Part shown: positions 1 to 64,000 of the stretch, in pieces | Layout: every line of letters starts with the position of its first letter | How positions within the stretch are numbered: position 1 is the stretch's first letter | NCBI GenBank assembly: GCA_013215565.1 | Contig: JABSQV010000130.1 | Location: 8,880-72,879 of the forward strand | Length of the DNA stretch: 64,000 bases | Reading direction: 5' to 3' | From: Myxococcales bacterium | GTDB lineage: Bacteria; Myxococcota_A; UBA9160; SZUA-336 | Notes under the pieces: model-generated | What the model was told of the DNA's origin: nothing | Database searches by the model: none | What the model saw: the letters and a program-made list of their open reading frames with translations, nothing else | Program-made: the position numbers and the translations under genes

Positions 1-560
1 CGATCAGGTTCGCAATTCGGGAACTGAGTTGCCGCATCGTCCAGTAAAACTCGTCGGCGGTCACGTCGGTGTTGGGATCGGTGTTGCCGCTGAAGCTCAA
101 CACCGGGGTCACCAGGTTGCCGTTCTTGTACACATCGAAGGTGCCGCTCGGGGAGGCCATGATCACGTGGATGTGGATCGACTCCCAGGTCGCGCTCGCG
201 ATCGGTGTCGCGCTGGTCGCCACGACAACCCCATCGACCTGGATGGTGATGTTGTTGGTGCTGTCCTCGAATGACACACCACCAAGCAGCGTTCCCGACT
301 TTCCATAGCCGAGGACGTGTAGGTCGTTGCTGGTGTTGTTGGCGGGGTTCTTGAAGTGGTAGTGGAGCCAGAACTCGCTCTTGGCGGCCGTCCAGGCATG
401 CCGCGCCGAGTGGGTGCCGATGGCGCTCGCGTGGTTCAGCGCCCGATCGGTATTCGCGTTGGGCGTGTCGGTTGTGTAGGTCGGGGTCGTTCCCGAGGCG
501 ACGATGATCTCGTCGTCGGCGATGCGAAGCCCACCAAAACCAAGCTGACCGATGATGCTC
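1..560 (-). CDS. minor tail protein, 5' part; gene continues beyond window start; immediately downstream of tape measure
   Basis: Minus-strand ATG at ~558-560 with GGAAGGA SD 7 nt upstream; open frame to nt 1 translating MSIIGQLGFGGLRIADDEIIVASGTTPTYTTDTPNANTDRALN...; position after TMP typical of distal tail protein. Confidence 0.5.
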
Positions 561-571
561 ATGTGTCCTTC

Positions 572-3500
572 CTATGGGGTCCAGGCATTGAACCGCCCTC
601 TGGTGAATCCGACCTTCGCTCCCGAAGCCCGACGGATGATGCGCTTGACGCCGGTTGCCCGACCTCGTTGCATCGACTCTACTTGTACCGCGTCAAGCAG
701 GCGACCCTCAGCAACAACCATCACTTCGATGCGTTGCCCTGAGCCTCCTCCTGCAGCCGCCGCGCCTGCACCGAGGGCAGCGCCAGCCTGTGCAGGCCCC
801 GCGCGTCCACCAGCCATGCGGGCACGGTTCTCGTCCGCGTTGAGGACAGCCTCGCCGGGGTGGAGAACGGTGCGCATGGTTGCGGGCACGTATTGGATCC
901 CACTCGAGGAGCCCTTCTTGAACAGGCTCCCGATCGCTTCGCCGATGTCCTTGATGAACCCGGAGTCATCGGAGTCGAACCCTTTACCGCCCTTCTTGTT
1001 CTTTTTATCCTTGCCGCCAATGCCGGGAATGATGGCCACGATGGCCTTACCGATCTCCTTGCCGATCTGAAGGACAGACTCAAGGATGCCCTCGACCAGC
1101 GCGAACACGATCCGAGGCATCTTGCCGATCAGTTCGACGACGATCCCTTCTACGAGGGCGAAGACGATCTCTGGGAGCGCCTTGACGATCTCGACAACCA
1201 CCTCGGGGATCAACATCACGATCGCCGGGAGCAGCTCGGGCAGCGCGTTGGCCAGGGCGATGATGATGTTGGGGATCATGCCGATGATGGTCGTGATCAG
1301 GAAGGGGATCTCTCCCAGAATTGCGGCGATGAGCTGAGGGATGGCTTCGATGACGGAGACAACGATCTGCGGGACGGCTCGAACGAGCGCCATGACGATG
1401 CCTGGGATCCCAGCGATGACCGCGTGGATGATCGCAGGCAAGCTATCGATCAGGGCATCAAGGATCTGGGGGATCGCGCGAACGATGGCACGAATGATCT
1501 GGGGAATGCCCTCAAGGATCGCCGTGATGATGCTGGGCAAGGCTTTGAGTAGCTGGCGAACAAGCAGAGGAATCACGTCGATGATTGTGACGATCGAACC
1601 AAGCAGCGCGGTCACAAGGCCAGGGATGGCGTCGAGGATGGCTTTGAGCACACGGGGCAGTTCGGCGACGAGCCCCTCAACAAGCGCGGGAAGCGAAGCC
1701 GCGATCGACGCAATGAGATCAGGGATCCGCTCCCCCAGTCGCTCAATGATGATCGGCGCTGACTCTGCGACTTGCTCAACGAATGCAATCGCGGCATCGA
1801 CCATCTGATCGACCATCGCGTTGGTGTTCCCGGTCTCTCCGACCCCGCGCCCTACCTGGCCGCTCTCGATGAGGGCCGCGGTGATCTCTTTGGTCGTCGC
1901 GAGGATCCCTCGGAGCGAGATGTCCATGCCGGTCAGGGAGCTGACGAGACCAACGGCGGCACCGCTGGCCATGCCGAAGGCGTTGACCGCAGCCATGCCG
2001 ATGTCGCCGAACGCGGCGATCAGGGTCTGGCGCTTGTGCTGGGCGATCTGCTTGTCGAACTCGGCCTCGATCGCTGCTCGGGTCTCGGCCGACGCTTCGG
2101 TCAGCTCGGCGAGGGTGTTGAACTTGTCGATCTCCAGCGCCTCGACAACCGACACCTCCTGGGCGCGCAGATCGGCGAGAATGTCCCCAGCCTCCTTCTC
2201 GGCGTCGATGCGGATCTGGCGCAGCTCGGCCTGGTGCTCCTCCTCCTCCTTCTCTGCCTCGGCAATGAAGTTGGCGTTGACCTGCTGCAGCGCCTCGCGC
2301 CGGTTCTCCTCGATCTTCTGGGTCTCCTCACCCAGCTCTGTGGCGAGCCTGACCTCCTCGTCGAAGGCTTTGTTGACCTCCTCGATCTTTTTCTCGCGAG
2401 CGCGGAGGGCCAGCTCGATCTCGTCGTCGGCGATCTTGAGCGCGTCATCCCTGAGGCTTTGCATCAGCGCCTGGGTGGCCTCGGCCGCCTTCTGTCTGGC
2501 CTCGATCGCTGTCTTGGCGACATCCTCGATCGACCGATTCTCGGCCTGGTGCGCCTCAAGTTGGACCTGCTTGTTCTCTTGCAGGAGTCGCTGGGAGGCA
2601 GACGAGATCTCGTTCCGCAGTGCGACGGCTCGACGGCTCTCCTCGGTCCGCTTCGCAGTGAGTTGATCGATCGCGGCCTGGGCGTCCTGCATGTTCTGGA
2701 TGTCGTCGCGCCCCAGCTTGTTGGCGATGACTTGGCGCGCGATCGTGTCCTGGGTGTGCTGGTTCTTGTCCTCCATCGCCGTCGCCACTTCTTGGGCTGC
2801 GGCGATCTGCTTGTCGAGGATCTTGACGTTCTCGTTCAGGGCGTCGGCCTGTGCCCGGATGACCGTGATCCCGTCCTTGCCGCCCTTGCGGATCAAGTCC
2901 TCGACGGTGAGCAACTCCCCGCCCGACTCGATCAACTTGCCCTGGTTGATCTGCAGGCGAGCGGTCTCGACCGATAGGGCGAGGACAGCCTCAAGCCGTC
3001 GCCGCTGGGCATCGGTCAGCGACTCGTCGGTCTCCAGCGCCTTGCGCGCTGCCGCCTGTTGCTTCTCCAGAGCTGGGGCGAGGCGCTTCTCCTCGGCCTG
3101 GGCGAGCTGCTCGGCTTCTGCGGTCAGCCGCTCCTGGGCGGCGCGGAGGAGCTCGGTCTCATCGCGGGCGGCCTTGACCTTGCCGATGTAGATCGCGATG
3201 GCGGCGACCACGGCTGCGATGGCTGCGGCGATGGCGAACAAGCCACCCGTGCTGACCGTGAGAGTGACACCGAATGCCGTCACGGCTGTACCTGCAACAC
3301 CAAACGCGGCACCGAGGGACGTGACCGCGCCAGACATCGCAATGGCACCCGTGGTCACGAACAGCACACCCATCGCCAGCAGCACCTTCTCGACGTGACC
3401 GGACAGGAAGATGAACGCCTTGATCAGCGGGGACATCGCAGCGGTGAAGTCGACGGTCAGCTTGACCATTGTCACAAAGCTGTTGGCGATCTCGGTCGAG

Positions 3501-4759
3501 TTGTTGAGCAGGAACGTGGTGATGTCGCCGAGGGTGTCCTTGACGACCTTGGAGATGGCCCCCGACTCCGACTTGAGGGCGGCGCTGGTCTCGTTCAGGA
3601 CCAGTGGGATCGCAGCGATCATCTCGCGCAGTGGACCCTTGAACGTGTCGAAGGTCTCGATCAGGAGATCCTGCAGCGCCGAGATCATCACCTTGGCCTG
3701 GAACTGGACGGTCTCCCCAGTCGTGTTCCACATGTCCTCGGTCGTGCCCGCCGAGTCCTTCATGCTCTCGGTGAAGCCGACCAGATCGATCTGCCCGGTG
3801 CGGATCGCCCCGGTGAGCTTGGCGATGTTCGCGCCCGACCGCGCACCGAAGATGGTGATCGCATCGCTGGCGGTCAGACCCACGTCCGCCATCTTGCCCA
3901 TGATCTCGTTGAAGCTGTTGGTCTCCGGGTTGATGTCCTTGAGTTGGAGTCCGTACTTCTTGAGGGCGGCGGCCTGCTGGTCAGTGCCCTTGGCGGCCTG
4001 GATCATCGACATACGGAAGTTGGTGCCTGCGAGCGAGCCCTCCAGGCCCAGGTCGCGGAACGCGGCGACGGCGGCCGTGGTCTCCTCGATGCTCATGCCG
4101 AAGGACGCGCCGGCGGTGCCTGCGAACTTCATCGCCTCTCGGATCGACTCGAAATCCAACAGGGAGGATCGCATCGACTTGGAGAACACATCGACGATGC
4201 GGGTGCTCTGGGTCGCGTCCAGCCCGAACTGCTTCATGGTCGCGGCGACCAGGTTCGCCGAGTCGCCAAGCTGGGCGCCGTTGACCCCAGCGAACCGCAG
4301 GGCATCTCCTGCGGCCGTCATCGACTGCTCAGCGGACAGACCGGCACGGGCGAGCGCCTCAAGCCCTTCGCCGGCCTGGGTGGCGGTGAATTCAGTCGAG
4401 GCACCCAACTCCCGCGCCTTGTCGATCAGCGGCTGCAGATCCTCGCCCGTCTTGTTGGTGATGGCGCTGACCACAGCCATCTGGTGCTCGAACCCAGACC
4501 CGACCGCGATGCTCGCCACGCCGAATGCGGTCATCGCTGCCCCGGCGACCTTGAAGGCCGTGGAGACTCCGGACTGGACCCGGCTGGCGACATTGATCAT
4601 GCCGTCGCCGCTGATTTTCATCGTGCGGCCGGCGCGCGCCATCCCCTTCTGGAAGTCGTCGTCCTTGAAAAACAGGGTGACGAGGAGCTTCCCGACGTTG
4701 GTCGACGATGGCACTTTGAGTCCTCCTCTCCCGCCGAGTGTATCAGCCTCGGTCAGCAC
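572..4759 (-). CDS. tail tape measure protein (1395 aa)
   Basis: Very long ORF; N-terminal alpha-helical region with many IPxL/ALxE heptad-like repeats, central hydrophobic segments, long coiled-coil (EAEQLAQAEEKRL...); located after tail chaperones as in siphoviruses. Confidence 0.9.
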   Translation of the reverse strand: MLTEADTLGGRGGLKVPSSTNVGKLLVTLFFKDDDFQKGMARAGRTMKISGDGMINVASRVQSGVSTAFKVAGAAMTAFGVASIAVGSGFEHQMAVVSAITNKTGEDLQPLIDKARELGASTEFTATQAGEGLEALARAGLSAEQSMTAAGDALRFAGVNGAQLGDSANLVAATMKQFGLDATQSTRIVDVFSKSMRSSLLDFESIREAMKFAGTAGASFGMSIEETTAAVAAFRDLGLEGSLAGTNFRMSMIQAAKGTDQQAAALKKYGLQLKDINPETNSFNEIMGKMADVGLTASDAITIFGARSGANIAKLTGAIRTGQIDLVGFTESMKDSAGTTEDMWNTTGETVQFQAKVMISALQDLLIETFDTFKGPLREMIAAIPLVLNETSAALKSESGAISKVVKDTLGDITTFLLNNSTEIANSFVTMVKLTVDFTAAMSPLIKAFIFLSGHVEKVLLAMGVLFVTTGAIAMSGAVTSLGAAFGVAGTAVTAFGVTLTVSTGGLFAIAAAIAAVVAAIAIYIGKVKAARDETELLRAAQERLTAEAEQLAQAEEKRLAPALEKQQAAARKALETDESLTDAQRRRLEAVLALSVETARLQINQGKLIESGGELLTVEDLIRKGGKDGITVIRAQADALNENVKILDKQIAAAQEVATAMEDKNQHTQDTIARQVIANKLGRDDIQNMQDAQAAIDQLTAKRTEESRRAVALRNEISSASQRLLQENKQVQLEAHQAENRSIEDVAKTAIEARQKAAEATQALMQSLRDDALKIADDEIELALRAREKKIEEVNKAFDEEVRLATELGEETQKIEENRREALQQVNANFIAEAEKEEEEHQAELRQIRIDAEKEAGDILADLRAQEVSVVEALEIDKFNTLAELTEASAETRAAIEAEFDKQIAQHKRQTLIAAFGDIGMAAVNAFGMASGAAVGLVSSLTGMDISLRGILATTKEITAALIESGQVGRGVGETGNTNAMVDQMVDAAIAFVEQVAESAPIIIERLGERIPDLIASIAASLPALVEGLVAELPRVLKAILDAIPGLVTALLGSIVTIIDVIPLLVRQLLKALPSIITAILEGIPQIIRAIVRAIPQILDALIDSLPAIIHAVIAGIPGIVMALVRAVPQIVVSVIEAIPQLIAAILGEIPFLITTIIGMIPNIIIALANALPELLPAIVMLIPEVVVEIVKALPEIVFALVEGIVVELIGKMPRIVFALVEGILESVLQIGKEIGKAIVAIIPGIGGKDKKNKKGGKGFDSDDSGFIKDIGEAIGSLFKKGSSSGIQYVPATMRTVLHPGEAVLNADENRARMAGGRAGPAQAGAALGAGAAAAGGGSGQRIEVMVVAEGRLLDAVQVESMQRGRATGVKRIIRRASGAKVGFTRGRFNAWTP

Positions 4760-5118
4760 TAACCCGCTGGGTCAGCGCCTCCCGCCTTGCGTTGGGTCAC
4801 CGCGATGCCCGCGCGGTGGAACGCATGGAGCAGCCCCATCTCGGCGCGCTCGGGATTCTGCTCCTTCGCCTCTTCAAGCGAGAAGGACTTATCGTTGGGT
4901 CCACGTCGTCGCCGTCGTCGAGTCGGCCGGTCGTTATCAGCGACCTTGGAACCCGAATATCCGGCACCCAGCACAGAGAGGATGGGCTCGGCGACGAGGT
5001 TGATCAGTCCGACCTTGTGCCGCATGACGCACCGCGACTGGAGCGCGATGCTCTCCCAGCTATAGCGATCCAGCAGATCGTCGAGGTCGTGCCCGGATGC
5101 GATCAGCGCACCGAGCAC
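4759..5118 (-). CDS. putative tail assembly chaperone (gene directly upstream of TMP)
   Basis: 119-aa ORF whose stop overlaps TMP start; conserved position of tail assembly chaperone; no obvious slippery overlap with next ORF. Confidence 0.4.
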   Translation of the reverse strand: MLGALIASGHDLDDLLDRYSWESIALQSRCVMRHKVGLINLVAEPILSVLGAGYSGSKVADNDRPTRRRRRRGPNDKSFSLEEAKEQNPERAEMGLLHAFHRAGIAVTQRKAGGADPAG

Positions 5119-5138
5119 CTCCTCGATGTCTTCCGGCC

Positions 5139-5774
5139 CTACTCGCTTTGCCGGCTTCCCATCAGTTGCGCCACGAGGTCGGTCAGCCTTGCCCCCGACC
5201 GGGCTAAGAAAGGGACGAGGCCGGCGACCAACTCCTCTGCGGCGAACAGATCGGCCGCGTCGGACGCAGAGGTGCCGGTCTCATCGGCGAGTTTCTGGTT
5301 GGCCTGTGCAACCACGCCGGGGTGGGCGGCCTCGAACGCGTTGGCCAGTGCAGTCAGGACCGTTTCGCTGGATGCGAGTTGCACCAGCGCCTCGGCGATG
5401 GCGCCGAACCCGCCCTGCATCCTCGTCTGGATGTCGTCCCCATCGATCTGGACCTGGAGCAGCGTTTCGAGTTGACGGACCACTCTGATCTGGCCGCGCG
5501 CCGGGAGTGCCGACTTGCAGATGTAGCTGTTGCCGGCCGGGTCGAAGACCTCGATCGTGTCGGGCGGGTCGAGCTGATCGAACAGATCGCGCATCGCCTC
5601 GGCCGCTGATCGCAGCGTCATCTCGGCATCCGACTCCTCGTCGGGATCGAGCAGCTCGGCATCGAGTGCCTCGCCGGGCTGCTCGTCCAACTCGGCGTCG
5701 GACAGCTCGTCGGACAGCTCGTCGGTCTCGGCGCCCTTCTCGGGCTGGGCGGGTGTCGGGATATCGAGTCCCAT
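5139..5774 (-). CDS. putative tail assembly chaperone, highly acidic N-terminus
   Basis: ORF 5139..5804, probable start MGLDIPTP; DE-rich N-terminal third, position between major tail protein and TMP. Confidence 0.45.
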   Translation of the reverse strand: MGLDIPTPAQPEKGAETDELSDELSDAELDEQPGEALDAELLDPDEESDAEMTLRSAAEAMRDLFDQLDPPDTIEVFDPAGNSYICKSALPARGQIRVVRQLETLLQVQIDGDDIQTRMQGGFGAIAEALVQLASSETVLTALANAFEAAHPGVVAQANQKLADETGTSASDAADLFAAEELVAGLVPFLARSGARLTDLVAQLMGSRQSE

Positions 5775-5845
5775 GATGTCCTCCTGGGCCTCGGTGGGCC
5801 TCATTCGAGGTCACCGTATCCCAGAAGGGGTCCTGAGCACCAGGA

Positions 5846-6457
5846 TCAAAGCAGCCGCTCGACCTTGATCAGCTGAGCGTTGGTCGCGAGGGACACGCCC
5901 GCCCAGTCGGTGTCGGCCCGGAGCGCCTTGAAGTTGTATTCGAACTGGTGCTCGTCGTGGGTGAACGGCAGCGAGGTGTTGCCCTCACCAACGGCGCGCC
6001 AGACATAGACGTTCATGGTGTTCGAGGACTGGCACATCTGATGTTGGACGTGGAGCGCCACCTCGGTGACACAGGGCTCGCCGCCGAAAGTGAAGGTCTC
6101 GTCAGAGCCCGTCACGGTCGTGTTGCCCGCGCCCAAGGCGAAGGTCAGTGAGTCGAAGTTCCACTCGATGCTGGTCACCTTGACCATGACCGACTGGGAC
6201 TGGATGAAGGTCAGCTCGATCAGCTTGGGGTTGCCCTGCATGATGTCGCGTTGCTCGGAGGCGAACTCGACGGTGATGCCGTCTTCGGTGATCGCGCCGA
6301 CATCAACGGAGGGAGTGGAGCCAACGGCTCCGAGGAACAACCTCGCGGGACCAAAGCTGATGTCCTCGCGGGTGACGGTGGGGAGGTTCAGGGGCACGGG
6401 CACCCTCCTTGCGGAGTTTAGGGTCGAGGTGCGGTGCGCTTCGCCGAGCGTCGTCAC
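5846..6457 (-). CDS. major tail protein
   Basis: 203-aa beta-rich protein immediately upstream of chaperones/TMP; typical size and position. Confidence 0.55.
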   Translation of the reverse strand: MTTLGEAHRTSTLNSARRVPVPLNLPTVTREDISFGPARLFLGAVGSTPSVDVGAITEDGITVEFASEQRDIMQGNPKLIELTFIQSQSVMVKVTSIEWNFDSLTFALGAGNTTVTGSDETFTFGGEPCVTEVALHVQHQMCQSSNTMNVYVWRAVGEGNTSLPFTHDEHQFEYNFKALRADTDWAGVSLATNAQLIKVERLL

Positions 6458-6498
6458 GTGGACGATAGCACGGCGTGCCCCTGAGGGCTATTGCCCGA

Positions 6499-6963
6499 TT
6501 ATTTGGCGATGGCCTGGGCGGCCTCGATCTCCTCCTCGCTCATGTACGCCTCGGTGTTGATCTCGCCACACCCCCGGCAGATGATCTGCATGAAGCCGGG
6601 GGTCACCACGTCGGCGACCTGTTGCGCGATCGTCCGACACTGATCGTCATCGAGCGCGGCACCCGCGAGACTCACGCCCTCCAAAACAGCCTCGATGAGC
6701 TGCTCGGCGCCGACCCCGCCGACGCGGCTGTAGACAAGGTGGTCCTTGTACCTGATCCGCAGGATGTCGGTGCTCTGGTCGTACCAGGCCAGCAGGGCGT
6801 TGCACTTCTTGCAGTTCCACCGCGCGTCCTTCATGACCTTGCCAGAGTCCTCACGCTGGCTCCGCTCGCCTGGGAGGAACGCTCGACCCAGGGACGCGAT
6901 GTCGCGCTCCATCGCACCGATCCGGCGCTCCATCTTCTTCTCGGCGTTGGGGTCGTGGCTCAT
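6499..6963 (-). CDS. zinc-ribbon protein (CxxC...CxxC), Mu Com-like motif WNCKKCNALL
   Basis: Long ORF 6499..7542 is R/S/P-rich junk in its first 193 codons; protein-like sequence begins at MSHDPNAEKK; contains CKKC and CRGC pairs. Confidence 0.45.
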   Translation of the reverse strand: MSHDPNAEKKMERRIGAMERDIASLGRAFLPGERSQREDSGKVMKDARWNCKKCNALLAWYDQSTDILRIRYKDHLVYSRVGGVGAEQLIEAVLEGVSLAGAALDDDQCRTIAQQVADVVTPGFMQIICRGCGEINTEAYMSEEEIEAAQAIAK

Positions 6964-7184
6964 CGTGTCTCCGTGGTGACCGCGATCCTGAAGCTCTCGC
7001 CGCAGCCGGGGCAGTCGCCGGTCTTGTCTTCTGTGGTTCCGATCGTGTCGCGGATCGTTGTGGGGTAGACCCCCTCCTCGTCGCGGAGCCTCAGAACGAT
7101 CGACCGACACCCAGATGGGCACAGAACGATCGTGGTGGCCTTGGCGACATTCCTGCTCATCTCGATTCCGGGTCGGGTGCGCAT
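6960..7184 (-). CDS. small zinc-ribbon protein (CPSGC...CPGCGE)
   Basis: Protein-like part of ORF 6960..7301 starts MRTRPGIEMSRNV; two CxxC pairs 33 aa apart, Com-like arrangement. Confidence 0.4.
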   Translation of the reverse strand: MRTRPGIEMSRNVAKATTIVLCPSGCRSIVLRLRDEEGVYPTTIRDTIGTTEDKTGDCPGCGESFRIAVTTETR

Positions 7185-7192
7185 CGGAGCTC

Positions 7193-7621
7193 CTACGTGC
7201 CTGTGGCTGTGGTCGCGATCCACCGACCGCGCATGAACCAGGCGTCGAGGTTGTCGACGTGGCCCTCGACGGGTCGCTGGATCTCGCGCGAGACCCCGCA
7301 CATCGCGACCCCGGCCACAGCCAGCCGCGACTCATGCAAGACCTCGAAGGCGGTGTCGTAGATCTCGGCCGCCTGATCCAGCGACCGCTTGCTGTACCCG
7401 TACAGCTCGAACGTCTGCCCAGCGACGTACCCACCGCTCCTCGCGTTGCCCGACAAGAACTCAAACACCAGGATCGGACCCTCGCCGAGCTGCTCGATCG
7501 CCTTGGCGTCCTCGAGGCGAGAGCCGAACACCCGGCCGCCAACGAGCGTCTGGATCTCGTCGCTGCCCAGCAAGGTCTTCCGGATCAGGAGTCGAACGGT
7601 TCTGGTCTCTGCTCGTCCCAT
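7193..7621 (-). CDS. tail terminator / tail completion-like protein
   Basis: 142-aa protein in the head-tail joining block upstream of major tail; composition similar to DUF3168-type tail proteins (inference). Confidence 0.4.
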   Translation of the reverse strand: MGRAETRTVRLLIRKTLLGSDEIQTLVGGRVFGSRLEDAKAIEQLGEGPILVFEFLSGNARSGGYVAGQTFELYGYSKRSLDQAAEIYDTAFEVLHESRLAVAGVAMCGVSREIQRPVEGHVDNLDAWFMRGRWIATTATGT

Positions 7622-8169
7622 CAGATATTCAGCCCCGATCCCGGTCCGCGGGGAGTGAAGCGCAGGGCGGCCTTGGACCGAAGTCGGCTACCCAGCTCCT
7701 TGACGATGACTCGCATGGTCGCCTTCTGGGTGGCGGGCGCGGCCGCCGTGTTCCACAGAATGTCGCGACCCAGCATCACCCTGGTCCCCTTCACCACGTA
7801 GACAGCGTGAGGTGCGATCCCGGCATCGAGCTTGATCGCGAAATTGGGAGGCGACCGCGAGAAGTTGGTCCTGAGGGCGTTGAGCAATGTGCCCTTCTGG
7901 GTGTGGACCCGCATCTCGGGATTCAGGAGGGTCTTGTTGCTCGCCGCCGCGTGAATGCCGATGCTGCCGTGCCGCCGCGCGTAGGGGTGGCCCAGTCGGG
8001 CGAGCTGCTCGGGGCTGTGGTCCCGCAGGCTCATGTTCTTGCGGATCCTGCTCTCCAGCAGCCGACCCGCAACCTGCACCGCTGCCTCAGCCGCCTTCTG
8101 TTCGAGCGACCCGATCTTCTGTAGCTGCTGGATGGAGACATTCAGAGCGCCGGCATCGAAGTGCATCAT
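7621..8169 (-). CDS. head-tail joining protein (HK97 gp10-like position)
   Basis: Start MMHFDAG overlaps stop of upstream glycosyltransferase (aATGAtg); position in head-tail connector block. Confidence 0.4.
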   Translation of the reverse strand: MMHFDAGALNVSIQQLQKIGSLEQKAAEAAVQVAGRLLESRIRKNMSLRDHSPEQLARLGHPYARRHGSIGIHAAASNKTLLNPEMRVHTQKGTLLNALRTNFSRSPPNFAIKLDAGIAPHAVYVVKGTRVMLGRDILWNTAAAPATQKATMRVIVKELGSRLRSKAALRFTPRGPGSGLNI

Positions 8170-10868
8170 TCTGGCTGATCGTACCCCGGCTCGGTCTTCG
8201 GCGCTGGCGGGGTCCACTCGGGGAGCGCCATCGGCTCCCGATCCTCGCGTCGAGCGATCACGGGATGGGGAGGGGCGTACTTGCCCATGAACCGCTGCAC
8301 CTCAGAGCCTAGGCGATGGAACTGATGGGCGGGCTCCAGGCGCGCCATGCACTGATCGATCAGCTCGCGTGCCTCGCGAAGGTGGTGGAACGCTTTCTCC
8401 TTGAAAGGCAGGTACGAGGTGCCCGCGCAGGCGATGGCGCGATCGAGGCATTCGAGTCCCAGCTCAGTGTGCCCATCGTTCATGTAGTGCCACGCCAGGG
8501 AGACCCAGGCGCCGGGATTGTGGGGTCGCTCAGCGAGCTCCAATCTGAGGAGCCCCTCGTAGTGGTCCAGCTTCTCGCCCATGCGATCCTCGCCGAACGA
8601 CATCCCCCGGTGCTGCAGGACGAACGGGGCGTAAGCCCAACGGGGGTGCTGGTTGCGCGCGACCATCGCCGACCGGGCATTGTTGAAGCCCTCATGCACC
8701 CGACCGTCCATCCGCATCTCGGGCACCAGCTTGGTCATGCGCACCGAGTCGCTGATCGTGGGGGTCTCGTTCTCGGCGCGGTAGTTCGCGGTCTGCACCA
8801 GCCACCCTGACCGATCGCTCTCGGCCATCCGTCGAAGGGCGCGGGCGTCGGCCAGGTGCTCGTGGAGCCACTCATCGGGATCGAAAAAGAGAGCCCAGCC
8901 CAGGCCCTTGTGGTCCTCGGTGCCCTTCGCGGCGAGCAGGGAGTCGATCCCCGCGTTCCTCGCCTCGGCGATGTGATTGTCAAGCGGTTGGTGAACCCAC
9001 CGGCACCCGTGCTTCCAGGCCACCGCAGCAAGAGCATGGGACGGCCCGGTCGGGAACCAACCATCCTCACCGTCCTCGTACCCGCCAGGGTCGATGGACC
9101 TGTCGAGGCTCCCAGGCTTCATCGTCCAGAGTTTGTCATGCTCAGCCCACTCATCGGTCCAGACCAGCGCCGATGTGTCAATGACCCCGTGGAGCACATC
9201 GAGCCAACGGGCGATGTCTTCGGGCAACTCCTTGCCGTAGGTCAGCATGTGCAGCCCGATCCCGTTGCGCGGGTGCCACGCCTGCATCCTCATCGAGTCC
9301 TGCGACTCGGCGCCCAGACCTCGCCGGTCCCGATCCTGCGGTCGCATCAGCCCGTACCGCCGCAGACGGATCGAGGCGATCCGCGTGCTCTCGGGAGCGA
9401 AGTAGGGAGCCCAGGACGGCTGGTCCTTGAGCCACCCGCGACCGTCGAGTCGCCACAGTCGGGTCGCGTGAGTCGGTCCGCCCGTCCAGGTGTTGTCGTC
9501 GCCGAAGGGTGCATCGACCCTGCAGAGCCGACCCGTGTCCCAGTGGTGGACGAACGAGAGATCCCACGCCCTGACTCTCGGGTCGGGGTGAGAGCACAAC
9601 CTCAGAAGGTGGTCTCGGTTGACGCGGTCTTCGACCAGCTCATCCTTCTCCAGAGCCAGCGCCCAGGTGCCGCCGACCGACTGGGCCATCTCCATCAGCT
9701 TGCCGCGCTCGGCCGACACGTCCCGGTCCTTGTCCCAGACCTGCACTTTGACCGTGTTGTTGCCCTTGTGCCCGACCTTCGAACGAACCCACTTGCCGAA
9801 CTGCCTCGCGATGGCCTTGGCCGTGCCGCCGTCGCAGACCTTGAGCAGCGCCACCATGTCCTCGTCGAGGAGTTCCTGCTCGCGGGCCTGGGCGAACTCG
9901 GGGTCGCCCTGCATATCCAGCGGGTTGTTCAGCAGCAGGATCGCGAACCGGGGACACAGCTTCGATGCCCGTCGGAGGGACATCCGCAGGAGTTGCAGAT
10001 CGTGCCAGGTCTTGATCCCGCAGCGGTACACCGCGCAGATGGTCGGATCGTCGTCGGTGTCGTGCTTGTCGTAGAAGTCGATCCGCTCTCGGATCGATCC
10101 CGGCTTGCGATGACCCTGAGCCACGGGAGCCATGCTGCTGATGAAGCACCCCTCGACCACGGCCGTCCTGAAGCCAGCCCGATCGGCACGCAGGCACAGA
10201 TCAGACATCGCCCAGTCGCCCAACTTGGTGTCGAGGACGTGTCCGTCGTCGGCGACCAACTTCGCGACCAGCTCTGCCTTCATCATCACAGCCAGGCCGT
10301 CGACCTCATCGGCCGCACCGACCACGTCCTTGAAGTGCGAGGCGCGCGCCGCCGCGTACTCCTCGAGACCCATCGCCGCTTCCTCCTCGGTGAGAGGCAC
10401 GCGCTGGGATGGGTTGGCGCTCTGGTCGGTCACGGGTCCGACGATGCCGATGGCGCCGTAGCCCAGCGCGGGCATCTGCTTGTCGGTGCCGAGCAGGATG
10501 CTGGTCGGGAACATGCCCTGCTCCAGACCCTGCAACCACCCGATCGGCAGAACCGCGTCGGCGGAGATCATGACGACCCTTGGGGGCAGCTTCGCGCCTC
10601 GGACCACGTAGTCGAGCGCCTCCAGCTCGGTGCCCTCGAAATCGAGTCCCATGATCGCGCTGCCCTGCGGAGCCGTGACCCTGGCCGCGACCATCTCGAC
10701 GTGATCGCCGTACTCCCCGATCCCCACGGCAACGATGTGCGCGGTCTTGTCGCCGAGGGTCTGCATAACCGACAGGAGCTGGTTGGCGGCCTTCTCGGGG
10801 TCGTCGGTCGCGAACACGATCAGGTAGTCATACTCAGGGGCCGGTGGCCCGCTCTCGGTCTTGGTCAT
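8166..10868 (-). CDS. large multidomain glycosyltransferase (~900 aa) with C-terminal TPR-like region
   Basis: Probable start MTKTESGPP; N-terminal Rossmann-like segment YDYLIVFATDD, DxD-type acidic motifs, long helical C-terminus; embedded within virion structural operon. Confidence 0.6.
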   Translation of the reverse strand: MTKTESGPPAPEYDYLIVFATDDPEKAANQLLSVMQTLGDKTAHIVAVGIGEYGDHVEMVAARVTAPQGSAIMGLDFEGTELEALDYVVRGAKLPPRVVMISADAVLPIGWLQGLEQGMFPTSILLGTDKQMPALGYGAIGIVGPVTDQSANPSQRVPLTEEEAAMGLEEYAAARASHFKDVVGAADEVDGLAVMMKAELVAKLVADDGHVLDTKLGDWAMSDLCLRADRAGFRTAVVEGCFISSMAPVAQGHRKPGSIRERIDFYDKHDTDDDPTICAVYRCGIKTWHDLQLLRMSLRRASKLCPRFAILLLNNPLDMQGDPEFAQAREQELLDEDMVALLKVCDGGTAKAIARQFGKWVRSKVGHKGNNTVKVQVWDKDRDVSAERGKLMEMAQSVGGTWALALEKDELVEDRVNRDHLLRLCSHPDPRVRAWDLSFVHHWDTGRLCRVDAPFGDDNTWTGGPTHATRLWRLDGRGWLKDQPSWAPYFAPESTRIASIRLRRYGLMRPQDRDRRGLGAESQDSMRMQAWHPRNGIGLHMLTYGKELPEDIARWLDVLHGVIDTSALVWTDEWAEHDKLWTMKPGSLDRSIDPGGYEDGEDGWFPTGPSHALAAVAWKHGCRWVHQPLDNHIAEARNAGIDSLLAAKGTEDHKGLGWALFFDPDEWLHEHLADARALRRMAESDRSGWLVQTANYRAENETPTISDSVRMTKLVPEMRMDGRVHEGFNNARSAMVARNQHPRWAYAPFVLQHRGMSFGEDRMGEKLDHYEGLLRLELAERPHNPGAWVSLAWHYMNDGHTELGLECLDRAIACAGTSYLPFKEKAFHHLREARELIDQCMARLEPAHQFHRLGSEVQRFMGKYAPPHPVIARREDREPMALPEWTPPAPKTEPGYDQPE

Positions 10869-10960
10869 GTTTCGCCTCGCTGGCGTCAGGTTGCTACCCG
10901 TGTACCACGCTAGGGGTAGTCGGCTCAAGATCACGGGCTACGATGGCGATGGAGGTGCCT

Positions 10961-11605
10961 ATGTCCATCACGGGAATGTCTGACCGCCTGATCACGGTGA
11001 AGAGGCGATCGTCCGATGTGCTCACCCCGGTGGTCGCTGCCGCCTCGCACTCGGCAGATGTCCAGCCGCCCGTCGATAGCCACATCGAGGTCGCGATCAG
11101 CGGGGGCACCTCGAACACGGGGACCGTCACCGTGCTCGGGCTGGTCGGCGGGGTGCCTGACAGCGAGGTGCTGACCTTCAACGGGATCGCGCTCACCCAG
11201 GCCACGACCAAGCGGTTCGATGCGGGCGGGCTCGACACCCCCGCCTTCACCACGACGGATCTGACCGACGAGGCCACGGTCCCGACCATCACGGCCAGGT
11301 CGGTCGGCAGCGACGGATCGCGAGAGCACTCGGCGGCGACAGTCATCACCGATTGGCCAGCTCGGTTCGATCGGGGTCGGGCGAGCTGGCCCAACTCACC
11401 CGCTGGACGAGGGGCGGTTGAGAAAACCCGGTTCTACGTCGACTACACGACCGTGTGGGATCCCAGGCGCGGCGACGTGATCCTCGACCAGAGCAACGGC
11501 GACCAATTCAAGGTGCATGGCCAGCCAGACCTGCACGGTGCGAGCTTGACCCCCCACCACTGGGAGATCGAGGTTCGAGAGAACAAGGGCGCCGACGCGA
11601 ACTAG
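10961..11605 (+). CDS. hypothetical protein, divergent from glycosyltransferase
   Basis: ATG at 10961 with GGAGG SD 5 nt upstream; 214-aa Thr/Gly-rich beta-type protein; only plus-strand gene inside structural operon. Confidence 0.5.
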   Translation: MSITGMSDRLITVKRRSSDVLTPVVAAASHSADVQPPVDSHIEVAISGGTSNTGTVTVLGLVGGVPDSEVLTFNGIALTQATTKRFDAGGLDTPAFTTTDLTDEATVPTITARSVGSDGSREHSAATVITDWPARFDRGRASWPNSPAGRGAVEKTRFYVDYTTVWDPRRGDVILDQSNGDQFKVHGQPDLHGASLTPHHWEIEVRENKGADAN

Positions 11606-11693
11606 AACGGTACTTGCTGGCGAGCCGCGCATCGATGCGCGCGTTGACCAGGGTGGACTTGTACTGCTCGCGGAGGTTGTCGGTGTCGGTCAT
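11508..11693 (-). CDS. small hypothetical protein preceded by start-associated repeat
   Basis: ATG at 11693 abutting conserved repeat; N-terminal half protein-like (MTDTDNLREQYKSTLVNARIDARLASKY), C-terminal half low-complexity and overlapping convergent gene, so true extent uncertain. Confidence 0.3.
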   Translation of the reverse strand: MTDTDNLREQYKSTLVNARIDARLASKYRSSSRRRPCSLEPRSPSGGGSSSHRAGLAGHAP

Positions 11694-11757
11694 GATCTGC
11701 TCTCTGTTGGTAGGTCCATCCTACTTGGCAGATCACAGATTGGATACCGGCGAACCT
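11694..11757 (-). repeat. start-associated repeat, type A
   Basis: CTCTCTGTTGGTAGGTCCATCCTAC core then 18 bp then GGATACCGGCGAACC. Confidence 0.8.
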
Positions 11758-12358
11758 AGCTTTCCTTCGGGGCGTCCACGGGCTTCGGCTTCGGGGCGGG
11801 CTTCGGCTTCGGGCGCTTGGTCTTGGGCTTCGCTGGTGCCGGCTCGGCGGCGGCTGGCGCGGTCTTCGGCTTCGCGGCGGCCTGCGCCTGCGGTTGGGGA
11901 GCGAGGGCGACTGGGCGGCGCGGCACGCGCTCGGCTCGGCGCGGCTGGAAGGGGGCCATCAACTCCTTCGGCGTTTCGATGATCGCGCCGGGGTGAACGT
12001 CGAGGGCGGTCGCCCCCGATCCCTGGACGAGATGGTACACGGTGAAGGTGCCGTCGAACTTGGCGAGCGCCTTGGTCAGCTTTCCCTTGGGGGTGGGTTG
12101 CGAAGTCGTGATCACCAGTACCGCCTGGTCGACGACTCGGGAGACCTGACGGGCGAGGAATGCTTCATCCCCGCCATAGACGACCGTGACCCCAGTCCCG
12201 AGCAGCCGCTCACAGTCCTTGGACGAGGACAGGTCGACCACGCGCGCTCGGCCCCACCTCTTCTTGCCGTCGGCGTCGACGGCGAAGATCACGCCGCATC
12301 GGAGCAGCTCATCGCGTCGGGGGTGGGTCAGCGAGTCGATGAAGCCAAGACGTGGCAT
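11756..12358 (-). CDS. hypothetical protein with C-terminal Pro/Ala/Lys-rich histone-like tail
   Basis: ATG at 12358 with GGAGG SD; 200 aa; C-terminus PQAQAAAKPKTAPAAAEPAPAKPKTKRPKPKPAPKPKP resembles actinobacterial HupB/H1-like tails. Confidence 0.5.
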   Translation of the reverse strand: MPRLGFIDSLTHPRRDELLRCGVIFAVDADGKKRWGRARVVDLSSSKDCERLLGTGVTVVYGGDEAFLARQVSRVVDQAVLVITTSQPTPKGKLTKALAKFDGTFTVYHLVQGSGATALDVHPGAIIETPKELMAPFQPRRAERVPRRPVALAPQPQAQAAAKPKTAPAAAEPAPAKPKTKRPKPKPAPKPKPVDAPKES

Positions 12359-12388
12359 GGAGACCTCCGAGATCGCCAGGGTAACACG

Positions 12389-12739
12389 TCAGCCGCAGCT
12401 CCCGCCGAACCCGCAAATGGTGCATTGCTTGCAGGCGCCCATCTGTGCCATCTGGCCGCCGCACCCGAGATCTGGGCAGATGTCGACGATATCCGAGAGC
12501 TGCAACATCCCCAGCGCCGACACGCCCAGATCGAGCTTCGGCAGCTCGATCACCTCGGGCTCTACTGCGTGAGGCACGCGACCCAGATCACCATCGAGCC
12601 AGCTGTCCAGCTCGCGGGGCCAATTCTCGGCCTCGCCGTCTGGGGCCGTCCAGTCGTGGTCCCCGTCCTCATGCGGATCGCGGTGACATCGGCGCCCACC
12701 ATAGGTGCTGTCACATTGCGGGCGTGGGTGGGCGGTCAT
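12389..12739 (-). CDS. Cys-rich hypothetical protein
   Basis: 116-aa ORF, C-terminal CPDLGCGGQMAQMGACKQCTICGFGGSCG. Confidence 0.4.
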   Translation of the reverse strand: MTAHPRPQCDSTYGGRRCHRDPHEDGDHDWTAPDGEAENWPRELDSWLDGDLGRVPHAVEPEVIELPKLDLGVSALGMLQLSDIVDICPDLGCGGQMAQMGACKQCTICGFGGSCG

Positions 12740-12778
12740 GCTGGGCGGCTCCTGTCGGCGGGTATCGGGTTCGCGGGT

Positions 12779-13135
12779 CTACCCGATGCTCTCGGCCTCG
12801 AGGATCGCATCGACCAACTCCTCGTCGCCCATCTTGCTCCGACCCTTGATCTTCAGGGTCCGTGCGAGCTGGTTCCTGCTGCCCGACTCCATCGCCAGCA
12901 GCTCATCGCGGCGGGACGGCTCAGCGGTCTTCTTGGGCTCAGTCTTCTTGGGCTCGGGCTTGACGGCCTCGACCTCGACGAACCCGTGCAGCCGCTTGAG
13001 GATCGCAACGGTCGCGCGATGGTTGACGGCGACGCGGACCTTGCCGCCATCCACGGCGATCAGCTCGACGTTCTCGGACGCGGTCCGAATGATCTTCCTG
13101 TCTCTTGCGCGCGCTTGGCGCTCCATCACGAACAT
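12779..13135 (-). CDS. hypothetical protein with C-terminal Rho_N/SAP-like motif
   Basis: C-terminus MESGSRNQLARTLKIKGRSKMGDEELVDAILEA matches Rho termination factor N-terminal-like helix-hairpin pattern. Confidence 0.5.
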   Translation of the reverse strand: MFVMERQARARDRKIIRTASENVELIAVDGGKVRVAVNHRATVAILKRLHGFVEVEAVKPEPKKTEPKKTAEPSRRDELLAMESGSRNQLARTLKIKGRSKMGDEELVDAILEAESIG

Positions 13136-13143
13136 GGGATCTC

Positions 13144-13785
13144 CTATGAGCCTGGGGCGAAGGGTCGAATGAGGCCACCGAGGATCAGGCTGACATCGGG
13201 CGGCAGATATCCGCGTCCCGATCCACCAGCCCCAACGCCGGCGCCGGCAACACCGGCCGCCAACTTGTAGCTGTACTGCCCGATCTTCTCCGAGTCGAGC
13301 CCCAGCTTGGACCCGCCAGTGTTGAAGCGGTAGGCAGCGAGAATGGTCGCGGCACCACAGAGGGCAACGAGGTTCTCATCCCCAGCGGCCCACCCCGCCG
13401 TGTGGGTGACCTCGATGTGCTGTCGGCCGCAGGGCAGGGAGAACGGAGCCCCGGCGCTGGTCTTGAAGCAGAGGAGCCCCATCGGGCGGGGGCGGCCCAG
13501 GTAGTAGGTGTCGGCATCTTGGACCGTGCCGTCGAACTTCACCTCGGTCACCCCGGTGGCGAGGACCACGGGGTACTGAACGAGCCAGAAGCCCTCGGTT
13601 CCGAAGTCGAGGACATCGTAGGTCTCGGTGTACGAGGTCGGGTCGGTGTCGGTGAGTTGGAACAGACCGAAGAAGTAGGCGTTGACCCCAGCGACGATCG
13701 TGGTCAGGCGAGCGTCATGGGTCGTGTCCGCAGCGGGGATCCGCAGCTCCTCTTTGACCTTCGCCAGTGTGGTGAATCCTGCCAC
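13144..13785 (-). CDS. head-tail connector protein (gp6-like)
   Basis: N-terminus MAGFTTLAKVKEELRIPAADTTHDARLTTIVAGVNAYF is the characteristic head-tail connector/gp6 signature (LxxVKxxLRI..D..D..L). Confidence 0.6.
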   Translation of the reverse strand: MAGFTTLAKVKEELRIPAADTTHDARLTTIVAGVNAYFFGLFQLTDTDPTSYTETYDVLDFGTEGFWLVQYPVVLATGVTEVKFDGTVQDADTYYLGRPRPMGLLCFKTSAGAPFSLPCGRQHIEVTHTAGWAAGDENLVALCGAATILAAYRFNTGGSKLGLDSEKIGQYSYKLAAGVAGAGVGAGGSGRGYLPPDVSLILGGLIRPFAPGS

Positions 13786-13794
13786 GAACTACTC

Positions 13795-14193
13795 CTACGC
13801 GGCGGCTGCGCGTGCCTCGCGAATGCGGATCTGGAGTTGCTCGCGAGACCCAGCGCCCGAGACCTTGAGATCCTTGGCCTTGACCTGCAGCTCGCGGAAT
13901 GTCAGGGCGGAGAGATCCTCGCCCATCGTCTTGTCCCACATGTTGGTCACGTCCCGCCACCGACCAGTGCGGCGGGCGTTCTCGGCAGCGGCTTCGAACT
14001 GCGTACCGATCGGGAAGAAGATGGTCATGTAGTTCTGACCGTTGGGGTGCTTGATCCGCTTCGCCTCGATGTTCGCGGAGTAGCTGTTGAATCGGGGCTT
14101 GGCGCTCGACTCGATCGGGACGATCGTGTGGACCATCACGCGATGGTAGGTGCCTTCGGCGGGCGGTGTGTCCATCGGTACGGGTACGGGCAT
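13795..14193 (-). CDS. hypothetical protein with C-terminal Rho_N/SAP-like motif
   Basis: C-terminus LSALTFRELQVKAKDLKVSGAGSREQLQIRIREA. Confidence 0.5.
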   Translation of the reverse strand: MPVPVPMDTPPAEGTYHRVMVHTIVPIESSAKPRFNSYSANIEAKRIKHPNGQNYMTIFFPIGTQFEAAAENARRTGRWRDVTNMWDKTMGEDLSALTFRELQVKAKDLKVSGAGSREQLQIRIREARAAAA

Positions 14194-14208
14194 CTGGCCT
14201 CCTGGGAT

Positions 14209-14292
14209 TGGTTGCGGTGGCGGGACTCGAACCCGCGGCCTCCAGAATATGAACCTGGCGAGCTACCAACTGCTCCACACGCGCCATCGCAG
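14209..14292 (-). tRNA. tRNA-like element, anticodon loop TTCATAT (CAT, Met-like); 5' acceptor strand does not pair
   Basis: RC reads ...TGGAGCAGTTGGTAGCTCGCCAGGTTCATATTCTGGAGGCCGCGGGTTCGAGTCCCGCCACCGCAACCA: good D arm, anticodon arm, T arm GCGGG-TTCGAGT-CCCGC and CCA, but no complement of 3' acceptor CACCGCA at the 5' side. Confidence 0.45.
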
Positions 14293-14394
14293 ATTAGCAT
14301 GGGTCTGCAGATCAGACCATGTAGGGGGCAGCGTGCCCCGAGTCGATCAGGGCATCGTTGACCGAGACCGCTGCCGGATCGGAGCTCCAAGATG

Positions 14395-14492
14395 TGGCGG
14401 GAGGTTGGGGGATTCGAACGCCCACCCCCTTTCGAGGGCCTCGACCTCTGGGTCGTGGACGGCACGCCAACACCGCTACGGACCGCCCGCCA
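14395..14492 (-). tRNA. second tRNA-like element (TTCGAAT T-loop and CCA), cloverleaf not resolvable by eye
   Basis: RC contains GGGCGTTCGAATCCCCCAACCTCCCGCCA and a 7-bp acceptor pairing TGGCGGG/CCCGCCA, palindromic TCGAGGCCCTCGA possible variable arm; fold uncertain. Confidence 0.3.
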
Positions 14493-14569
14493 CGATCCCA
14501 TCCTAACGCAGAGGCGCCCGCTCCAGCGGGATGCCGAGGCGGGCGCAACACCTAAACAGGGTGTCAGGT

Positions 14570-15547
14570 CTAGGCAGCGATCCCGACGAGGATGGCGGCA
14601 CCCAGGGTGTTGGCGAGGGTGAGCGCGCCGTCCCAGAAGATGTCGAACTCGTCGAACTGGCTCGAGGACTTCGCCAGCGGCATCACGGTGAGCGGGGTCA
14701 ACTCGGCGATGTAGCAGTAGCGGGTGTTGACCACGATGATCGCGGTCGTCACGGATCCGCTGTAGGCGGTGACCTTGGTCCCGTTGAAGGTCAGCACATC
14801 GGGCATGCCCGTCGTGGTGATTAGGGGGATCCCATCGTAGGTCCGGACGCGGAAGCCGGCCGCGATCTCGACCATGTCGTTGAACTGCTGCTGAGCCTGG
14901 AGCTGCGCGTTCAGGAGTCGCCGACCCTTGCGGCTGGCGAGGATGACGAGATCGGATCGGTTGCCCGAGCCCTTCACCGCGTCGATGGTCTCGTCCAGCT
15001 TGTCGAGGGTGAGCGCGTCACCGGTCACCGTCGTGGTCTGCAGGATGATCTGCGAGGCGGTGGCCTGGGTGAGCGTGATCAGCCCATCGAACTGGTCGGC
15101 GTCGATCGCGATGTCGCCCGTGACCAGGCCGTCCTCGAAGGTCTCGGAGAAGTCGCCGGTCCGCCCGACGATCTCACCGGCGAGCACGTCGCCGTAGGAG
15201 CGCCCGGTGGCCTGCAGCTTGCGAGTGACCTTGCCGCGAACGATCAGGGTCTTGCACGGGAGCGAGACCTGCACATACGTGCCGGTGCCCTCGGTGGGCT
15301 CCGTGGTGTCGTCGATCCACTCGGCCGAGGAGCCGGGGGTGCGCCGGTTGATGTACTCGGCGTTGCCCGACATCGGCTTGCGGGGCAAGACGGCGGCCGT
15401 TCCCAGTTCCCGATGATGGATCTGCTGGACGGTGCGGTTGATGTTCGTCTGGAGCAGGACGGTGCCAGCACCAGCGACGTTGAGGGCTCGTTCGAAGCGT
15501 TGACGGCGCGCCGGATCGAAACCTGCGAAAGCGGGGGAATTGCTCAT
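14570..15547 (-). CDS. major capsid protein
   Basis: 325-aa protein directly downstream of protease/scaffold ORF and upstream of connector; composition typical of HK97-fold capsid proteins. Confidence 0.65.
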   Translation of the reverse strand: MSNSPAFAGFDPARRQRFERALNVAGAGTVLLQTNINRTVQQIHHRELGTAAVLPRKPMSGNAEYINRRTPGSSAEWIDDTTEPTEGTGTYVQVSLPCKTLIVRGKVTRKLQATGRSYGDVLAGEIVGRTGDFSETFEDGLVTGDIAIDADQFDGLITLTQATASQIILQTTTVTGDALTLDKLDETIDAVKGSGNRSDLVILASRKGRRLLNAQLQAQQQFNDMVEIAAGFRVRTYDGIPLITTTGMPDVLTFNGTKVTAYSGSVTTAIIVVNTRYCYIAELTPLTVMPLAKSSSQFDEFDIFWDGALTLANTLGAAILVGIAA

Positions 15548-15574
15548 GATGGGTTCTCCGTAAGGAGCCCCTGG

Positions 15575-17668
15575 CTACTGCCAGGTGGCGCGCTCGTTGG
15601 GGTCGGTGATGATGCCGTCGTGCTCGGCGGCGACGAGGAGGGCGTGGAGTCCCTGCTCAAGGCGGACACGCTGCTCCCCGGCGAGGCCGGTGCGCGTGGT
15701 CAGCTCGGGAACGAGCTGCTGGGCGACGGCGGCCAGTGCCGGCGCGTCGGTGCGGGCGCGACCGATGAGGGTGTCATAGGCACCCTGGGCAGCGGGACCG
15801 TCGGGGATGGCCAGCGCGGAGCGGCCGACCCGGTTGGGGCGAGCGCACATCGCGGCGAGGGCATCCTCGGACGCCTTGGCGCGGGCGACGGCGGCGGCGG
15901 CCTGGTTGCGCGCTTCGGCGACCTGGGTGGGCGCGGCGCGGTCGGCCGGCGCGGGATCGGCAGTGCCGCTCGCCTTGAGCGCCGCGATATCGGTCAGCAT
16001 GGGAGCCAACGCCGCGTCGAGCAGGCTGCGGAAAGCCGCGAGGGTTTCTTCATTGACGGGCATCGCATGCTCCTCGGACGAATCGCCTTGATTGGCGATA
16101 GGTGAACTTGGGTCCGGTGGCGCGCTTCTCCGAGCGTCGACACCGATGGTAGCCGACTCGGCGCTCTCGCGCGAGTCGGCAGGTACAGATGTTGCCTCGG
16201 GCGCCGGGGTCACGGTGTGCTTCAGCGCATCCTGAACCGCAGGTCCGAGAGAACCGGTCGCCGCCGCTAGAACGGCCTCGGCTACTGCTTCCTCGGGAGC
16301 GTCGGCATCCCAGGAAACGATCACTCGACCGTCACGAACCTCGGAGCGGGCACAGGCCGCCTCGATCTGTTCGTAGGTGTTGTAGATCTCGCCCTCGGAC
16401 TCGGGCTCGGCGCGCGCGGCGGGGACATCGTCCCCATCCTTGTCGGCCTTGGCTCCGATCGGGGCGTCGTAGTCACCCTCCTCGGCCTCCTTGGAGAGCG
16501 ACTCATCGGCACCGGGATCGTCGCCGACCAGCTCGCCGGGCTCAAGGTCGTCCACGGTGCGGCCGCCCTTCAGGTATTGGTAGATCACCGTGTTCGGCGT
16601 GACCTCGGCCGCGACCACATGCCGCTCACCGAACTGCATCGCCACGCCGCTGTCATCGGTGACCACTGCGAGGAAGCCCTCATCGGCTTCGCCCTCGGCA
16701 ACGCGCTCGGTGAGGATGTCCCTGACCCGTTCGGCAACCGCTGGGGTGGTGAAGACTCGGGTGCCGTTGCCCAGGTGCTCGATCATCCGCTTGGCGCGGA
16801 CCTCGTAGGCGCTCCGCTCGATGGCGGTCCGCAGCTGAGTGATCGCGTTGGCGTCAGGGTTGGCCGGCGCTCGGGTGACGGCCAGGTGGTCGAGGTCGAC
16901 ACCCTGAACGATGACCCGCTCGACATCCCCGTCCTCGTTCTGGAGGATCTGCAGCTGGGTGAACCAGCCGCCGATGCTCTGCCCGATGATCTCTCCGCGC
17001 TTGACCCGCTTGAGGAGTGAGGCGGCAGCGATCTCGCTCGCATCGCGGTCGGCGACGACTTCTGGGATCGGGATGATCTCCATCGTGGCGCGCAGGAGGA
17101 AGTGGGTCTCGCTCTCGTTGTGTGGAGCTCGGACCTGATCCCCATCGACGGGGATGACCTCAGCGTGGACCGTCCGACCGATGATCTCGTCCCACTCGAT
17201 GGGTCCGCTCATGCCTCGATTGTGTCGCGGCAGGTACGGGATCCCGCCACCGACGATCATCTGACCCGCCATCATCTTGAGGGCGCGGAGGGACATCTCG
17301 GTCCCGTAGAAGTCGACCGAGGTGCTGCTGGCGATGCCTGCAACGAGCTGGCGACCGAACGCCTCTTCATCAGCGGTCCCCGGCTCCCCGGTCGCTGTCG
17401 GGTCGAGCAGGATCCCCTCGCCGTCGTCATCGATCACCCGCTCGGGGGGATCCACGAACGAGGTGCGGGCACTGGCCTCGACATCGAGCTGGACGGCGTT
17501 CGCCGAGAGTTGGATCGTCCCACCCTCAACAGATCGGGCGCTGGACTGCATCGGGACCGTGAACGGCACCCGGCAGCGGATCGTCCAATACGCCTGACCC
17601 TCGGCCGTGCGACCCGTCGGGGTGTTCCAGTCAAGACCAGCGAGGAAGGCGAGATGTGGCGCGCTCAT
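15575..17668 (-). CDS. prohead protease fused to scaffolding-like C-terminal region (697 aa)
   Basis: N-terminal block FYGTEMSLRALKMMAGQ...HNRGMSGPIEWDEIIGRTVH resembles HK97-type prohead protease; long acidic/Ala-rich helical C-terminus; position between portal and capsid. Confidence 0.55.
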   Translation of the reverse strand: MSAPHLAFLAGLDWNTPTGRTAEGQAYWTIRCRVPFTVPMQSSARSVEGGTIQLSANAVQLDVEASARTSFVDPPERVIDDDGEGILLDPTATGEPGTADEEAFGRQLVAGIASSTSVDFYGTEMSLRALKMMAGQMIVGGGIPYLPRHNRGMSGPIEWDEIIGRTVHAEVIPVDGDQVRAPHNESETHFLLRATMEIIPIPEVVADRDASEIAAASLLKRVKRGEIIGQSIGGWFTQLQILQNEDGDVERVIVQGVDLDHLAVTRAPANPDANAITQLRTAIERSAYEVRAKRMIEHLGNGTRVFTTPAVAERVRDILTERVAEGEADEGFLAVVTDDSGVAMQFGERHVVAAEVTPNTVIYQYLKGGRTVDDLEPGELVGDDPGADESLSKEAEEGDYDAPIGAKADKDGDDVPAARAEPESEGEIYNTYEQIEAACARSEVRDGRVIVSWDADAPEEAVAEAVLAAATGSLGPAVQDALKHTVTPAPEATSVPADSRESAESATIGVDARRSAPPDPSSPIANQGDSSEEHAMPVNEETLAAFRSLLDAALAPMLTDIAALKASGTADPAPADRAAPTQVAEARNQAAAAVARAKASEDALAAMCARPNRVGRSALAIPDGPAAQGAYDTLIGRARTDAPALAAVAQQLVPELTTRTGLAGEQRVRLEQGLHALLVAAEHDGIITDPNERATWQ

Positions 17669-17774
17669 GCGGACTCCCTAACCTCCGTCAAAGCGGGGTT
17701 GTGGTTGTCATCGGCAGAGGGTGCGCCTCATCGGGCGTCGTCCCGGCCAGACTAGCCCCCTCCCATAGGTCTCG

Positions 17775-20417
17775 TCAAACAGGCGGTCGGTTCCCGCCAG
17801 ACAGCGGAACGGCTCGGCCGGCGTTCACCTCGTCCCTGGTCCACATGACCAAGACACATCGGCACCGGCCTCCGCACTCGGTCGCCCCACCGGGCATCGT
17901 GGACAACTGCGACACGGGAACGAACCCTCGGGCGCCCTCGATCGAGCAGGTCGGGCACATGCGGTTGTCCCCGACGTTGACCCACTCGACCATCCACTCG
18001 ACGGCGGCGGGTTGACCGTCTGGGCCAGTCCCGGCCTCGGCCGATCCGTCGAGCAGCCCCTCGGTGAAGCTCTGGTTCGACAACTCGACCAGCTTGCCCG
18101 ACCAGTTGCTGATCCGGTGCTTCTGAGACTCCATCACCGCGCCGATCGAGAGCAAGACCTCCTCGGCGCTCGCACCAGCGGTGAGGCCGACCGGGGCCGG
18201 CTTGACCGCTCGGGCGTTGAGTGCGGATCGGGTCTGACCATCGTCGGTCACAGCTCCGACCACGGCGGCAAGACTCGCTCGCAGATCGGCGATCAGCCCG
18301 CCGGGGTCGCAGAGGAAGCGCATGGCGCGATCCCCGTAGGCGGCCGACCGGGCATCGATGTCCTCGAGGACGGGCAGGCCGGTGAAGTTCGCGGCAGCAT
18401 CGCGACCGATCCGACCCACATCGCGGTAGACCCCGCTGGTCGACAATGCCCAGTCGGTCTCCAGCTTGTCGAGCGCGCGACCGATCGCCTGGGTCAGACC
18501 CAAGGCGTCGTCGGAGTCGAAGTTGGTGGTGTACCGAGAGGAGACCGCGGTGAGCACATCTCGGGTGGCTTGGTCGTACAGAGGTTCGACCCTCCGCGCA
18601 TATTGGGCGGTCTGCTCCCACAGCTCGGAAAGCTGCAGCGTCCGAACGTTGGCGAACATCCCGCGCGGTTGCCACTCGCTCGGGAGGTCATCGATCAGCG
18701 CCCGCTGCTGGATCTCAGCGCGCACCTCGCCGGGGGCTTCATCGTCCTCGGGGTTCTCGGTCCCCGCCCCTGGGTCATCGACCGACCCTCCGCCTCCGCC
18801 ACCGCCGCCGCCGCCGCCGCTGGGAGGGGTGTCGTCATCGTCATCAGGATCTGGATCCTGGCCGAGGACGTTGGCGATGATACGCTCGGCGCTGACGAGG
18901 AGCTGGAGAGGGACTGGACCCTGAGGTGTGTCGACGGTCGCGATGTCGCCGCCACCGAGCGGGGGCTGGCCGATCTCCTTCCTCGCCTCGTTGCGAGTGA
19001 GTAGACCCTCCTGAACCAAGGCGACCAGCGTGTCGGCTACTTCCTTACGCTCGGCTGGGGTCAGCTTCTCGTCGCGGTCGAACCTGAAGCGGACGGGCGC
19101 CCCAGAGTTGCCCTGAGCGTCGAGCACCAGCGGCAAGATCCTGGCGTTGATCTTGCCCTCGATCAGTTCGAGGATCGGGTTGATGAGGTGAGAGGATCCG
19201 ACCTCAAGCTGCACCTGGCCGACGGCGCGCGGGATGTCCTCGCTCGCTCCCATCTCGACGGGCATGACCCCGAACACTCGCCAGATCGTGCGGCGAACGT
19301 CCTTGACCACGTTGATGAAATCCACGTCCTTGTTCGAGCGGCGCAGCTCGACCCACTTGGCGCCCGTGGCGGTCGGGTCAGCCGATGTGACCACGCGGAT
19401 CTTGTGGTCCTTGCCCCGCATCTTCTGCAGGTCGGCCTTGGCCGCCTCGGCCGCCATCCCGGCCAGGCCGGTGAGAACGAGAATGCCGGGAGGGATCTCG
19501 TCGGCGTCGAAGGTGAGCATGGTGTGCTCAGCCTGTCGCAGCATCGTGGTAATCTCGTTGAGGATCGTTTCGATGAGCGGCACGCCCTCGACGCCGCTGG
19601 TGTTGGCGAACATCCGCAGGTAGACGATCTGCCTGGGCGAGAAGAGGGGGTTGATGGTTGGGGTGCCATCGTGCTGAGCGATCTGCCCGAGTTGCTCCGG
19701 GGACAGCACCTGGGGAACGATCGCCCCGGTCCCGAGAAGATCTTGCTGGTAGCCCATCACCCGGCCGTGGGTGTCGACGAGAGGTCGGATGTCCCCACCT
19801 CGCAGCGCGACCAGCTCCTCAAGTTTGTCGCCGACCCCGGTTGTGATCCGACCTGTCTCCTCGTCGGTCTCCATCGAGGTGTCAAACACGTTCTCGATAA
19901 CCCCGGCATCGAAGACCAGCAGGTCGGTGATCCACTTGGTCATCACCTCTTGCCAGGTCTCACCGTCCTCGTTGGGCGCCTGCAGGAACCGCTCGGCTTG
20001 CTGGGCGGCATCGAGCGCGGACTCATACCCCGCCTCGGCCGGGTCCAACTCGGGCTTAATCATGTTGCCCCAGGTCGCGACCCGACGGACGATCGCGTCG
20101 ATGGCTGCTCGGACATCGGGTGAGCGTTGGTAGACCAGCCAGAGCTGCTCGGTCGTCAGGACGCGGTTGACCCGACCCTGCTGGTAGCTGGTGTCGAGAC
20201 CAAAGAGGGCAGACCCCGCCGACCGACCAACTCGGTCTCGGGTGTCGAGCATCGGTCGGCTGTGACCGGCTGCGCCCTGCATCCAGAGACCACCGGGCTT
20301 CTCAGCCTTCTTTCGTCGGAGTCGAACCACGCCGGTGGTGTTCGTTGCGAGGACGCGGACGGTCATGTTGTGAGCCCTCCCTGCCTGCGAAGGTAGCACG
20401 GCAGCGGGAGTGCTCAC
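17775..20417 (-). CDS. portal protein with C-terminal MuF-like head morphogenesis domain (880 aa)
   Basis: Size and position downstream of terminase region; internal D5/G11 linker (PDPDDDDDTPPSGGGGGGGGGGG); C-terminal CPTC...C cluster typical of MuF/SPP1 gp7-like domains. Confidence 0.7.
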   Translation of the reverse strand: MSTPAAVLPSQAGRAHNMTVRVLATNTTGVVRLRRKKAEKPGGLWMQGAAGHSRPMLDTRDRVGRSAGSALFGLDTSYQQGRVNRVLTTEQLWLVYQRSPDVRAAIDAIVRRVATWGNMIKPELDPAEAGYESALDAAQQAERFLQAPNEDGETWQEVMTKWITDLLVFDAGVIENVFDTSMETDEETGRITTGVGDKLEELVALRGGDIRPLVDTHGRVMGYQQDLLGTGAIVPQVLSPEQLGQIAQHDGTPTINPLFSPRQIVYLRMFANTSGVEGVPLIETILNEITTMLRQAEHTMLTFDADEIPPGILVLTGLAGMAAEAAKADLQKMRGKDHKIRVVTSADPTATGAKWVELRRSNKDVDFINVVKDVRRTIWRVFGVMPVEMGASEDIPRAVGQVQLEVGSSHLINPILELIEGKINARILPLVLDAQGNSGAPVRFRFDRDEKLTPAERKEVADTLVALVQEGLLTRNEARKEIGQPPLGGGDIATVDTPQGPVPLQLLVSAERIIANVLGQDPDPDDDDDTPPSGGGGGGGGGGGSVDDPGAGTENPEDDEAPGEVRAEIQQRALIDDLPSEWQPRGMFANVRTLQLSELWEQTAQYARRVEPLYDQATRDVLTAVSSRYTTNFDSDDALGLTQAIGRALDKLETDWALSTSGVYRDVGRIGRDAAANFTGLPVLEDIDARSAAYGDRAMRFLCDPGGLIADLRASLAAVVGAVTDDGQTRSALNARAVKPAPVGLTAGASAEEVLLSIGAVMESQKHRISNWSGKLVELSNQSFTEGLLDGSAEAGTGPDGQPAAVEWMVEWVNVGDNRMCPTCSIEGARGFVPVSQLSTMPGGATECGGRCRCVLVMWTRDEVNAGRAVPLSGGNRPPV

Positions 20418-20441
20418 ACGGAGAGGCGCCGATGTCGAGGA

Positions 20442-21101
20442 CTAGGCGGCTTCGACGAACAGGACTTTCGAGCCCTTGATGCTGCGGAGGGTCGCGGTGA
20501 CGCCGAGGATTTCGCAAGCGTGGCGGGCCGCGCCGCGCGTGGTGTAGAAACGACGGTACTTGCGGGCGGTGGTCGGGAACTCAAGGGCGGCCATGGTCTC
20601 TTCGGTCGCCTGGCCATCGAAATCGCGGATGATGGCCTTCAGCCTGTCTTCCCAGGAGAGGTTCTTTATCGCGTTCTTGCGCCAGCTGCGGACGCGGGTC
20701 TCGACGGTGACGATGGCGCGATCGATGATGGCGATGCCGATGACGAAATCGTTGGCGAGCGTTCCGACGCGCTGGGCGAAGTCACTGTCGGCGCCGTAGA
20801 CGGCGAGGCGGGTGACGAGGACGGCGCGCTGGGCGTCGAGGCTCTTGAGGGACGCGACGATGCTGTGGTCGCCGTGCTCCATCGGCATGTTGTTCGTGCC
20901 GGCGCAAGTCGTCTGGGTGGTGAAGTCGTTGTGGCGGTTGAGCGTTCCGTTGCTGACCTTGATGTCATCGCGGAGGCAGGCGCCGCAGGTCGCGCGGACG
21001 GGGTTCGAGGCGCTGACGCGGCGACCGGAGCGCGCTTCCCAGCGAGCGTTGAGGTCGTTGTCGTGGCGGAGGGCGCTGGGGCGGCGGGCGATGCGGGTCA
21101 T
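20442..21101 (-). CDS. hypothetical protein (possible HNH-like nuclease)
   Basis: ATG at 21101 abutting conserved repeat; CGAC...C and EHGDH motifs. Confidence 0.45.
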   Translation of the reverse strand: MTRIARRPSALRHDNDLNARWEARSGRRVSASNPVRATCGACLRDDIKVSNGTLNRHNDFTTQTTCAGTNNMPMEHGDHSIVASLKSLDAQRAVLVTRLAVYGADSDFAQRVGTLANDFVIGIAIIDRAIVTVETRVRSWRKNAIKNLSWEDRLKAIIRDFDGQATEETMAALEFPTTARKYRRFYTTRGAARHACEILGVTATLRSIKGSKVLFVEAA

Positions 21102-21175
21102 GACTTGCTCTCTGTTGGTAGGTCCAATTTACAGGAGTACCCGCTGGTTGTGAACCACTTTCGAGATTAATCGCC
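21102..21175 (-). repeat. start-associated repeat, type A variant (GGTAGGTCCAATTTAC)
   Basis: core abutting ATG 21101. Confidence 0.7.
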
Positions 21176-21321
21176 TACTTCCTTGGTTTTATTTTGAGAG
21201 CTGCATACCGAAGTTGGAACGTCTGGTCTCGCTCGGTGGTTTCAAGCGGCTCGCGATCTTTCTCGTATCGCTCGCTCTGACGCGGTGAGAGAGCGCGCCG
21301 AGAGCCGCGCATCGACCGAGA

Positions 21322-21516
21322 TCAGTCCAGATCGCCCAGTCGCTTGTCGACGCTCACAGACCCAGTAGGGTCGATCTGGATCTCCGGAATCAAGACCGAC
21401 GCGGCAGACCTGATCCGCGACCGCTCGCGCTTCTCACCCATGCGCTGGCCGATGACGACCCCCCACCCGAATCCAGCAACGAGCCCGACCACGAACCCGG
21501 CGATCAGCTCACCCAC
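21322..21516 (-). CDS. small membrane protein (GTG start)
   Basis: GTG overlapping stop of upstream ORF (GTGGGTGA); hydrophobic LIAGFVVGLVAGFGWGVVIG. Confidence 0.35.
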   Translation of the reverse strand: MGELIAGFVVGLVAGFGWGVVIGQRMGEKRERSRIRSAASVLIPEIQIDPTGSVSVDKRLGDLD

Positions 21517-21844
21517 GGGGCAGCTCGTAGACAGCCCACTGATCCTTGACCTCGCAGGCCGCAACACAGATGGGCGGGTTCTCGGTCTCAAGCAGGAAGT
21601 GCCGACACTGGTGGTCGTGATCCGAGAAGGGGCATACGTCGAGCTTCGCCGCGATGACTTTGCACTGCTGACCCGCCGACGGGTGAACGAGGTCGGCCGG
21701 GAGACCGAGGTGGTCTGGAATGCCGTCGTGGTAGAGCACCTCGATACCCTCTCGACTCACACCCTTCTCTCGCGGGATGACGTTCGCCCGATCGCTGGGG
21801 CGGCTTCGGAACCAGAGTGTGTCAACGCCCATCGGGGCCTCCAT
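21509..21844 (-). CDS. Cys-rich hypothetical protein
   Basis: 111-aa ORF with CKV...CPF...C...C residues. Confidence 0.4.
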   Translation of the reverse strand: MEAPMGVDTLWFRSRPSDRANVIPREKGVSREGIEVLYHDGIPDHLGLPADLVHPSAGQQCKVIAAKLDVCPFSDHDHQCRHFLLETENPPICVAACEVKDQWAVYELPRG

Positions 21845-22022
21845 CGTTGGTTGGTGGTATCGGTTTCAGCTCGTCGCCCTCAGCCTCTTCCTCGGGATCG
21901 AACCCGAAGACGAGGCGACAACACGAGGCACACATCCCGTGGCTGACGATCGCATCGGCGGGCAGCGGATCGGGGACCGCGTCCTCGCCGGCCTGGCACC
22001 AAGCGCAGATGAAGGTCGACAT
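21822..22022 (-). CDS. small zinc-binding protein
   Basis: Protein-like region MSTFICAWCQAGEDAV...CASCCRLVF; start overlaps upstream stop. Confidence 0.35.
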   Translation of the reverse strand: MSTFICAWCQAGEDAVPDPLPADAIVSHGMCASCCRLVFGFDPEEEAEGDELKPIPPTNDGGPDGR

Positions 22023-22396
22023 CAGACCAGCTCGGGACTGTAGACATCGCGCCAGTCGCCGCGAGCGATGGACTCGACGAGCTTGGTGATCGCGAGTCGG
22101 TATCGGATCACGTCCTCGAGGACATCGCCCGACCAATCGACCTCGATGTCGAACGCCTCGATGCCGTCGACGTTGCCGTCCTTGTCGATGACCTCGATGG
22201 CGACGACGATGGCGCGGACGCCCTCCCATCCGGGGGTCGCATAGAAGTGGATGATCTGATCGGGGCGGCCGATCCGGGTCACCGCGATGCTACCGACCAG
22301 CGGGTGCTCGATGTCGATCCGCCAGTCGTTGACGGCCTTGGTCATCGCGACGAGCGGGCGGATGGTGTCGTTCAGGTAGCTGGCGGTCACGGTCAT
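22022..22396 (-). CDS. hypothetical protein
   Basis: ATG at 22396 (MTVTASYL) abutting variant B repeat. Confidence 0.5.
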   Translation of the reverse strand: MTVTASYLNDTIRPLVAMTKAVNDWRIDIEHPLVGSIAVTRIGRPDQIIHFYATPGWEGVRAIVVAIEVIDKDGNVDGIEAFDIEVDWSGDVLEDVIRYRLAITKLVESIARGDWRDVYSPELV

Positions 22397-22445
22397 GATG
22401 TTCTCTCTGTTGGTGTCTCCAAGGTACTGGGTGTACCCACTCACT
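22397..22445 (-). repeat. start-associated repeat, type B with GGTAC-N5-GTACCC
   Basis: CTCTCTGTTGGTGTCTCCAAGGTACTGGGTGTACCCAC. Confidence 0.7.
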
Positions 22446-22499
22446 GTAAACCACGATCACCCAACTTCTCGCCCATCAGCTCGACTGATACCAAGCAGC

Positions 22500-22976
22500 A
22501 TGGCGCCCACGAACAAGCAGCTCAACGACCGGCGAAAGCGGCGAAAGAACAGCAAGGCGAACGATGTGCTCGGCGAGCTGCTCGACTGGCAGCGGCCTCT
22601 GTTGATCCGCTGGCTGTTCGCCCAGGTCTGGAACAAGCACCAGCCCCAGGGGATCCAGCAGCGGACGAAAGATTACGCCCGCGAGGTCGCGACCGATCTG
22701 CTGGCGACGATGGATCTCGACATCATGGCGACCACGCCGCGGGGTCTGGAGAACGACCCCAAGTGGACCGATGCCCTCGGCGCCGTGTCGTCGTTCGACG
22801 CCCAGCGGCGCTGGCTCTGGATCGCGGTGCTCGTTGAGCAGACCGATCCGCCGCCCCAGGTTCGTGACCAGCTCTCGCGGCTGGGGTTGCTCTACGCAGA
22901 TATGGTCCGACAGCAGGCCGCGAACAAGGCGGGGTGGATCATCGGCGTGGGCTGGAAGGACGGAAAGAAACGATGA
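22500..22976 (+). CDS. hypothetical basic protein, co-oriented with methyltransferase
   Basis: ATG at 22500 (MAPTNKQLNDRRKRRKNSK); divergent from 22396 gene. Confidence 0.45.
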   Translation: MAPTNKQLNDRRKRRKNSKANDVLGELLDWQRPLLIRWLFAQVWNKHQPQGIQQRTKDYAREVATDLLATMDLDIMATTPRGLENDPKWTDALGAVSSFDAQRRWLWIAVLVEQTDPPPQVRDQLSRLGLLYADMVRQQAANKAGWIIGVGWKDGKKR

Positions 22977-23677
22977 CCCAGATCAGGCTGTTCAACGCGC
23001 CCACCCCACCCGGCCTGCCTCCCGGCATCGATCTGCGATGCTGTGATGTGGTTGACCTCCTCACCTCGCTCGATGAAACGCCCGCATTAGTGATCGCTGA
23101 TCCGCCGTGGACCTACAACCAAGCTCCGCCCAGACTTCCCGGCGACCAACCCATGAACGCCTCGGAGCACTACGATGGGCTCCCGGTGAGTGTGATCCGG
23201 GACCACTTCGCGCTCATCCCCAAAGGGTGCCCACGCCTTGCTCTGTGGGCGACGTGGCCGGTGTTCCTCCCTGAGTGGGATCTCAAACTCAAAAGGTGGG
23301 GCCGCCCGATCACTGGTGGTGCATGGTTCAAAAGCGACCCAAACGATGAAGGCCACTATGGTCCTGGTTTTCACTGGTCAGGGTGCAGCGAGCCCGTGCT
23401 GATTTACACGAAAGGCACAGCGTACTGCGATAGATCGTCACCGCTCCGAAACGCATGGCATGAGGCTCCGGGGAAGCACAGCCGAAAGCCCGTCGGGTGG
23501 ATGCGGCAGTGGGTGCGACGTTGGACCAAGCCTGGGGATCTCGTCCTCGATATGTACGCGGGGCTCGGCTCGGTCGCCGAGGTCTGTCTACTTGAGGAGC
23601 GGCGCTACATCGGTGCCGAGCTGGACCCAGCTCGACATCGGGACGCGCTGGGTCTGCTCGCCCAGGTCAGGCTCTAG
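22973..23677 (+). CDS. N6-adenine DNA methyltransferase, MT-A70-like (DPPW)
   Basis: ALVIADPPWTYN catalytic motif; start overlaps upstream stop. Confidence 0.7.
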   Translation: MTQIRLFNAPTPPGLPPGIDLRCCDVVDLLTSLDETPALVIADPPWTYNQAPPRLPGDQPMNASEHYDGLPVSVIRDHFALIPKGCPRLALWATWPVFLPEWDLKLKRWGRPITGGAWFKSDPNDEGHYGPGFHWSGCSEPVLIYTKGTAYCDRSSPLRNAWHEAPGKHSRKPVGWMRQWVRRWTKPGDLVLDMYAGLGSVAEVCLLEERRYIGAELDPARHRDALGLLAQVRL

Positions 23678-23980
23678 GAGCGGTAGCCGTGGGAGTCGGG
23701 CGGGGAGCTACGTCCACATATGCCCGCCTACGCTGCGACTGATACACTTGACCGGCCCGCCGCCGTCGAGGCACCTTCCCCGCTGGGAAGCGGCGGCGGG
23801 CTCTTCGGCGTCCGCGTCGTCGTTGACGACTGCCTGCCACAAGGTGAGGCGCGGCTAGTGTCGACGACGGACGAGGCGCGACTCGTGAACATTGGGGCCG
23901 CCGATGAGTGAACAAAAAACAGCAATTGAGAAGTTACGGAAACAATGGCGAAAGGAGGGCCGCCAGAAGATTCGCACTTA

Positions 23981-24205
23981 TCAGAAGGGCGGGATCACGA
24001 TCCTCACGCAAGAAGTGCGGCGGCGATCGTCATAGGCGATGCGCATGGCGCGCGACTCAGCGAGGAGGGCGCGCGACTCAGCGAGCAGCTCGGCGTAGGT
24101 CGGGGCGGGCTCGACATCGAACTCGGAGAGCCAGTGACCGTCAGTGGTCAGCGTGGTCCCTTTGGAGTCGTCAGCGGAGGGGGCGGTCGGTGTGCGTGTC
24201 GGCAT
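23981..24205 (-). CDS. hypothetical protein
   Basis: ATG at 24205 abutting conserved repeat; contains tandem LLAESRA duplication. Confidence 0.45.
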   Translation of the reverse strand: MPTRTPTAPSADDSKGTTLTTDGHWLSEFDVEPAPTYAELLAESRALLAESRAMRIAYDDRRRTSCVRIVIPPF

Positions 24206-24268
24206 GATGTTCTCTCTGTTGGTAGGTCCATCCTACGCGGCAGAGAGTCGATTGGACACCGGCAGACC
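24206..24268 (-). repeat. start-associated repeat, type A
   Basis: core plus GGACACCGGCAGACC box at 18-bp spacing. Confidence 0.8.
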
Positions 24269-24600
24269 TAAGTTTCTGGGGACTCTTTTCGCAGGTTGAC
24301 CTCGGCGACCCTGGTGACGTGCTCGACCAATCCGACCACTCGCTGCTGTCTCCTCGATGCTCGATCGACCATCCAGTCCTGAACCGTGCCCTTCTTGACG
24401 ACATCGGCACCGCGCCGGATCTGCCATCGCCGGTAGTCGATCATCGCCTGCACGTTGGGCTCGCTGTCGAGCCCCCCGATCATCCAGCCCTCGTCATCCC
24501 CCTCGCCAGGGAGCCATGTGATCGCTCGTTGGTCAGTCGACAAGGTCACCTCCTGCGCGCTGGTATCGGGTTCCGTGGTGGGCGGTGAGCCTGACGGCAA
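24268..24600 (-). CDS. hypothetical protein
   Basis: 110-aa ORF. Confidence 0.35.
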   Translation of the reverse strand: MPSGSPPTTEPDTSAQEVTLSTDQRAITWLPGEGDDEGWMIGGLDSEPNVQAMIDYRRWQIRRGADVVKKGTVQDWMVDRASRRQQRVVGLVEHVTRVAEVNLRKESPET

Positions 24601-24635
24601 GCGGTGTTTGGCGATACCTCTGGGCGAGGTGAACG

Positions 24636-25106
24636 ATGCCCAAGAACCCGAGAGCCTGCAAAATGTCTGGAGATGAAGACTGTCCGTGGCTCACCCTGAT
24701 GACCATGATCGAGCAGTACGAGACCTTGGCGGCCGTCCCGGTGATCACGACCGGCCCCAGCGCCAAGATCGCGCTGATGCACGTCCGCAGCCTGCAGAGG
24801 TTGTCCGACGCGCTCGATCTGTGCATCGATCACGTCGGTGGGTGGAAGACCGAGATGTTCGGAGCCTGGCCCACCTACGACATCCGAGGCAAGCTGCTCC
24901 GCAAGTCGATGCAGCTCATCGGTGCCGCTGTGGTCGCTCGCAAACTGGCCGAGCACGCCCGAGCTGGGAACAAGCGCGCGGCCAGGGCGACCTTGCACGG
25001 CGGGGTGACCAACGAGTTCATCCGCTTCCTCAAGGACGCGGCCCAGGACGAGGAGATCGTCGCCGACGTGGCGTTCAACCCCGGCGGCCCCGTGGCCGAG
25101 GCGTAG
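24636..25106 (+). CDS. hypothetical protein (first gene of plus-strand accessory cassette)
   Basis: 156-aa protein-like ORF; opposite-strand 472-aa ORF is its shadow. Confidence 0.45.
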   Translation: MPKNPRACKMSGDEDCPWLTLMTMIEQYETLAAVPVITTGPSAKIALMHVRSLQRLSDALDLCIDHVGGWKTEMFGAWPTYDIRGKLLRKSMQLIGAAVVARKLAEHARAGNKRAARATLHGGVTNEFIRFLKDAAQDEEIVADVAFNPGGPVAEA

Positions 25107-25107
25107 C

Positions 25108-25629
25108 ATGGGCGACCAGGACAGGTACACGGGGTGGGACTCGATCCTTGGTGCGTTGAAAGGGTTCGGTCGGTCGGCCGAGGCTGCGGGCAAGTCTGTG
25201 GACAAGCTGGCGAGGGCAGCATCGCCAGCCGCCTCCCCGGTCGAGCAGATCCGCAGGGCGCTCGGTGGTGGGTCCGAGCTGCGCAAGATCGTGGACAGCG
25301 CGGGGTGGAGTTTCTGGGAGCGAGGCGAGCGGCCTGAGAAGCTGCGGCACTCCGACGTGTCGATGCAGACCAACGCGGCGGGAGACCGCAGCGGGATCTG
25401 GGTCGGCAAGTTGCTGATCGCATCCTTCTCGGTGTCGTGTTTCGAGACCGAGAAGGGCATGATCGTCATCGACTGGGAGACCGTGTCGCTTGAGGTCATG
25501 CCGGGGGCGACCGAAGCCAGCGAGCGATCCGCTGCCGTCATGGCCGACTCGCTCAGGCGGATCGGCATGACCGAGGAACAGATCACAGCCACGCTCTTGG
25601 AGCACGGCATCATTTGGGAGCAAGAATGA
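25108..25629 (+). CDS. hypothetical protein
   Basis: 173-aa ORF, 2-nt spacer from upstream gene. Confidence 0.5.
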   Translation: MGDQDRYTGWDSILGALKGFGRSAEAAGKSVDKLARAASPAASPVEQIRRALGGGSELRKIVDSAGWSFWERGERPEKLRHSDVSMQTNAAGDRSGIWVGKLLIASFSVSCFETEKGMIVIDWETVSLEVMPGATEASERSAAVMADSLRRIGMTEEQITATLLEHGIIWEQE

Positions 25630-26168
25630 GAGCATTGATGGATCAGGTCCGCGAATTCCACACGGTGGGTCAACTCGGGATCGGGGAGCCCTGGACGGTC
25701 ATCGACGATGGCGACGAGGCGGCCGAGATCGCTGCCGTCGCCGAGGTGCTCGATGGGGAGGCCAGGCTGCTGGCGCGCATCGGCAAGGGCACCCTGGCCC
25801 TGAGGGCGCGGCTGATGGTCGAGGAGTTGGCCGAGACCCTGGACGCGATGGCTCGGGGAGATGTCGTCGAGGTCGCTGACGGCCTGGCCGATCTGGCCTA
25901 TGTCACCGCTGGTACGGCCATCGAGTTTGGGATCCCGCTCGACTTGGTGAGCGACGAGGTTCAACGGTCCAATATGGCTAAGTTCCCGCCCTGTTCCTCA
26001 TGCCTCGGAACGGGCACCGGGGATGTTGGAGGGCTGACCCCTTGTCACGCCGAGGGGTGTTGCAACGGAAACGTCCGCGTCCTCGACGAGAACGGCAAGG
26101 TGCAGAAACCCGAAGGGTGGACCCCGCCCGATATCGCTGGGGTGATGGAGGCGAGCCGTGGGATCTGA
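25626..26168 (+). CDS. MazG-like nucleoside triphosphate pyrophosphohydrolase
   Basis: MRALMDQVREFHTVGQ...EELAETLDAMARGD...ADGLADLAYVTAGTAIEFG matches MazG/HisE-type NTP-PPase helices; C-terminal Cys cluster; ATGA overlap with upstream. Confidence 0.65.
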   Translation: MRALMDQVREFHTVGQLGIGEPWTVIDDGDEAAEIAAVAEVLDGEARLLARIGKGTLALRARLMVEELAETLDAMARGDVVEVADGLADLAYVTAGTAIEFGIPLDLVSDEVQRSNMAKFPPCSSCLGTGTGDVGGLTPCHAEGCCNGNVRVLDENGKVQKPEGWTPPDIAGVMEASRGI

Positions 26169-26442
26169 AACACTGACGTTCGAATGGACCGACAGGCGGC
26201 AGATGGGCAAACGAGATCGTGAGGCGAGGTTGTCCTCGCTGATCTCACGCCCAAATGGCGCGCTCCGCTCAGAGATCATCAAGGAATGCTTTGGCGTCTT
26301 ACCCACCGCCAGGCAGGCGCGTTCCCATGCGCTGCAAAGTGCATCCAGGGTCATTCGACGCGATCTGTTGAACCTCAACATGCGCATTGAAAGGGTTAGG
26401 GAGCCCGTGAGAGATGTTCGCTACATTGGTAGGCGAACTTGA
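26158..26442 (+). CDS. hypothetical protein
   Basis: 94-aa ORF. Confidence 0.35.
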   Translation: MGSETLTFEWTDRRQMGKRDREARLSSLISRPNGALRSEIIKECFGVLPTARQARSHALQSASRVIRRDLLNLNMRIERVREPVRDVRYIGRRT

Positions 26443-26999
26443 CCTGCATCATCGGACTGGTCGAAGACGACAAGGTCTACCTCGGTGGCGACAGCGCCGG
26501 GGTGGATGGGAACTGGAACGTGACCCTGCGAGCTGACAAAAAGGTCTTCAAGCGGGACGGATACTTGATCGGCTTCACCACATCGTACCGGATGGGGCAG
26601 GTGCTTCAGTACATGGCGACTCTCCCAACACCGCCCGATCCGTCGACACTATCTGACACCGACCGCTTGGACTGGCTGATGGAGTTCATGGTGGTCGAGT
26701 TCGTGGAGTCGATCCGAAAGGCGTTCGACAAAGCTGGCTACACCAAGATCGAGAATAGCCGCGAGGAGGGCGGCCAGTTCCTCGTTGGCGTCAACGGACG
26801 CCTGTTCTGCATCGGTTCAGACTTCCAGGTCGGGGAGTCGATGGCTGGGTTCGATGCTGTGGGCTCTGGAGCGACCTACGCGATCGGAGCGATGGCGGTC
26901 TCTCGACGCAAGCCCATCAACCGGATCAAGCAAGCCCTGGCAGTCGCCGAGCAATTCAACGCGGGTGTACGGGGACCGTTCATCGTGGTTCACGGTTGA
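26439..26999 (+). CDS. HslV / proteasome beta-type Ntn-hydrolase peptidase
   Basis: TTG start overlapping upstream stop gives (M)TCIIGLVEDDKVYLGGDS with Thr1 nucleophile; GSGATYAIGAM equals HslV GSGGxYA motif. Confidence 0.6.
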   Translation: MTCIIGLVEDDKVYLGGDSAGVDGNWNVTLRADKKVFKRDGYLIGFTTSYRMGQVLQYMATLPTPPDPSTLSDTDRLDWLMEFMVVEFVESIRKAFDKAGYTKIENSREEGGQFLVGVNGRLFCIGSDFQVGESMAGFDAVGSGATYAIGAMAVSRRKPINRIKQALAVAEQFNAGVRGPFIVVHG

Positions 27000-27212
27000 C
27001 CGTGCTGGGTGATACCATCCAGTGCCCATCGTGAAGGCGAAGGCATCCCCGAAGCGGCGTTCCTGCCCGACCCCCTCTCTGTTGGTACTAAGCGGTGTGG
27101 GAGGGCAGGGACGTCCAACCTCTGGTCGAGGGGTCGGCGCGCGGAACGGGTCATCGCGAACAGCTACACCAGCGATGTGCGAGGAGCCCAGTAAGTCGCG
27201 CCGGCCCTGAGA

Positions 27213-28946
27213 TCAGAGCGCCGAGTACGAGCCACCCTGTTGCAAGAGGTCGTAGGCGATCCGGTCGTAGACATCGGCCAGGCGGAAGTGGTCGGCGGCG
27301 CTGCCTTCATGCCAGACGATCCGGCCCTTGTCCTCGTTGAGCACTCTGACCGGGGCGCGCATCTGATCGCTCCATCCGAGCACGGTGAACACGTCGGCGG
27401 GGAACGTGCGGCGCCTCTCCTGAATGTCGGCGAACGACACATCGAACACGGCCGTCCTGTCCACCCTGACTTCTTGGATCCGGTACTTGAGTTGCATCCC
27501 GTAAGGCAGCGCACCAACTCGCGGTGTCGGGAAGAACCGACAGAGCCAGACCTGGGCGCCCCCGTTGTTGATGAAGTAGTCCCTCAGCTCTTGCGCCTTG
27601 TGGGTCTCGGGCTGGGCGTCGATCACGCATGACTTGACGTGGTAGCGGATCAGCGCATCCTGCACCTCGTCGAAGGTGCGGCACGCCTGCACCAGCACAG
27701 CTCGGCGCACCGGGGGCAGGCTCGCGTCGGGCTTGCCGTTCTGGCCCTTGGCGGCCTCGATGACGCTGATGGACAGGTTCATCACCGAGCCCACATCGAT
27801 CCCCGCGGTCACGGTCAGCCGTCGATATTGGTCCCCGCCCGAGTAGTCGAGGTTGTCCCCGATGGCGGCGGCCTCCAGCATCGACTGGTCCAGCCTCGCC
27901 CCGGAGTACTCGAATGGGATCCCCAGCACCGAGCAGTAGAACGCGGCGAGCTTGGTCGGGTCGCCCTGCGCCTTGAGCCACTCCAGGTACAGGTCGGTGA
28001 GGCGCTGAGACAGGACATCGAGTCGCGACATCCAATAGCCGCGTGTCGAGCCCTCCCCCTCGGCGACCCAGAGTGCTCCAGCAGCGACCCGATCGAAGGG
28101 CTCGGTGCATCGCCGACACACGGGTCGGATGTCGGGGCCGCCCTCCCAGTTGCCCTGGACGTGGTTGTGGGCCTGGGCGCCCGCCCACCCCTTGTGGTCG
28201 CGAGGCAACCACTGCCCAGTGCCCTCGTCCCTTCGGACCACGTTGATGAACCAGTCCACGGGCTGGCGCTCGCCACAGTGTCCGCACTGCATGTACCAGC
28301 GACGGCGATCGCTCTCATCGTAGAGGCGCGAGATCCCGACGTTGGGCAGCGTCGGGTTCCCCAGTCGGATCATCTGGGGGTAGGGGCTCTCTCTGAGTCG
28401 GTCCTTGGCCTTGGCGAGGTTCTCTGGATCGCAGTGGTCGAACTCGTCCACGATCAGCAGGTCGGCCGAGAACTCCACGAAGTCGCCGGGGGTGTTCGAT
28501 CCGAGGAACAGCATCGAGCCCGCGCCGAACTTCTTGAGCTTCAGGCTCCCCGTCCTCGCCTTCTTGGCCTTTTCGTTGCCCATGGTCATGCCGCCGGGGC
28601 ACCGCTCACGGTATGCGGGCACGAATCGCAGGAGGGGATCCACCCGCTGCTTCACGAACCGATCTCGGATCGAGTAGGTCGGAAGCACATAGGCAACGAT
28701 GCGACCTTGCCACCCAGCCTTCTGAAGCGCGATCTGGACCGACAGTTCGGACATCCCTGTCTGCACGGCCTTGCGGATCACCCAGTCGTTGCAGTTGGCG
28801 GCATCGGCGTACAACTCGATGAGGTACGGCTTGTCGACGAACGACATTGGCGTGCCGCGAGTCGATTGATGATGCGACAGCGCGAGACCCAGGACGGGAT
28901 GCTCGGCAGAGAGCTTCGCCATCGTCGAGTGGTACTGGTCGAGCAT
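27213..28946 (-). CDS. terminase large subunit (lambda GpA-like)
   Basis: KAVQTGMS Walker-A variant resembling lambda gpA KSARVGYS; LLIVDEFDH Walker B; 577 aa; first gene of leftward late operon. Confidence 0.8.
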   Translation of the reverse strand: MLDQYHSTMAKLSAEHPVLGLALSHHQSTRGTPMSFVDKPYLIELYADAANCNDWVIRKAVQTGMSELSVQIALQKAGWQGRIVAYVLPTYSIRDRFVKQRVDPLLRFVPAYRERCPGGMTMGNEKAKKARTGSLKLKKFGAGSMLFLGSNTPGDFVEFSADLLIVDEFDHCDPENLAKAKDRLRESPYPQMIRLGNPTLPNVGISRLYDESDRRRWYMQCGHCGERQPVDWFINVVRRDEGTGQWLPRDHKGWAGAQAHNHVQGNWEGGPDIRPVCRRCTEPFDRVAAGALWVAEGEGSTRGYWMSRLDVLSQRLTDLYLEWLKAQGDPTKLAAFYCSVLGIPFEYSGARLDQSMLEAAAIGDNLDYSGGDQYRRLTVTAGIDVGSVMNLSISVIEAAKGQNGKPDASLPPVRRAVLVQACRTFDEVQDALIRYHVKSCVIDAQPETHKAQELRDYFINNGGAQVWLCRFFPTPRVGALPYGMQLKYRIQEVRVDRTAVFDVSFADIQERRRTFPADVFTVLGWSDQMRAPVRVLNEDKGRIVWHEGSAADHFRLADVYDRIAYDLLQQGGSYSAL

Positions 28947-29138
28947 TCACCAAAGGTGCCGCCCAGCCCGACCGAAGTCAAGATGGGCGGCCTCATTGGG
29001 TTGTAGATGGAGCGACGAGGTCGGGCCTGCTCCGCCTTTCCCTGGGGGGTACCCAAGGCCCCACTACCGGGTCATCGCCCGATCACCGTAGCATGGGCCA
29101 ACGTGGTACACCAATCAGGGACGCCCAGGAGGTGCAGA

Positions 29139-29735
29139 GTGTCGAAGGCAGCGAAGGCAGAGCCAGTCGAGGAAGACCAGGCCGCGAAGTGGGTCAAACG
29201 AGAGTTGCTTGAACCCTGGGTCGGCAACCCCCGCGACAATGAGAAGGCGGTCGACCCGGTGGCGTTGTCGATCGAGCGGTTCGGGTTCGGAGCTCCGATC
29301 GTCGCGTGGAAGCCCGAGACCCCCATGGTTATCGCTGGGCACACTCGGCTCAAGGCCGCGACCAAGCTGGGCCTCGCCGAGGTACCTGTCCGCTGGATGT
29401 CGCACCTGACCGAAGCAGAGGCGAAGGCACTCGCCCTGGCCGACAATCGACTCGGTGAGTTGGCCGACTGGAACTTCGAAGGGCTGCAGGGAGAGATCCA
29501 GGCCCTCGCTGAGCAGGATGTCGACCTGTCGGGTCTGGGTTGGGCCGGCAACGAGTTGGAGGTGCTCAAAGGCAACCTCGAACAGTTCCTCCCGAAGCAG
29601 AAGCCGAAGCCGCCGAAGTCGTTGGAGTCTGAGCACTACATCGAGATCCGCTGCACCAACGAGCGACTGAATGAGATCCAGGATCAACTGCTCGCCTGGG
29701 ACGGTGAGGAAGACATCGAGGTACAGATCGCATGA
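29139..29735 (+). CDS. ParB-like nuclease domain protein
   Basis: GTG at 29139 with AGGAGG SD; NPR...GHTRLKAA ParB/Srx motifs. Confidence 0.6.
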   Translation: MSKAAKAEPVEEDQAAKWVKRELLEPWVGNPRDNEKAVDPVALSIERFGFGAPIVAWKPETPMVIAGHTRLKAATKLGLAEVPVRWMSHLTEAEAKALALADNRLGELADWNFEGLQGEIQALAEQDVDLSGLGWAGNELEVLKGNLEQFLPKQKPKPPKSLESEHYIEIRCTNERLNEIQDQLLAWDGEEDIEVQIA

Positions 29736-30580
29736 CCACCCCAGGCACCGAGCGCAACGTCAAGCAGGCCGAGAGGTTCGTCCAAGAGCACGATGGTCGA
29801 GTGACCTTCCAAGGCAAGTGCGAGGGCGAGGCGTGGCAGAAGCAGCTCCGAGATCGCTACCTGCATGAGGGCGCGCCGCCCGTCGACTTGAAGCTCAAGC
29901 GAGCCCGCGTGATCCCCGTCACCCGTCGACTCGCCGAACACATCATCTTCAAGTACGAGTGGCTCGGCACGATGGTGTCGACGGGTCGCCACTACGGGAT
30001 CTTCTTTGGTCCCTACTGCGCTGGGGTGACCTGCTCAGGCGTTGGATGCACTGGGGGCACCAACACGGCGAAGATGTTCGGCATGGAGACTCAGGAGATG
30101 TTGACCTTCGCCAGAGGGGCATGCGTCCACTGGGCACCAACGGGGGCCAACTCCAAGTTGGTGTCGTGGTCCTGCCGTCACCTCGCCGAGCACGGTCGGC
30201 TGACCGTCGCCTACGCAGATACCGACGCTGGGGAGATCGGGACAATCTACCAGGCGTGCGGTTGGACCTACATCGGCAAGGGCAGCTCGACGCGGCAGTG
30301 GGTCAGTCCCGAGGGCAAGATCCTCGATCAGAAGACCCCCGGCAACCTCGTTGAGCAGCGGGGGTTCCCGTCGAACAGCGGCGGCTGGCTCAAAGGTCAG
30401 CGCGCCCAGTGGGTTCAGGCGATGAGGGACGCGGGCTGGGTCGAGCAGATCACGAACCCGAAACACCGGTACGTTAAGGTGCTCCGGAAGCGGGACAAGG
30501 AACTGCATGCCCGGATCGCGGACATGGCGCAGCCCTACCCGAAGCGAGTGGGCACCTCGGCGGCCGCCGCCTCTCAGTAG
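29732..30580 (+). CDS. hypothetical protein (282 aa)
   Basis: Overlapping start with ParB gene; Cys/Gly-rich central region. Confidence 0.45.
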   Translation: MTTPGTERNVKQAERFVQEHDGRVTFQGKCEGEAWQKQLRDRYLHEGAPPVDLKLKRARVIPVTRRLAEHIIFKYEWLGTMVSTGRHYGIFFGPYCAGVTCSGVGCTGGTNTAKMFGMETQEMLTFARGACVHWAPTGANSKLVSWSCRHLAEHGRLTVAYADTDAGEIGTIYQACGWTYIGKGSSTRQWVSPEGKILDQKTPGNLVEQRGFPSNSGGWLKGQRAQWVQAMRDAGWVEQITNPKHRYVKVLRKRDKELHARIADMAQPYPKRVGTSAAAASQ

Positions 30581-30612
30581 AGGCGGCGGCGGATGGATTC
30601 TCGCCAACCCTT
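30575..30612. terminator. bidirectional factor-independent terminator hairpin
   Basis: GCCGCCGCCTC-TACT-GAGGCGGCGGC perfect 11-bp stem immediately after stop of 29732..30580 and downstream of leftward mini-ORF. Confidence 0.55.
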
Positions 30613-30690
30613 CAGTCGTTGTTGATGACCTTGACAGAGTCAGCGTAGGGCGTGACGATCTCAAAGCTGGTCGATGTTCGTCGTGGTCAT

Positions 30691-30753
30691 TGTCTGCTCT
30701 CTGTTGGTAGGTCCAATATAGAGGATCGACATCTCATTGGATACCGGCAATCC
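30691..30753 (-). repeat. start-associated repeat, type A, orphan copy before 9-codon ORF
   Basis: core GGTAGGTCCAATATAG plus GGATACCGGCAATCC. Confidence 0.75.
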
Positions 30754-30756
30754 AGG

Positions 30757-30990
30757 TTATTCCCCGATCATTTCCGACCGCCGAGAAATCTGTGCGTCCA
30801 TCGCGTCGAGTACCTCGTCGAGATCCAGGCGGCCCCATTGGTCCACCAGCATGGCCGAGACGCCGTCATACCACCCCTCGCGGGTGTATTCGGCGATGTC
30901 GTCGTCGGTCATGGCGGCAATGATGTGGGCGGCGGCGGCCTCATCGTCGTCGGTCATGGCGGTAAGGGCTTCGGTAGTGGTGGCGGTCAT
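30757..30990 (-). CDS. small acidic hypothetical protein
   Basis: ATG at 30990 abutting conserved repeat; MTATTTEALTAMTDDDEAAAAH. Confidence 0.45.
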   Translation of the reverse strand: MTATTTEALTAMTDDDEAAAAHIIAAMTDDDIAEYTREGWYDGVSAMLVDQWGRLDLDEVLDAMDAQISRRSEMIGE

Positions 30991-31053
30991 GTTGTCCTCT
31001 CTGTTGGTAGGTCCATCCTACTTGGAGATCCGCGACTTGGATACCGGCCAACT
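30991..31053 (-). repeat. start-associated repeat, type A
   Basis: core plus GGATACCGGCCAACTC. Confidence 0.8.
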
Positions 31054-31072
31054 CGGTTTCACCCGACTTTAT

Positions 31073-31642
31073 TTAGACGACGGCATCGCCGAACGGCTCG
31101 ATGTCTCGGGCATCGCCGTGGTGGACCAGCGTGTTCTCCGGCCAGGGCACTGCCTCGAGTTTCCGCAACCTCGGCTTGGGAGCATCGAGAGTGTGCCTCC
31201 ACTCGCCCTGCTTGCTCTTGGGTCCGAGGGTGATTCGCCGAGAGGCCATCCCAGCGTGCGGACCCTTGCAGCCGAACGACCTCTGAAGGAGCCACAACCA
31301 CGCGGCAGCTCGGGCGGGGCCTGGGTCCATCTTGGGGAGCTGCTTGCGGAGTTGGATCCAGGTCTCGACCTGTTCGGCGTCGTTGCCAGCGTTCCACGGG
31401 TTCATCTCGAACCCGAGATCGAACCCACCAACGATGTGCGACCACGCCTCGCCCCATGGGCCAACCTCACAGAGCATCACCGCGTCGGCACCCTCACCAG
31501 CTCGCAGCCCCAGCGACTCAAGGATCGCCCTCGCGTACTTGCGTTTGGCTCCCTGGTACGAGACTGGGGGCACGGCCCGGGCACCGCCGATCAGACGTAG
31601 GGTCACGGCGGCCGATCCACAGCACAGCTCGACCCACTTCAT
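31073..31642 (-). CDS. hypothetical protein with FxGxG-like motif (possible SAM-binding methyltransferase-like)
   Basis: MKWVELCCGSAAVTL then YQGAKRKYARAIL; translationally coupled to lipoprotein gene (TGATGA). Confidence 0.4.
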   Translation of the reverse strand: MKWVELCCGSAAVTLRLIGGARAVPPVSYQGAKRKYARAILESLGLRAGEGADAVMLCEVGPWGEAWSHIVGGFDLGFEMNPWNAGNDAEQVETWIQLRKQLPKMDPGPARAAAWLWLLQRSFGCKGPHAGMASRRITLGPKSKQGEWRHTLDAPKPRLRKLEAVPWPENTLVHHGDARDIEPFGDAVV

Positions 31643-32349
31643 CAGAGCGCCAACGTCCTGATGGCGTGCTCGGTGAGTCCCTGATCGTAGCTCGGGGCGC
31701 AGATGTCCTGGTGGACCCCGCCGGCCAAATTGGCGACCTCGATCTGGGACCAGCCGACCTGCTGGGCGGTCGGGCACAGCGGATCACCGCTGACGATGGA
31801 CGAGAGCATCACCCGATCGGTGTAGGACAGCGCCTCGGCCATGAAGGCGTTGGCGGAGATGGACTCATCGCTGTGGGCCGAGAGGACGACGATGCTCAGT
31901 GTCGATCCGGGCCTGACGATCTCATGCCTGCGCAGGGTCGCGAGGATCATCGACATCCCCTGATCGGATGCAGCCCCGAGCCCAAGGACGACGGCCTGGC
32001 CCAGCTCGGCCGGATCGTCGCTGCCCCAGACCCGCGCCTCGATCTGCGAGCTGTTGCCGGTGATGACCGTCGCGGTCCAGTCGACGCCTTCCAGCTCGGC
32101 GACCAGCGAGGGGATGGCCTCGGCGAGTCGATCCTGCTCGTATGCCCACCCTCCGACATCGACCGAGAACAGCAGATCGACCGGGTGGACGATCTGCTCA
32201 CCCGTGCCGGTGTCGACATCGGTATCGACATCGGTATCGGCATCGGTATCGGCATCGGCGACGGGTTCGGTCGGGGTCTTGCCGATGACGGGCTCGACCA
32301 GCTCGGGTGCAGAACACCCACCCAGTAGCAACGTGATCAGAATTCTCAT
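31642..32349 (-). CDS. secreted lipoprotein with (D-A/T/V) repeat linker
   Basis: MRILITLLLGGCSAPE signal peptide with LLGGC lipobox; DADTDADTDVDTDVDTG repeat. Confidence 0.6.
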   Translation of the reverse strand: MRILITLLLGGCSAPELVEPVIGKTPTEPVADADTDADTDVDTDVDTGTGEQIVHPVDLLFSVDVGGWAYEQDRLAEAIPSLVAELEGVDWTATVITGNSSQIEARVWGSDDPAELGQAVVLGLGAASDQGMSMILATLRRHEIVRPGSTLSIVVLSAHSDESISANAFMAEALSYTDRVMLSSIVSGDPLCPTAQQVGWSQIEVANLAGGVHQDICAPSYDQGLTEHAIRTLAL

Positions 32350-32371
32350 GACGGCCTCCCAGACCTTCGAT

Positions 32372-32686
32372 TCAAAGGGAATGTACTCGGCGAGGCAGGA
32401 GGCGCGCGAGGTAGAGCGCCATGGCAGTGGGTTGCCATGCTGGATGGGTGAGCATGATCGCCCCCAGGTCGTCGAGCGCGGTGAAGTCCCACTCCATATT
32501 GGTGATCTTCATCTCGACGGTGTGCGGGAAGTCGATGACGCTCTCGGCTGTAGTCGACAGCCCGAGACCAGGCCAGGTCGGTCTCGAATACGAGGATCGG
32601 ACCAGAGGTGATTCACCAATCTGGTACCAGTCGCCCTTGCCGTCGCTGATCGTCAGGGTGCTCACGGCCCGCTCCTCGGTGGCCAC
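32372..32686 (-). CDS. hypothetical protein
   Basis: 104-aa ORF. Confidence 0.4.
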   Translation of the reverse strand: MATEERAVSTLTISDGKGDWYQIGESPLVRSSYSRPTWPGLGLSTTAESVIDFPHTVEMKITNMEWDFTALDDLGAIMLTHPAWQPTAMALYLARLLPRRVHSL

Positions 32687-32832
32687 ATCTGCTTGGTATC
32701 AGTATCGACGATCAGCGATCGACCACCTCGCAGGACGACGGCGACGATGCTGGTCCGCTCGCTCCACTCGACCACCCGGGAAACGAACGTGTTGGGATAC
32801 GCCTCGGCGACCACCTCAAGCGCGATGGTCAT
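32662..32832 (-). CDS. small hypothetical protein
   Basis: Protein-like part MTIALEVVAEAYPNTFVSRVVEWSERTSIVAVVLRGG of ORF 32662..33153. Confidence 0.3.
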   Translation of the reverse strand: MTIALEVVAEAYPNTFVSRVVEWSERTSIVAVVLRGGRSLIVDTDTKQMWPPRSGP

Positions 32833-32855
32833 CGGGGGCTTGGCATTGTCAGCCC

Positions 32856-32958
32856 TCACGGGAGCCGCTCGAGGACGTAGACCATCGAGTCGAACAGGAC
32901 GAACAGGGCGAGGGCGGAGACCAAGATGGCCATGGTGATCTTGTAGGCGCGGGTCATG
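32856..32958 (-). CDS. 33-aa single-pass membrane peptide
   Basis: ATG overlapping stop of NTase gene (cATGAtg); MTRAYKITMAILVSALALFVLFDSMVYVLERLP. Confidence 0.35.
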
Positions 32959-33646
32959 ATGCTTCCCTGATGATGTTGATCTCGATGTTGAGGTTTCGTC
33001 CCAGGATCTCATCGCGGCCAGGGTCTGAGCGCGGGTCGAAGATCCAGCCAGGGTGGCCCTGCCTGAGGGCGATGTCGATGTCGCCCTTGAACCCTCGCGG
33101 GTCCAGGCCGAAGGTCGCGGTGTACTTCTTGAACCGCATCGAGCCGATCTCATGCATCGGGATCAACTCCCGCGCCCGCAGGTCATCGAGCGCGCCGCGG
33201 ACTGCCATGAGCACAGCCCCGTCGGTCGCGACCGCGCAGGCGCGCACATCGAACCGCGCGATGGCATCGGCGACCGACTTGCACTGGATCAAGTCGACCT
33301 CGCCGACGCTGGGCACCAGCAGCTTGGCTCGGTGCTCGCTGGGCGTGCTCTCGGAGTTGGGCGACTGGGTGGCCCCTGCAAGCTGCAGCAGATCGAACAC
33401 CTCGCCGAACGCCTTCCCCGGCATGAAGAGGTCGAGGTCACAGGTGAGGGTGTCCATCCCGAGCAGGGCGCGAGCGACAGACCCGCCGGCGACCGCTCCC
33501 CGATGTCGACGGCCGACGATGCCGAGGAGCGCGTTGACTCGCTGCCTCAGGATGCGCACCGGCTCCATCGATCGCCAGTGTGCGATCCGAAAGAGGCGAT
33601 GGAGCTCGATGTCGACGGTTCGGCAGCTGGTCGGGTCGAGGTTCAT
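32954..33646 (-). CDS. minimal nucleotidyltransferase-fold protein (Pol-beta superfamily)
   Basis: GGSVARALLGMDTLTCDLDLF equals GS-x12-DxD nucleotidyltransferase signature; 230 aa. Confidence 0.5.
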   Translation of the reverse strand: MNLDPTSCRTVDIELHRLFRIAHWRSMEPVRILRQRVNALLGIVGRRHRGAVAGGSVARALLGMDTLTCDLDLFMPGKAFGEVFDLLQLAGATQSPNSESTPSEHRAKLLVPSVGEVDLIQCKSVADAIARFDVRACAVATDGAVLMAVRGALDDLRARELIPMHEIGSMRFKKYTATFGLDPRGFKGDIDIALRQGHPGWIFDPRSDPGRDEILGRNLNIEINIIREAS

Positions 33647-34119
33647 GACTGGGGCTCGCGGTCGACGGGGATGTCGGGAGGGCTGTGGTTGAAGTTGAAG
33701 TGCCCCGGCGGGTCGAGGTAGTCGAGGCGACGGGCGGCCGCCTTGAGGGACTTGGCTGGGGTGCGCTTGATCAGGTCAATGATGACGGCCTTGGCGAGAT
33801 CGGTGTCCTGCTCCATCGCGTCGGGCCACCCGCCAGGGCAGCACTCGGTGTTGATGCAGTGGGCGGCACCCGCGTCCAGCATCTCCTCGACCAGGGCGAG
33901 GAGAGCCTTCTTGGTGACGGCGCGGCTCATCGGAGTGCCAGCCTTGCCGCGACGCAGCCAGTCCCAGACCTCGTTCGCTCGACCGGTGAACACGATCGTG
34001 CCGTCGGGCTCGCAGATGTGGTGCTTGCCCGTCGACTCGGAGTCGGTAGCTCGGTAGTGGAACAGGCCGAGGATCGACAGGACGTCGTTCAGGGTGTAGC
34101 TGGGATCAGCCTTCAACAT
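33643..34119 (-). CDS. hypothetical protein
   Basis: Protein-like from MLKADPSYTLND; Cys pairs HHICEP and CINTECCPGG. Confidence 0.45.
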   Translation of the reverse strand: MLKADPSYTLNDVLSILGLFHYRATDSESTGKHHICEPDGTIVFTGRANEVWDWLRRGKAGTPMSRAVTKKALLALVEEMLDAGAAHCINTECCPGGWPDAMEQDTDLAKAVIIDLIKRTPAKSLKAAARRLDYLDPPGHFNFNHSPPDIPVDREPQS

Positions 34120-34318
34120 CGGACACCTCGTAGGGCTCGACAGCGCCGCAGGGGCATCCGTCATCGGTGATGGTCTCGTGGCACTGGGTGCAGACGACCG
34201 ACTCGGCGAGCAGCTCAAGGCGCTGGTCCTCATCGAATCGGATGTGGACCGACTGGTCACAGTCGCCGTAGTCGTAGGAGCCGCAGATGTCGCAGCCGTA
34301 GGGATTGGGGTTGAGCAT
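34106..34318 (-). CDS. small Cys-rich protein
   Basis: MLNPNPYGCDICGSYDYGDCDQ...CTQCHETITDDGCPCG. Confidence 0.45.
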   Translation of the reverse strand: MLNPNPYGCDICGSYDYGDCDQSVHIRFDEDQRLELLAESVVCTQCHETITDDGCPCGAVEPYEVSDVEG

Positions 34319-34674
34319 TAGAGGCAGTCTCCGCCGAGGATGAAGGACTCGATCGTGGCGCTGCCGTACCCGTCGCCCTCAAAGGTCATGATGGCGCGGC
34401 CTTGACGCCGACGGAACTCGCGCTTGACGACCTTGAGGTCGGCCTGGACATCGGCGAACGTGTAGGTCTCGGTCTTCTCATCGTAGGAGGTCACGACGGT
34501 CGTGGTGACGCCCTCGGCGACACCCGAATCACGCGCGGCAGCAACGGCCGCGTTGTTGTCTTCGGACACGTAGTTGATGGCGGCGAGCCAGGCGGTCTCG
34601 ACCGACTTGAACACGCCGAGGTTCCCGTCTTCGGAGCCGCGAAGTATATAGACTGCTTTGTTGCGCTTCGACAT
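34318..34674 (-). CDS. hypothetical protein
   Basis: ATG at 34674 (MSKRNKAVYILRG) abutting conserved repeat; repeat-embedded ATG at ~34701 is in frame (MDLPTERHT-MSKR). Confidence 0.5.
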   Translation of the reverse strand: MSKRNKAVYILRGSEDGNLGVFKSVETAWLAAINYVSEDNNAAVAAARDSGVAEGVTTTVVTSYDEKTETYTFADVQADLKVVKREFRRRQGRAIMTFEGDGYGSATIESFILGGDCL

Positions 34675-34738
34675 TGTGTGCCTCTCTGTTGGTAGGTCCA
34701 TCCTATCGGAGTACCCATCTCTTGTATACCGGCAAACC
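34675..34738 (-). repeat. start-associated repeat, type A
   Basis: core plus GTATACCGGCAAACC. Confidence 0.8.
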
Positions 34739-34903
34739 GAGGTTTCTCGGTGCCTTTCTCGGATTCTAGCGACCGTTGGTCTCGACGTAGAAGGAGCAGA
34801 GGCCGCCGTCGATGCTCGGGTGGAAGTTCCAGCCCTCGTCATCCCGCTTGTCGATCGTGCCGACTTCGATGCCGTCTAGGTCGTTTCCTCGATTTAGGCA
34901 GCG

Positions 34904-35342
34904 GAACCCCAAACCCTCACCTGGCCGCTGAACCCTCGGGTCTCGAACAGGTCGCGCCTGGACCGCAGAGTGCGAGTCAGCGACTCGCGGCGGGCGGACT
35001 CGATGTCCAACTCGACCATGATCTCTTTGACGGTCATCGAACCGACACGGCCCAGCAACTCAACGACGCGGGCGCGGAGGGTGCCCGACTTGGCGCGCTT
35101 CTTCGGCTCGGGCGTGCCCTTGCCGAACTGCTTGCCGGCCCCGGTCAGAACCCAACCTGGTAGATGAAGTGACCGTCAATGAGCTTGGCTTCGGAGAGCT
35201 GCTCGATGACCGACAGGCTGTGCTTGAAGACGATTCCGTCCGTCGGGTGGTACAGCTCGGCGCTGCCCGTCTGGCCGCCGTCGGGGAGGCCCAGCCATCT
35301 TGCAGGAGGGCGAGGGCTGTGCGGGCTGCTTTCGTGAGGGTC
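34904..35342 (-). CDS. winged-helix DNA-binding protein, interrupted by two apparent frameshifts
   Basis: ATG at ~35342 abutting repeat gives MTLTKAARTALALLQDGW. High-GC3 coding then continues in -1 frame (GGQTGSAELYHPTDGIVFKHSLSVIEQLSEAKLIDGHFIYQVGF). It continues again in the third frame (GKGTPEPKKRAKSGTLRARVVELLGRVGSMTVKEIMVELDIESARRESLTRTLRSRRDLFE) ending ~34904. Shifts occur at C/G runs. Confidence 0.3.
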
Positions 35343-35405
35343 ATTGTCTGCTCTCTGTTGGTAGGTCCATCCTACTGGTCTTCCAGTGGAATGGATACCG
35401 GCAAA
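35343..35405 (-). repeat. start-associated repeat, type A
   Basis: core plus GGATACCGGCAAACC. Confidence 0.8.
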
Positions 35406-35557
35406 CCTGACTTTCTCGGTCAGACCTCGATTAGTGCGTGCCCCTCGATCTGCAGCCCTGCATCGGCGAGCGCCTTCGCCCAGAGGCTCGCCCTGCCGCG
35501 GCCTGCTCACCGGGGGCCAGCTCGCTCAGAGCTGACCGATGCACGTACCGCGAGAAC

Positions 35558-35739
35558 CCGACCTGCTTCACAGCTCGGCGAGCGCCCGCCGCCGCTTTGG
35601 GCGGAGGGTGCTTCCCCCAACGATGTCCGGCCCGCCCTCGGGGATCTTCATGCGATCCCTGCGCTTGGGATCAACCTCGCGCTGGGACAGCTTGCTCGCG
35701 GTGTCGGGCACGTTACCCCTGGCCTTGTCCTCACTTTTC
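35558..35739 (-). CDS. small basic protein
   Basis: MPKKSEDKARGNVPDTASKLSQREVDPKRRDRMKIPEGGPDIVGGSTLRPKRRRALAEL; not in ORF table because under 60 aa threshold region. Confidence 0.35.
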
Positions 35740-36125
35740 TTCGGCATCGGATTCCTCTTGGCACTCCGAGCATATCGGATCGGAGTCGTCTTCGGGAGGG
35801 TCGACCATCGTGCCGCACTCGATGCACTCCACGCGCATCGGGATCCCGTCGAGCGCGTCGGCCAGCCCCAAGGGGGACGAGACCTCGCCGAGCAGCACCC
35901 CGCCGGCCTGGGCCAGGTAGCCCGTGACCTTCAAGAACCCGTCGGCCTCGTCGGGACCGCTGAAGCCCCGCCAGCTCGTTCGGGCCGGGTAGGCATCGGT
36001 GACTGTGCCGTCCTCTTCCTCCTCGAGGACGATGCACATCCCGAAGAGGTGCAGCGAGCGGTTCACCCACCACAGCAGTCCCGAGTCCCTGAATGCCTCC
36101 CACGGCTTGCGTTCGATGTTTCCGC

Positions 36126-36129
<4 letters not shown>
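35731..36129 (-). CDS. hypothetical protein with C-terminal zinc ribbon
   Basis: Start MSGNIERKPWEAF; VECIECG...CSEC. Confidence 0.45.
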
Positions 36130-36458
<329 letters not shown>

Positions 36459-36628
36459 CTCCTCACGGAAGCAGCCGGGGTGGCTGGGAGACAGTCACCC
36501 GCGCACCCCGACCTCGTTCTGGTGTTCGAGCGGGAAGTCGTCCGCCCGAGGAGAGGCGTGCCCTCTCCTCGCCGAGTTGTTGCGAACAATGGCGAAGCCC
36601 GCGACCCACATCGGCCAGGTCATCGGCA

Positions 36629-37326
36629 TCATCCCTCAGAGCCCTGGGCCACCGACTCGCAGACCGACTGGATCTGCTTGTCGAGGTCAGCGTGGGCTGT
36701 GCCCTCAAGCGCAGCCTTGAACGTCCCGCTCTCGGTCACCTCGCCGAGAGGACCGCTATCGACCATGTTCGCCCTCACGGCGATGTAGGCATGACCGTCG
36801 AAGGCGAGCAACTCGGCGAGTTTGCGCAGCAGGTGCTCCTCGGCACCGGGGGGCAGGGTCTGCAGGACGTAGATGCAGATCACGGTGTCGTACCGCTCAC
36901 GGTGGAGACCCTTGTCTCGGTGATTCGGATCCCAGCCTCGGCGGTTGCGCCTTTGGAGAGCAGCCCGTGGGTCGCGTTCTCCATCCACATGCGTTCGATG
37001 ACCTCATCGGTCAGGTCGTCCGAGATCGTGTCCCAGACCAGGACGCGGACATCGCCCCAGACGGTCGCCCTGATCGGCTCGTAGATCAGCCCAGTCCAAC
37101 TCGCCTCGAACTGCACTGGCGGCGGGGGCTCGATGGTGAAGGCGCCGGTCGCCTCGATGGCCCTGATCTTCTCGAACAGGAGCATCAACTCGATCGAGCG
37201 GATGCAGACCATCCACTCACAAGCCACCATCTCGTCGTCGGTCTTGTAGACCCGGTACGCCTTGGCGTTGAGGAGCAGCCCGACCACGTTGATCGGGAGT
37301 GGGATCGCTGGCAGCAGGCTCATCAA
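36629..37326 (-). CDS. SAM-dependent methyltransferase-like protein, apparent frameshift near 36890
   Basis: C-terminal frame YDTVICIYVLQTLPPGAEEHLLRKLAELLAFDGHAYIAV equals class I MTase motif; N-terminal part in ORF 36880..37326; frames overlap 36880-36988. Confidence 0.35.
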
Positions 37327-37622
37327 TGTGCCAACCCCTTGACCACTTCGGTGTGACCCGCCTCGGCCTGCTCGCGGGTGCAGTAGCGGCGACCGATGTG
37401 ATCGAACTCATCGCTCTCACCGAATACCATGGTCTCGTAGAGCACGGGTGCCGCCCCGCGTTGGAAGGCATGATCGATCCCGAGAAACACGGTCGAGACC
37501 ACGACCTCGGGCGCGACTTCAGTCCGAGCTACGGTTCGGCGATCAACATCGTTGAACCAAGCCGCCCACTTGAGCGCGTCGGGCTCGGCAACAGGAACGC
37601 CGTCCACCTCGATGTAGTACAT
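37323..37622 (-). CDS. hypothetical protein
   Basis: Protein-like from MYYIEVDGVPVAEPDALKW. Confidence 0.45.
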   Translation of the reverse strand: MYYIEVDGVPVAEPDALKWAAWFNDVDRRTVARTEVAPEVVVSTVFLGIDHAFQRGAAPVLYETMVFGESDEFDHIGRRYCTREQAEAGHTEVVKGLAH

Positions 37623-37624
37623 GC

Positions 37625-38266
37625 TCACGACGCCGCCCCAGCCCAGCCGGCGTCGTCGCCGTCGGTCGGCTCGGTCGACTTGGTGGCGGCCGAGAACGTG
37701 CCGTCGGTGAACTCCGAGAGCGGTCGGCAGTGGATCCCGCTGGGGCCTGAGTAGACCACGCCGGGACATCCGTCGATCGGGTTGTCGCGGCACTCGATGG
37801 TGCAGGGACCGATGACCGTGTAGGTCTCGCCATCGGAGTGCGTCCACTCGCTGCCCTGTGCGGGCTGTTCGCCGACCGTCCTGAACAGCCGCAGTCCCTC
37901 ACGGACCTTCCGTCGGAGCTCCGACGCGGTGTCGTCCCGAGTGAGGTCGCCATGACTCGGGCCAGGCACGACGCTGCCGTCCTTCATGCAGAACAGGCCG
38001 TCCCAGAACACGTCCTGTGTGCCGTCGCGATGCCTCACGGCGACACACGGGGTGAGCTGGTACAGGCAGACGGCGCCGACGCTCTTGGCGAACTTGCCGA
38101 CCAGCGTGCCCATCTTGGTCGCGCCCTCCTCGATGGGTTGCCCCGACGCGATCCGTGAGGCCGCGGTGGACATCTCACGGTGGTCACGGAACTCCTCGGG
38201 CACGTCCTCGATCGGGACGCCGACGTGCTTGGAGAAGATCTCGCTGAGATTGGTGACGTTCTGCAT
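37625..38266 (-). CDS. hypothetical protein (213 aa)
   Basis: Protein-like composition. Confidence 0.5.
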   Translation of the reverse strand: MQNVTNLSEIFSKHVGVPIEDVPEEFRDHREMSTAASRIASGQPIEEGATKMGTLVGKFAKSVGAVCLYQLTPCVAVRHRDGTQDVFWDGLFCMKDGSVVPGPSHGDLTRDDTASELRRKVREGLRLFRTVGEQPAQGSEWTHSDGETYTVIGPCTIECRDNPIDGCPGVVYSGPSGIHCRPLSEFTDGTFSAATKSTEPTDGDDAGWAGAAS

Positions 38267-38311
38267 GCTGCCTCCTGCGCCCAGGTATCGGTCAGAGCGC
38301 CTCGCCGTGAG

Positions 38312-38506
38312 TCAGAAGGGCGCGACGGTCTTGGGCGGGTCGAACGGAACGGCGTCGGCCCAGAGGCGATCGAACTCACGGCGGGTGCAGCGAGGGCACT
38401 GGTACAGCTTGAAGGACGACGTGAACCCGATCGCCCTCTCGGCGAGGCAGTGGCGCCCACAGGCGTAGCAGGCATCGATCTTGGTCAGGGTGTCGAGCGG
38501 GATCAT
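38312..38506 (-). CDS. small zinc-ribbon protein
   Basis: CYAC...C...CPRC. Confidence 0.45.
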   Translation of the reverse strand: MIPLDTLTKIDACYACGRHCLAERAIGFTSSFKLYQCPRCTRREFDRLWADAVPFDPPKTVAPF

Positions 38507-38519
38507 CGGCTCTCTGTAA

Positions 38520-38756
38520 TCAGGCCGGCTCGACGACGGTGATGATCAGCTTCACCGGGACGGCAGGGATCTTGGCTGTCTCCTTGAACTCCCAAGCGTT
38601 GTTGGTGCGGTTGGCCGCGCTGGTCGCCTGACCGCGCTTGTTGAAGATCTGGGCACGCTCGAACGGCACCCACTTGGTCGAGCCGCTGTTCTTGTTCAGA
38701 TACCAGAGCCCGTCCTCGTTGCGGACAGCCCACGCCTCGCGAGTTGGTGCGCTCAT
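38520..38756 (-). CDS. hypothetical protein
   Basis: Protein-like from MSAPTREAWAVRNEDGLWYL. Confidence 0.4.
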   Translation of the reverse strand: MSAPTREAWAVRNEDGLWYLNKNSGSTKWVPFERAQIFNKRGQATSAANRTNNAWEFKETAKIPAVPVKLIITVVEPA

Positions 38757-38929
38757 TCGACGATCCCTCTTCGAACACTCTCGGTGCCCATCCAGTGTCC
38801 AGACATCCGAGCGAGGGCGAGCAGGGCGACGGCGCCGAGCCCGTAGAAGTAGAAGCCCAGCACCAACGTCATGAAGTAGGCCGTGTCGACAAGCCAGGGT
38901 GTCCATTCATCTCGATCGTCGCTGCTCAT
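38753..38929 (-). CDS. small membrane protein
   Basis: MSSDDRDEWTPWLVDTAYFMTLVLGFYFYGLGAVALLALA. Confidence 0.35.
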   Translation of the reverse strand: MSSDDRDEWTPWLVDTAYFMTLVLGFYFYGLGAVALLALARMSGHWMGTESVRRGIVE

Positions 38930-39285
38930 CCGATGATCGTCCCGCCCCTCAGCAGGGCCTCGCCGATGGGCGGCAGCGGCACGGGCTTCGGCTTGCCGCC
39001 GACCAGTCGCCACACCTCGTACCGTGAGCCATCGCGGCGCTGATGCAGATCGACCTGGATGCCGCAGCGTGGGATCTGCGCCTGGCCCATGGGGCTGGCC
39101 TGGGCGACCTCGAGGAGATGGCGTAGGGTCTTGGTGTCGGCGATGAAGATCCGGTCACCGGGGTCGTCTGGGCCGCCTGTGGTCACCCTGCGAAGCAGCT
39201 CATCGGTCCCCGGCTTCTGCAGCGGGTTGGGGTTCACCTTGGGTGCGATCTGCGGATGCAGGATCCCCTGTTCGTCGCTGCCCAT
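38926..39285 (-). CDS. hypothetical protein
   Basis: 119-aa ORF. Confidence 0.4.
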   Translation of the reverse strand: MGSDEQGILHPQIAPKVNPNPLQKPGTDELLRRVTTGGPDDPGDRIFIADTKTLRHLLEVAQASPMGQAQIPRCGIQVDLHQRRDGSRYEVWRLVGGKPKPVPLPPIGEALLRGGTIIG

Positions 39286-39307
39286 GTTCTGCTTCCTCTC
39301 TATGAAG

Positions 39308-39369
39308 TGGTGGGTCCAGCAGGACTCGAACCTGCGACTCTCGGCTTAAAAGGCCGGTGCTCTAAACTC
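39308..39369 (-). tRNA. tRNA-Lys(UUU)-like 3' fragment (D-stem 3' half through CCA); no complementary 5' acceptor strand
   Basis: RC reads TTAGAGCACCGGCCTTTTAAGCCGAGAGTCGCAGGTTCGAGTCCTGCTGGACCCACCA. Anticodon loop CTTTTAA, T arm GCAGG-TTCGAGT-CCTGC, CCA present. Upstream lacks GGGTCCA and a full D arm. Confidence 0.4.
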
Positions 39370-39751
39370 TGTCCTCTGGTATCGCCTCATCGGTCTGAGC
39401 GTCAGCCGCTCGGTGCATCTCCTCCAGCCGACGCTCAAGCTCACGGAGGGGCAGGCCGGTCAGATCGACCATCTCCTGGGTGACGGGGAACACGGGGAGC
39501 TTCAACCCGTCGTCGTACTGGAGCCAGTTCGTGGCGCCGCGGACGAGTCGTGGCGCCCGTCTGGTCGAGGCGAGCTTGGCGGCGACGGGCTCTGCTCGCT
39601 GATCGGGCCAGGGCTCCTCACCCGCGAGGTACAGCCGATGCCGCAGTTGGTAGACCTCGGATTCGAGGCGTGCATGCTCACGGCGATGGATCGTGTATTC
39701 GAGCCACCAGATGATCGAGACCGCGATGGCGCTGCACAGGAACTGGGTCAT
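39362..39751 (-). CDS. membrane-anchored hypothetical protein
   Basis: N-terminal TM FLCSAIAVSIIWWL. Confidence 0.45.
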   Translation of the reverse strand: MTQFLCSAIAVSIIWWLEYTIHRREHARLESEVYQLRHRLYLAGEEPWPDQRAEPVAAKLASTRRAPRLVRGATNWLQYDDGLKLPVFPVTQEMVDLTGLPLRELERRLEEMHRAADAQTDEAIPEDRV

Positions 39752-40173
39752 TCGATCTTGACCTCGGCGAGTCGGCGCTGGGCAGCGATGAGGCGATCGG
39801 TCTGCTCTGCCGCGAACCGCTGCAGCTCCAGTCGGTCAGCGATGAGCGCCGAGACCTCGTCGTAGCCGAACTCCTCATGCAGGTTCGACTCGCCGCGCTT
39901 CTCCATCGAGGCGATGTCCCTCGGCGAGAGCTTCAGCGAGGGCAGGCCGGTCTTGGGTGGTGGGGTCAGCAGATCGCACGCCGCCTTGGCGCCGAACGCG
40001 GACTCGTAGTCACCCCCGACTGCCACGCCGCTGGGCATGGGCTCGAACACCCTCCAACTCCCACCGAGCTGCTCGACCGTCCAGCCATCGACTCGCTTCC
40101 AGTCACCCGCTTGGTCCTGTGTCCAGATCTCGCTCAGTCTCCAGATCTCGCTCAGTCCCAATCCCATAGCCAC
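39748..40173 (-). CDS. hypothetical protein
   Basis: Contains 18-bp tandem duplication encoding LSEIWRLSEIW. Confidence 0.45.
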   Translation of the reverse strand: MAMGLGLSEIWRLSEIWTQDQAGDWKRVDGWTVEQLGGSWRVFEPMPSGVAVGGDYESAFGAKAACDLLTPPPKTGLPSLKLSPRDIASMEKRGESNLHEEFGYDEVSALIADRLELQRFAAEQTDRLIAAQRRLAEVKIE

Positions 40174-40292
40174 TCCTTCAGCTTGGCGGCGACGACCGCG
40201 ACACCGATCACCGTCAGTAGGACGGTGGCCGTCAAGACGAACCCAGCGTCGATCTCCAGCTCACCCGGCGCTCGGGGCACCGATCCACTCAT
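40152..40292 (-). CDS. small membrane peptide
   Basis: MSGSVPRAPGELEIDAGFVLTATVLLTVIGVAVVAAKLKEWLWDWD. Confidence 0.3.
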   Translation of the reverse strand: MSGSVPRAPGELEIDAGFVLTATVLLTVIGVAVVAAKLKEWLWDWD

Positions 40293-40294
40293 GC

Positions 40295-40621
40295 TCACGG
40301 CTTCACCTGAGTCACCTTGTGCGGCTGCACGTTGTAGAAGAATGCCCACTCGACGCTGCCGAGAGGACCGATGTACCCGATCGCCGGCGTGGGTCTCCAG
40401 AACGGCCACCCGTCCCACATCCCGACGTGGAGAACCTCGAACGTGGAGAACCCCGACGGGCAGTACCGCCACCCCTCGGGGTCATCGTTCATCTTGAGGA
40501 TGGTCTCCCAGCCTCGCCGCGCGTGGTCGGCATTGACCGCATTGTGCTGAGTGTGATCGTAGTCGCGATCGACGGGGCCGAGGAACTCACCCTCACGGAC
40601 GGTGACGGTTCTGGTCTTCAC
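40295..40621 (-). CDS. hypothetical protein (GTG start)
   Basis: GTG overlapping upstream stop (GTGA); Trp-rich C-terminus. Confidence 0.4.
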   Translation of the reverse strand: MKTRTVTVREGEFLGPVDRDYDHTQHNAVNADHARRGWETILKMNDDPEGWRYCPSGFSTFEVLHVGMWDGWPFWRPTPAIGYIGPLGSVEWAFFYNVQPHKVTQVKP

Positions 40622-40872
40622 GGCGACAGGTCCGCCAGCTTGTAGTGCGGGGTGTGGTAGTCGACCGGGTGCTCGCTCTCGGTGGCCTGGCCCTGGATCT
40701 TGCCCCAGGACACCGTGAGGGGATCGTGGAGATCGATCGACTCGCCATCCTCGCCCTCCAGCTCGGTGTTCCACGACTTGAGGCGCTCCTCGGCATCGGC
40801 GCGCGCTGCCTCTTCGGACACGTGGGCGGTGAAGCCCTCCTCCTCGTCGTATGCGAACCATTGCTTGCCCAT
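40618..40872 (-). CDS. acidic hypothetical protein
   Basis: ATG at 40872 preceded by variant B repeat with GGGTAC-N5-GTACCC. Confidence 0.45.
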   Translation of the reverse strand: MGKQWFAYDEEEGFTAHVSEEAARADAEERLKSWNTELEGEDGESIDLHDPLTVSWGKIQGQATESEHPVDYHTPHYKLADLSP

Positions 40873-40920
40873 GATGTCTCCAAATTTGCGGTGAGCGACG
40901 GGTACTGGATGTACCCACTC
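40873..40920 (-). repeat. type B element with GGGTACTGGATGTACCC palindrome
   Basis: palindrome ~40900-40916 upstream of ATG 40872. Confidence 0.6.
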
Positions 40921-40935
40921 GGGGATGGGGTTGAG

Positions 40936-41217
40936 TTAATTGCCAGAGGCGACGGGTCTGGGCCACACGGTCTTCAACCGGACCTCTCGACTATCGCTCC
41001 CAAAGTTGTGATCGCCATACACCAGTGTGTCGCCGTCCCAGCCCTTGATCCGACGTTCATCGGTTTGGACTTCACGCGCCTCGGCGTGGTCGGTCATCAT
41101 CTCGCTCGAAACGATGTCATGGACGCTCGACTTGGCGCGCACCTCGCTCTCGGCCAACACGTAGGCCGACACCTGAATGTCCACGCGGTAGAGCTTCATC
41201 GGTTTGGACCGACGCAT
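40936..41217 (-). CDS. hypothetical protein
   Basis: 93-aa ORF. Confidence 0.4.
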   Translation of the reverse strand: MRRSKPMKLYRVDIQVSAYVLAESEVRAKSSVHDIVSSEMMTDHAEAREVQTDERRIKGWDGDTLVYGDHNFGSDSREVRLKTVWPRPVASGN

Positions 41218-41471
41218 TCGAGGTCGTCGAGGTAGCCGTAGGCCAGGTAGCAGGTCGTGCCGTCTTCAAGCGTCACCCTCCACAGCCCAGGGATGAAGCC
41301 CGAGCCGCCGTGGACGTTCTTGGGGTTGACCACAGGCTCCCACTCGGCGATCGGGTCGTCGGTGATCTGATTGGCGACGTTGGGTCCGATGGAGATCAGG
41401 ATCGCTACACACCCAGCCATGAACAGGCCGATGGTGGCCGCGATGCTGATCCGAAGCTGTTGGCTCGTCAT
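41196..41471 (-). CDS. membrane protein
   Basis: ISIAATIGLFMAGCVAILISIG TM segment. Confidence 0.45.
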   Translation of the reverse strand: MTSQQLRISIAATIGLFMAGCVAILISIGPNVANQITDDPIAEWEPVVNPKNVHGGSGFIPGLWRVTLEDGTTCYLAYGYLDDLECVGPNR

Positions 41472-41513
41472 GACGCCCTCCTGCTGGGAGGTATCGGTCT
41501 GCAGGCGCTGCCG

Positions 41514-42014
41514 TCAGTCGGTCGAGTCGGGCTTGGGCGCTGGCCGCCTGAACCCAGCTCTGGCACCGTACCTGACTCGCCGGCGCAGGGTGTCGCCGAG
41601 AGCCTCTTGCATCAGATCCGGATCGATGACGACCTGGACCACGATGCTCTGGGCAGATCCGTTCCTCACCCAGCCCTGCCGACCGCCGCGCATGGGTGCC
41701 CCGGTCGCGGGCGAGATCGTTGGCTCTCGCCGTCGGACCTCAAGGTGTTCGATGAGGTGCTCGTAGGCCGAGATCACGTGGAGCGACCGCTTGCCGCGCA
41801 GGGCGAGCTCCATCTCAGTCGCACCTGGCCCAGCGAGGTCGGGATGGCACTCCTTCATCAGCTCGCGGTAGCGCGACTTGAGCGGTCCCGACTTCCAGTG
41901 GTCGAGCAGAGTGGCGGCCTCAGTGTACAGCTTGCACTTGCCGAGGGGTGGCGGCTCGATCTCCATGACGGCGATGGCCTCCTCCAACGTCATCTCGGCA
42001 CGACCCGTTGTCAT
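41514..42014 (-). CDS. J-domain (DnaJ-like) protein
   Basis: YRELMKECHPDLAG contains the HPD tripeptide in J-domain context. Confidence 0.6.
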   Translation of the reverse strand: MTTGRAEMTLEEAIAVMEIEPPPLGKCKLYTEAATLLDHWKSGPLKSRYRELMKECHPDLAGPGATEMELALRGKRSLHVISAYEHLIEHLEVRRREPTISPATGAPMRGGRQGWVRNGSAQSIVVQVVIDPDLMQEALGDTLRRRVRYGARAGFRRPAPKPDSTD

Positions 42015-42133
42015 TTCGCGCGCCCATCCCCATCGGTGCGCGACTCCTCAGGCCCCAACACCCAGATGGTCGGTCCAACCTCGTCATCGGACAGCGCATA
42101 GGTGCGCGACTCCAGGCAGTGCGGCATCCGCGA

Positions 42134-42973
42134 CTATTCCCCTCCGGCCGCCTTCTTGGGCAGCTCGACTACCTCACCACCCTGATGGAGCCCGTCCTGA
42201 TCGACTTGCTCCCGCGTGACCAGCGCGCCGAGGATCGCGGACAGCTCCAGCGTGTCCTCGTACATCGCGGTCACGGTTGACGTATTCGCCTGCTTGGCCA
42301 TGCGCACCCTCACGGTCTCGACGATCCCGCCACCCATCGCAGTCTGAGCCGGGGGCAGCAGAATGTCCGCCAGCTCGTTGCGAGCGCGCAGGAACCCAGG
42401 CAGGTCGCGCATCGACAAGGTGGCCTCGCCTTTCGCGACCTTCTGGGCAAGCGTCCCGATCGCCGCATCCAGCAGGCCGAGGTGTCGGTGGGCGGTGACC
42501 TGATTGTCATCCCGCTCCAGCAGGTGCCTCTTGACGGTCTTGGCTGCTTGACCCTGCCGCCCAGGCTTGGGCGCGACCTCGTTCGGCAGGAAGGGCACCG
42601 ACATATTGGCTTCGACCGCAGCGACCTCACGCTGTCCCCAACGACCCAGGTACTTGGTGCGATATACGCGCATGGCGATTGCCTGCGCTGTCCCACCCAG
42701 CTCCTCAACGCGGCTGATCCAGTCGTTGCGCTTCTTCCACGATCTGATCGTCGAGTCGGATCGATGAACTGCGGCAGCAGCGACTCGGTAACTCCGCTTT
42801 CCCTCGTCCTGCATCGCCCAGAGCAGTAGGGCTCGGTGTTCGTGGGCACGCTCTCCGGGGTGCTTTTTCGACTTGATCCTGATGTCGAGAGAGCTGGGTT
42901 TTGAGGCCGACAATGCGGGCGCGGACTGTTGGTTTTTGCTCTTTGCTGCGCTCTTGGTCTTGGTCTTCGACAT
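42134..42973 (-). CDS. HTH DNA-binding protein (280 aa)
   Basis: Start MSKTKTKSAAKSK; helix-turn-helix RSYRVAAAAVHRSDSTIRSWKKRNDW. Confidence 0.5.
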   Translation of the reverse strand: MSKTKTKSAAKSKNQQSAPALSASKPSSLDIRIKSKKHPGERAHEHRALLLWAMQDEGKRSYRVAAAAVHRSDSTIRSWKKRNDWISRVEELGGTAQAIAMRVYRTKYLGRWGQREVAAVEANMSVPFLPNEVAPKPGRQGQAAKTVKRHLLERDDNQVTAHRHLGLLDAAIGTLAQKVAKGEATLSMRDLPGFLRARNELADILLPPAQTAMGGGIVETVRVRMAKQANTSTVTAMYEDTLELSAILGALVTREQVDQDGLHQGGEVVELPKKAAGGE

Positions 42974-43082
42974 CGGGTTGTCCCTGCTCGCTCCAATTCT
43001 ATCGCGATCTGGGCGAGCCTGCGCTGAGCCGCGCGATGGGTGCGCGGTTTCGCGCACCGGGTGCGAGATCATCGCGCACCCG

Positions 43083-43568
43083 TCATCGGATCTCATCCAC
43101 CGTCCAGTCCTTCGGCACCGTGCCCTCTGACCACAGCCACTCGACCGCAGCCTTGATCACGTCCGCGTGGCAGCTCTGCGGAGCACACCAGCACCCGAGA
43201 GAGATCCCATCGAGAGTGAGCGAGTACCGCATCACCTTGGACAGCTCAGCCTCAACCTCGGGAGCGTGTGTCGCCATCTCCTGCCAGAGCCATCGCTGGT
43301 AGCGTCCGATGCAGTCGTCCCGCCCGTTGCAGTCCTTGAGCTTGAATGGGTTGGCGAGCGGCGACCTCGGGTAGAGGAGTGCCTTGCGTCCACGCATCCC
43401 GCGACCGACGTAGTGCCAGTGAGGGGTGGGCCAGGTCGAGATCGGGTGCTTGACGTTGACCACGTGGATGATGGGCTTCGGATCGGCCCGTCGCTGCTCG
43501 ATCCGCTTCGCGCGGTCTTCTGCCATCTGCTGGAAGTTCACACTGCCTCCACGCCGTCGAGCTGGCAC
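43083..43568 (-). CDS. hypothetical protein (GCWCAPQSCH motif)
   Basis: 161-aa ORF with CWCxPxxCH motif. Confidence 0.45.
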   Translation of the reverse strand: MPARRRGGSVNFQQMAEDRAKRIEQRRADPKPIIHVVNVKHPISTWPTPHWHYVGRGMRGRKALLYPRSPLANPFKLKDCNGRDDCIGRYQRWLWQEMATHAPEVEAELSKVMRYSLTLDGISLGCWCAPQSCHADVIKAAVEWLWSEGTVPKDWTVDEIR

Positions 43569-43819
43569 CAGCGGACGAACGCGGTGCGGGTGATCAGGAT
43601 GTCGGACCCGTTCCGCAGATGGAGCTCCAGCTTGACGACCTCGAGGATCGGGATCGGGGTGAAGCGGACGATCCGATGCATCAGGAAGCCCGCCGAGGAC
43701 AGCACCCCACGCCGAGGCGCCTTCTCGGCCTTGCCCATGCGGTGCCAGATCCCAACGATGAGGTACACCCCGGTCGAGTTGCTGAACCGGTCGCCGATGT
43801 CGATCTGCTCAACCCTCAT
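43538..43819 (-). CDS. hypothetical protein
   Basis: Protein-like from MRVEQIDIGDRF. Confidence 0.4.
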   Translation of the reverse strand: MRVEQIDIGDRFSNSTGVYLIVGIWHRMGKAEKAPRRGVLSSAGFLMHRIVRFTPIPILEVVKLELHLRNGSDILITRTAFVRWCQLDGVEAV

Positions 43820-44036
43820 CGGCGTACTCAGGCAGGTGCTTGCAGCACTCGCAGATCCACTTCCCCGAGCGGTAGACCCACCCCTCCGCGATGGCCTGTT
43901 CGGCGACCTGCCTTTCCGTGTTGCCCTCGGACGCACACCCCGAATTGGCGTGGCAGTCCTCATCGCTGCAATCGACGAAGATCTCGATCAGCACCTCTCG
44001 GGTCAGGTGCTTCAGGGCGCCCCTCGGTACAGACAT
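43809..44036 (-). CDS. Cys-rich hypothetical protein
   Basis: DCSDEDCHANSGC...CECC. Confidence 0.4.
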   Translation of the reverse strand: MSVPRGALKHLTREVLIEIFVDCSDEDCHANSGCASEGNTERQVAEQAIAEGWVYRSGKWICECCKHLPEYADEG

Positions 44037-44341
44037 CACCAGTCTCCGATCTCGGACTTGGCCTCGGCCACCAACGCGGCCACCTGCTCCTCGAGCCACC
44101 CGGCCATGTGGGTGCGCAGCTCCTCGGGGATGATCCAGTCGGGGGTCTTGGTCTGCTTCAGCTTCAGCCCGATCTGGTTCTCGTCCCTGAGTCGAACGGC
44201 GACCTGGGCGAACTGGGCCGCGCGGGTGAGCAGCTCTCGCCGTCGCCGGGAGTCGTTGTCGCGCCGGTAGAGTTGATCGCTCACCAGATTGATCAGCTCC
44301 TCGACATCGGTGGGCGGCAGTGCGGGTTTGGCTTTGGGCAT
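44036..44341 (-). CDS. hypothetical protein
   Basis: ATG at 44341 (MPKAKPALPP) with GAGAGG SD; upstream part of ORF 44036..44542 is translation of the inverted repeat. Confidence 0.45.
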   Translation of the reverse strand: MPKAKPALPPTDVEELINLVSDQLYRRDNDSRRRRELLTRAAQFAQVAVRLRDENQIGLKLKQTKTPDWIIPEELRTHMAGWLEEQVAALVAEAKSEIGDW

Positions 44342-44384
44342 GTTGGTCCTCTCAGAATGGGATGCCCTGTTCGAGGGCGCTCCA

Positions 44385-44587
44385 ATGAGCCATCTGGTGA
44401 CACCGACAGACCGATACCAATAGGCAGAGGTGAGGTTGCGGGCCTTGGTCTTGGCTTCGCGCTCGATGCGCTCGGTGCGCTCCCGCTCCTCACGGAGTCT
44501 CCGCTGTCTCTCGGTCAGGGGTTTTCGGCGTCCCATGCTCACCTCTGCCTATTGGTATCGGTCTGTCGGTGTCACCAGATGGCTCAT
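44385..44587. repeat. perfect 50-bp inverted repeat, arms 44385-44434 and 44538-44587, 103-bp spacer
   Basis: ATGAGCCATCTGGTGACACCGACAGACCGATACCAATAGGCAGAGGTGAG and its exact reverse complement, seen directly. Confidence 0.85.
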
Positions 44588-44784
44588 GCCGCGTACTTCG
44601 CGAACCAGCACGGGGAGCAGACACAGATCACGATGGCCTCCCCAGACACCTTGGCGCGGTCTCTGACCTGCCGCTTGGGCATGAGACCGATCGGCCTGAA
44701 CCCTGCGAGCGAGCCCGCCTGGGTCGGGAACTCCAGCAGTCGGTGCTGGCACTCTCGACACCAGAGCAGCTCATTCGGCAGCAT
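44584..44784 (-). CDS. small zinc-ribbon protein
   Basis: MLPNELLWCRECQH...CVCSPC; stop codon lies inside right IR arm. Confidence 0.4.
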   Translation of the reverse strand: MLPNELLWCRECQHRLLEFPTQAGSLAGFRPIGLMPKRQVRDRAKVSGEAIVICVCSPCWFAKYAA

Positions 44785-45088
44785 CGGTCTCGGTCTCGGT
44801 CTCGGGGATCTCGACCCACCCGTGGTGTTGGGCGACGGCCTCGGCCAGGTCGACGGCGCGCTCGAACTGATCGGCACCTCGCTCGACCTGATCGACGAAC
44901 CGCTCGCCCTCCTTCTCCACCAGCGCGTAGCCCTGGGTGGCGATGGCGCCGGCGATCCCGTTGAGCACATCGGCGGCGTGCCTGATCTGGGTCAGAGCGT
45001 TGCCCGCTCGCATCAGACCCTCGCCGGCCTTGTCCATCGCGGTCAACCCTTTTTTGCTGGCGTCACCAGCTCTGCCTCTGAGACTCAT
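44771..45088 (-). CDS. hypothetical protein
   Basis: Protein-like from MSLRGRAGDASKKG. Confidence 0.4.
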   Translation of the reverse strand: MSLRGRAGDASKKGLTAMDKAGEGLMRAGNALTQIRHAADVLNGIAGAIATQGYALVEKEGERFVDQVERGADQFERAVDLAEAVAQHHGWVEIPETETETDAAE

Positions 45089-45486
45089 CGCTGCCCTCCC
45101 TGCTTGCGGGTCCACCACTGGTCGTGCATCCCAGCTGCCGAGAACATGTTCTCCCACTCGGACCAGATCCCACGTCGAACGCGATGGTGGGTCCGGTTGA
45201 CGCGGCGCTGCCACCAGCGAAGGACGGGGCTGGTCGCTCCCTCCTCGATGGCATCAAGCACCCAGAGTCGGCCACCCTCGCGCTCGACCATATGGGCGAT
45301 CTTGTTGATGATCTCCTCAGGCCAGAGTTGTTGCTCCATTCGACCGTCGCCAGCCTGGGCGATGGGCGAGCGGTCGAGAAAGGGGACGTGCCCGTTGTGG
45401 CGAGCGAGGATCGAGAGCGCGATCTGGCGACGATGCCAGAGCACACCCTGAGGGGCGACGATGAGGATTGGGCGGCGGGCGGGCAT
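45085..45486 (-). CDS. hypothetical protein
   Basis: 133-aa Trp-rich ORF. Confidence 0.45.
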   Translation of the reverse strand: MPARRPILIVAPQGVLWHRRQIALSILARHNGHVPFLDRSPIAQAGDGRMEQQLWPEEIINKIAHMVEREGGRLWVLDAIEEGATSPVLRWWQRRVNRTHHRVRRGIWSEWENMFSAAGMHDQWWTRKQGGQR

Positions 45487-45514
45487 GTGAACCTCGATGG
45501 GCTGGGGTGGGCGG

Positions 45515-45847
45515 TCAGAAGGGGGCGGTCATATCTTCTTGGGTGATCTGGAAGGTCGCGTCACCAGCAGAGGCGCGAGAGCTGCGCTTGGTGAGGATGA
45601 TCTCGCCCGCGTCGGCGTTGATCCGCAGCTCGAGCCCCAGCTCGGAGAGCAGGATGAACACAGCCGGCCAGGGCGGAACGCGCTTCTCGGCACCCGTGGC
45701 GAAGGAGCTGATCGTCTGTTTGCGGAATCCCAGGTGCTCTCCGAGCTTGACGGAGCTCCGACCGGGCTCGGCCTCGATCCATCTGCGGCGCAGCTCGGCG
45801 AAGATCCAGTTGCGGGGTCGACCTTGCTGGGTGGGCTTCGCGGTCAT
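45515..45847 (-). CDS. XRE-family HTH DNA-binding protein
   Basis: LGEHLGFRKQTISSFATG Cro/CI-type HTH; ATGA overlap with sigma gene. Confidence 0.5.
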   Translation of the reverse strand: MTAKPTQQGRPRNWIFAELRRRWIEAEPGRSSVKLGEHLGFRKQTISSFATGAEKRVPPWPAVFILLSELGLELRINADAGEIILTKRSSRASAGDATFQITQEDMTAPF

Positions 45848-46401
45848 GCTGCTCCTTGCTCTCTTGTGCGGTCCCGCAGCTTGCGGAGTCGCCAGTTGCG
45901 AGCGGCTCGGGTGATCCCGAGCTTCTCGTTGATGTCCTCGGTCGACCAGTCCTCGAGGACGGTCTGCATCGCGACCGTCTGGGTCTCGTTGGCGATGGTG
46001 TACAGCTCGGCGACCCGCTGGTTCGCATCGTGGTGGCGCTCGAACATGGTGACCAGATTGCACATCGGGTCCATGGACGTGACCTTGGTGCGCTGCCGCT
46101 GCTCGATCCCCACGTTCCGCGAGCGCACCCGCAACAGGCGCAGCCGGGTCAGGCTCGCCCGCGACTTGATCCAGGACCTGCAGCCCTGGGACGAGCAGTA
46201 GGGGCACGGCCTGGCCTTGTCGGAGCGCGTCGGGTCGAACAGATCGAACGCGGTGACGAGATCGAGGCAGAGATCCTGCTGGAAGTCGTTGGGGTCGATC
46301 CCGCGAATGCGGAACATGTTCGCGCGGCTGTACCGCTCGATGGCTTGGGCGTGCTGCAGGATGAAAACCCATGCCGGGTTCTCGGTTGTTGGGCGGGTCA
46401 T
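45844..46401 (-). CDS. sigma-70 family minimal sigma factor (regions 2 and 4)
   Basis: DLCLDLVTAFDLFDP region-2-like and STEDINEKLGITRAARNWRLRKLRD region-4 HTH; ATG at 46401 followed by repeat and GGGTAC-N5-GTACCC palindrome. Confidence 0.5.
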   Translation of the reverse strand: MTRPTTENPAWVFILQHAQAIERYSRANMFRIRGIDPNDFQQDLCLDLVTAFDLFDPTRSDKARPCPYCSSQGCRSWIKSRASLTRLRLLRVRSRNVGIEQRQRTKVTSMDPMCNLVTMFERHHDANQRVAELYTIANETQTVAMQTVLEDWSTEDINEKLGITRAARNWRLRKLRDRTREQGAA

Positions 46402-46850
46402 TAGTCGCTGTCTCTCTCTGATGGTTGGGCGGATGGTAACAGATTGTGGGTACGAGGTGTACCCGGATCCCGCGACCTTTCCGGCATCGAAGACCAGAGC
46501 GGGAAGGGTGGGGCATAGCCGCGAGTTTCGATCCAGAGATGGATCATCCCGCCGCGTGCTGCCGCCGAGGGTGTGGGGCCTCCGTCGAGCAGTCGTCGGA
46601 GGCAGTGACTCACGATCGGATCGTTGCAGTGCTCGACGTAGAAGTCCCTGATCTCTTGTCGGATCCTGGGCCACCGTCGCGCCCACCGTCGCATGGTGTC
46701 GATGTCCCATCGGGTCAGACCGCCGTCGCCCTGCAGGGTGTCGATCAGCGCCTCGGCCAGCTTCTCCATCGGCTCCCATCGAGCGATCTCGGTGAGCGGG
46801 GCGATCTCCAGGGAGAGCATGATCAAGCTGGCTGGATCTCCCTTCACCAC
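46401..46850 (-). CDS. hypothetical protein; 3' end uncertain (reads through repeat)
   Basis: N-terminal two thirds protein-like (MVKGDPASLIMLSLEIAPLTEIARWEPMEKLAEALIDTLQGDGG); GC3 collapses before the repeat, true stop or frameshift probably near 46500. Confidence 0.3.
   Translation of the reverse strand: MVKGDPASLIMLSLEIAPLTEIARWEPMEKLAEALIDTLQGDGGLTRWDIDTMRRWARRWPRIRQEIRDFYVEHCNDPIVSHCLRRLLDGGPTPSAAARGGMIHLWIETRGYAPPFPLWSSMPERSRDPGTPRTHNLLPSAQPSERDSD
46402..46470 (-). repeat. start-associated repeat variant plus GGGTACGAGGTGTACCC palindrome
   Basis: CTCTCTCTGATGGTTGGG then palindrome ~46448-46464. Confidence 0.65.
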
Positions 46851-47071
46851 CCACCTCCATCATTGTCGATATCGATGTCGCACACCTCGTAGTCGGGATC
46901 CGTGCCGCCATCGTCACCCACGGCGTGCGAGCCGTCCTCGGCGCACCTCATGACAGAGAGCGTTCCGCCTCCGCTGAATAGCCACAGGGTATCGGGCCAG
47001 GTCTTGGCGAGGCGCCTCAGGGCGGCGATGGCCTTGGCTTCCTCGGGGGTCAGGTCGTCCTCGTCGATCAT
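46844..47071 (-). CDS. acidic hypothetical protein
   Basis: 75-aa ORF. Confidence 0.4.
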   Translation of the reverse strand: MIDEDDLTPEEAKAIAALRRLAKTWPDTLWLFSGGGTLSVMRCAEDGSHAVGDDGGTDPDYEVCDIDIDNDGGGW

Positions 47072-47162
47072 GCTGCCACCGACCGCATGAAGACCGGATC
47101 GGTCGCCCCGCCGAACTGGGAGCGGATGATGGCCTCAACCACCGGGGGCGGGACGCTGTTCA

Positions 47163-47426
47163 TTAGTTCGACCCCAGGTAGTCGATGAGGCGCTGCCGCG
47201 TTTCTGTGGGATCGTTCTGCCCTGCGGAGTCGGCCGGGATGTACACGTCCCACCAATCGAGCACCCACGCCTTCTTGTACATCGCATGGGTGATGAACAT
47301 CCGCCCGCCGCGTGCGGTGTAAACACACACCTCGGTGAACCTTCCGTCACTTGCTCGCGGACCGACGTGCTGGTCAACGACCCGCGCGCCAAACTCCCTG
47401 AGCGCCTCTGCCATCAGCTCCTTCAT
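47163..47426 (-). CDS. hypothetical protein
   Basis: 87-aa ORF, stop abutting VWA gene start. Confidence 0.45.
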   Translation of the reverse strand: MKELMAEALREFGARVVDQHVGPRASDGRFTEVCVYTARGGRMFITHAMYKKAWVLDWWDVYIPADSAGQNDPTETRQRLIDYLGSN

Positions 47427-47428
47427 CG

Positions 47429-48958
47429 CTACCTCCTCGGCACGACATTCGCCGCGCCTCGCTCTTTGTCATCGTGATTCTTGAGGTCGACGACCTCATC
47501 GCAGATCTCGCGCATCGCACCTGTGATCGAGCCCCTGGCGACCGTGAGCCCGAAGACCCGCATTCCGGTCTCCTCGCGGCGCCTGGCCAGCTCGGCCATC
47601 ACCGAGCTGCTCGCCGAGGCGTGCCCGTCGGTCACGAACACGATGTCGGAGCGGTCGTCGGCGGCCTGACCGTTCAGGGCGTACTTGAGGGGCGGGTTGA
47701 AATCGGTTCCGCCGCCAACGCGAGCGGTCACCAACTCCAGCGCGATGTCGGCGGGGCCACCGAGTGCGGTCTCGCCTCGGGTTCGACCCGTGTAGGTGTC
47801 GACATCGACGCGATAGGCGCGCCTCTTCTCGTCGAGGCGATGCACGCTGCAGACCCCACCGTTGAACCCGATGAAGGTCACGGCCCGCTTCTCCTTGATC
47901 GCGGTCTGCATGCAGGAGAGGGCGATGGCGCAAGCCAGCTGATGAGGTTGACCCGACATCGATCCCGAGCGGTCGAGCAGGACGGTCATCGGACCACGAC
48001 CCAGCACCTCGGTCCCGTCGAGCGCGTACTGGAGCAACGACCGCTCGACGACCTTCGCCAGAGTGAGGAGGCGCAGCTTGGGGTGCCGCAGTCCAACGAG
48101 CTGGGACGGGAGTACTCGGGACAGATCTGCGCCGCGCTCGATGCTGACGACCTCAGTGCGGGCGTCGGTCGTGCGGACCCGCTTCTTGGATGCTGCGATC
48201 CGCTGGATGCGTCCCGCCCTGCGGATCACGTCCCGGAGTCGCTTGTTCGACATCAGGTGCTCGGCGAGCTGCATGCGACCCGTGTCCTCCTTCTGGGAGT
48301 AGCCGGGAGGTGCAACTTCAAGACCGGGGGACAGACCGGAGAGTCCGGACTTGACCTCGACGATCTCCTCGTTCGCCTTCTCGGCGGCATCGCGCATCGC
48401 CGCCCGCATCATATCGACGGCTGTGGGCAGATCGCTCTCCTCACCGTTCTCGTCGAGGACGGGATCGTTGAGCTTGTCCCAGTCGCCATCGAAATCCTCG
48501 TTCTGGTCCTCGTCCTTCATGATGTCGGCGAGCTGCTCGCTGGCCGCCCTCATCATCGAAGCAGAGGCGATGGCCGCGAGATCGGGATCGCCGACAACGC
48601 GGGAGGCCAGCTCGGTGAACTCGGGGAGCTGCGAGAGCGCCTCATGCAGCGTCGGAACCCAGCGCGGGCACTTCGGCTCATCGAGCTTGGCGGGCTCGTT
48701 GTACAGTCGCGAGAAGACCTCGGTGCCGAGAGCGTCGGCCGTCGAGTGTGCGAACGACCGAACGCGGGCGACGGCGTTCTTGTTGTCCTCCTGCTCGACC
48801 AGGCCCTCCTCGATGACCTTGGAGGTCTGCAGGATCGCGTTGCCTACGGCCTTGCTGCGGTCACGTCGGATCTCAAACAGCAGGCGCTGCCACTCGCTGG
48901 TGTCGTAGGCGAGCTTGGCGTGGGTGCTGGTCTCGGCGGGCTTGCGTTTCGCGGACAT
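47429..48958 (-). CDS. von Willebrand factor A (VWA) domain protein
   Basis: ATG MSAKRKPAE abutting repeat; C-terminal VLLDRSGSMSG (DxSxS MIDAS) ... VFVTDGH. Confidence 0.6.
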   Translation of the reverse strand: MSAKRKPAETSTHAKLAYDTSEWQRLLFEIRRDRSKAVGNAILQTSKVIEEGLVEQEDNKNAVARVRSFAHSTADALGTEVFSRLYNEPAKLDEPKCPRWVPTLHEALSQLPEFTELASRVVGDPDLAAIASASMMRAASEQLADIMKDEDQNEDFDGDWDKLNDPVLDENGEESDLPTAVDMMRAAMRDAAEKANEEIVEVKSGLSGLSPGLEVAPPGYSQKEDTGRMQLAEHLMSNKRLRDVIRRAGRIQRIAASKKRVRTTDARTEVVSIERGADLSRVLPSQLVGLRHPKLRLLTLAKVVERSLLQYALDGTEVLGRGPMTVLLDRSGSMSGQPHQLACAIALSCMQTAIKEKRAVTFIGFNGGVCSVHRLDEKRRAYRVDVDTYTGRTRGETALGGPADIALELVTARVGGGTDFNPPLKYALNGQAADDRSDIVFVTDGHASASSSVMAELARRREETGMRVFGLTVARGSITGAMREICDEVVDLKNHDDKERGAANVVPRR

Positions 48959-49020
48959 CGGACTCTCTCTGTTGGTAGGTCCATGGTACACAATGACTGG
49001 GTACACCACAACCCCGACGC
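48959..49020 (-). repeat. start-associated repeat variant (GGTAGGTCCATGGTAC ... GGGTACACC)
   Basis: core abutting ATG of VWA gene. Confidence 0.7.
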
Positions 49021-49049
49021 AACGGATGATCGGCGTCGGGGCTCGACTT

Positions 49050-50195
49050 CTAGAAGCGGAGGCGGGACTTCAATTCGAGGGCGATCCGCTCGCGCATGGC
49101 GTCGATCTTCTGCGAGCACTCGAGGACACGGCTCGTCTGGTTGAGCAGCCCGATCTGGTCGCTGTATGCCTCAAGCATATCGGCCGCGCCGGTCGCGGCG
49201 AGCAGGAACGCCTGGCCCTTGGCGGCGAAGTCAACCTTTCGGTATTCGGCCGTCGCGAGATCGAGCGCCTTGCGCGCCTTGCTGATGTCGGGATCGATCA
49301 ACTTGGTGATCGCCGCGTCAACACTCGCGCGCTGGTCGGGCTCGTCCCAGAGGCAGTCGGAGAGGATGTCGAGATCTTCACGGGTGGCGACGGCGCGACC
49401 GTTGAGGAGCGCGTGACCCTTGATCAGTTTGATGGCCTTGCACCAGCGTCGATCGCTGACCACGATCTCATGGTCCATGGCGAGTTTCTCGCGCAGGTCG
49501 AGCACCGCGTCGATGACGGCATCGACGTTGACGGCTGCGGTCTGGGTGCGCAGGTCGTTGACTTGCTCGATGGTCAGCGAGGCCGTGATCTTCGGCTCAT
49601 CGGACGAGGACAGCAGACCGCGCAGCTTGTCGCGGTCGCTGATGTACCCGACCCACCGACGCAGGACGAACCGGTCGAACAGCGCGCCGAGGCTCTCGTC
49701 CTCGGGGAGCTCGTTCGACGCACCGACCATCATCTCCAACGGGATCGAGATCCGCTGGCCGCCGTTGTCGAACTGGCGCTCGTTGATGGCGGTCAACAGA
49801 CCGTTGAGGATCGCGCTGTTGGCTTTGAAGATCTCGTCGGCGAAGGCGACGGTCGCCTCGGGCAGATACCCAGCGGTGACGCGGCGGTACTGATCCTGCT
49901 CAAGTCCCTGCAGGCTGATCGGTCCGAAGACCTCCTCGGGGACGGTGAACTTGGTGAACAGCAACGACCAGGGCGTCCCGCCGAGGGCGGCCGTCAGGGC
50001 GTTGGTCAGCGCGGACTTCGCCGTGCCGGGAGGGCCGAGGAGCAGGACGTGCTCGCCCGCGAGCAAGGCGACCAGCAGGCAGGTCACCTCGCGGCTGCGC
50101 TCGATGAAGGCGCGGTCGAGGTCGACGCGCAGGTCTTGGAGCGCGGCGAGGGTGGTGGGGGCGGTCTGGGCGGTCAGGGCGGCTGGGGCGGTCAT
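49050..50195 (-). CDS. MoxR-family AAA+ ATPase
   Basis: HVLLLGPPGTAKS Walker A, ATVAFADEIFKANSAILNGLLTAINERQF Walker B/sensor typical of MoxR; ATG abutting variant B repeat. Confidence 0.7.
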   Translation of the reverse strand: MTAPAALTAQTAPTTLAALQDLRVDLDRAFIERSREVTCLLVALLAGEHVLLLGPPGTAKSALTNALTAALGGTPWSLLFTKFTVPEEVFGPISLQGLEQDQYRRVTAGYLPEATVAFADEIFKANSAILNGLLTAINERQFDNGGQRISIPLEMMVGASNELPEDESLGALFDRFVLRRWVGYISDRDKLRGLLSSSDEPKITASLTIEQVNDLRTQTAAVNVDAVIDAVLDLREKLAMDHEIVVSDRRWCKAIKLIKGHALLNGRAVATREDLDILSDCLWDEPDQRASVDAAITKLIDPDISKARKALDLATAEYRKVDFAAKGQAFLLAATGAADMLEAYSDQIGLLNQTSRVLECSQKIDAMRERIALELKSRLRF

Positions 50196-50280
50196 TTCGA
50201 TGTCCTCTCTGTTGGTGTGACTCCAAGGTAGAGGAGTCAAGCTCGAATGGATACCCATTAATCGGGTACTCCACCAAGAA
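50196..50280 (-). repeat. start-associated repeat, type B
   Basis: CTCTCTGTTGGTGTGACTCCAAGGTAG ... GGATACCC ... GGGTACTCC. Confidence 0.65.
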
Positions 50281-50360
50281 AGTTGGGCGGGTGGCTCACC
50301 TCGCCATCGCCCCCGGAGTGCTCTCCGGCGACGCGGCGATCTCGGTCTCGGGTCTCTGTA

Positions 50361-51575
50361 CTACGCGGCGGCTTCGGGCGCGGCCTCGACCGGGGCGGGG
50401 GCGGGCGCGTCCAGCTTGGTGAAGACGACGGTGGTCCCGCCCTTCTTTTTGGACAGGCGACCGCGCAGGTTCACCTCGGTCAGGGTCGCGCCGGCGTGGC
50501 GGGTCCAGAACGTGCGGTACTTGCCAGCCCACTCGGGAAACCCGGAGTCGGCGAGCTGCTCGACGGTCAGCTCCATGCCGTGCTTGTCGATGGCGGCTTT
50601 GATCTGGGTCTTCAGCTTCTCGCTTACACCCCGCGCCTTGCGCTTGCCATCGCCCTCGTCCTTCGCGAGTCCGAGGAGCGCGTTCGCCTGCTCGACGGCA
50701 TCGTCGATCTCGGTCTCCAGCTCGCCGAGTCCCAGGTGCAGGCTCTCGGAGTACAACTCGGCATAGGACTTGAGGGTGCGCAGCTCACCGAGCGCCTTCG
50801 CCAGGGAGTCGGCGCGCGGGCGTTGCTCTTTGGACTTCTTGGTCCAGTCGGCGAGGCGCTCGCGGATCCCGGCGAGGCTCTCGCTCGGGACCTTCTTGCC
50901 GTCGGCGACGTTGCCCATCAGGAAGTTCTTGGCCGCGCCGCCGATGCTGGTGCGGCTGGCCTCGGTGTCGGAAACGTGGGTGATGTGCAACGCGCTGTCC
51001 CCGATCTTGCTGACGATGCGGGCGAGCTTCTCGACATCGTCCTGGTGCTGCTTCGGGACGTAGTAGATCCCGCCCGAGTGCTGACGGACCGAGAATGCGC
51101 CGAACGCCTTGAGGGGCGCCTGGATGAGCACGGGGCGGATGAAGTCGTGGTCGAGGTACGTCCGGTCGCTGTCGGCCTGGGCGATGAAGCGGGTCGCCTC
51201 TTCGGTCTTGCCGACGGTCGTCCACTTGTCCATGGCCTTGTCGAACACGACGGTATCGACCTGCTCCCACCTGACCTCTTTGTCGTTGACGCGCTTGTGG
51301 GTCAGGATGCCGACCATCAGCGAGTCGGCGTCCTCGAACACGACCTCGGTGCGGTAGCGCGCCGCGTTGCCGCGTCCCTGCTTCCAGCTTCGGGCCGTGT
51401 CGCGGATCTCGGACACGCTGTTGAGATCGGGGACCACGCTCGGGTTCTCGCCTTCGGACTTCAGGATCTTTCGCAGTGCGGCGGGGGTCGTCTTGGTGTT
51501 GAAAAGATCCCACCAGACGAGGGCGCCGAGGCCGAGGGCCAGGTTGTCCATCATCTGCGTTTTGTCGGTCGTCAT
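50361..51575 (-). CDS. hypothetical protein (404 aa), first gene of leftward early operon
   Basis: ATG MTTDKTQMM abutting repeat; C-terminal Lys/Gly-rich tail. Confidence 0.5.
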   Translation of the reverse strand: MTTDKTQMMDNLALGLGALVWWDLFNTKTTPAALRKILKSEGENPSVVPDLNSVSEIRDTARSWKQGRGNAARYRTEVVFEDADSLMVGILTHKRVNDKEVRWEQVDTVVFDKAMDKWTTVGKTEEATRFIAQADSDRTYLDHDFIRPVLIQAPLKAFGAFSVRQHSGGIYYVPKQHQDDVEKLARIVSKIGDSALHITHVSDTEASRTSIGGAAKNFLMGNVADGKKVPSESLAGIRERLADWTKKSKEQRPRADSLAKALGELRTLKSYAELYSESLHLGLGELETEIDDAVEQANALLGLAKDEGDGKRKARGVSEKLKTQIKAAIDKHGMELTVEQLADSGFPEWAGKYRTFWTRHAGATLTEVNLRGRLSKKKGGTTVVFTKLDAPAPAPVEAAPEAAA

Positions 51576-51600
51576 CGTGTGCCTCTCTGTTGTTGTTTGG
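51576..51600 (-). repeat. start-associated repeat, truncated variant
   Basis: CCTCTCTGTTGTTGTTTGG abutting ATG 51575. Confidence 0.5.
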
Positions 51601-51825
51601 CATGAGGAAGGTCGCATCTGCTGCGTACACTTGCAACCAGGATCGGGAGGTTATTTCTAGGTTTCGTGGAAACCCCGTTGGACTGATGGCTTCTCACGAT
51701 CAGGACGCGAGGGTCGGTCGTATCCTCCTGCCGGAGGGCGAGTTTCGATGCCGCGCCTCTGAGGTTTCGGGTTGTGCTCGTACCCACTCCATGTGTACCT
51801 TGGCGTCACCAACAGAGAGGTCACC
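51576..51825. promoter_or_regulatory. divergent early control region with GGTTTCGTGGAAACC palindrome
   Basis: 250-bp spacer between leftward (51575) and rightward (51826) starts; perfect 6-3-6 palindrome at ~51661-51675; plus-orientation copy of start repeat at 51790-51825. Confidence 0.45.
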
Positions 51826-51967
51826 ATGGCAACGTCAGCCCACTACACGCTCGCCAGCATCCCGATGGACAAGCAGGTCAAGCAGCTCCTCCCCGCCTGC
51901 CCCGCCGCTCGACGGGATCGCGAGAGCGCGGATCTACTTGCGCGCCAAGGCGGCGGCGGAGGGCTGA
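51826..51967 (+). CDS. small hypothetical protein, apparent +1 frameshift in C-run
   Basis: MATSAHYTLASIPMDKQVKQLLPACPAA then high-GC3 continues in another frame to TGA at 51967. Confidence 0.3.
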
Positions 51968-52003
51968 CCGAGAAAACCAAGATTGGTGGTTGTGGTTCAC
52001 TTC

Positions 52004-52042
52004 TCCATTCTGTACCTTGGACCTACCAACAGAGAGGACAGC
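52004..52042 (+). repeat. start-associated repeat in plus orientation
   Basis: GTACCTTGGACCTACCAACAGAGAGGACAGC before ATG 52043. Confidence 0.7.
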
Positions 52043-52231
52043 ATGTACACGCTCCGCAACCCCGCAGCCATCTCCACCGGCCACACCCACTACGTGACCT
52101 ACGAGCCCCAGACCGACGGCACCGTCGTTGTCACTCGGGACGATTGTGTCATGAACACGATCGAGACCATGAGCCTCGATTCGGCACGAGCCGACTACCA
52201 TAGGCGCATCGCTCTCGGCTATAGAGCCTGA
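52043..52231 (+). CDS. small hypothetical protein
   Basis: ATG abutting plus-orientation repeat GGACCTACCAACAGAGAGGACAGC. Confidence 0.5.
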   Translation: MYTLRNPAAISTGHTHYVTYEPQTDGTVVVTRDDCVMNTIETMSLDSARADYHRRIALGYRA

Positions 52232-53572
52232 CGAGGCGAACGCCAACCGAGCGAAGCAGGGCATGCCGGCCTTGTCGAACCTCGGGCCCGGCCGTCTGAC
52301 CATCCGGCCCGCCCCGCGTGCCGTGGGGTCGGGTGCGCCTCCGACGAACCCCGCGGCTCGGACCTCGAGGAGGGCAACTGCATCGAGCTGGTCATGGAGC
52401 TCCATCGCCTCCCTCGACCGTCGCCAGTGTCGGGGGTGTGCTCGCGGTGTCGCCAACTCGGCGAGAACGTGGACCCCCAGGTGGCTCGTCCGCACCACAG
52501 CGACCCGACCCGACCACGCCGGCCGCTGGGCCGCCCACAGCTCGACGGCGCGCCCAGCGTCCGCCAGGGCGCGATTGTCGAAGGGCGCGTCGGTGAACCC
52601 GTCGAGGTCGACCGCGAGCCAGCGAGTCTCCACGGGCTCCCATCGAGCGGGCACCCAGCGCCCGTGAACCTCTCGCCAGCTCGACGGGGCCATCCCATCG
52701 AGCCCGACGAACAGATCGGGGAGATGTGCGAGCGGGATCCCGGAGCGGTCGGCCTGACGGCTGCTATCGATCAGCGTTCCCCACGCCCGGTCGGTGCCGA
52801 GACCCCGTTCGGCTGTTCGGAGGACCGTGAGCAGGCCGGTCGACCGTGAGGGAGAGTAGCGGACTCCTCTCGGTCCTCTTCGCCCGAGGAGCACGGAGAC
52901 ACGGCGAGCGGTGCGCTCCTGGATGTGTACTGTATCAATGCCCCGATCCAGATCTGGGCGAGGGGCTCGTCCGCGAGAGCGTCTGAGCTGTACCCGACCC
53001 CGATATCGCCGCCAGTACCCCGACGCCTCGCAACCGAAGCAGACGGCCGATCCCGTCTGCCCTCCCGCGTTGGGGTAGAGCGCCATCGACGGGTTCCGAT
53101 CATCGTGCCAGGGGCAGCATGTGATCGACTTGGGTCCACGCTCGATGGGCACGACCTCGATCCAGTCGTCGGTGTCGTCGTCGGTGTCGTCGTCGGTGTC
53201 CGACCACGATGAGCATGCCTCGATCGCGTTGGGGTCGACCAGGAGATGCTGACCCCAGGTCCGACCCGCTCGGTCGCGCAACTCGACTCCCATCTCCCTG
53301 GCCTCGTTGATGTGGACCGACGCCCACCCGAGGACATCGCGGACCAGATTCCAGGCGGTCCGCGCCGTCGCATAGGCGACCCCGCTCTCATGCCTGAGGT
53401 AGCTGATCGACAACTCGGTGTACCAAGACCCGGCGACGAGCTGCCGACGGTGGATCGCGATCCGCCTCAGCAGGCACCGCACCGCGTGCCCGCATCGCTC
53501 ACCGACCTCGGCGAGCAAGGTGTCGAGCTGCTGGCACAGATGTGCAACGGTGGGCGAGGGCGTGGGCGTCAA
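52230..53572 (-). CDS. primase-polymerase (PrimPol-like) protein with CHC2-type zinc finger; 3' end uncertain
   Basis: CCPWHDDRNPSMALYPNAGGQTGSAVCFGCEASGYW zinc-binding motif; RWLAVDLDG and SHLGVHV motifs of archaeo-eukaryotic primase fold; antisense orientation inside rightward module; central R-rich stretch suggests indel. Confidence 0.45.
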
Positions 53573-53845
53573 GGGCGACTCTGGATCTGCTCCGTTGTAT
53601 CAGGAGTGCCGCGCCGATCGCGAGAGGGTTTACGGACTGATCGGGTTCGCGATATACCGAGGGTGTCTGAAAGCCTGTCCTGGGCGGGACAAACTGAACG
53701 ACATCTCTTGCGCCTCTTCTGACTGCCTGGGCGGCTCGTTGGGAGGGGCGCTCTGGGTTGTGCGAACAGTTTTTGTCCGAGCTGGCATTCGGTCCGAGCC
53801 GTTCACCGATACTCTGTGATCAGAAATATAGACAGAGTGTGATCG

Positions 53846-55294
53846 ATGACATCGTTGGTTAGGAGGCACCACCGCTATGACGGTGACGTGCCTGGCGTGC
53901 CCATGCTCGCCATGATGATCTCAAATTCGGAGAGAGGCCGCGCCGCGTGCCCACTCCGCTGGTGGTTCGGCTACGGCGAGGGGCTCGTCACCTCGCTCGA
54001 TGAGCCGCCCCTCAGGTACGGGGGAGCGTGGCATCAGCTCCTCGAGGATATGCACCGCTGGTGGATGATCCGCGATGAGCCCTACCCCTCGAACGGTCAT
54101 CGGGTGTGCTGCTGGTGCGTTGGGAACGGGCAGACTGTTTCGGTGACGTGCCATGAGTGCAAGGGCTGGGCGACCGGCCCCGCCGACCGGGCACTGCAAG
54201 CCTGGATCAAGTTGGAGGGTGACGAGAAGATCGAACCCGGCCAGGCCGCGCTCGATCACCAGCGCCTCTGCCGCGCGTGGGAGGGCTACACGCACACCTA
54301 CGGCTTCGGGCCGCTGCAGAAGTTGAAGCCGATCGGGGTGGAGCTCCGATTCGGCGTGCCGATCCTGAACCCGTCGACCTCGACCGTCTACCGGCCGAGC
54401 CTGTGGATGATCCGCGAGGGTCAGACGATGCGGGTCGCCCGTACATCCGAGGCGAACGGTCCCAACGCGGTTCAGGTCCGATGGCCCTGGTACTACGCCG
54501 TGACCCTCGACCTGCTGTTGGTCGATCGCGAGGATCCCAGAGAGCTGTGGCTCTGGGAGGGCAAGACGGCGAAGTCGCCGACGCGGAGGATGCACAACCT
54601 CTCGCTGGATCCCCAGGTGCAGGGCTACTCCTGGGCGATCAATCACGCGGTCAAGGCGGGGCTGATCGAGGGCGTGCCGAGAGATGCACGACTGGCTGGG
54701 TACGTGTTCGATGTCGTGTCCAACAGCATGCAGCACGATCCGAAGCAGCTCGCTCCCAAGAAGGTCAAGGTGCCGCACCCCGAGACCGGGGAGCCCTACA
54801 AGGAGAAGGGTCGGTGGGTCTACGAGATCGGCGGCGACGGTCAGCCCATCGAGCGGTCGCCGGGGTTGTCGATGTCGAAGCAGTCGGCACCGCCGTCGTG
54901 GCGGTTCGCCAACGAGTTGGACCGACTGGGGCTCGACCGCGGCCCCTATGAGGATCACATGCTCGACCTGATGGAGAGGGTCGACACGAAACTCTACCAA
55001 CGCAACTGGAGCACCTGTGGACCCGAGGTGGTCGACCGATTCGGGCATGAGGTCTACGGGGTCGCCCGCCGCCTCGCCGAGATGCGACGGTCGGCGGCGA
55101 CGGCGACGACGCCCTACGAGATCGCCCAGCGATTCCCGCGCGTGCCCATCTGCACCCAGCCGGGTGGCGGGTGCTCGTTCACCGGACCGTGCCTGCAAGA
55201 TGGCGATCTGGTCCGCAACAACTTCAAGGTCCGTGATCCGACGCGATGGGTGCCCGCATCCAGCATCGGTCAGGACGACCTGATCCCGACCTAA
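53846..55294 (+). CDS. Cas4/RecB-family PD-(D/E)XK exonuclease with Fe-S Cys cluster
   Basis: WYYAVTLDLLLVDREDPRELWLWEGKTAKS (D..D/ExK) and C-terminal CTQPGGGCSFTGPC plus N-terminal CPLRWWF. Confidence 0.55.
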   Translation: MTSLVRRHHRYDGDVPGVPMLAMMISNSERGRAACPLRWWFGYGEGLVTSLDEPPLRYGGAWHQLLEDMHRWWMIRDEPYPSNGHRVCCWCVGNGQTVSVTCHECKGWATGPADRALQAWIKLEGDEKIEPGQAALDHQRLCRAWEGYTHTYGFGPLQKLKPIGVELRFGVPILNPSTSTVYRPSLWMIREGQTMRVARTSEANGPNAVQVRWPWYYAVTLDLLLVDREDPRELWLWEGKTAKSPTRRMHNLSLDPQVQGYSWAINHAVKAGLIEGVPRDARLAGYVFDVVSNSMQHDPKQLAPKKVKVPHPETGEPYKEKGRWVYEIGGDGQPIERSPGLSMSKQSAPPSWRFANELDRLGLDRGPYEDHMLDLMERVDTKLYQRNWSTCGPEVVDRFGHEVYGVARRLAEMRRSAATATTPYEIAQRFPRVPICTQPGGGCSFTGPCLQDGDLVRNNFKVRDPTRWVPASSIGQDDLIPT

Positions 55295-55311
55295 CAAAGG
55301 AGAAGAGAACC

Positions 55312-56115
55312 ATGATCCTCAATTTCGAACGAGCGGGGGACATTGACACGTCCAACCTGCATTACAAGATCCTGCTGTACGGTAAGTCCGGCGCGGGGAA
55401 GACCTACGCGGCGGCCACGGCTCCGAACTGTTGCTTCCTCCTCACCGAGCGAAACGGTCAGCAGTCGATCCGCATCAGCAACCCCGACGCGGTGATCGCC
55501 TACTGCCCGACGGCCGAGAAGGTCCGCGCGTTCATGCGGATGGCCGTCAAGGGCGAGCTGCCCGACGGGATCCGCACCATCGTGCTCGATGGGCTGACCG
55601 AGCTGCAGAAGATCTTCCAAGACGAGATCCTCGCCGGCAAGGACGCTCAGAACCGGCACATGACCAAGCAGGATTGGGGCACCCTCACCGAGAAGATGCG
55701 CCTGTTCATGCGGACCCTCCGCGACCTGGAGTACCACGTCGTGGCCACCGCGCTCTCGGACGAGTCCCAGGCCGACGGCGACGGCGCGATCCGCTACGTC
55801 CAGCCCTCGTTCTCCGGTCGCAAGCTGCCGCAGGAGATCGCCCAATTCTTCAACGGGTGCGGGTACGTCTTCAAGAAGGCGAAGGCGGACGAGAACGGCA
55901 AGGAAGAGATCTTCCACCGGATCATGTTCGACGGCCCGTCCCGCTTCACGGTGAAGCCGTGCTATCCCCTGGGCGGCATTCAGGAGCCCGATCTGTCGAC
56001 GTGGTTCGACCAGCTCGCGTCCGCTGGGGCGCCCGACAAGGCCGGCAAGGCCGACAAGACCAAAACCAAGACCAAGGCCGGCAAGGCCGAAGATTCCAAA
56101 GGAGTTGCAGCATGA
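55312..56115 (+). CDS. Sak4-like RecA-fold ATPase (AAA_24)
   Basis: ILLYGKSGAGKT Walker A; IVLDGLTEL Walker B; typical phage annealase partner. Confidence 0.65.
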   Translation: MILNFERAGDIDTSNLHYKILLYGKSGAGKTYAAATAPNCCFLLTERNGQQSIRISNPDAVIAYCPTAEKVRAFMRMAVKGELPDGIRTIVLDGLTELQKIFQDEILAGKDAQNRHMTKQDWGTLTEKMRLFMRTLRDLEYHVVATALSDESQADGDGAIRYVQPSFSGRKLPQEIAQFFNGCGYVFKKAKADENGKEEIFHRIMFDGPSRFTVKPCYPLGGIQEPDLSTWFDQLASAGAPDKAGKADKTKTKTKAGKAEDSKGVAA

Positions 56116-56666
56116 TCATCGATCCCAACAGCAGTGGAGGCGTCGGCAAAGGGCGCAAGGTGTTCCACGGCGTCGGTCTCCGACGCTGGGAGAGCAGCAC
56201 CGGGACCCCCATCCTCGACATCGGCCTGGTCGTGCTCAAGGACATGGAGGGCGACGGCAACGAGAACCTGCAGTGCCGCGCGCGGTTCTTCCTCACGGCC
56301 AACGCGGGCTGGCGCCTGGGCAACTTCGCCAAGGCGTGCGGTCACGGCGAGCCCTTCGACGCCTTCGACGACGACGCCATCGCCAAGTTCATGGCGAAGG
56401 GTCCGATGATCGCGACCGTCGAGATGGAAGAGTACCAGGGCAACTCGTACCCCCGCCCCGGCAAGTGGGCGTCCTACTCGGGCGCCGAAGATCCCGAGTG
56501 GGCCGAGATGATCCAGAACGCCGAAGCCAAGTTCGCCGAGTGGGTCGAGAAGCAGGAAGAGGAGCACGGGGGCAGCAGCTCCTCGGGCAGCAGCTCGGGC
56601 GGCTCGTCGAGCAGTGGCGGCTCGACGGGCGGCGGTGGCGGCCCAGACTCAGACATTCCATTCTAA
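56112..56666 (+). CDS. single-stranded DNA-binding protein with Gly/Ser linker and C-terminal DIPF tail
   Basis: C-terminus GGSSSSGSSSGGSSSSGGSTGGGGGPDSDIPF equals SSB acidic tip motif D-I-P-F. Confidence 0.5.
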   Translation: MIIDPNSSGGVGKGRKVFHGVGLRRWESSTGTPILDIGLVVLKDMEGDGNENLQCRARFFLTANAGWRLGNFAKACGHGEPFDAFDDDAIAKFMAKGPMIATVEMEEYQGNSYPRPGKWASYSGAEDPEWAEMIQNAEAKFAEWVEKQEEEHGGSSSSGSSSGGSSSSGGSTGGGGGPDSDIPF

Positions 56667-56679
56667 TCCTGAGGTGCCT

Positions 56680-57117
56680 GTGCGCGTCTGCAACACATGT
56701 GGCGAAACCAAGCCGGTGGGTGACTTCTACGCGAGGCCACGCACCAAATGCAAGGAATGCCACAAAGAGGCGGTGCGCGCACGACGCCAGAGGAGCCCGG
56801 ATCGTGCTCGATCATACGACCGGGCGCGAAGCGTTCTGCCGCATCGGGTGGAAGCACGAAAGACCTACCAGGGAACGCCTGCCTTTCGTGCCAGCCACAA
56901 TCGTGCCACCAGGCGGTGGCAGGCTAAGAACCCAGAGAAGCGAGCCGCACACATAGCTGTTGGGAACGCTGTCCGTGACGGCTTGTTGCAGCGGCGTCCA
57001 TGCTCTGAATGCGGATCGTCGCCAGCACAGGCGCACCATGATGACTACTCCAAGCCTTTGGTTGTTCGCTGGCTTTGCAAGCCCTGTCACGACACCGAAC
57101 ACGCTAGGAGCCTGTGA
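56680..57117 (+). CDS. HNH endonuclease with N-terminal zinc ribbon
   Basis: GTG with GAGGTG SD; CNTCGE...CKEC then AHHDDYSKP...RWLCKPCH. Confidence 0.55.
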   Translation: MRVCNTCGETKPVGDFYARPRTKCKECHKEAVRARRQRSPDRARSYDRARSVLPHRVEARKTYQGTPAFRASHNRATRRWQAKNPEKRAAHIAVGNAVRDGLLQRRPCSECGSSPAQAHHDDYSKPLVVRWLCKPCHDTEHARSL

Positions 57118-57743
57118 TGCCCTCGCTCGGTATCGATCCCGCAAAGACCGGAGCCATGCTCCTCGGCGAAGGCGCTCAGGCCCTCGCCGCGGTCTGTTGG
57201 AGACAGCGGGGCGTCGGCGAGGATGCGGTGTTCGATGTCGCGGCCTGCGGCGTCCACACCGAAACCGTGACCCAGACTCACGGATTACTCACGGCTCACG
57301 CCATCGCGTGTTTCGCGGTCGAGTACCTGCAGCCCTGGATCATCGGCGGGGGTATCTCGCGGGTCGCCTGTGAGGATGTCTACGTGGGCCAGAACGCGCG
57401 CGGGTCGCTCGGGCTGGCGAAGTTCGCTGGCGGCCTTGTTGGACCTCTCGGCGCATGGACTCGATCAGGGAAGCCCGAATGGGCGACGGCGGGGCAGTGG
57501 CGCAAACCCAGCTTCCGTCGAAGCTGGTGGAAACTGCAAGCCGTCGCCGCCGGGAAGTGCGCCAGCAAGATCGTGGCGAAGCGAACTGGCGAAGAGGTGA
57601 TGCCGAAACGGGAGGCCGCCAAGCGGGAGAGCCTGTTGGTGATGCCGAAGCTGGTGACCGATCTCGATGTGCTCCTCCAACGGCTGGGGCGCACCGACCA
57701 CCTGACAGATGCCGCAGGGGTGCAACGGTGGGCGACCCTGTAG
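57114..57743 (+). CDS. RuvC-like Holliday junction resolvase
   Basis: MPSLGIDPAKTGAM N-terminal RuvC motif, DHLTDAAGV C-terminal acidic motif. Confidence 0.55.
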   Translation: MMPSLGIDPAKTGAMLLGEGAQALAAVCWRQRGVGEDAVFDVAACGVHTETVTQTHGLLTAHAIACFAVEYLQPWIIGGGISRVACEDVYVGQNARGSLGLAKFAGGLVGPLGAWTRSGKPEWATAGQWRKPSFRRSWWKLQAVAAGKCASKIVAKRTGEEVMPKREAAKRESLLVMPKLVTDLDVLLQRLGRTDHLTDAAGVQRWATL

Positions 57744-58816
57744 ACCTTTGCCGTCGGTGTCGGTATCGGGGTCTGCAGCCCGCGCGCCCGACCTACGACC
57801 AATGCAACCGAGACAATCTTGTCGCTGTTGATCCTGTGGTCAGCAAGTGGCGGACGCTCAACTTCAACACGCCTGGATCATCCGGGTGCCCAGGTTGGAG
57901 GAATGGAGGAGCAGCGATAGAAGTGGGACCGGTCAGAGTTGAGGATGTGGTCGAGGCGACCAAGCGAGGTCTGGATTGGTACGTCCTCCTTGAGAACCGC
58001 ACCACCAGAAAAGCCTTCTACAAGGCCGAGGGTGGCGGTGGGTTGAATGGCAAGAACAGGATCTCCTACGGAGCCACCGGATCCAAGGGCATCTTCAAAA
58101 ATGATGTGTCGCTCACCTACGTGGTCAAGAAGCTCCACGAGAAACTCGGCGGGCACTACAAACACGTCGCCTCGACCGAGCCGCTCGCGGCGATCCTCGC
58201 CAAGCGGGCGAGACCCCAGACCCGAGAGGAGCGCCTCGCCGAGCTGAGCAAGTTGAACCGTGGCACCCTCCGCATCCTCTGCGCCCAACTCAAGGCGAAG
58301 CCCAAGGGGCAGAACGGGAAGTGGGAGATGGTCGACGCGCTGATGGATGTCTTCGACGACAATGCCCCGAAGTCATCTGCTCGGGTTCGTCGGTCAACGA
58401 TGGCGAAGACCCGAGAGCATCGGTCAAGCCCTATCTTCTCGGAGCTGTCCCCACGGGATCAGCGGGTCGCCGAGCTGCGAGGCATGGCGGAGAGGATCCT
58501 TCGCAAGATGGCCAGACTGGTCGGGGCGGAGACTGTCGGCCTGTCCAAGGAGGGCATCATCGAGGTGCTGATGGATGGGGTGAAGCGCCCGCTGCGGGAT
58601 CGACTCGCCGGCACCACGATGAGGGAATCCACCAAAGAGGGTCTCTACACGACGGCGGCACGCGAGGGATGGGATCTCCACGATGTCGAGGAGAGCTTCA
58701 TCGACATCTGGGACTCCAGGCGGGTGAACCTCTACACGGATCAGCAGGGCAGGCTCTGGGTCGTGGCGATCCCGCGCGAGGACGGCCAGAAGCCACTATT
58801 CGGTCTCGTTCACTAG
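57728..58816 (+). CDS. hypothetical protein with N-terminal CxxC zinc ribbon
   Basis: GTG overlapping RuvC stop; DLCRRCRYRG. Confidence 0.4.
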   Translation: MGDPVDLCRRCRYRGLQPARPTYDQCNRDNLVAVDPVVSKWRTLNFNTPGSSGCPGWRNGGAAIEVGPVRVEDVVEATKRGLDWYVLLENRTTRKAFYKAEGGGGLNGKNRISYGATGSKGIFKNDVSLTYVVKKLHEKLGGHYKHVASTEPLAAILAKRARPQTREERLAELSKLNRGTLRILCAQLKAKPKGQNGKWEMVDALMDVFDDNAPKSSARVRRSTMAKTREHRSSPIFSELSPRDQRVAELRGMAERILRKMARLVGAETVGLSKEGIIEVLMDGVKRPLRDRLAGTTMRESTKEGLYTTAAREGWDLHDVEESFIDIWDSRRVNLYTDQQGRLWVVAIPREDGQKPLFGLVH

Positions 58817-58842
58817 CCGATACCAAGGCCCAGAGAGGAACG

Positions 58843-59232
58843 ATGCCGAAGCCCACACCCATCGAAGTCCAGTTCATCTGGGAGACCTGGCGGCAGACCC
58901 GCCCTCGTCCGAACCTCTGCAGGTTCACCAAGGATCGGGACAAGCTGATCAAGGCTCGCCTCGAGCTGGGGTACTCGGCGACCGATCTGGTCGCACTGGT
59001 CCGCTACATGACCGAGAGCAATGACAGCCTCCCCCGCTGGATGCGAGGGGACAACCCGCGCAAGAAGTCCTACATGGACCTCGACAACCTCTTCCGCGTC
59101 GGCCAGCTCGGCAAGCGCGTCGAGGCGGCCCTCATCTGGATCGAGGAGTTGGAGAAGCAGTCGACGCCCGACGCCTCGAACCCCTGCGGTACCGAGCTGG
59201 GTCCGATGGGTCGCTTCGGGCGCGGTTCATGA
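58843..59232 (+). CDS. hypothetical protein
   Basis: ATG with GGAGGA SD. Confidence 0.45.
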   Translation: MPKPTPIEVQFIWETWRQTRPRPNLCRFTKDRDKLIKARLELGYSATDLVALVRYMTESNDSLPRWMRGDNPRKKSYMDLDNLFRVGQLGKRVEAALIWIEELEKQSTPDASNPCGTELGPMGRFGRGS

Positions 59233-62200
59233 GTCAGAGCCAGGCGTGGATCGCCAACGTCAAGTCGAGGACCCTGACGACCGTCGCCCCAACCCTCGGC
59301 CTCAGGCCGATGCGAATGAACAGCTACGGACCGTGCCCAGCCTGCAGCGAGTCCCAGCGAGGTAGCGACGATCGGCGCGGTGCCATCGGAGCGGCGAAGG
59401 ACAAGCGCGGTTGGCGCTGCCATCGGTGCAACGTCAAGGGCGATGCCGTCGACCTGATCGCGTGGGTCAAGTACGGCAAGGGCTCCAGTGACCTCACCGG
59501 GGGTGAGTGGCACGAGATCCGCGACTGGTGCAGCGATGAAGGGTGGTGCGACTCAGCTGCCGCTGGCGGCGAGGGCAGAGCCAAGACCCGCTCGGCGGGG
59601 TCGTTGGTTCAGGGGCTCATGGGTCAAGACCGCAGACGCGATCGTTCCCCCAGCGTGCCCAGCGACAGCCCTCCGAAGGAACGATCGGGGAACGGTGGCC
59701 CGTTCGCGTGGCGGGAAGGTCTCGCCGAGGAGTGTGCGATTCGACTTCTAGGAGCCTCGCGGTCGGTGGCGACCGAGCTCCCAGAGCGACTCAACCCCGA
59801 GCCCGACGCCTGTGCCGACGCGGTGATGCAGTACCTGCAGGAAGGTCGGATGTTCACCCTCGACACGATCAAGGAATGGGGTCTCGGCTGCATCCAGGTC
59901 AAGGGCGAGCCCTGGCTGACGATCCCACTCCGAGATCACAGCGAGAGGGTTGTAAACGTCCGTTTCCGCAGCGTCCCCCCAGCCAAGAAGGCGTACCGAG
60001 TCTGCCCTGGCCGACCGCTGCCCCTGTTCGGCGCTGACCGACTGGGGATGGATCTCGGCTCCCCGGTGCTGGTCACTGAGGGGGAGCTCGATGTCATCGC
60101 CATGTGGCAGTACGGCTACCAGGTGAGCGTGGTCAGCGGGACCGCTGGGGCATCGACCTGGAAGGACGAATGGCTCGATGCCCTGGAAGCCTATGAGGGG
60201 TTCACCCTGCTCTCGGACAACGATGATGCGGGCAACGCCCACGCCAAAGCCTTCGCCGAGAAGATAGGGCTTGACCGATGCTCTCGGGCGATCCTCCCGC
60301 GCAAGGATGCGGGGCAGTGCCTCATCGACGAGATCCCGGTCGAGAGCGTCGGCCGGTGCATCGAGTTGTCTCAGCCGATGTTCGGGATCAAGTTGAAGCG
60401 GGTCGACGCCTACGAGGGCGATCTCCAACGACTGATCGACAACCCTGAGGAGTTGGTCGGCCGACCCACGGCATCGAAGGCGATCAACCGCTCGCTCGGA
60501 GGGTGGCGGCCTGGTCTGATCATCCTCGGTGGTGACACCGGTCAAGGTAAGGCCCAGCCTGTCGACGAACCGGTGCTGACCCCAAGCGGAAAGTGGGTGC
60601 CCATCGGATCTCTATCTCCAGGCGATAAGGTGGTGGCCGTTGACGGCAAGCCCACCAAGGTGTCAGGCGTGTTCCCGCAAGGGGTGCGAGAGATCCGAGA
60701 GGTGGAATTCAGCGACGGTACTCGCGTGCGTTGTGATCGCGAGCATCTGTGGTCCGTTCGAACCGACACACACGTAAGGCGAGGCCAGGCTGGGAAGGTG
60801 ATCACGATCGACGAGATCGCTTCCTCACTTCGCGGAGATGGTGGTCGATACCGCTGGCGCGTTCCGCTGGCTGACCCTACGGACAGGCCCGACACTGACC
60901 TCCCACTCGATCCCTACGTGTTGGGTGTCCTGCTTGGCGATGGGAGCACGACGCGCCGCGCCGTGGTGTTCACAAGCGCAGATTCAGAAGTTATCGACGG
61001 GGTGCGAGCGCGGCTCCCTGCTGGTCATCGAATGTCTGTGTCCGACACCCCCAGTAAGGCAAGGCGGTGCAACATTGCGGCCGGAACCGCTGATCGAAAC
61101 CAAGTGACCCACGCACTTCGCGGCCTTGGGGTCTGGGGTAAGCGCGCCCGCGACAAGTTCGTACCTGAGACCTACCTGATGGGTTCCGTGAACCAAAGAT
61201 TGGAGTTGTTGCAAGGGTTGATGGACACCGACGGCTACGCCTCAACGAAAGGATGGTGCATCTTCACAACATCGTCTGAAAAGCTGGCTCAAGGCGTGCG
61301 CGATCTGGCCCACAGCCTCGGCGGCTCGACTCGGACAAATACCAAGATCCCAACCTACAGATACGGAGGGAAGAAGCATCAAGGATTGCTCGCCCACAAT
61401 GTGATCGTGGTGCTTCCCAATGGCCTACACCAGCGCATGTTCACCATCGAGCGGAAGCGAGACAGGATCAAACGAGTCTGGAAGCCGATGCGAAAGATCG
61501 TGGCTGTACACGATGCTGGCAAGGCCGAATGTGTGTGCATCGCGGTCGACCATCCGAAACATCTCTACGTGACTCGCGGGTGGATCGTGACCCACAACAC
61601 AACGGCGGGCACCTGGGCATGCTGGGAGGATTGCAGGCGCGGCACCCCGACCATGATCACCAGCTTTGAGAACAGGCCCGTCGCCGCGATCCAGAAGTTG
61701 CTCCGGATGCAGCTCGGCGGGGACTTCCTCAGAGTGACACCCGACGAGAGGCGCGAGGCGCTCCGCGAGCTGGGGCACATGCCGTTGCACGTCGTTGACC
61801 ACTACGGGCAGATCGAGCCCAAGGTGTTGATGGAGAGCATTCGGTACGGCGCCCGCCGGCTCGGGGTGAAGATGGTGCTGGTCGATCATCTGGGGTTCTT
61901 GGTGAGCCCTGACGCGGACGATGAACGCCGAACCATCGAGGCGGTCATCCGCGCCCTCGCCCTCACGGCCTATACCTACGGGGTGACCATCTTCCTCGTC
62001 TGCCACCCCAAGACCCTGGAGCGTGGACAGACGGTGCCCACCATGAACGACTTTAAGGGGGCGTCGGCGATCAAGCAGGATGCATCAGAGGTCATCATCA
62101 TCGAGCGCGATCCGCCGCGTCCGAATGCCAAGCCGCCCCGCGATTGGCCGGCGGCGATCTGGCACTTCACAAAGGTGCGGTCGGAGTTTGGTATTCCTGG

Positions 62201-62309
62201 ATCGAAGGCAACTCTGGCGTTCGGCCCGCTGTCGTGCAGGTACGCCGATGCCTGGGAGCTACTGCCCGACGCATCGGGTGGGCAACTGCTGATCGTCCCG
62301 CCGACTTAG
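59229..62309 (+). CDS. primase-helicase (CHC2 zinc finger + TOPRIM + DnaB-like P-loop helicase) containing an intein
   Basis: CPACSE...WRCHRC zinc finger; VLVTEGELDVIAMWQYG...LLSDNDDAGN TOPRIM; Walker A GDTGQGK/TT split by intein; RecA-like helicase motifs after. Confidence 0.8.
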   Translation: MSQSQAWIANVKSRTLTTVAPTLGLRPMRMNSYGPCPACSESQRGSDDRRGAIGAAKDKRGWRCHRCNVKGDAVDLIAWVKYGKGSSDLTGGEWHEIRDWCSDEGWCDSAAAGGEGRAKTRSAGSLVQGLMGQDRRRDRSPSVPSDSPPKERSGNGGPFAWREGLAEECAIRLLGASRSVATELPERLNPEPDACADAVMQYLQEGRMFTLDTIKEWGLGCIQVKGEPWLTIPLRDHSERVVNVRFRSVPPAKKAYRVCPGRPLPLFGADRLGMDLGSPVLVTEGELDVIAMWQYGYQVSVVSGTAGASTWKDEWLDALEAYEGFTLLSDNDDAGNAHAKAFAEKIGLDRCSRAILPRKDAGQCLIDEIPVESVGRCIELSQPMFGIKLKRVDAYEGDLQRLIDNPEELVGRPTASKAINRSLGGWRPGLIILGGDTGQGKAQPVDEPVLTPSGKWVPIGSLSPGDKVVAVDGKPTKVSGVFPQGVREIREVEFSDGTRVRCDREHLWSVRTDTHVRRGQAGKVITIDEIASSLRGDGGRYRWRVPLADPTDRPDTDLPLDPYVLGVLLGDGSTTRRAVVFTSADSEVIDGVRARLPAGHRMSVSDTPSKARRCNIAAGTADRNQVTHALRGLGVWGKRARDKFVPETYLMGSVNQRLELLQGLMDTDGYASTKGWCIFTTSSEKLAQGVRDLAHSLGGSTRTNTKIPTYRYGGKKHQGLLAHNVIVVLPNGLHQRMFTIERKRDRIKRVWKPMRKIVAVHDAGKAECVCIAVDHPKHLYVTRGWIVTHNTTAGTWACWEDCRRGTPTMITSFENRPVAAIQKLLRMQLGGDFLRVTPDERREALRELGHMPLHVVDHYGQIEPKVLMESIRYGARRLGVKMVLVDHLGFLVSPDADDERRTIEAVIRALALTAYTYGVTIFLVCHPKTLERGQTVPTMNDFKGASAIKQDASEVIIIERDPPRPNAKPPRDWPAAIWHFTKVRSEFGIPGSKATLAFGPLSCRYADAWELLPDASGGQLLIVPPT
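60552..61598 (+). mobile_element. 349-aa intein with LAGLIDADG homing endonuclease inserted in helicase P-loop
   Basis: Begins after GGDTGQGK, ends IVTHN followed by +1 Thr restoring GKTT; two LAGLIDADG blocks (LGVLLGDGS, LQGLMDTDGYAS); locally lower GC. Confidence 0.7.
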
Positions 62310-62369
62310 CGATCCGGCGCCGTCACCGATACTACCTGGCGTTCCCAAAAAACAACCGGAGGGACAGCC

Positions 62370-63350
62370 ATGATCGTTGATTTCACAGTGGCGGGCGAGG
62401 GGCTCGCTCGACTCACCAAACTGACCCCACGTGTCGACCCCGGCACCGAGGAGCGCCGCATGTGGGATATCGATCTCGTTGCCGTGCTCGATAACGAGGG
62501 TGCCGCTGTCCTGCAGTCGGGGATCCCGCATGCGCAGGACTACCTGTCCCGCGCGACTAGCAAGATCGCCAGCGCGGTCATCAAGGTCAAGCCGGTCGCG
62601 AAGGAGATCGGGCTGACCCTCCAGAGCAACAAGGGCGTGATGGTGCTCGACAAGGTGGCCGGCGAGATCCGGTCGCTGCAGCTCAACCTCACCGACCGAG
62701 CGCAGGGCTACACGGCCCGCATCCGAATCCACGCCCTCGACCGCAAGCAGTCGGCCGACCTCTTGATGGTCCAGGGTAAGACCGTCGCCGTGACCGTGGA
62801 CCCCCGCCAGCAGCCCCTACCGCTCGAACGCGGGGCGAGGGTCGGGGACGTTGTCTCGGCCCGCCTGGCCGACGGCAACGACGTGTATGGGCTCTACCGA
62901 GGTGAGCGCGATGGAGGTCACCTCGTCGACGACTTCGGAGTCCTCTACCCCGCCGAGGAGATCATCTCGTCGCTGGTCATCGAGGACGAGGGTGGGGTCC
63001 TCGCTGCCCAGTACGGCGAGGAGGCCAGCGACAACGGCACCCCGACGTGGCGCAACATCGTGGTCGCCCTGTCGAAGGCATTCGCCCGAGGCGCCCCCGG
63101 AATCCGCAAGGCCAACAACGCCTGGGTCCTCACCGAGCAGGTCGTGGACGATGCCATCGCGCTGGGCCTGCCTGACGGCGGGGTCGACGACGACAAGGAG
63201 AAGCCGCTTGCGGAGATGAGCCGTGAGGAGCTCCGAGAGGTCTGCCGCGGAGAGGGGATCAAGGGATTCTCCAAGATGAGTCTCGACCGCCTGCGTGCCG
63301 CGATCACCGCAGCTCGCGAGGTCCGTGAGTCGGGAGCCTCCAATGGCTGA
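62370..63350 (+). CDS. hypothetical protein with C-terminal Rho_N/SAP-like motif
   Basis: C-terminus EMSREELREVCRGEGIKGFSKMSLDRLRAAI. Confidence 0.5.
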   Translation: MIVDFTVAGEGLARLTKLTPRVDPGTEERRMWDIDLVAVLDNEGAAVLQSGIPHAQDYLSRATSKIASAVIKVKPVAKEIGLTLQSNKGVMVLDKVAGEIRSLQLNLTDRAQGYTARIRIHALDRKQSADLLMVQGKTVAVTVDPRQQPLPLERGARVGDVVSARLADGNDVYGLYRGERDGGHLVDDFGVLYPAEEIISSLVIEDEGGVLAAQYGEEASDNGTPTWRNIVVALSKAFARGAPGIRKANNAWVLTEQVVDDAIALGLPDGGVDDDKEKPLAEMSREELREVCRGEGIKGFSKMSLDRLRAAITAAREVRESGASNG

Positions 63351-63621
63351 TGAGAAATGCACCACCGTTGGGCTCGATGTCGAGAGCCTCTCACGGTCGG
63401 TCGAAGACCCGCGACTCTCCTCCCTGCTTTCGAGCGGGTGGGAGGTCGTGGCGGCCTTGACCGTCGTGGACGGCAAGGGCGAGCCTGAGTTGCGGCTCGT
63501 ACTGCGACCGCCGCGCAAGTGGCTGCGGCAGGTCATCGTCGGAGGGATCGTTGCTGGGGTCGTGGGTGGTGCGGTGTTCTGGCTGCTCTCTGAGCTGCCT
63601 CAACTCACCATCGGACTCTAG
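63343..63621 (+). CDS. small membrane-anchored protein
   Basis: C-terminal TM VIVGGIVAGVVGGAVFWLL. Confidence 0.4.
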   Translation: MADEKCTTVGLDVESLSRSVEDPRLSSLLSSGWEVVAALTVVDGKGEPELRLVLRPPRKWLRQVIVGGIVAGVVGGAVFWLLSELPQLTIGL

Positions 63622-64000
63622 CCGATCCGGCCCCAGACCTCGATGCGGTAGCCGAGCGTGTTGGACCCATCGTCATTAACGAGATCGATGATCTTGTTGG
63701 TGCCGCTGACGACCATCGCGTCGGCTACCGGGTCGTAGAAGATCCGCATGCTTCCTGGGGGCAACTTGATTCCGGCGGCCGTGCCGAACAGGTTCGTGAA
63801 CCCGTTGGCGGCATTCGCGTTGACGGTCAGACCGCTCGCCGAGCTGGACGCCTTGTGCTCGATGAAGATGAGTAGGGTGTCGGTCAGCGCCGTGGCAACG
63901 TCGTGGGCGTCGAGCGCCGTCTGGAGATCGATCGAGACCGTCGCGCTGGTTCCGATCTCGGCGGTGCCGGCGTCGTCGGTATCCTGGGCAAACAGGCCGG
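63620..64000 (-). CDS. 3' end of a leftward gene that begins beyond the window
   Basis: Open minus-strand frame to window end, C-terminus ...GSNTLGYRIEVWGRIG. Confidence 0.45.

Follow-up and report, generated by a model that had tools for sequence, protein, structure and literature searches.

Repressor operators of lambda-type phages are 17-bp dyads that are bound by helix-turn-helix dimers and overlap early promoters. In MerR-family operators, the dyad fills the promoter spacer, and MerR-type spacers are over-long at 19-20 bp. Cluster K mycobacteriophages carry start-associated sequences (SAS) and extended SAS, with the consensus GGGATAGGAGCCC (PMC3203893). The operator of Streptomyces CsoR is ATACCC-N5-GGGTAT (PMC3902906), and the ricR promoter of M. 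tuberculosis contains TACCCCGCTGGGTA (PMC3944814). The locus compared here with these systems lies in the window, the whole stretch of 64,000 nucleotides that was analyzed, which belongs to an uncultured phage; nucleotide similarity to any isolated phage was not found. A motif built on GGGTAC is enriched, sharply spaced, fixed relative to promoter-like elements and start codons, and conserved without covariation. Its palindromes are read, with moderate confidence, as candidate operators of a sequence-specific, oligomeric DNA-binding regulator.

The three palindromes of the window, none with an assigned strand, are as follows.
22422..22438: site 1, AGGTAC-N5-GTACCC dyad
40900..40916: site 2, perfect GGGTAC-N5-GTACCC dyad
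46436..46464: site 3, GGGTAC-N5-GTACCC-N6-TGTTAC in gene orientation

The exact pattern GGGTAC-N5-GTACCC occurs twice in the window (40900-40916 and 46448-46464) and never across 100 dinucleotide-preserving shuffles. The shorter GGTAC-N5-GTACC picks up 22423-22437 as well, again with 0 in shuffles; the complete 17-mer of site 1 (22422-22438) is AGGTACTGGGTGTACCC, with one mismatch. All three 17-bp palindromes of the first-pass annotation are present where it had placed them, and their distances to leftward starts, given there as 20-50 nt, are 26 nt (22396), 28 nt (40872), and 47 nt (46401). Its list of related half-sites stood in part: GTACCCACTC, found in the window only at 22433, 40911, and 51780, does occur at the last of these, but the sites at 21137 (GTACCCGCTG) and 34711 (GTACCCATCT) have GTACCC alone in common. 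Nor do all precede leftward starts, as the half-site at 51780 lies before the rightward start at 51826.

In gene (minus) orientation, site 1 reads GGGTACACC-CA-GTACCT; its proximal half overlaps the -10-like TACCTT (22421-22426), and GTTTAC, a third but weak hexamer, is found 7 nt upstream within the -35-like box GGTTTACA (22445-22452). Site 2 occupies the 63 nt that separate genes 40936-41199 and 40618-40872, which run in the same direction, and a convincing -35/-10 pair was not found around it. Sites 1 and 2 have the 20-mer GAGTGGGTACAYCCAGTACC in common, alike at about 19 of 20 nt, while their flanks differ, which suggests selection on the dyad. In site 3, the distal GGGTACACC stands in place of the 8-nt -35-like box, the -10-like TACCAT lies at 46433-46438, and GTACCC takes the place it has in the 48958 and 51826 promoters. 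A called 148-aa ORF (46401-46847) runs across site 3, which falls in its 3' end; the counterpart of this ORF in the relative L013 ends at the position of the left half-site. That left half is absent in L013, the sole relative with the sigma-gene upstream region, which counts against the operator reading. In near-identical strain contigs, the dyads are intact throughout, and a lone SNP near site 3 lies outside the dyad.

The repeat subfamily in which the palindromes were said to be embedded is real. It is a promoter-plus-leader family of about 14 promoter-like repeats, laid out as an 8-nt box, 17-18 nt, TANNNT, GGACCT, the leader ACCAACAGAGAG, and ATG. The leader copies are located as follows.
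22403..22414, minus strand: leader ACCAACAGAGAG, holding the Shine-Dalgarno-like AGAGAG, 5-9 nt before ATG
11700, 21108, 24212, 30697, 30997, 34682, 35351, 48965, and 50205, minus strand: leader copies
46414 (ACCATCAGAGAG) and 51583 (AACAACAGAGAG), minus strand: variant leader copies
51808 and 52025, plus strand: leader copies

The elements of this family are predicted promoters, assigned by their pattern. A scan of 40-53 kb with the sigma-70 consensus gave no match, which counts against the operator reading. Two promoter classes have the -10 and the leader in common, and in an alignment of the 14 promoters the GGGTAC motif falls in the spacer, the -35-like box, or the -10-like hexamer. As a separate observation, sites 1 and 3 each have one half that falls on a -10-like or -35-like element. 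Owing to this overlap, the symmetry at these sites could partly stem from promoter boxes that hold the self-complementary GTAC.

GGGTAC is the top promoter-enriched hexamer, with 10 of its 27 copies in 1043 nt (1.6% of the window; p ~6e-13). GGGTACNCC has 7 copies against 0.94 expected and GGTACACC has 8 against 0.56, and bare GTAC has 145 copies in the window, 15 of them in promoter regions. The recognized unit is the GGGTAC half-site, with the extended form GGGTACAYC. Half-sites are found in both orientations relative to the downstream gene, those at 40900, 46448, 48999, and 50264 facing away from any start, and the motif is therefore not a one-way promoter element. Further copies lie in a divergent gap.
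29046..29112, no strand assigned: motif copies between TerL and the ParB_N/Mom operon
29046-29054: overlapping palindrome GGGGTACCC
29105-29112: GGTACACC

The comparison set comprised the window phage and five relatives with 57-64% TerL identity. In the pooled relatives, GGGTAC again leads the hexamers enriched between genes: 23 of its 46 copies fall in the intergenic 7.8% of the sequence (p ~4e-17). The conserved arrangement is everted GTACCC-N7-GGGTAC: at no more than one mismatch, the six phages have 14 sites at spacer 7, against 0-1 at each other spacer from 0 to 15 and ~0.05 per locus in shuffles. The N5 arrangement occurs in none of the five relatives, which counts against the operator reading. 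An operator-like role, as first proposed, remains the best reading in view of enrichment, conservation, and lack of covariation, but GGGTAC-N5-GTACCC is confined to the window phage and is not the conserved form. The 19-bp everted dyad overlies the spacer of the promoter together with the TAC that opens the -10-like TACNNT, 23-36 nt ahead of most start codons; by inspection, TTGNNN stands 1-3 nt upstream of the distal half in 8 of 11 sites. L145 has three perfect everted copies with unrelated spacers, each 25-27 nt before ATG. The everted dyads of the window, with no strand assigned, are listed below.
48986..49004: GTACCC-N7-GTGTAC (one mismatch) in the VWA gene promoter (start 48958), with -35-like TTGTGG at 49006-49011 and -10-like TACCAT at 48984-48989; ends 27 nt before ATG
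51780..51798: GTACCC-N7-GTGTAC (one mismatch) in a rightward promoter (ATG 51826), with -35-like TTGTGC at 51772-51777 and -10-like TACCTT at 51795-51800; ends 27 nt before ATG
50251..50269: GTACCC-N7-GGGTAT (one mismatch) preceding the MoxR ATPase gene (start 50195); the class A box GGTATCCA coincides with the proximal half of the dyad
21137..21155: weaker GTTCAC-N7-GGGTAC (two mismatches, gene orientation), within the promoter that precedes gene 20442-21101; -10-like TAAATT follows 2 nt after the end of GGGTACTCC
34711..34729: weaker GTATAC-N7-GGGTAC (two mismatches, gene orientation), within the class A promoter that precedes gene 34318-34674; -10-like TAGGAT follows 2 nt after the end of GGGTACTCC

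The half-site and its exact spacing recur in five phages before unrelated downstream genes, which argues against the palindromes being a functionless by-product of recent promoter-repeat duplication. Sites 1 and 2 do resemble paralogous copies, with GAGTGGGTACAYCCAGTACC, TTGGAGAC, and ATCATG in common and indels between; yet the flanks of site 3 are unlike theirs, and the motif occurs in both orientations. This origin is already unlikely and has only a very slight chance of being correct. The exact 7-nt spacing and the fixed -10 placement are likewise unexplained if GTAC is the target of a phage methyltransferase or other modification, or of a host restriction system, with clustering at promoters coupling modification to transcription. 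Such coupling is found at the Dam sites upstream of the Mu mom operon. An N6_N4 methyltransferase adjoins site 1, Mom and a ParB_N protein are encoded in the window, ParB_N-methyltransferase fusions exist in relatives, and motif copies precede the ParB_N operon in the window, L141, L142, and L145. However, GTAC itself is common and only the longer GGGTAC with fixed spacing is special, making a modification target highly improbable.

Where everted sites vary, one arm is altered, and changes on both sides occur in 0 of 6 pairs, in sites picked at no more than one mismatch, a threshold that by itself excludes double changes. The lack of compensatory change argues against nucleic-acid hairpins, either a 6-bp mRNA stem-loop that acts as a signal in processing, stability, or protein binding, or a promoter formed by extruded hairpin DNA, like the early promoters of phage N4. 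The predicted minimum-energy RNA structure does contain the 6-bp hairpin at sites 2 and 3, read-through transcripts from upstream genes would span both, and the arms are conserved while the loops vary. On the other hand, the folding z-scores are weak (-1.9, -1.6, and 0.0), and site 1, in a divergent gap without an upstream gene on the same strand, leaves its stem unused. Every departure among the 14 sites breaks pairs, and the two-mismatch sites likewise lack compensatory changes. The Shine-Dalgarno position would place the transcription start downstream of the dyad, and the window showed no giant virion RNA polymerase. Hairpins are accordingly improbable.

The gene downstream of site 3 had been called a sigma factor, and it indeed belongs to a divergent ECF-type family; the next gene had been labeled XRE.
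45844..46401, minus strand: divergent ECF-type sigma factor, 185 aa, first gene downstream of site 3
45515..45847, minus strand: orphan protein, 110 aa, earlier called XRE; DNA-binding role putative

The XRE label did not hold, as the 110-aa protein has no Pfam or PDB sequence match, no homologs, and no significant fold match. Its AlphaFold model (pLDDT 57) has a helix-strand-helix-helix-hairpin order, and the weak fold matches of this low-confidence model are mostly winged-helix domains. The supposed HTH protein at 42134-42973 has sub-threshold matches only (HTH_28 and HTH_23). Pfam scans of the ~70 called proteins tested gave no confident HTH repressor, which counts against the operator reading.

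ECF-type sigmas commonly drive their own promoter, and one is encoded directly downstream of site 3. It is possible, though rather unlikely, that the GTAC motifs are core promoter elements, with GGTACACC as a variant -35 and GTACCWT as a variant -10, read by RNA polymerase with a host sigma or the phage ECF-type sigma; the self-complementarity of GTAC alone would then account for the palindromes. The distal GGGTACACC of site 3 stands exactly where other members carry the 8-nt box GGTTGTGG or GGTATCCA, a TACCTC ahead of the 52771-53391 gene likewise has GGTACACC 15 nt upstream, and the proximal half always gives the TAC of TACNNT, fixed 23-36 nt from ATG. Nevertheless, both arms are kept at one exact spacing, although RNA polymerase can do without dyad symmetry. 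Four or five half-sites face away from any gene start, inspection found no consistent second element 16-18 nt downstream of GGGTAC, the motif is absent from most promoters of the repeat family, and the -10 and leader are the same in both promoter classes.

The preferred reading remains that of an operator, whose regulator is probably a repressor. GGGTAC would be recognized as a half-site, usually paired as everted GTACCC-N7-GGGTAC, and the everted dyad would be laid over a sigma-70-type promoter (TTGNNN, 17-18 nt, TACNNT) followed by a short 5' UTR with a Shine-Dalgarno sequence and ATG. Sites 1 and 3 each have three hexamers in alternating orientation, ~7 and ~5 bp apart (R-7-L-5-R), so the N5 palindrome may be where adjacent half-sites of one system meet. 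A single rigid dimer could not bind the inverted N5 and everted N7 pairs in an identical manner, which counts against this scheme. The protein, if it binds the motif, would occupy the -10 and -35 region and keep RNA polymerase out, with repression as the expected effect. The repressed subset of promoters would consist of those of the ECF sigma operon, the MoxR and VWA operons, the divergent 22396/22500 region, and small genes at about 51.8 kb.

Most likely, the motif represents a commonplace type of phage control element, here in a new group of phages. MerR operators are similar in that the dyad begins just after the -35 and fills the spacer, and the mer operator has GTAC-containing arms; in contrast, promoter spacers here are 17-18 bp, and no MerR-like protein was detected. 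With CsoR and RicR operators, the motif appears to share by analogy an everted dyad in promoters with nearly the same half-sites (TACCC ... GGGTA) and with C and G tracts that face the center. CsoR/RicR proteins bind as tetramers, and an operator therefore usually has more than two contacts. Here the spacer measures 7 nt, whereas theirs is 4-5 (TAC-X11-GTA versus TAC-X9-GTA), the outer G and C that complete the GTAC cores are conserved here, and no CsoR-like gene was found in the window or related loci. Like SAS (PMC3203893), the family has a short, conserved, asymmetric repeat, here ACCAACAGAGAG, close before many start codons; in both cases, imperfect inverted repeats whose spacer varies precede roughly half of the copies, and the consensus is particular to the lineage. 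In contrast to SAS (PMC3203893), the sequences are unrelated, the arms are 6-9 nt rather than 17 bp, -35-like and -10-like elements are clear, and the repeats are found as well in the half of the genome with the structural genes. The window showed neither an integrase nor any other sign of lysogeny. Compared with lambda-type operators, two geometries are used here (an inverted one whose spacer is 5 nt and an everted one whose spacer is 7 nt), the cognate repressor was not found among the ~70 called proteins tested, and the sites spread over more than 30 kb and many operons instead of one immunity region. Like those operators, they have dyad half-sites about one helical turn apart, occur in several copies per genome, and lie over the -35, spacer, and -10, including the promoter of the regulatory operon.

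Of the new results, the most useful is the everted dyad GTACCC-N7-GGGTAC. It has a GTAC core and a spacer of exactly 7 nt and, on sequence evidence, is conserved as a promoter-associated element across an entire group of uncultured phages. The window has a G+C content of ~64.5%, encodes a tailed phage, and belongs to a 78,129-bp metagenome scaffold, scaffold_31 of ENA ERZ23487716. Its landmarks are as follows:

572-4759, minus strand, tape-measure protein
14570-15547, minus strand, major capsid protein
17775-20417, minus strand, portal
27213-28946, minus strand, large terminase (TerL)
from 53.8 kb, plus strand, replication genes

DNA-level similarity to isolated phages is absent (no nucleotide match among 50,697 phage records), the top TerL identity to any isolated phage is 25%, and a TerL search of viral contigs gave a single match, also at 25% identity. 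TerL homologs at 50-64% identity are many and lie on long metagenome contigs, some of them 74-101 kb; five such loci, L141 to L145 (57-64%), were compared. NCBI lists one window protein under a Myxococcales MAG. Rfam places two tRNA genes at 14213-14284 (-) and 39311-39369 (-), with 53.8 and 34.2 bits, and ARAGORN reported none; a further tRNA-like sequence may occupy the 14.3-14.5 kb gap. A 384-nt non-coding stretch (53519-53902) lies ahead of the replication genes.

About 14 intergenic repeats in the window finish with the leader ACCAACAGAGAG, and an ATG follows 5-9 nt later. Read in the direction of the gene, each aligned copy has an 8-nt box starting GGT, then 17-18 nt, TANNNT, GGACCT, and the leader. 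The relatives have a canonical AGGAG where the window has AGAGAG; thus the leader is read as a short 5' UTR carrying a ribosome-binding site, with TANNNT at a suitable position for a -10 element. The same AGGAG rules out leaderless transcripts in which the leader itself is the -10. A consensus scan of 40-53 kb finds no canonical sigma-70 promoter, and the promoters described here are pattern-assigned. Leader scans of viral contigs (18-mer and degenerate pattern) gave chance single matches only, those of metagenomes seven unrelated contigs only, and those of genomes no match. Three metagenome contigs of ~70% G+C (L134:1557-1589, L139, and L140), without protein similarity to the window, repeat the window's 20-mer TAGGACCTACCAACAGAGAG exactly, between a TTGAC-like -35 and a small gene that follows; it is either the same -10 and leader in another mobile element or host, or a coincidence.

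The repeats comprise two promoter classes. The box GGTATCCA, within the 12-nt GCCGGTATCCAA, occurs at 11.7, 24.2, 30.7, 31.0, 34.7, and 35.4 kb, mostly with TAGGAT, and its 50.2 kb copy carries TACCTT. The strongly conserved 12-nt box is at the -35 position, 17 nt before TAGGAT, in promoters that are mostly upstream of structural and late-region operons:

11700-11764, minus strand, promoter with the 12-nt box
24212-24276, minus strand, promoter with the 12-nt box
30697-30761, minus strand, promoter with the 12-nt box
30997-31061, minus strand, promoter with the 12-nt box
34682-34746, minus strand, promoter with the 12-nt box
35351-35415, minus strand, promoter with the 12-nt box
50205-50260, minus strand, promoter with the 12-nt box

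This box is a natural candidate target of the phage ECF-type sigma factor or of an activator. The other class, at 21.1, 22.4, 48.9, 51.6, 51.8, and 52.0 kb, has the TTGNNN-like boxes GGTTGTGG, GGTTGTGC, GGTTTACA, GGTTCACA, and GGTTGCAA, mostly with TACCTT or TACCAT; at the sigma-gene promoter, GGTACACC occupies the box position. Several genes around these promoters are worth recording. An ORF at 51826-52203 (+), which follows a rightward promoter and leader at 51808 and runs into the next promoter and the gene starting at 52043, is absent from the public annotation. Three successive genes in 47429-51575 (-), each led by a promoter, encode a DUF6744 protein, a bpMoxR AAA+ ATPase, and a VWA-domain protein, and the MoxR-VWA pair is unusual for a phage early region. 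Directly after the MoxR gene, a terminator-like hairpin (CCCCGACGC-N12-GCGTCGGGG, 49012-49041) adjoins the -35-like box of the promoter that follows, forming a compact terminator-promoter junction.

Dyads lie upstream of ~8 of the ~14 leader copies. The first-pass annotation had drawn attention to inverted GGGTAC-N5-GTACCC palindromes as operator-like sites, and these are present at 40900-40916 (site 2) and 46448-46464 (site 3), with GGTAC-N5-GTACC at 22423-22437 (site 1); neither form appears in 100 shuffles, so that two or three N5 dyads against zero exceed random expectation. The palindromes lie 26, 28, and 47 nt upstream of leftward starts as claimed, but the half-site at 51780 serves a rightward start. 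The related half-site GTACCCACTC is confirmed near 51781 and otherwise occurs only at 22433 and 40911, not at 21140 or 34711. The kind of element, a putative regulatory protein-binding dyad, was well judged, but the proposals for the geometry that matters and for the binding protein were mistaken or lack support.

In gene orientation, site 3 reads GGGTAC-5-GTACCC-6-TGTTAC and site 1 reads GTTTAC-7-GGGTAC-5-GTACCT, with its final hexamer on the -10. At site 3, the GTACCC, together with the degenerate proximal hexamer, lines up with the N7 dyads in the promoters of the 48958 (VWA gene) and 51826 (a rightward small gene) starts, and the extra GGGTAC sits on the box. Each of the two sites is an array of three hexamers that alternate in orientation, separated by ~7 and ~5 nt; the N5 palindrome is therefore read as the junction between adjacent half-sites of one system. 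Site 2 consists of an N5 dyad alone, without a convincing promoter, in a 63-nt gap with co-directional genes on either side; it has 19 of 20 nt in common with site 1, and the flanks differ. For comparison site by site, the other close contigs are strains at least 99.7% identical and uninformative, and the sole informative relative is the 765-bp contig L013 (61% protein identity), the one that covers the sigma-gene upstream region. It retains the leader, the -10 region, and a GTACC, and has GATAAT, which contains the upstream gene's stop codon, in place of the left half-site of site 3. That gene, a called 148-aa ORF at 46401-46847 (-), is conserved with L013:1-110 (PPFPLWSxMPER); the L013 version ends ~21 codons earlier, whereas the window ORF reads through the promoter-like region and site 3, which falls within its 3' end, to the sigma start codon.

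Neither the window's leader nor the N5 palindrome is found in any of L141 to L145; the recurrent arrangement in the phage group is the everted N7 dyad. In L145, three copies are perfect; their spacers are unrelated, and each copy precedes an ATG by 25-27 nt. Copies with one mismatch are present in the other four loci. The window copies are:

48986-49004, N7 dyad, one mismatch
51780-51798, N7 dyad, one mismatch
50251-50269, N7 dyad, one mismatch
21137-21155, weaker N7 copy, two mismatches, ~9 bp further upstream
34711-34729, weaker N7 copy, two mismatches, ~9 bp further upstream

Across the six phages, every spacer length from 0 to 15 was scanned: 14 everted sites have spacer 7, each other length yields 0-1, and shuffles have ~0.05 N7 sites per locus. 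TTGNNN is found 1-3 nt upstream of the distal arm in most N7 sites and the proximal arm provides the TAC of a TACNNT hexamer, so the dyad extends across the spacer and onto the first bases of the -10. In the alignment of the 14 repeats and in the relatives, the dyads overlap -35-like, spacer, and -10-like elements of these pattern-inferred promoters. In MerR-type operators, the dyad is inside a promoter spacer of 19-20 bp; the TTGNNN-TANNNT spacers here are 17-18 nt, and MerR-type placement was rejected.

The half-site itself is enriched. GGGTAC, counted on both strands, is the hexamer most enriched in the promoter regions, which contain 10 of its 27 copies within 1043 nt (p ~6e-13), and GGGTACNCC and GGTACACC are likewise far above expectation in the window. 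As a second motif, CTGTGATC is not significant. GGTACACC has eight copies in total against 0.56 expected, three of them inside coding regions (10025, 18528, and 43762, in a tail gene, the portal gene, and a small gene). GGGTAC is concentrated intergenically in each of the five relatives, and in the pooled loci it ranks first for intergenic enrichment, 7.8% of the sequence containing 23 of its 46 copies (p ~4e-17). Relative to the downstream gene, copies in the window face either way, and their positions vary: on the box, in the spacer, on the -10, and upstream of the box. Three readings of the motif as a core promoter element were rejected. As a SigB/SigF-type -10, it would need GTTT 14-16 nt upstream, and GTTT is just 9 nt upstream; as an ECF-sigma -35, it would leave four or five copies facing away from any start, with no common element at +16-18; and back-to-back divergent -10 elements are contradicted by most sites, which have no divergent gene.

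A structured RNA or DNA hairpin could also produce a dyad, and predicted RNA folding is weakly better than in shuffles (z-scores -1.9 to 0.0). Yet in the 14 N7 sites, none of the six pairs is altered on both sides, and 10 of 84 cells lack pairing; the sites were picked by similarity to the pattern, which disfavours double changes. Each departure breaks a pair, and the changes in the two-mismatch sites are not compensatory either. The hairpin reading is disfavoured on these counts; the lack of covariation, the weak folding, and site 1, whose predicted fold does not use the stem, favour recognition of each half-site by a protein.

The sigma factor annotated downstream of site 3 is borne out. Although the 185-aa protein at 45844-46401 (-) has no direct Pfam match and one homolog above 50% identity among 5.8 billion proteins, a full HMMER search finds 49 remote relatives; Sigma70_r2 is matched by 21 of the 39 scanned, and their profile matches regions 2 and 4 of solved ECF sigma factors (E ~1e-7), including solved SigE structures. 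The protein is a divergent ECF-type sigma factor. Its model from a 3-sequence alignment is unusable (pLDDT 40), and searches of single protein sequences against solved structures gave no match. The 'XRE' label of the 110-aa protein (45515-45847, minus strand) finds no support: the protein is an orphan without a family match, and its single-sequence model has pLDDT 57, with insignificant Foldseek matches, mostly to winged-helix domains (all E >0.6). The 279-aa protein at 42134-42973, proposed as a helix-turn-helix binder, has HTH_28 and HTH_23 matches, both sub-threshold. The window holds no confident HTH protein, and the other scanned proteins have no Pfam-recognised DNA-binding domain; ~14 kb of the scaffold lies beyond it.

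ParB_N proteins occur in the window and, among the five relatives, in L141, L142, and L145, with motif copies upstream of the ParB_N operons in all four. They lie amid DNA-modification genes, and no HTH is seen in them. The window genes are:

22973-23677, plus strand, N6_N4 methyltransferase
29139-29735, plus strand, ParB_N protein
29732-30580, plus strand, Mom-family protein

ParB_N-methyltransferase fusions are present in L141 and L145, and 7-deazaguanine synthesis genes are found in L141 and L142 (FolE and QueD in both, QueC only in L141, plus a radical-SAM gene). A weaker variant of the host-repressor idea discussed below, likewise improbable, would have the motif read by a new phage-encoded DNA-binding family outside Pfam, such as the conserved ParB_N proteins acting like KorB.

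The shared leader, two promoter classes, the conserved GTAC-core dyad, and the phage ECF-type sigma factor are the four parts of a concrete regulatory code for a widespread, uncultured phage group without an isolated relative. The dyad's short length, sharp definition, and conservation make it usable for locating regulated genes and, by phylogenetic profiling, the binding protein. Were that protein a host sensor, phage gene expression would be linked to host physiology; otherwise, this is ordinary phage operator control.

Known CsoR/RcnR-type operators, TACCC-N4/5-GGGTA, closely resemble the N7 dyad. The CsoR operator is ATACCC-N5-GGGTAT (PMC3902906) and the RicR operator is TACCCCGCTGGGTA (PMC3944814); like both, the N7 dyad has everted TACCC and GGGTA half-sites with inner C and G tracts. 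In contrast to both, its spacer is 7 nt in 14 of 14 sites rather than 4-5 nt (TAC-X9-GTA), and no everted sites occur at 4 or 5. The likeness may serve as a lead only. Across the clade, the N7 dyad could be the operator of a host repressor, a CsoR/RcnR-like sensor of stress or metal that the phages do not encode, but this is improbable; no CsoR/RcnR-family gene was found in the window (tblastn probes and Pfam scans) or in L141 to L145. Were it so, an uncultured phage group would tie its promoters to a host physiological signal.

Cluster K mycobacteriophages have SAS/ESAS elements, a conserved start-associated repeat with upstream inverted repeats (PMC3203893). The present system similarly has a short conserved repeat at a fixed distance before starts and inverted repeats upstream of a subset, whereas its leader ACCAACAGAGAG is unrelated in sequence to the SAS GGGATAGGAGCCC (PMC3203893), and the phage is not related to Cluster K. 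In general design, the dyad resembles phage repressor operators: as at the operator of a dimeric helix-turn-helix repressor, a dyad-symmetric site occurs beyond chance, it would lie over the pattern-assigned core promoter, and several copies are present per genome.

What the first reader, a model, noticed from the sequence alone, without database searches (positions are those of the whole stretch)
24636..26999. Plus-strand accessory cassette between terminase and portal encoding an HslV-like Ntn protease and MazG
Five co-directional, overlapping genes are inserted antisense to the late operon: unknown 156 aa, unknown 173 aa, MazG-like NTP pyrophosphohydrolase, 94-aa protein, and an HslV/proteasome-beta-type peptidase. 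The peptidase start is TTG overlapping the upstream stop, so fMet removal exposes Thr1 (TCIIGLV...GSGATYAIGAM). No cognate HslU/unfoldase is present. A phage-borne proteasome-type protease next to a nucleotide-pool enzyme is a plausible counter-defence or host-takeover module and is poorly described.
Basis: partly seen in the sequence, partly recalled or inferred. Interest (0 to 1): 0.7.

Follow-up and report, generated by a model that had tools for sequence, protein, structure and literature searches.

The report
Phage proteasome-like peptidase beside MazG
A novel high-GC phage carries a small plus-strand gene cluster whose last gene encodes a genuine proteasome/HslV-type threonine peptidase, but this protein family is already catalogued as common in phages, and its pairing with the neighbouring MazG gene is peculiar to this phage, not a conserved module.

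The parts
24636..25106 (+). ORF1, 156 aa, ORFan of unknown function; first gene of the + strand cluster
   Evidence: ORF. Codon score 0.61, best of six frames, GC3 0.885. Only self-lineage hits among 5.8 billion proteins. No Pfam, PHROG, NCBIfam or PADLOC hit. A 99%-identical variant contig (L090) carries a 59-nt deletion that shifts the frame of its C-terminal third.
25108..25629 (+). ORF2, 173 aa, ORFan of unknown function; starts 1 nt after the ORF1 stop
   Evidence: Codon score 0.34, GC3 0.845. Only a self hit. No family hit.
25626..26168 (+). MazG-like (DR2231-type, all-alpha) NTP pyrophosphohydrolase, 180 aa from ATG 25626 (ATGA overlap with the ORF2 stop; alternative TTG start at 25614), with a Cys-rich insertion of about 35 aa
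   Evidence: Pfam PRA-PH 2.4e-14, above the gathering score. phrog_671 4.5e-30. PDB DR2231 1.3e-9, matched in two segments flanking the insertion. Closest phage homologues are in Gordonia, Microbacterium and Mycobacterium phages. ELAE...EVAD metal-binding-type motif read directly from the translation. Public gene call of 180 aa.
26158..26442 (+). ORF4, 94 aa, uncertain coding status; overlaps the MazG stop by 11 nt and the peptidase start by 4 nt (TTGA)
   Evidence: Codon score -0.19, best of six frames, GC3 0.63. Not called in L006-L009 but present as P0147. Other hits are spurious repeat matches. Single-sequence AF2 model has pLDDT 71, helical, uninformative. No Rfam family.
26439..26999 (+). 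Group-I proteasome homologue (AAH-like; BPH/HslV-related) Thr1 Ntn peptidase, 186 aa, TTG start, no propeptide
24544..24635 (.). About 92-nt divergent gap between the likely start of the minus-strand 91-aa gene (TTG 24543, behind GGAGG) and the ORF1 ATG; presumed site of the cluster's promoter (inferred); GAGGTG ribosome-binding site 5 nt before the ORF1 ATG
   Evidence: Sequence read. No sigma-70 consensus found. None of the promoter/leader repeats lies here.
27000..27212 (.). Convergent gap between the peptidase stop and the TerL stop; holds a decayed copy of the minus-strand leader repeat (about 27078-27092) and an 11-bp inverted repeat (27058-27068 / 27103-27113); no canonical terminator

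Best explanation
Positions 24636-26999 are a real, tightly packed plus-strand transcription unit of four certain genes and one doubtful gene. It sits in a novel high-GC tailed phage (a 78-kb metagenomic scaffold), in the mixed-orientation accessory region between TerL and the portal. Its last gene encodes a group-I proteasome homologue. This is a compact, propeptide-free Thr1 N-terminal-nucleophile peptidase, closest in structure to BPH and HslV and most likely belonging to the AAH clade of Fuchs et al. 2021.

Shown: the fold, the conserved Thr1/Asp17/Lys33/Gly/G-x-G catalytic set, and a start codon (here TTG) placed directly before Thr.

Inferred: deformylase and methionine aminopeptidase remove fMet, freeing the Thr1 alpha-amine and hydroxyl as in HslV and BPH. 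The protein then assembles into a stacked-ring, self-compartmentalised particle. Like BPH, it works without a dedicated AAA+ unfoldase, on peptides or unstructured polypeptides that its elongated pore loop admits.

The gene behaves as a mobile accessory ('moron-like') gene. It is widespread in phages of hosts ranging from 25 to 72% GC, often dropped into variable slots of the packaging/head operon, and also sits in housekeeping regions of bacterial chromosomes. Its adjacency to MazG and the two ORFans here is a lineage-specific accident of gene packing, not a conserved functional module. The physiological substrate is unknown.
For: Coding and anatomy. Fold and active site. Start codon plus Thr in 160 of 160 loci, including a TTG start in Moorella phage MTATph1. 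Met removal shown experimentally for BPH: PMC5777263. The four-helix compact architecture without H5 or propeptide matches group I, and the presence of H2 excludes PPH. Taxonomic spread (Micromonosporaceae and Actinomadura, Azospirillum, Methylobacterium and Devosia, Myxococcota, plus phages) matches AAH. Abundance in phages: 437 IMG/VR contigs, 197 GenBank phage records, 36 BFVD models. No conserved partner: 0 of 80 viral loci carry MazG, ORF1, ORF2 or ORF4. No AAA+ appears among the recurrent neighbours in viral or bacterial loci. Slots within head modules vary. GC is lower (0.57-0.60) over 26000-27000 than in the flanks (0.64-0.67), consistent with separate acquisition.
Against: No biochemical data exist for any AAH or PPH protein, and BPH itself showed no activity on model substrates. 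Ring assembly and unfoldase independence are inferred from a monomer model and from the absence of a neighbouring ATPase. AAH membership could not be tested against the reference sequence. The two-fold enrichment in head/packaging operons (38 of 80 loci) may point to a late or virion-linked role instead of generic accessory cargo. The window encodes a MoxR AAA+ ATPase, and the closest cultured-phage homologue of the peptidase (Moorella phage MTATph1) also encodes the closest MoxR homologue, so a distant ATPase partner is not excluded. Within this genome the plus-strand islands around TerL are all DNA-modification or nucleotide genes (MTase, MazG, ParB-like, Mom-like), which gives the counter-defence idea some local colour.
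Confidence: 0.6

Rival explanations
1. Counter-defence or host-takeover module: the peptidase and MazG, with ORF1, ORF2 and ORF4, act together early in infection. MazG would reshape nucleotide or alarmone pools while the peptidase destroys host defence or regulatory proteins.
For: The genes are translationally packed on one strand. All neighbouring plus-strand islands encode DNA-modification or nucleotide functions typical of self-protection: N6/N4 MTase, ParB-like and Mom-like. None of the minus-strand leader repeats precedes the cluster, so it is probably regulated differently from the minus-strand genes that carry the repeat.
Against: 0 of 80 related viral loci have MazG, ORF1, ORF2 or ORF4 within 8 kb of the peptidase. 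ORF1 and ORF2 are ORFans, and ORF1 is frameshifted in a 99%-identical variant. There is no PADLOC or anti-defence family hit. In relatives the gene usually sits in late head operons. Bacterial copies sit in housekeeping contexts.
Confidence: 0.15
2. Late, head-associated protease: the peptidase works in or around capsid assembly. It might clear scaffold or delta-domain fragments, process a portal, MuF or ejection protein, or be packaged and ejected. Here it merely ended up on the opposite strand in its usual TerL-portal slot.
For: 38 of 80 viral loci have TerL, portal, S78 protease, MCP or TerS within 5 genes, and 37 of those 38 are co-directional. Nine show the order TerL-PEP-portal, the same slot as in this window. 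L001 has portal/MuF-PEP-234 aa-105 aa-MCP, and L005 has TerL-JAB-PEP-portal.
Against: A canonical S78 prohead protease coexists in 16 loci and probably in this phage: the 697-aa gene after the portal gives Pfam S78 at E = 0.003, below cut-off, with signature segments aligned. The slot varies (before TerL, between TerL and portal, after portal, after MCP), which is typical of inserted cargo. About half the loci and the Moorella phage place it among small non-structural genes. In this window it is convergent with TerL and co-transcribed with MazG. Bacterial chromosomal copies lack any phage context.
Confidence: 0.2
3. ORF4 plus the peptidase form a two-gene unit: the translationally coupled 94-aa product is a specific regulator, adaptor or inhibitor of the peptidase.
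For: TTGA stop-start overlap. ORF4 and the peptidase share the lower-GC segment. ORF4 is the best of six frames and was called as a protein by one pipeline.
Against: The NTGA overlap follows automatically from a start codon followed by a Thr (ACN) codon. ORF4 has a negative codon score and low GC3, no homologue next to any of 160 related peptidase genes, and no confident fold.
Confidence: 0.07
4. Catalytically dead or non-protease homologue (for example a scaffold, or a ligase like connectase).
For: BPH, the closest solved relative, showed no proteolysis of model substrates. Proteasome-like folds include the ligase connectase.
Confidence: 0.05

Closest known systems
[quoted passage not shown]
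   Same: Compact subunit of about 180 aa with helices H1-H4, no H5 and no propeptide. Thr1/Asp17/Lys33 core. Radiates from BPH and HslV. Found in Actinobacteria, alpha-proteobacteria and other bacteria, and in phage genomes.
   Different: Membership is inferred from features and distribution, not from clustering with the reference sequence. The paper reports that no Actinobacteria-specific phages encoding AAH could be found. This copy is in a 64% GC phage whose MazG and portal point weakly to the actinophage gene pool, but the host is not established.
BPH (beta-proteobacterial proteasome homologue; PDB 5ovs, 5ovu)
   Different: Only 17-20% identity. The pore loop here (about residues 99-113, KAGYTKIENSREEGGQ) is long but charge-neutral, not strongly acidic. 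Ring symmetry is unknown. BPH is not reported in phages (Table 1).
HslV (ClpQ), the peptidase of the HslUV protease
   Different: No Pfam Proteasome or NCBIfam HslV hit. No HslU in the window or next to any relative. About 15-residue loop where HslV has a short H2-S7 linker.
[quoted passage not shown]
   Same: Phage-borne group-I proteasome homologues. Same PHROG. About 29% identity over residues 1-133 to the T5-like phage proteins.
   Different: PPH is about 140 aa and lacks helix H2. This protein is 186 aa with a 23-residue H2.
Caudoviral prohead (head-maturation) proteases, S78/HK97 gp4 type
   Same: Often encoded a few genes away in relatives, in the same late operon.
   Different: Unrelated fold and a Ser/His mechanism. 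They coexist with the Ntn peptidase instead of being replaced by it.

Membership tests
Proteasome-beta/HslV superfamily (MEROPS T1-type Ntn hydrolases) | Four-layer alpha-beta-beta-alpha Ntn-hydrolase fold | tested here: met
Proteasome-beta/HslV superfamily (MEROPS T1-type Ntn hydrolases) | Nucleophile Thr (or Ser) at the mature N-terminus | tested here: met
   TTG-ACC at 26439. Thr aligned to mature Thr1 of HslV and 20S beta. Start codon plus Thr in 160 of 160 related loci. Actual Met removal is not testable here.
Proteasome-beta/HslV superfamily (MEROPS T1-type Ntn hydrolases) | Asp17, Lys33, oxyanion Gly and the G-S/C-G motif | tested here: met
   D18, K35, G45, G142 and G144 (numbering with Met) are invariant in 52 sequences. 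They align to the GGD, K33-V and GSG motifs of HslV.
Proteasome-beta/HslV superfamily (MEROPS T1-type Ntn hydrolases) | Thr1-dependent proteolysis or inhibitor labelling | not testable with these tools
   Needs biochemistry.
HslV proper | Matches curated HslV or Proteasome family models | tested here: not met
   No Pfam hit at E <= 0.1. NCBIfam gives only 20S_bact_beta at 13.6 bits against a cut-off of 191.9.
HslV proper | Cognate HslU AAA+ unfoldase (normally adjacent) | tested here: not met
   No HslU/Clp-type domain among the window's large ORFs. No AAA+ among recurrent neighbours in 80 viral and 80 bacterial loci. 14 kb of the 78-kb scaffold lies outside the window.
HslV proper | Short H2-S7 linker (pore loop); dodecamer of two hexameric rings | tested here: not met
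   The model has about 15 residues between H2 (76-98) and the next core strand (114-118), against a 'short linker' in HslV. Oligomeric state is not testable.
BPH | Elongated, highly acidic pore loop; tetradecamer | tested here: inconclusive
   The loop is elongated but has 3 acidic and 3 basic residues (sequence). The family consensus keeps two Glu. Ring symmetry is not testable.
AAH (Fuchs et al. 2021) | Group-I compact architecture: H1-H4, no H5/S12, no propeptide, no insertions | tested here: met
   Secondary structure. Definition.
AAH (Fuchs et al. 2021) | Distribution centred on Actinobacteria and alpha-proteobacteria, also in phages | tested here: met
   464 species. The top hits are Dactylosporangium, Actinoplanes, Actinomadura, Azospirillum, Methylobacterium, Devosia and Myxococcota. 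437 viral contigs.
AAH (Fuchs et al. 2021) | Clusters with the AAH reference set (representative WP_035979212) | not testable with these tools
   The reference sequence is not retrievable and is absent from the supplement held.
PPH (Fuchs et al. 2021) | About 140 residues, lacking helix H2 | tested here: not met
   186 aa with H2 at residues 76-98. Definition.
MazG / PRA-PH all-alpha NTP pyrophosphohydrolase (third gene) | Family-model match above the curated threshold and homology to a solved MazG-like enzyme | tested here: met
   PF01503 at 53.9 bits against a cut-off of 21.3. DR2231 at 1.3e-9. phrog_671.
Conserved peptidase-MazG gene module | Recurrence of the gene order in other phages | tested here: not met
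   0 of 80 viral and 0 of 80 bacterial loci carry a homologue of ORF1, ORF2, MazG or ORF4 within 8 kb.

The most novel reading that the evidence does not exclude
AAH-type proteasome homologues are a phage late-gene function and not random cargo: an unfoldase-independent Thr1 protease particle made alongside heads, and possibly packaged or ejected, that degrades specific host or phage proteins. This phage would be the first likely actinobacterial-type (high-GC) phage to carry one, re-wired into a separately regulated operon with a MazG enzyme, perhaps together with the phage's own MoxR AAA+/VWA pair.
Probability: 0.12. Interest if true: 0.7.

Novelty: new member of a known kind. Interest (0 to 1): 0.35.

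Why it matters
Proteasome-type peptidases without a partner unfoldase (BPH, AAH, PPH) have no known substrate or role. Phage copies are abundant: hundreds of viral contigs carry one. About half sit inside packaging and head operons, next to a conventional prohead protease. A genetically tractable phage could therefore be the easiest way to find out what these particles do. This particular locus adds a confident, catalytically intact example in a novel high-GC phage. It also shows that the MazG linkage is not general, so effort should go to the head-module association and not to a supposed peptidase-MazG system. A practical by-product is that non-ATG starts cause annotation errors that delete the catalytic Thr1, as in Moorella phage MTATph1.

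Tried and rejected
1. Megablast of the region against 50,697 phage genomes found no match. TerL and portal give only about 25-30% identity hits, so there is no cultured relative to lean on.
2. Pfam, NCBIfam and PADLOC on the peptidase, ORF1, ORF2 and ORF4 gave nothing usable.
3. ORF1 and ORF2 homologue searches returned only this lineage.
4. A dN/dS-type test using variant contig L090 failed because L090 is 99% identical. It only revealed a 59-nt deletion in ORF1.
5. My hunch that ORF4 is an OmpR-type winged helix was not supported. There is no Pfam hit. The exhaustive search returned only self plus repeat-driven hits to two giant proteins with unrelated Pfam content. The single-sequence AF2 model is low-confidence and helical. 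No fold search was run on it.
6. The sigma-70 promoter and intrinsic terminator scan and the Rfam search over 24000-27400 found nothing significant.
7. Searching for sister phages through TerL, to test the 'insertion' history, gave no close relative in IMG/VR and one 42% relative in metagenomes that shares only TerL. An apparent tblastx hit to the 219-aa pre-portal gene was not reproduced by tblastn.
8. The head-maturation-protease reading of the peptidase was rejected as the main explanation because S78 proteases coexist with it.
9. The 472-aa antisense ORF 24546-25964 was rejected as coding.
11. Host assignment was not achieved.
Full report
**What is in the sequence.** ORF1 (24636-25106) is followed after one base by ORF2 (25108-25629). 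The MazG-like gene overlaps the ORF2 stop, either from TTG 25614 or, more likely, from ATG 25626 in an ATGA overlap; the ATG is the start chosen by the public gene caller. ORF4 (26158-26442) overlaps the MazG stop by 11 nt. The peptidase gene starts at TTG 26439 in a TTGA overlap with the ORF4 stop.

In this 64% GC genome long ORFs arise by chance, so I trained a codon model on eleven confident genes of the window. ORF1, ORF2, MazG and the peptidase score 0.61, 0.34, 0.36 and 0.46 bits per codon, each clearly the best of six frames. The 472-aa antisense ORF scores 0.00 (GC3 values). ORF4 is the exception: its frame is the best of six but negative (-0.19), and its GC3 is 0.63. One public pipeline skipped it and another called it (P0147).

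**The setting.** The window is part of a 78,129-bp metagenomic scaffold from a tailed phage with no close cultured relative. The structural genes lie on the minus strand:

| Gene | Coordinates | Evidence |
|---|---|---|
| Tape measure | 572-4759 | |
| Major capsid protein | 14570-15547 | |
| 697-aa protein with a weak, sub-threshold S78 prohead-protease match | 15575-17668 | Pfam E = 0.003; signature segments align |
| Portal | 17775-20417 | |
| TerL | 27213-28946 | |

The 6.8 kb between TerL and the portal is not a simple operon with one insert. It holds at least a dozen small genes in alternating orientation. That includes a second plus-strand island with a DNA methyltransferase (22395-23677). 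TerL is flanked on its other side by plus-strand ParB-like and Mom-like genes.

A conserved element of about 75 nt occurs ten times in the window, against 0.08 expected by chance. Its consensus on the coding strand is ..TTGCCGGTATCCAAT..GTAGGATGGACCTACCAACAGAGAG-N7-ATG. Nine copies lie directly upstream of minus-strand genes and one upstream of a plus-strand gene. None precedes the plus-strand cluster. A decayed copy lies in the convergent gap between the peptidase and TerL. No consensus promoter, terminator or Rfam family was found around the cluster.

**Identity of the peptidase.** Pfam, NCBIfam and PADLOC give no significant hit, but PHROGs places it in phrog_1040, 'peptidase HslV family' (2e-23). 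The large protein database returns more than 540 homologues of about 180 aa, none with a precomputed Pfam domain.

- In an alignment of 52 diverse members, T2, D18, K35, G45, S49, R51, G142 and G144 are invariant.
- A profile of that alignment hits HslV (8.7e-5), Rhodococcus 20S beta (1.9e-4) and BPH (2.6e-4). The family's Thr aligns to the mature Thr1. GGD aligns to Asp17, K-V to Lys33, and G-C/S-G to the GSG motif.
- The AlphaFold model built on this alignment is confident (pLDDT 95.3, pTM 0.90).

The TTG start is well supported. In all 160 related loci examined, the codon aligned to residue 1 is a start codon (126 ATG, 29 GTG, 5 TTG) and the next codon is Thr. Because Thr codons begin with A, every such gene starts NTGA. 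The 'stop-start overlap' with ORF4 is thus partly automatic.

**Which branch of the superfamily.** Fuchs, Alva and Lupas (2021, PMC8665760) already described phage-associated proteasome homologues. PPH is about 140 aa, lacks helix H2 and occurs in Caudovirales and their hosts. [quoted passage not shown] Both radiate from BPH and HslV in their group I.

The present model has H1-H4 (residues 50-59, 76-98, 145-154, 159-173), with no H5 and no propeptide. That excludes PPH and fits the compact group-I architecture. A scan of one genome per bacterial species finds relatives in 464 species. The closest are Dactylosporangium, Actinoplanes, Actinomadura, Azospirillum, Methylobacterium, Devosia and Myxococcota (names), which is the AAH distribution.

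I could not retrieve the AAH reference sequence, so membership is probable but not proven. The protein is not HslV in the strict sense. It fails the curated family models, has no HslU, and has a loop of about 15 residues after H2 where HslV has a short linker. That loop is BPH-like in length but not in acidity.

**Is the cluster a module?** No. IMG/VR holds 437 contigs encoding a relative, with GC ranging from 25 to 72%. In the 80 best loci, none has a homologue of ORF1, ORF2, MazG or ORF4 within 8 kb. The same holds for 80 bacterial loci.

Clustering the ten nearest neighbours in each viral locus and annotating the largest clusters gave the following:

| Recurrent neighbour | Loci (of 80) |
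|---|---|
| Portal | 26 |
| TerL | 20 + 5 |
| S78 prohead protease | 16 |
| HNH endonuclease | 10 |
| Major capsid protein | 6 |
| TerS | 5 |

Altogether 38 of 80 loci have such a hallmark within five genes, and 37 of those 38 are co-directional with the peptidase. Nine show the order TerL-peptidase-portal, the same slot as in this window, where the gene is instead convergent with TerL. The slot varies, however: before TerL, between TerL and the portal, between the portal and the protease, or after the capsid gene. A conventional prohead protease is usually present as well.

Other examples:
- Portal/MuF-peptidase-...-capsid (L001).
- TerL-JAB-peptidase-portal in Corallococcus prophages (L005).
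- Runs of small unknown genes.

Bacterial chromosomal copies sit among housekeeping genes. In Azospirillum these are CysS, GltX and NadE. In Dactylosporangium they are a DUF1028 Ntn hydrolase, an MFS transporter and an aminotransferase. Only 3 of 80 bacterial loci show a detectable phage hallmark, and none has an adjacent AAA+ gene.

**The other genes.** The third gene is a MazG/PRA-PH-type all-alpha NTP pyrophosphohydrolase: Pfam 2.4e-14, phrog_671 and the solved DR2231 enzyme at 1.3e-9. It carries a Cys-rich insertion of about 35 residues. Its nearest phage homologues are in Gordonia, Microbacterium and Mycobacterium phages.

ORF1 and ORF2 are ORFans. A 99%-identical variant contig carries a 59-nt deletion that shifts the frame of the ORF1 C-terminus, which hints at weak constraint.

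ORF4 has no true homologue and no confident predicted fold.

**Unfoldase.** Pfam scans of all window ORFs of 300 aa or more that look coding find no HslU/Clp-type protein. They do reveal a MoxR-class AAA+ ATPase (49050-50258) next to a VWA protein (47429-49009), about 22 kb away. Moorella phage MTATph1 is the best cultured-phage match for both the peptidase (46% identity) and this ATPase (45%), with the two genes 39 kb apart in that genome. That is a lead, not evidence of partnership.

**How it most likely works.**

Shown:
- The fold.
- The conserved catalytic set.
- A start codon directly before Thr.

Inferred from established knowledge of HslV, BPH and the proteasome:
- Deformylase and methionine aminopeptidase remove fMet (Thr is a permissive second residue). 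Met removal was demonstrated for BPH, PMC5777263.
- The free Thr1 amine and hydroxyl, together with Lys33 and Asp17, carry out peptide-bond hydrolysis.
- The subunits stack into a double ring with internal active sites.
- With no dedicated unfoldase in any context, access is probably limited to peptides or unstructured chains, gated by the elongated pore loop, as proposed for BPH.

I judge a mobile accessory gene encoding a stand-alone peptidase to be the best reading (about 0.6).

**Novelty and verdict.** The protein kind is known, from the bioinformatic description in 2021 and from PHROG 1040. It is common in phages. No experimental study of a phage copy was found in the library. This locus is a new member in a novel high-GC phage. 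The specific claim of a peptidase-MazG module is not supported. The more interesting general observation is the family's recurrent placement in packaging and head operons beside a canonical prohead protease.

Noticed in passing
window 11701, 21109, 22404, 24213, 30698, 30998, 34683, 35352, 48966 (+ strand coordinates; element reads on the minus strand) and 52019 (opposite orientation); decayed copy about 27078-27092: A promoter/leader-like element of about 75 nt occurs ten times (0.08 expected). Its consensus is CCGAGAAA..TTGCCGGTATCCAAT..GTAGGATGGACCTACCAACAGAGAG-N7-ATG, with an invariant ACCAACAGAGAG core, always directly upstream of a start codon. It looks like a phage-specific promoter or translational operator that defines the minus-strand transcription units. 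It is absent upstream of the plus-strand cluster.
   Followed up: partly
window 47429-51617 (minus strand): A MoxR-class AAA+ ATPase (bpMoxR/AAA_5, 49050-50258) lies next to a VWA-domain protein (47429-49009) and a DUF6744 protein (50361-51617). Moorella phage MTATph1 carries the closest cultured-phage homologues of both this ATPase and the peptidase.
   Followed up: partly
window 59229-62309 (+): A 1026-aa Toprim/DnaB-type primase-helicase is interrupted by LAGLIDADG/Hom_end homing-endonuclease domains, so it probably contains an intein.
   Followed up: no
L172 (Moorella phage MTATph1, OR602862.1) 6001-6558: The GenBank CDS for 'peptidase HslV family' (MTATph1_CDS0188) starts at a downstream ATG. 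Homology begins 42 nt upstream at TTG-ACT, so the annotation removes the catalytic Thr1. Non-ATG starts (34 of 160 loci) probably cause similar errors elsewhere.
   Followed up: yes
L090 (ENA scaffold_9135) versus window 24891-24949: A 99%-identical variant of the cluster carries a 59-nt deletion inside ORF1 that shifts the frame of its C-terminal third. This suggests ORF1 is dispensable or weakly constrained.
   Followed up: partly
L005/L048, L028, L032 (Corallococcus/Myxococcus prophages), about 7500-8000: A Prok-JAB (deubiquitinase-like metalloprotease) gene lies immediately upstream of the peptidase, between TerL and the portal. This JAB plus proteasome-homologue pairing may deserve its own look.
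   Followed up: no
L100, L112 and other Dactylosporangium loci, about 8760-9610: In Dactylosporangium chromosomes the AAH-like gene is followed by a DUF1028 protein (another Ntn-hydrolase family) fused to a peptidoglycan-binding domain. In Azospirillum it follows a DJ-1/PfpI-like gene near cysS, gltX and nadE.
   Followed up: no
window 22934-23677, 29007-30580 (+): The plus-strand islands flanking TerL encode an N6/N4 DNA methyltransferase, a ParB-like nuclease-type protein and a Mom-like DNA-modification protein. This amounts to a DNA-modification theme on the strand opposite the structural genes.
   Followed up: no
window 26000-27000: GC drops to 0.57-0.60 over ORF4 and the peptidase, against 0.64-0.67 on both sides. 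This is consistent with a separate, more recent acquisition of this end of the cluster.
   Followed up: no
window 17775-20417 (minus): The 880-aa portal has a long C-terminal extension after an Asp-rich and poly-Gly linker (..DPDPDDDDDTPPSGGGGGGGGGGGS..), ending in a Cys-rich motif (CPTC...CGGRCRC). It resembles a portal-MuF fusion, as in L001.
   Followed up: no

What the first reader, a model, noticed from the sequence alone, without database searches (positions are those of the whole stretch)
31073..33646. Nucleotidyltransferase, overlapping 33-aa membrane peptide and lipoprotein cluster
A minimal Pol-beta-fold nucleotidyltransferase (GS-x12-DLDLF) is translationally coupled (cATGAtg) to a 33-codon single-TM peptide. 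Downstream follow an unknown gene, a lipobox lipoprotein with an Asp-Thr/Ala repeat linker, and a gene with an FxGxG-like motif. Small TM peptides coupled to NTases are reminiscent of effector or toxin modules and superinfection-exclusion cassettes.
Basis: partly seen in the sequence, partly recalled or inferred. Interest (0 to 1): 0.65.

Follow-up and report, generated by a model that had tools for sequence, protein, structure and literature searches.

The report
Gad2-like phage nucleotidyltransferase among unrelated genes
The 230-residue gene really is a small nucleotidyltransferase, a divergent relative of the phage "Gad2" anti-defence family built like the catalytic head of tRNA CCA-adding enzymes, but the membrane peptide, lipoprotein and motif-bearing gene beside it are unrelated passengers in the same tightly packed phage operon, not a toxin or exclusion module.

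Summary
On the minus strand, 34674 to 31073 carries nine tightly packed genes.

The 230-aa protein is a class II (CCA-adding/poly(A)-polymerase-like) nucleotidyltransferase head-and-neck domain. It belongs to a rare, divergent branch of the phage family that Pfam calls Gad2 (PF26128). Support comes from profile searches, an hhalign match to experimentally verified Gad2, and a confident AlphaFold model whose best PDB matches are CCA-adding enzymes. It is not a CD-NTase, OAS or MNT.

The module interpretation fails:
- None of the neighbouring genes accompanies the nucleotidyltransferase in its four known relatives.
- The ATGA overlap is the default gene junction of this phage (about 27 cases in the window).

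The "FxGxG" gene is a DPPY methyltransferase cut off immediately before its catalytic motif. The lipoprotein has no detectable homologues.

The most likely role is a solitary early counter-defence or host-manipulation enzyme; the acceptor substrate is unknown. This is a new, divergent member of a known kind, of modest interest.

The parts
34682..34751 (-). Copy of a ~70-nt repeat (small hairpin, TTTGCCGGTATACAA in this copy (consensus ...GGTATCCAA), ~17 nt, TAGGATGGACCTACCAACAGAGAGG, 5 nt, ATG). Candidate phage-specific promoter/leader that opens the operon holding the finding.
   Evidence: The 23-nt core occurs 7 times with up to 3 mismatches, against 0 expected. Family D1/D2. Alignment of 8 copies. 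No sigma-70 consensus was found. Function is inferred.
34318..34674 (-). First gene of the operon, 118 aa, unknown function.
   Evidence: GC3 0.84; ATG lies 5 nt after the repeat core. No family hits.
34106..34318 (-). 70-aa Cys-rich (CxxC...CxxC) protein, unknown function.
   Evidence: GC3 0.84. NCBI calls it HRU00_17185, hypothetical.
33643..34119 (-). 158-aa unknown protein. Its stop overlaps the nucleotidyltransferase start as ATGA.
   Evidence: GC3 0.89. The exact 158-aa product is in the collection as HRU00_17180. Only sub-threshold Pfam hints, DUF7316 and DUF7307.
32954..33646 (-). 230-aa stand-alone class II Pol-beta nucleotidyltransferase (head plus start of neck), a divergent Gad2-family (PF26128-like) protein. 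Catalytic residues D70, D72, D118. Motif B-like R131-F-D133.
32856..32957 (-). 33-aa single-pass membrane peptide, MTRAYKITMAILVSALALFVLFDSMVYVLERLP. Probably a real gene, but specific to this phage.
   Evidence: GC3 33/33; Kyte-Doolittle 2.37; AGGGAA lies 6 nt upstream. Fills the gap between its neighbours. Called on 17 contigs of this phage population, but not by NCBI. Absent after the homologues in L001, L003 and L004. Weak hit to phrog_21919, E 0.008.
32662..32859 (-). 65-aa unknown protein from a GTG start in a GTGA overlap (56 aa if the ATG at 32832 is used).
   Evidence: GC3 0.80. Both forms are in the collection; NCBI uses the 56-aa form, HRU00_17170. No family hits.
32372..32665 (-). 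97-aa unknown protein from a GTG start in a GTGA overlap.
   Evidence: GC3 0.76. HRU00_17165. Similarity to the ORF after the L001 homologue is not significant: E 0.04 and z 2.5.
31642..32349 (-). 235-aa predicted lipoprotein. It has a short signal peptide with lipobox L-G-G-C12, a D-T-D-A/V repeat linker, and a ~180-aa domain without homologues.
   Evidence: Sequence and regular expression. GGGAGG ribosome-binding site 5 nt upstream. 12-nt tandem repeat. No homologues in Pfam, PHROGs, NCBIfam, PADLOC, PDB, cultured phages, IMG/VR or GTDB genomes.
31073..31642 (-). 189-aa N-terminal remnant of a ~280-aa DPPY (amino-)methyltransferase. It stops immediately before the catalytic motif.
   Evidence: Eight homologues of 280-322 aa. 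The four closest are 57-63% identical over essentially all 189 residues; the other four are 34-68% identical, two of them over only 34-63% of the query. In the seven that were aligned, the chain continues past the point where the window ORF stops ('...GDAVV'): five read DPPY there and two read DPDY or DSDY. No C-terminal remnant anywhere in the window. The same 189-aa form occurs on several independent contigs.
30997..31066 (-). Next copy of the ~70-nt repeat. It abuts the truncated methyltransferase and precedes the 77-aa gene 30757..30990, so it closes the operon.

Best explanation
The window is a high-GC tailed-phage genome that was binned into a Myxococcales MAG. The finding sits in a nine-gene, minus-strand operon of small accessory genes (34674 to 31073). 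The operon is bracketed by two copies of a phage-specific ~70-nt promoter/leader-like repeat.

Only one of its genes has relatives elsewhere with a related job: the 230-aa protein.
- It is a stand-alone class II Pol-beta nucleotidyltransferase, equivalent to the catalytic head and first neck helices of CCA-adding enzymes and poly(A) polymerase.
- It belongs to a rare, divergent branch of the widespread phage family that Pfam names Gad2.
- It keeps the two-metal carboxylates (D70, D72, D118).
- It keeps the ribose-sensing RRD-like motif (R131-F-D133).
- It lacks the EDxxR base-selecting motif and the tRNA-binding body and tail domains.

Inferred mechanism: early in infection it uses an NTP to add nucleotides to a 3'-OH (RNA or DNA end) or another acceptor. 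This would blunt a host defence or redirect host metabolism, as the verified family member Gad2 does against Gabija by a still unknown mechanism.

The other genes are unrelated cargo that merely share the transcript: the 33-aa membrane peptide, the 65-aa and 97-aa proteins, the orphan lipoprotein and the methyltransferase stump. The lipoprotein and the peptide may individually act at the envelope, for example in exclusion, but not as partners of the enzyme.

Shown: the fold, family, motifs, gene structure, lack of synteny and the truncation. Inferred: the activity, its timing and the counter-defence role.
For: Family and fold:
- A profile of the protein and its two closest homologues finds 232 representatives at E<=1e-3 among 1.84 billion proteins, mostly about 200 aa long.
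- Nearly all hits of the profile search with the wider alignment A2, which lists several of those representatives (P0028, P0037, P0053, P0081, P0115), carry the precomputed Pfam family PF26128 Gad2. L007 and L009 confirm this.
- hhalign of the 65-sequence family alignment against the verified Brevibacillus Gad2 gives probability 98.9 and E 4e-17 over Gad2 residues 26-174.
- The ten-sequence close subfamily alone gives E 3.8e-4 with the same collinear register.
- The family profile against PDB sequences hits CCA-adding enzyme 1MIV (E 4e-5) and E. coli poly(A) polymerase 3AQL (E 7e-5), across motifs A to C and the neck.
- 6 of 65 family members hit PF01743.
- The AlphaFold2 model has pLDDT 85.8 and pTM 0.83.
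- In Foldseek against the PDB, ranks 1-27 are all class II CCA-, CC- or A-adding enzymes and poly(A) polymerase; the best is 5HC9 at E 7.6e-8.
- BFVD lists small phage 'Poly A polymerase head domain' or 'nucleotidyltransferase' proteins, for example from LKD16, Ninurta and PS3.
- The catalytic residues are invariant in the subfamily.

Solitary gene:
- No flanking gene is shared with L001, L002, L003 or L004.
- Family members elsewhere sit alone among small early genes and nucleotide-metabolism genes.

Operon:
- Overlaps of 4, 4, 4, 4 and 1 nt join the genes.
- Repeat copies lie at both ends.

Counter-defence precedent:
- Knocking out gad2 makes SPbetaL7 sensitive to Gabija, and a homologue restores resistance.
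- The Gad2 mechanism was still unknown in 2026.
Against: - The window protein itself has no Pfam hit, whether locally or precomputed.
- Pairwise BLASTP to Gad2 is not significant, E 0.14. Membership therefore rests on profiles and a transitive chain.
- It lacks the ~220-residue C-terminal half of the 394-400-aa verified Gad2 proteins. Anti-Gabija activity cannot be carried over from the N-terminal domain alone.
- No Gabija system, or any other host defence, is known for this uncultured host.
- Nothing here shows when the gene is expressed or whether the protein is active.
- tRNA-related neighbours in relatives point to an RNA substrate rather than an anti-nuclease role: SpoU methylase in L003 and a 30-tRNA array in L004.
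Confidence: 0.6

Rival explanations
1. tRNA-directed enzyme. The protein repairs or extends tRNA 3' ends (CCA-type addition) for phage or host tRNAs, for example to counter defences that damage tRNA acceptor ends.
For: - The best sequence and structure matches are CCA-adding enzymes.
- Motifs A and B and the motif C region are kept.
- In L003 the homologue is followed directly by a SpoU-type RNA methylase.
- In L004 the homologue lies 2.5 kb from an array of 30 tRNA genes.
- The window holds two tRNA-like elements by Rfam.
Against: - No EDxxR nucleotide-template motif is present, and there are no body or tail domains for tRNA binding (length 230 aa).
- 22 of 23 tRNAs checked in L004 already encode CCA.
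- ARAGORN finds no tRNA in the window. The two Rfam hits are atypical and lie 6 kb and 19 kb away.
- The adjacency evidence is anecdotal, from two loci.
- L001 has no tRNA-related gene within 11.5 kb.
Confidence: 0.2
2. The nucleotidyltransferase, the translationally coupled membrane peptide and the lipoprotein form a toxin/effector or superinfection-exclusion cassette.
For: - ATGA coupling is present, and the peptide looks like a real membrane peptide.
- Phage lipoproteins are classic exclusion factors (established knowledge: T5 Llp, Cor).
- Gad2-family enzymes can be toxic when overexpressed.
Against: - Neither the peptide, the lipoprotein nor any other neighbour follows the homologue in L001, L003 or L004.
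- NTGA overlaps are the norm in this genome.
- No PADLOC hit.
- No CD-NTase, OAS or MNT among the top fold matches.
- The lipoprotein lies four genes away, after a 22-nt gap, with its own ribosome-binding site.
Confidence: 0.07
3. Host shut-off toxin of the MenT type. The enzyme adds nucleotides to host tRNA acceptor stems to block charging and arrest host translation.
For: - SPbetaL7 Gad2 and the Emajogi gp22 nucleotidyltransferase are cytotoxic.
- MenT1 (8AN4) appears in the fold list at E 9e-3.
Against: - MenT1 ranks only 50th, with a query-normalised TM-score of 0.31.
- No antitoxin-like partner is present, and there is no PADLOC AbiE/MenT hit.
- The non-toxic Brevibacillus Gad2 still blocks Gabija, so toxicity is not the family's defining activity.
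Confidence: 0.08

Closest known systems
Gad2 (Gabija anti-defence 2; Pfam PF26128), verified in Bacillus phage SPbetaL7 and a Brevibacillus laterosporus prophage
   Same: - The N-terminal nucleotidyltransferase domain is homologous. The shared motifs, in the same order, are AGG...DxDxF, a third Asp strand, FDF..C, L.D...R.L and R..KY..G.
- Both are phage-encoded solitary accessory genes.
   Different: - The window protein has 230 aa against 394-400 aa. It lacks the whole C-terminal half of Gad2.
- It has its own ~45-residue N- and C-terminal extensions, which the model pairs as a beta-sheet.
- It scores only 33 bits against a PF26128-type profile, where Gad2 scores 74.
- It has no direct Pfam hit.
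- Its host and any target defence system are unknown.
Short (~160-220 aa) phage 'poly(A) polymerase head domain' or 'nucleotidyltransferase' proteins, e.g. Pseudomonas phage LKD16, Dickeya phage Ninurta, Providencia phage PS3 and Emajogi gp22
   Same: Same size class, same minimal head-plus-neck architecture and same fold. Many are annotated as Gad2 family.
   Different: - Sequence identity is only about 20-30%.
- The window subfamily has about ten representatives among 1.84 billion proteins.
- It is absent from cultured phages, IMG/VR and GTDB representative genomes.
Class II tRNA nucleotidyltransferases (CCA-adding, CC-adding and A-adding enzymes) and bacterial poly(A) polymerase I (Pfam PF01743)
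   Same: - Catalytic head fold.
- Motif A (GG.V.R.LLG...DxD).
- Motif B-like RFD.
- The motif C region and the first neck helix.
   Different: - No EDxxR (motif D) nucleotide template.
- No body or tail domains.
- About half the length.
- The window protein does not reach the PF01743 threshold.
Amino-methyltransferases with a DPPY catalytic motif (for the 189-aa ORF only)
   Same: Full-length homologues carry an N-terminal ELCCGSAAVTL (motif I-like) segment. They then carry Y(I/M)DPPY at the position where the window ORF ends.
   Different: - The window copy stops before DPPY and lacks the last ~90 residues.
- Neither it nor its homologues match any Pfam methyltransferase model.

Membership tests
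Pol-beta superfamily nucleotidyltransferase | Signature hG[GS]x9-13Dh[DE]h with two catalytic carboxylates | tested here: met
   A53-G-G-S56, then 13 residues, then D70-L-D72-L. G54, G55, D70 and D72 are invariant in 10 subfamily and 68 family sequences.
Pol-beta superfamily nucleotidyltransferase | Third catalytic carboxylate on the following beta-strand, and the alpha/beta core fold | tested here: met
   D118 is invariant in the subfamily. The AlphaFold2 model has pLDDT 85.8. Foldseek probability is 1.00 to many nucleotidyltransferase structures.
Class II nucleotidyltransferase (CCA-adding/PAP, PF01743) | Motif A (GGxVRD...DxD) and motif B (RRD, ribose recognition) | tested here: met
   GGSVARALLG...DLD and R131-F-D133 align with the motifs of 1MIV and 3AQL. 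F132 and D133 are nearly invariant across the family.
Class II nucleotidyltransferase (CCA-adding/PAP, PF01743) | Motif D (EDxxR), the nucleotide-selecting template | tested here: not met
   In the alignment to 1MIV the family has a gap where the REDALR segment lies. Its invariant R171 aligns with the later RAVRF arginine.
Class II nucleotidyltransferase (CCA-adding/PAP, PF01743) | Body and tail domains that bind tRNA (enzyme of ~400 aa) | tested here: not met
   The protein has 230 aa. Matches cover only head and neck, with target-normalised TM-scores of 0.2-0.3.
Class II nucleotidyltransferase (CCA-adding/PAP, PF01743) | Scores above the Pfam PF01743 threshold | tested here: not met
   No Pfam family at E<=1 for the window protein. 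6 of 65 relatives do hit PF01743, best E 2e-7.
Gad2 family (PF26128) | Homology to the Gad2 nucleotidyltransferase domain | tested here: met
   - hhalign of the family against verified Gad2: E 4e-17.
- The close subfamily alone: E 3.8e-4.
- Pairwise BLASTP is not significant.
Gad2 family (PF26128) | Direct hit to the curated Pfam model | tested here: inconclusive
   There is no precomputed Pfam domain for P0001 or P0002, and only a weak one for P0003. The local Pfam copy returned no PF26128 hit for any sequence, so it may not hold that model.
Gad2 family (PF26128) | Full-length architecture of verified Gad2 (~400 aa with a C-terminal domain) | tested here: not met
   The alignment ends at Gad2 residue ~174. 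The window protein has no counterpart of residues 175-394.
Gad2 family (PF26128) | Inhibits Gabija defence | not testable with these tools
   Needs a phage infection assay.
CD-NTase / cGAS / OAS | Matches CD-NTase models or the cGAS-like fold, with an adjacent effector gene | tested here: not met
   No PADLOC hit at E<=1. None among the top 50 PDB fold matches. No conserved neighbour.
MNT / AbiEii / MenT toxin-antitoxin nucleotidyltransferases | Family model match plus a cognate HEPN or antitoxin partner | tested here: not met
   No PADLOC or Pfam hit. MenT1 appears only at rank 50, E 9e-3. No partner gene is conserved.
Bacterial lipoprotein (signal peptidase II substrate), for ORF 31642..32349 | Lipobox [LVI][ASTVIG][GAS]C after a basic n-region and a hydrophobic h-region | tested here: met
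   M-R-ILITLLL-G-G-C12 matches the pattern.
Bacterial lipoprotein (signal peptidase II substrate), for ORF 31642..32349 | Cys at position 15-35 (classic PROSITE rule), or a positive call by a trained predictor | tested here: inconclusive
   The Cys is at position 12, and no upstream start exists. No LipoP or SignalP tool was available. The PROSITE rule is quoted from memory.
DPPY amino-methyltransferase, for ORF 31073..31642 | Catalytic motif IV (D/N/S)PP(Y/F) | tested here: not met
   The ORF stops at ...GDAVV. Homologues continue with Y(I/M)DPPY. No remnant is present elsewhere in the window.

The most novel reading that the evidence does not exclude
The window protein and its roughly ten known relatives form a distinct branch of minimal class II nucleotidyltransferases. 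They carry their own N- and C-terminal extensions and act on tRNA or tRNA-like RNAs. They are linked to phage tRNA arrays, a SpoU methylase and the odd tRNA-like elements of this phage. On this reading they would be a new tRNA-centred counter-defence enzyme that works without the canonical tRNA-binding domains.
Probability: 0.12. Interest if true: 0.6.

Novelty: new member of a known kind. Interest (0 to 1): 0.3.

Why it matters
Gad2 is a verified anti-Gabija protein whose mechanism is still unknown. Its nucleotidyltransferase domain turns out to be shared by hundreds of ~200-aa phage proteins and by this rare, high-GC, Myxococcales-associated branch. A 230-aa version that keeps only the catalytic head and neck narrows down what is needed for the chemistry. 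It could serve as a compact subject for biochemistry.

For genome annotation there are three corrections:
- A hypothetical protein becomes a Gad2-like class II nucleotidyltransferase.
- A hypothetical protein becomes a truncated DPPY methyltransferase.
- A 4-nt overlap in this phage says nothing about functional coupling.

None of this overturns current understanding.

Tried and rejected
- Direct Pfam, PHROGs, NCBIfam and PADLOC scans of all genes of the cluster gave nothing usable.
- megablast and tblastn against 50,697 cultured phages found no match for the region, the nucleotidyltransferase, the lipoprotein or the 189-aa ORF. The terminase is only ~25% identical to any cultured phage.
- Relatives of the nucleotidyltransferase were sought in IMG/VR (single protein and subfamily alignment) and in GTDB genomes. 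None was found. The 65-sequence alignment was too diverse for pattern search.
- The first AlphaFold run, with 3 sequences, was poor (pLDDT 49) and was replaced by the 68-sequence run.
- PDB sequence searches with the 3-sequence and 10-sequence profiles were not significant. Only the 65-sequence profile reached CCA-adding enzymes.
- A possible conserved partner was tested: the 97-aa protein against the ORF after the L001 homologue. It was rejected at BLASTP E 0.04 and z 2.5 among 36 comparisons.
- A link between the nucleotidyltransferase and the neighbouring Mom gene was considered, because Mom uses Gly-tRNA. It was dropped because no relative carries Mom.
- By eye, the lipoprotein domain resembles a VWA fold with a degenerate metal site. 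No tool supported this, so it is not claimed.
- Near-identical metagenomic variants of the 33-aa peptide and the enzyme differ by single residues only and gave no information on selection.


Full report
**Setting**

The window has about 64.5% G+C and is a tailed-phage genome.
- The minus strand from 572 to 28946 carries a tape-measure protein, an SU10-type major capsid protein, a portal and a gpA-type large terminase.
- A ParB_N gene overlapping a Mom-family gene lies on the plus strand at 29007..30580.
- A long minus-strand array of small genes runs from about 47000 down to 30757.
- The 230-aa protein is 100% identical to NRA04323.1, 'MAG: hypothetical protein HRU00_17175 [Myxococcales bacterium]', on a 78-kb contig.
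- The phage is far from anything cultured. The region has no DNA match in 50,697 phage records, and the terminase is at best about 25% identical.

**Checking the observation**

In this high-GC genome, third-codon-position G+C separates coding frames well. It averages 0.85 in frame, against 0.67 and 0.45 in the two other frames of the same strand. The third-position values for the cluster are:

| Gene | Coordinates (minus strand) | Third-position G+C |
|---|---|---|
| 118 aa | 34318..34674 | 0.84 |
| 70 aa | 34106..34318 | 0.84 |
| 158 aa | 33643..34119 | 0.89 |
| 230 aa | 32954..33646 | 0.86 |
| 33 aa | 32856..32957 | 1.00 |
| 65 aa | 32662..32859 | 0.80 |
| 97 aa | 32372..32665 | 0.76 |
| 235 aa | 31642..32349 | 0.84 |
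| 189 aa | 31073..31642 | 0.79 |

The 33-aa ORF is therefore very probably translated.
- All 33 codons end in G or C, which happened in none of 1014 off-frame windows.
- It has a 19-residue hydrophobic stretch (Kyte-Doolittle 2.37).
- It has an AGGGAA ribosome-binding site.
- It fills the space between its neighbours exactly.

The junctions along the operon, in order, are ATGA, ATGA, GTGA and GTGA, then a 22-nt gap with a GGGAGG site, then TGATG.

Two details need correcting. The motif is GS-x13-DLDLF, not x12. And two unknown genes, not one, separate the peptide from the lipoprotein.

**What the 230-aa protein is**

Direct scans find nothing. A word-seeded search of 5.8 billion proteins finds only two homologues, at 44% and 41% identity. 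In these, and in seven further relatives, G54, G55, R59, D70, D72, D118, R131, D133, D155, R159, R171 and Y175 are invariant.

The family then widens in steps.
- A profile of the three sequences, run exhaustively against 1.84 billion representatives, finds 232 proteins at E<=1e-3, mostly about 200 aa long.
- A profile search with the wider 65-sequence alignment lists several of those representatives, and nearly all of its hits carry the precomputed Pfam family PF26128, 'Gad2'.
- I took the sequence of the experimentally verified Gad2 homologue of Brevibacillus laterosporus from Supplementary Table 10 of doi 10.1101/2023.05.01.538930.
- hhalign of the 65-sequence family alignment against it gives probability 98.9 and E 4e-17 over Gad2 residues 26-174.
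- The ten-sequence close subfamily alone gives E 3.8e-4 in the same register.
- Pairwise BLASTP is not significant.
- As a control against circularity, I built an HMM from 117 PF26128-annotated proteins only. It scores Gad2 at 73.6 bits and the window protein at 33.4 bits, E 1.8e-6 for a notional million-sequence database.

The protein is thus a remote but real relative of the Gad2 nucleotidyltransferase domain.

**Which kind of nucleotidyltransferase**

- The family profile hits PDB sequences of the Bacillus CCA-adding enzyme (1MIV, E 4e-5) and E. coli poly(A) polymerase (3AQL, E 7e-5). The alignments run through motif A, the RRD-like motif B, the motif C region and the first neck helix. They leave a gap where the EDxxR nucleotide template lies.
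- Six of 65 members reach Pfam PolyA_pol.
- A first AlphaFold run with three sequences was poor. With 68 sequences the model has mean pLDDT 85.8 and pTM 0.83.
- In Foldseek against the PDB, the first 27 ranks are all class II CCA-, CC- or A-adding enzymes and poly(A) polymerase (best 5HC9, E 7.6e-8). TENT5, terminal uridylyltransferases and, at rank 50, MenT1 follow. No cGAS, CD-NTase, OAS or MNT appears.
- Against viral models, the matches include small phage 'poly(A) polymerase head domain' or 'nucleotidyltransferase' proteins (LKD16, Ninurta, PS3), and giant-virus proteins annotated as tRNA nucleotidyltransferases.

**Is it a module with its neighbours?**

The four loci that carry relatives of the close subfamily were compared with the window.
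- L001 and L002 carry P0002, L003 carries P0003, and L004 came from the metagenome scan.
- L003 is a true relative of this phage: its terminase is 63% identical.
- In none of these loci is the homologue followed by a short membrane ORF.
- None shares any other gene of the cluster.
- Smith-Waterman scores with shuffling for 36 pairs of flanking proteins give at best z 2.5-3.0.
- More distant family members sit alone among small early genes and nucleotide-metabolism genes.
- The 4-nt overlap is not a mark of this pair. About 27 such junctions occur in the window, 19 of them in this gene array.

The cluster is a mosaic of cargo genes on one transcript, not a conserved cassette.

**The other genes**

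The 189-aa ORF.
- It has eight homologues of 280-322 aa. The four closest are 57-63% identical over essentially all of its length.
- They continue '...GDAVV-Y(I/M)DPPY...' exactly where the window ORF stops. It is therefore a methyltransferase gene cut off just before its catalytic motif.
- No remnant of the missing 90 residues exists in the window.
- The same truncated form is seen on several independent contigs.
- The truncation abuts a repeat copy.
- The next repeat copy, 300 nt on, is followed by only a 9-codon ORF before the convergent Mom gene. The stretch 30580..31073 therefore looks like a rearrangement scar (inference).

The lipoprotein.
- It has a plausible but very short signal peptide (Cys12), a basic residue at position 2 and an L-G-G-C lipobox.
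- It has a D-T-D-A/V linker encoded by a 12-nt tandem repeat.
- It has no homologue in any resource tried.
- A role at the envelope, such as exclusion, is reasonable from what is known of phage lipoproteins. Nothing here tests it.

**The operon boundaries**

A ~70-nt element recurs on the minus strand at 11699, 24211, 30697, 30997, 34682 and 35351, with two diverged copies.
- It holds a small hairpin whose stem covaries between copies.
- It holds the box TTTGCCGGTATCCAA.
- It holds an invariant core, TGGACCTACCAACAGAGAG, ending 5-6 nt before an ATG.
- There is no sigma-70 consensus and no intrinsic terminator in the region.

I read it as a phage-specific promoter/leader. The copies at 34682 and 30997 bracket the nine genes. 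This is an inference.

**Mechanism**

From the conserved chemistry of class II nucleotidyltransferases, the protein should bind an NTP with two metal ions at D70, D72 and D118. It should sense the ribose with the RFD motif and transfer the nucleotide to a 3'-OH.

What it transfers to is open. The only functional precedent in the family is Gad2.
- Knocking it out makes SPbetaL7 sensitive to Gabija, and a homologue restores resistance.
- Its mechanism was still unknown in 2026.
- SPbetaL7 Gad2 and a family member in phage Emajogi are toxic when overexpressed.

I therefore favour a solitary counter-defence or host-manipulation enzyme. I put about 0.85 on the family and fold assignment and about 0.35-0.4 on the counter-defence role.

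The main rival is a tRNA-directed activity.
- In favour: the SpoU methylase next to the L003 homologue, the 30-tRNA array 2.5 kb from the L004 homologue, and two atypical tRNA-like elements in the window.
- Against: the missing EDxxR motif and tRNA-binding domains, and the fact that 22 of 23 L004 tRNAs checked already encode CCA.

**Verdict**

The nucleotidyltransferase call is right and can be made more precise. The module interpretation is not supported. The gene is a new, divergent member of a known phage family, and the rest of the cluster is ordinary phage cargo, including one decayed gene. Interest is modest.

Noticed in passing
window 11699-11790, 24211-24302, 30697-30766, 30997-31066, 34682-34751, 35351-35420 (all minus strand); diverged copies at 48964 (-) and 52015 (+): A ~70-nt repeat placed just before start codons. 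It holds a small hairpin with a covarying stem and a GAAA-type loop, the box TTTGCCGGTATCCAA, and an invariant 19-nt core TGGACCTACCAACAGAGAG ending 5-6 nt before ATG. The 23-nt core occurs 7 times against 0 expected. It has no sigma-70 consensus. It is possibly a phage-specific promoter/leader.
   Followed up: partly
window 31073..31642 (-): The 189-aa ORF is a methyltransferase truncated immediately before its DPPY catalytic motif. Its homologues are 280-322 aa long. The cut abuts a copy of the repeat.
   Followed up: yes
window 30661..30766 (-): One repeat copy is followed by only a 9-codon ORF (MTTTNIDQL) before the convergent end of the Mom gene. Together with the truncated methyltransferase, this suggests a rearrangement scar at 30580-31073.
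   Followed up: no
window 14213..14284 (-): A tRNA-like sequence scoring 53.8 bits with the Rfam tRNA model, anticodon CAU. One base is missing in the 3' acceptor strand. ARAGORN misses it. It sits between the capsid gene and the next structural gene.
   Followed up: partly
window 39311..39369 (-): A 59-nt tRNA-like element without a D-arm (Rfam 34.2 bits, just above threshold), anticodon UUU, followed by an encoded CCA. It could be a mini-tRNA, an attachment-site remnant or a chance hit. It folds no better than shuffled sequence.
   Followed up: partly
L004 2065..5305 and 7869..8561: The only metagenomic relative of the nucleotidyltransferase subfamily (38% identity) lies 2.5 kb from an array of 30 tRNA genes on the opposite strand. 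22 of the 23 checked encode CCA.
   Followed up: partly
L003 1703..2931: In a related phage (terminase 63% identical), the nucleotidyltransferase homologue is followed directly by a SpoU-type RNA 2'-O-methyltransferase gene.
   Followed up: no
window 29007..30580 (+): A ParB_N-domain gene overlaps by ATGA a Mom-family gene (PF25680, E 1e-22). Mom was recently shown to hypermodify adenine in DNA using Gly-tRNA (PMC13219725). This phage probably modifies its DNA, which may have made the truncated methyltransferase dispensable.
   Followed up: partly
window 47429..51617 (-): A phage-borne trio of a DUF6744 protein, a bpMoxR AAA+ ATPase (E 5e-57) and a VWA-domain protein. These are components known from MoxR-vWA conflict systems.
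   Followed up: no
window 59229..62309 (+): A 1026-aa Toprim-DnaB primase-helicase is interrupted by a LAGLIDADG/Hom_end domain, i.e. a probable intein.
   Followed up: no
window 32208..32255 (-): A 12-nt tandem repeat (about 4 copies) encodes the D-T-D-A/V linker of the lipoprotein. It is a likely site of length variation.
   Followed up: no
window, whole: About 27 stop/start overlaps of the NTGA type occur in the window, 19 of them in the minus-strand small-gene array 32662..45844. Four-base overlaps are the normal junction in this genome.
   Followed up: yes
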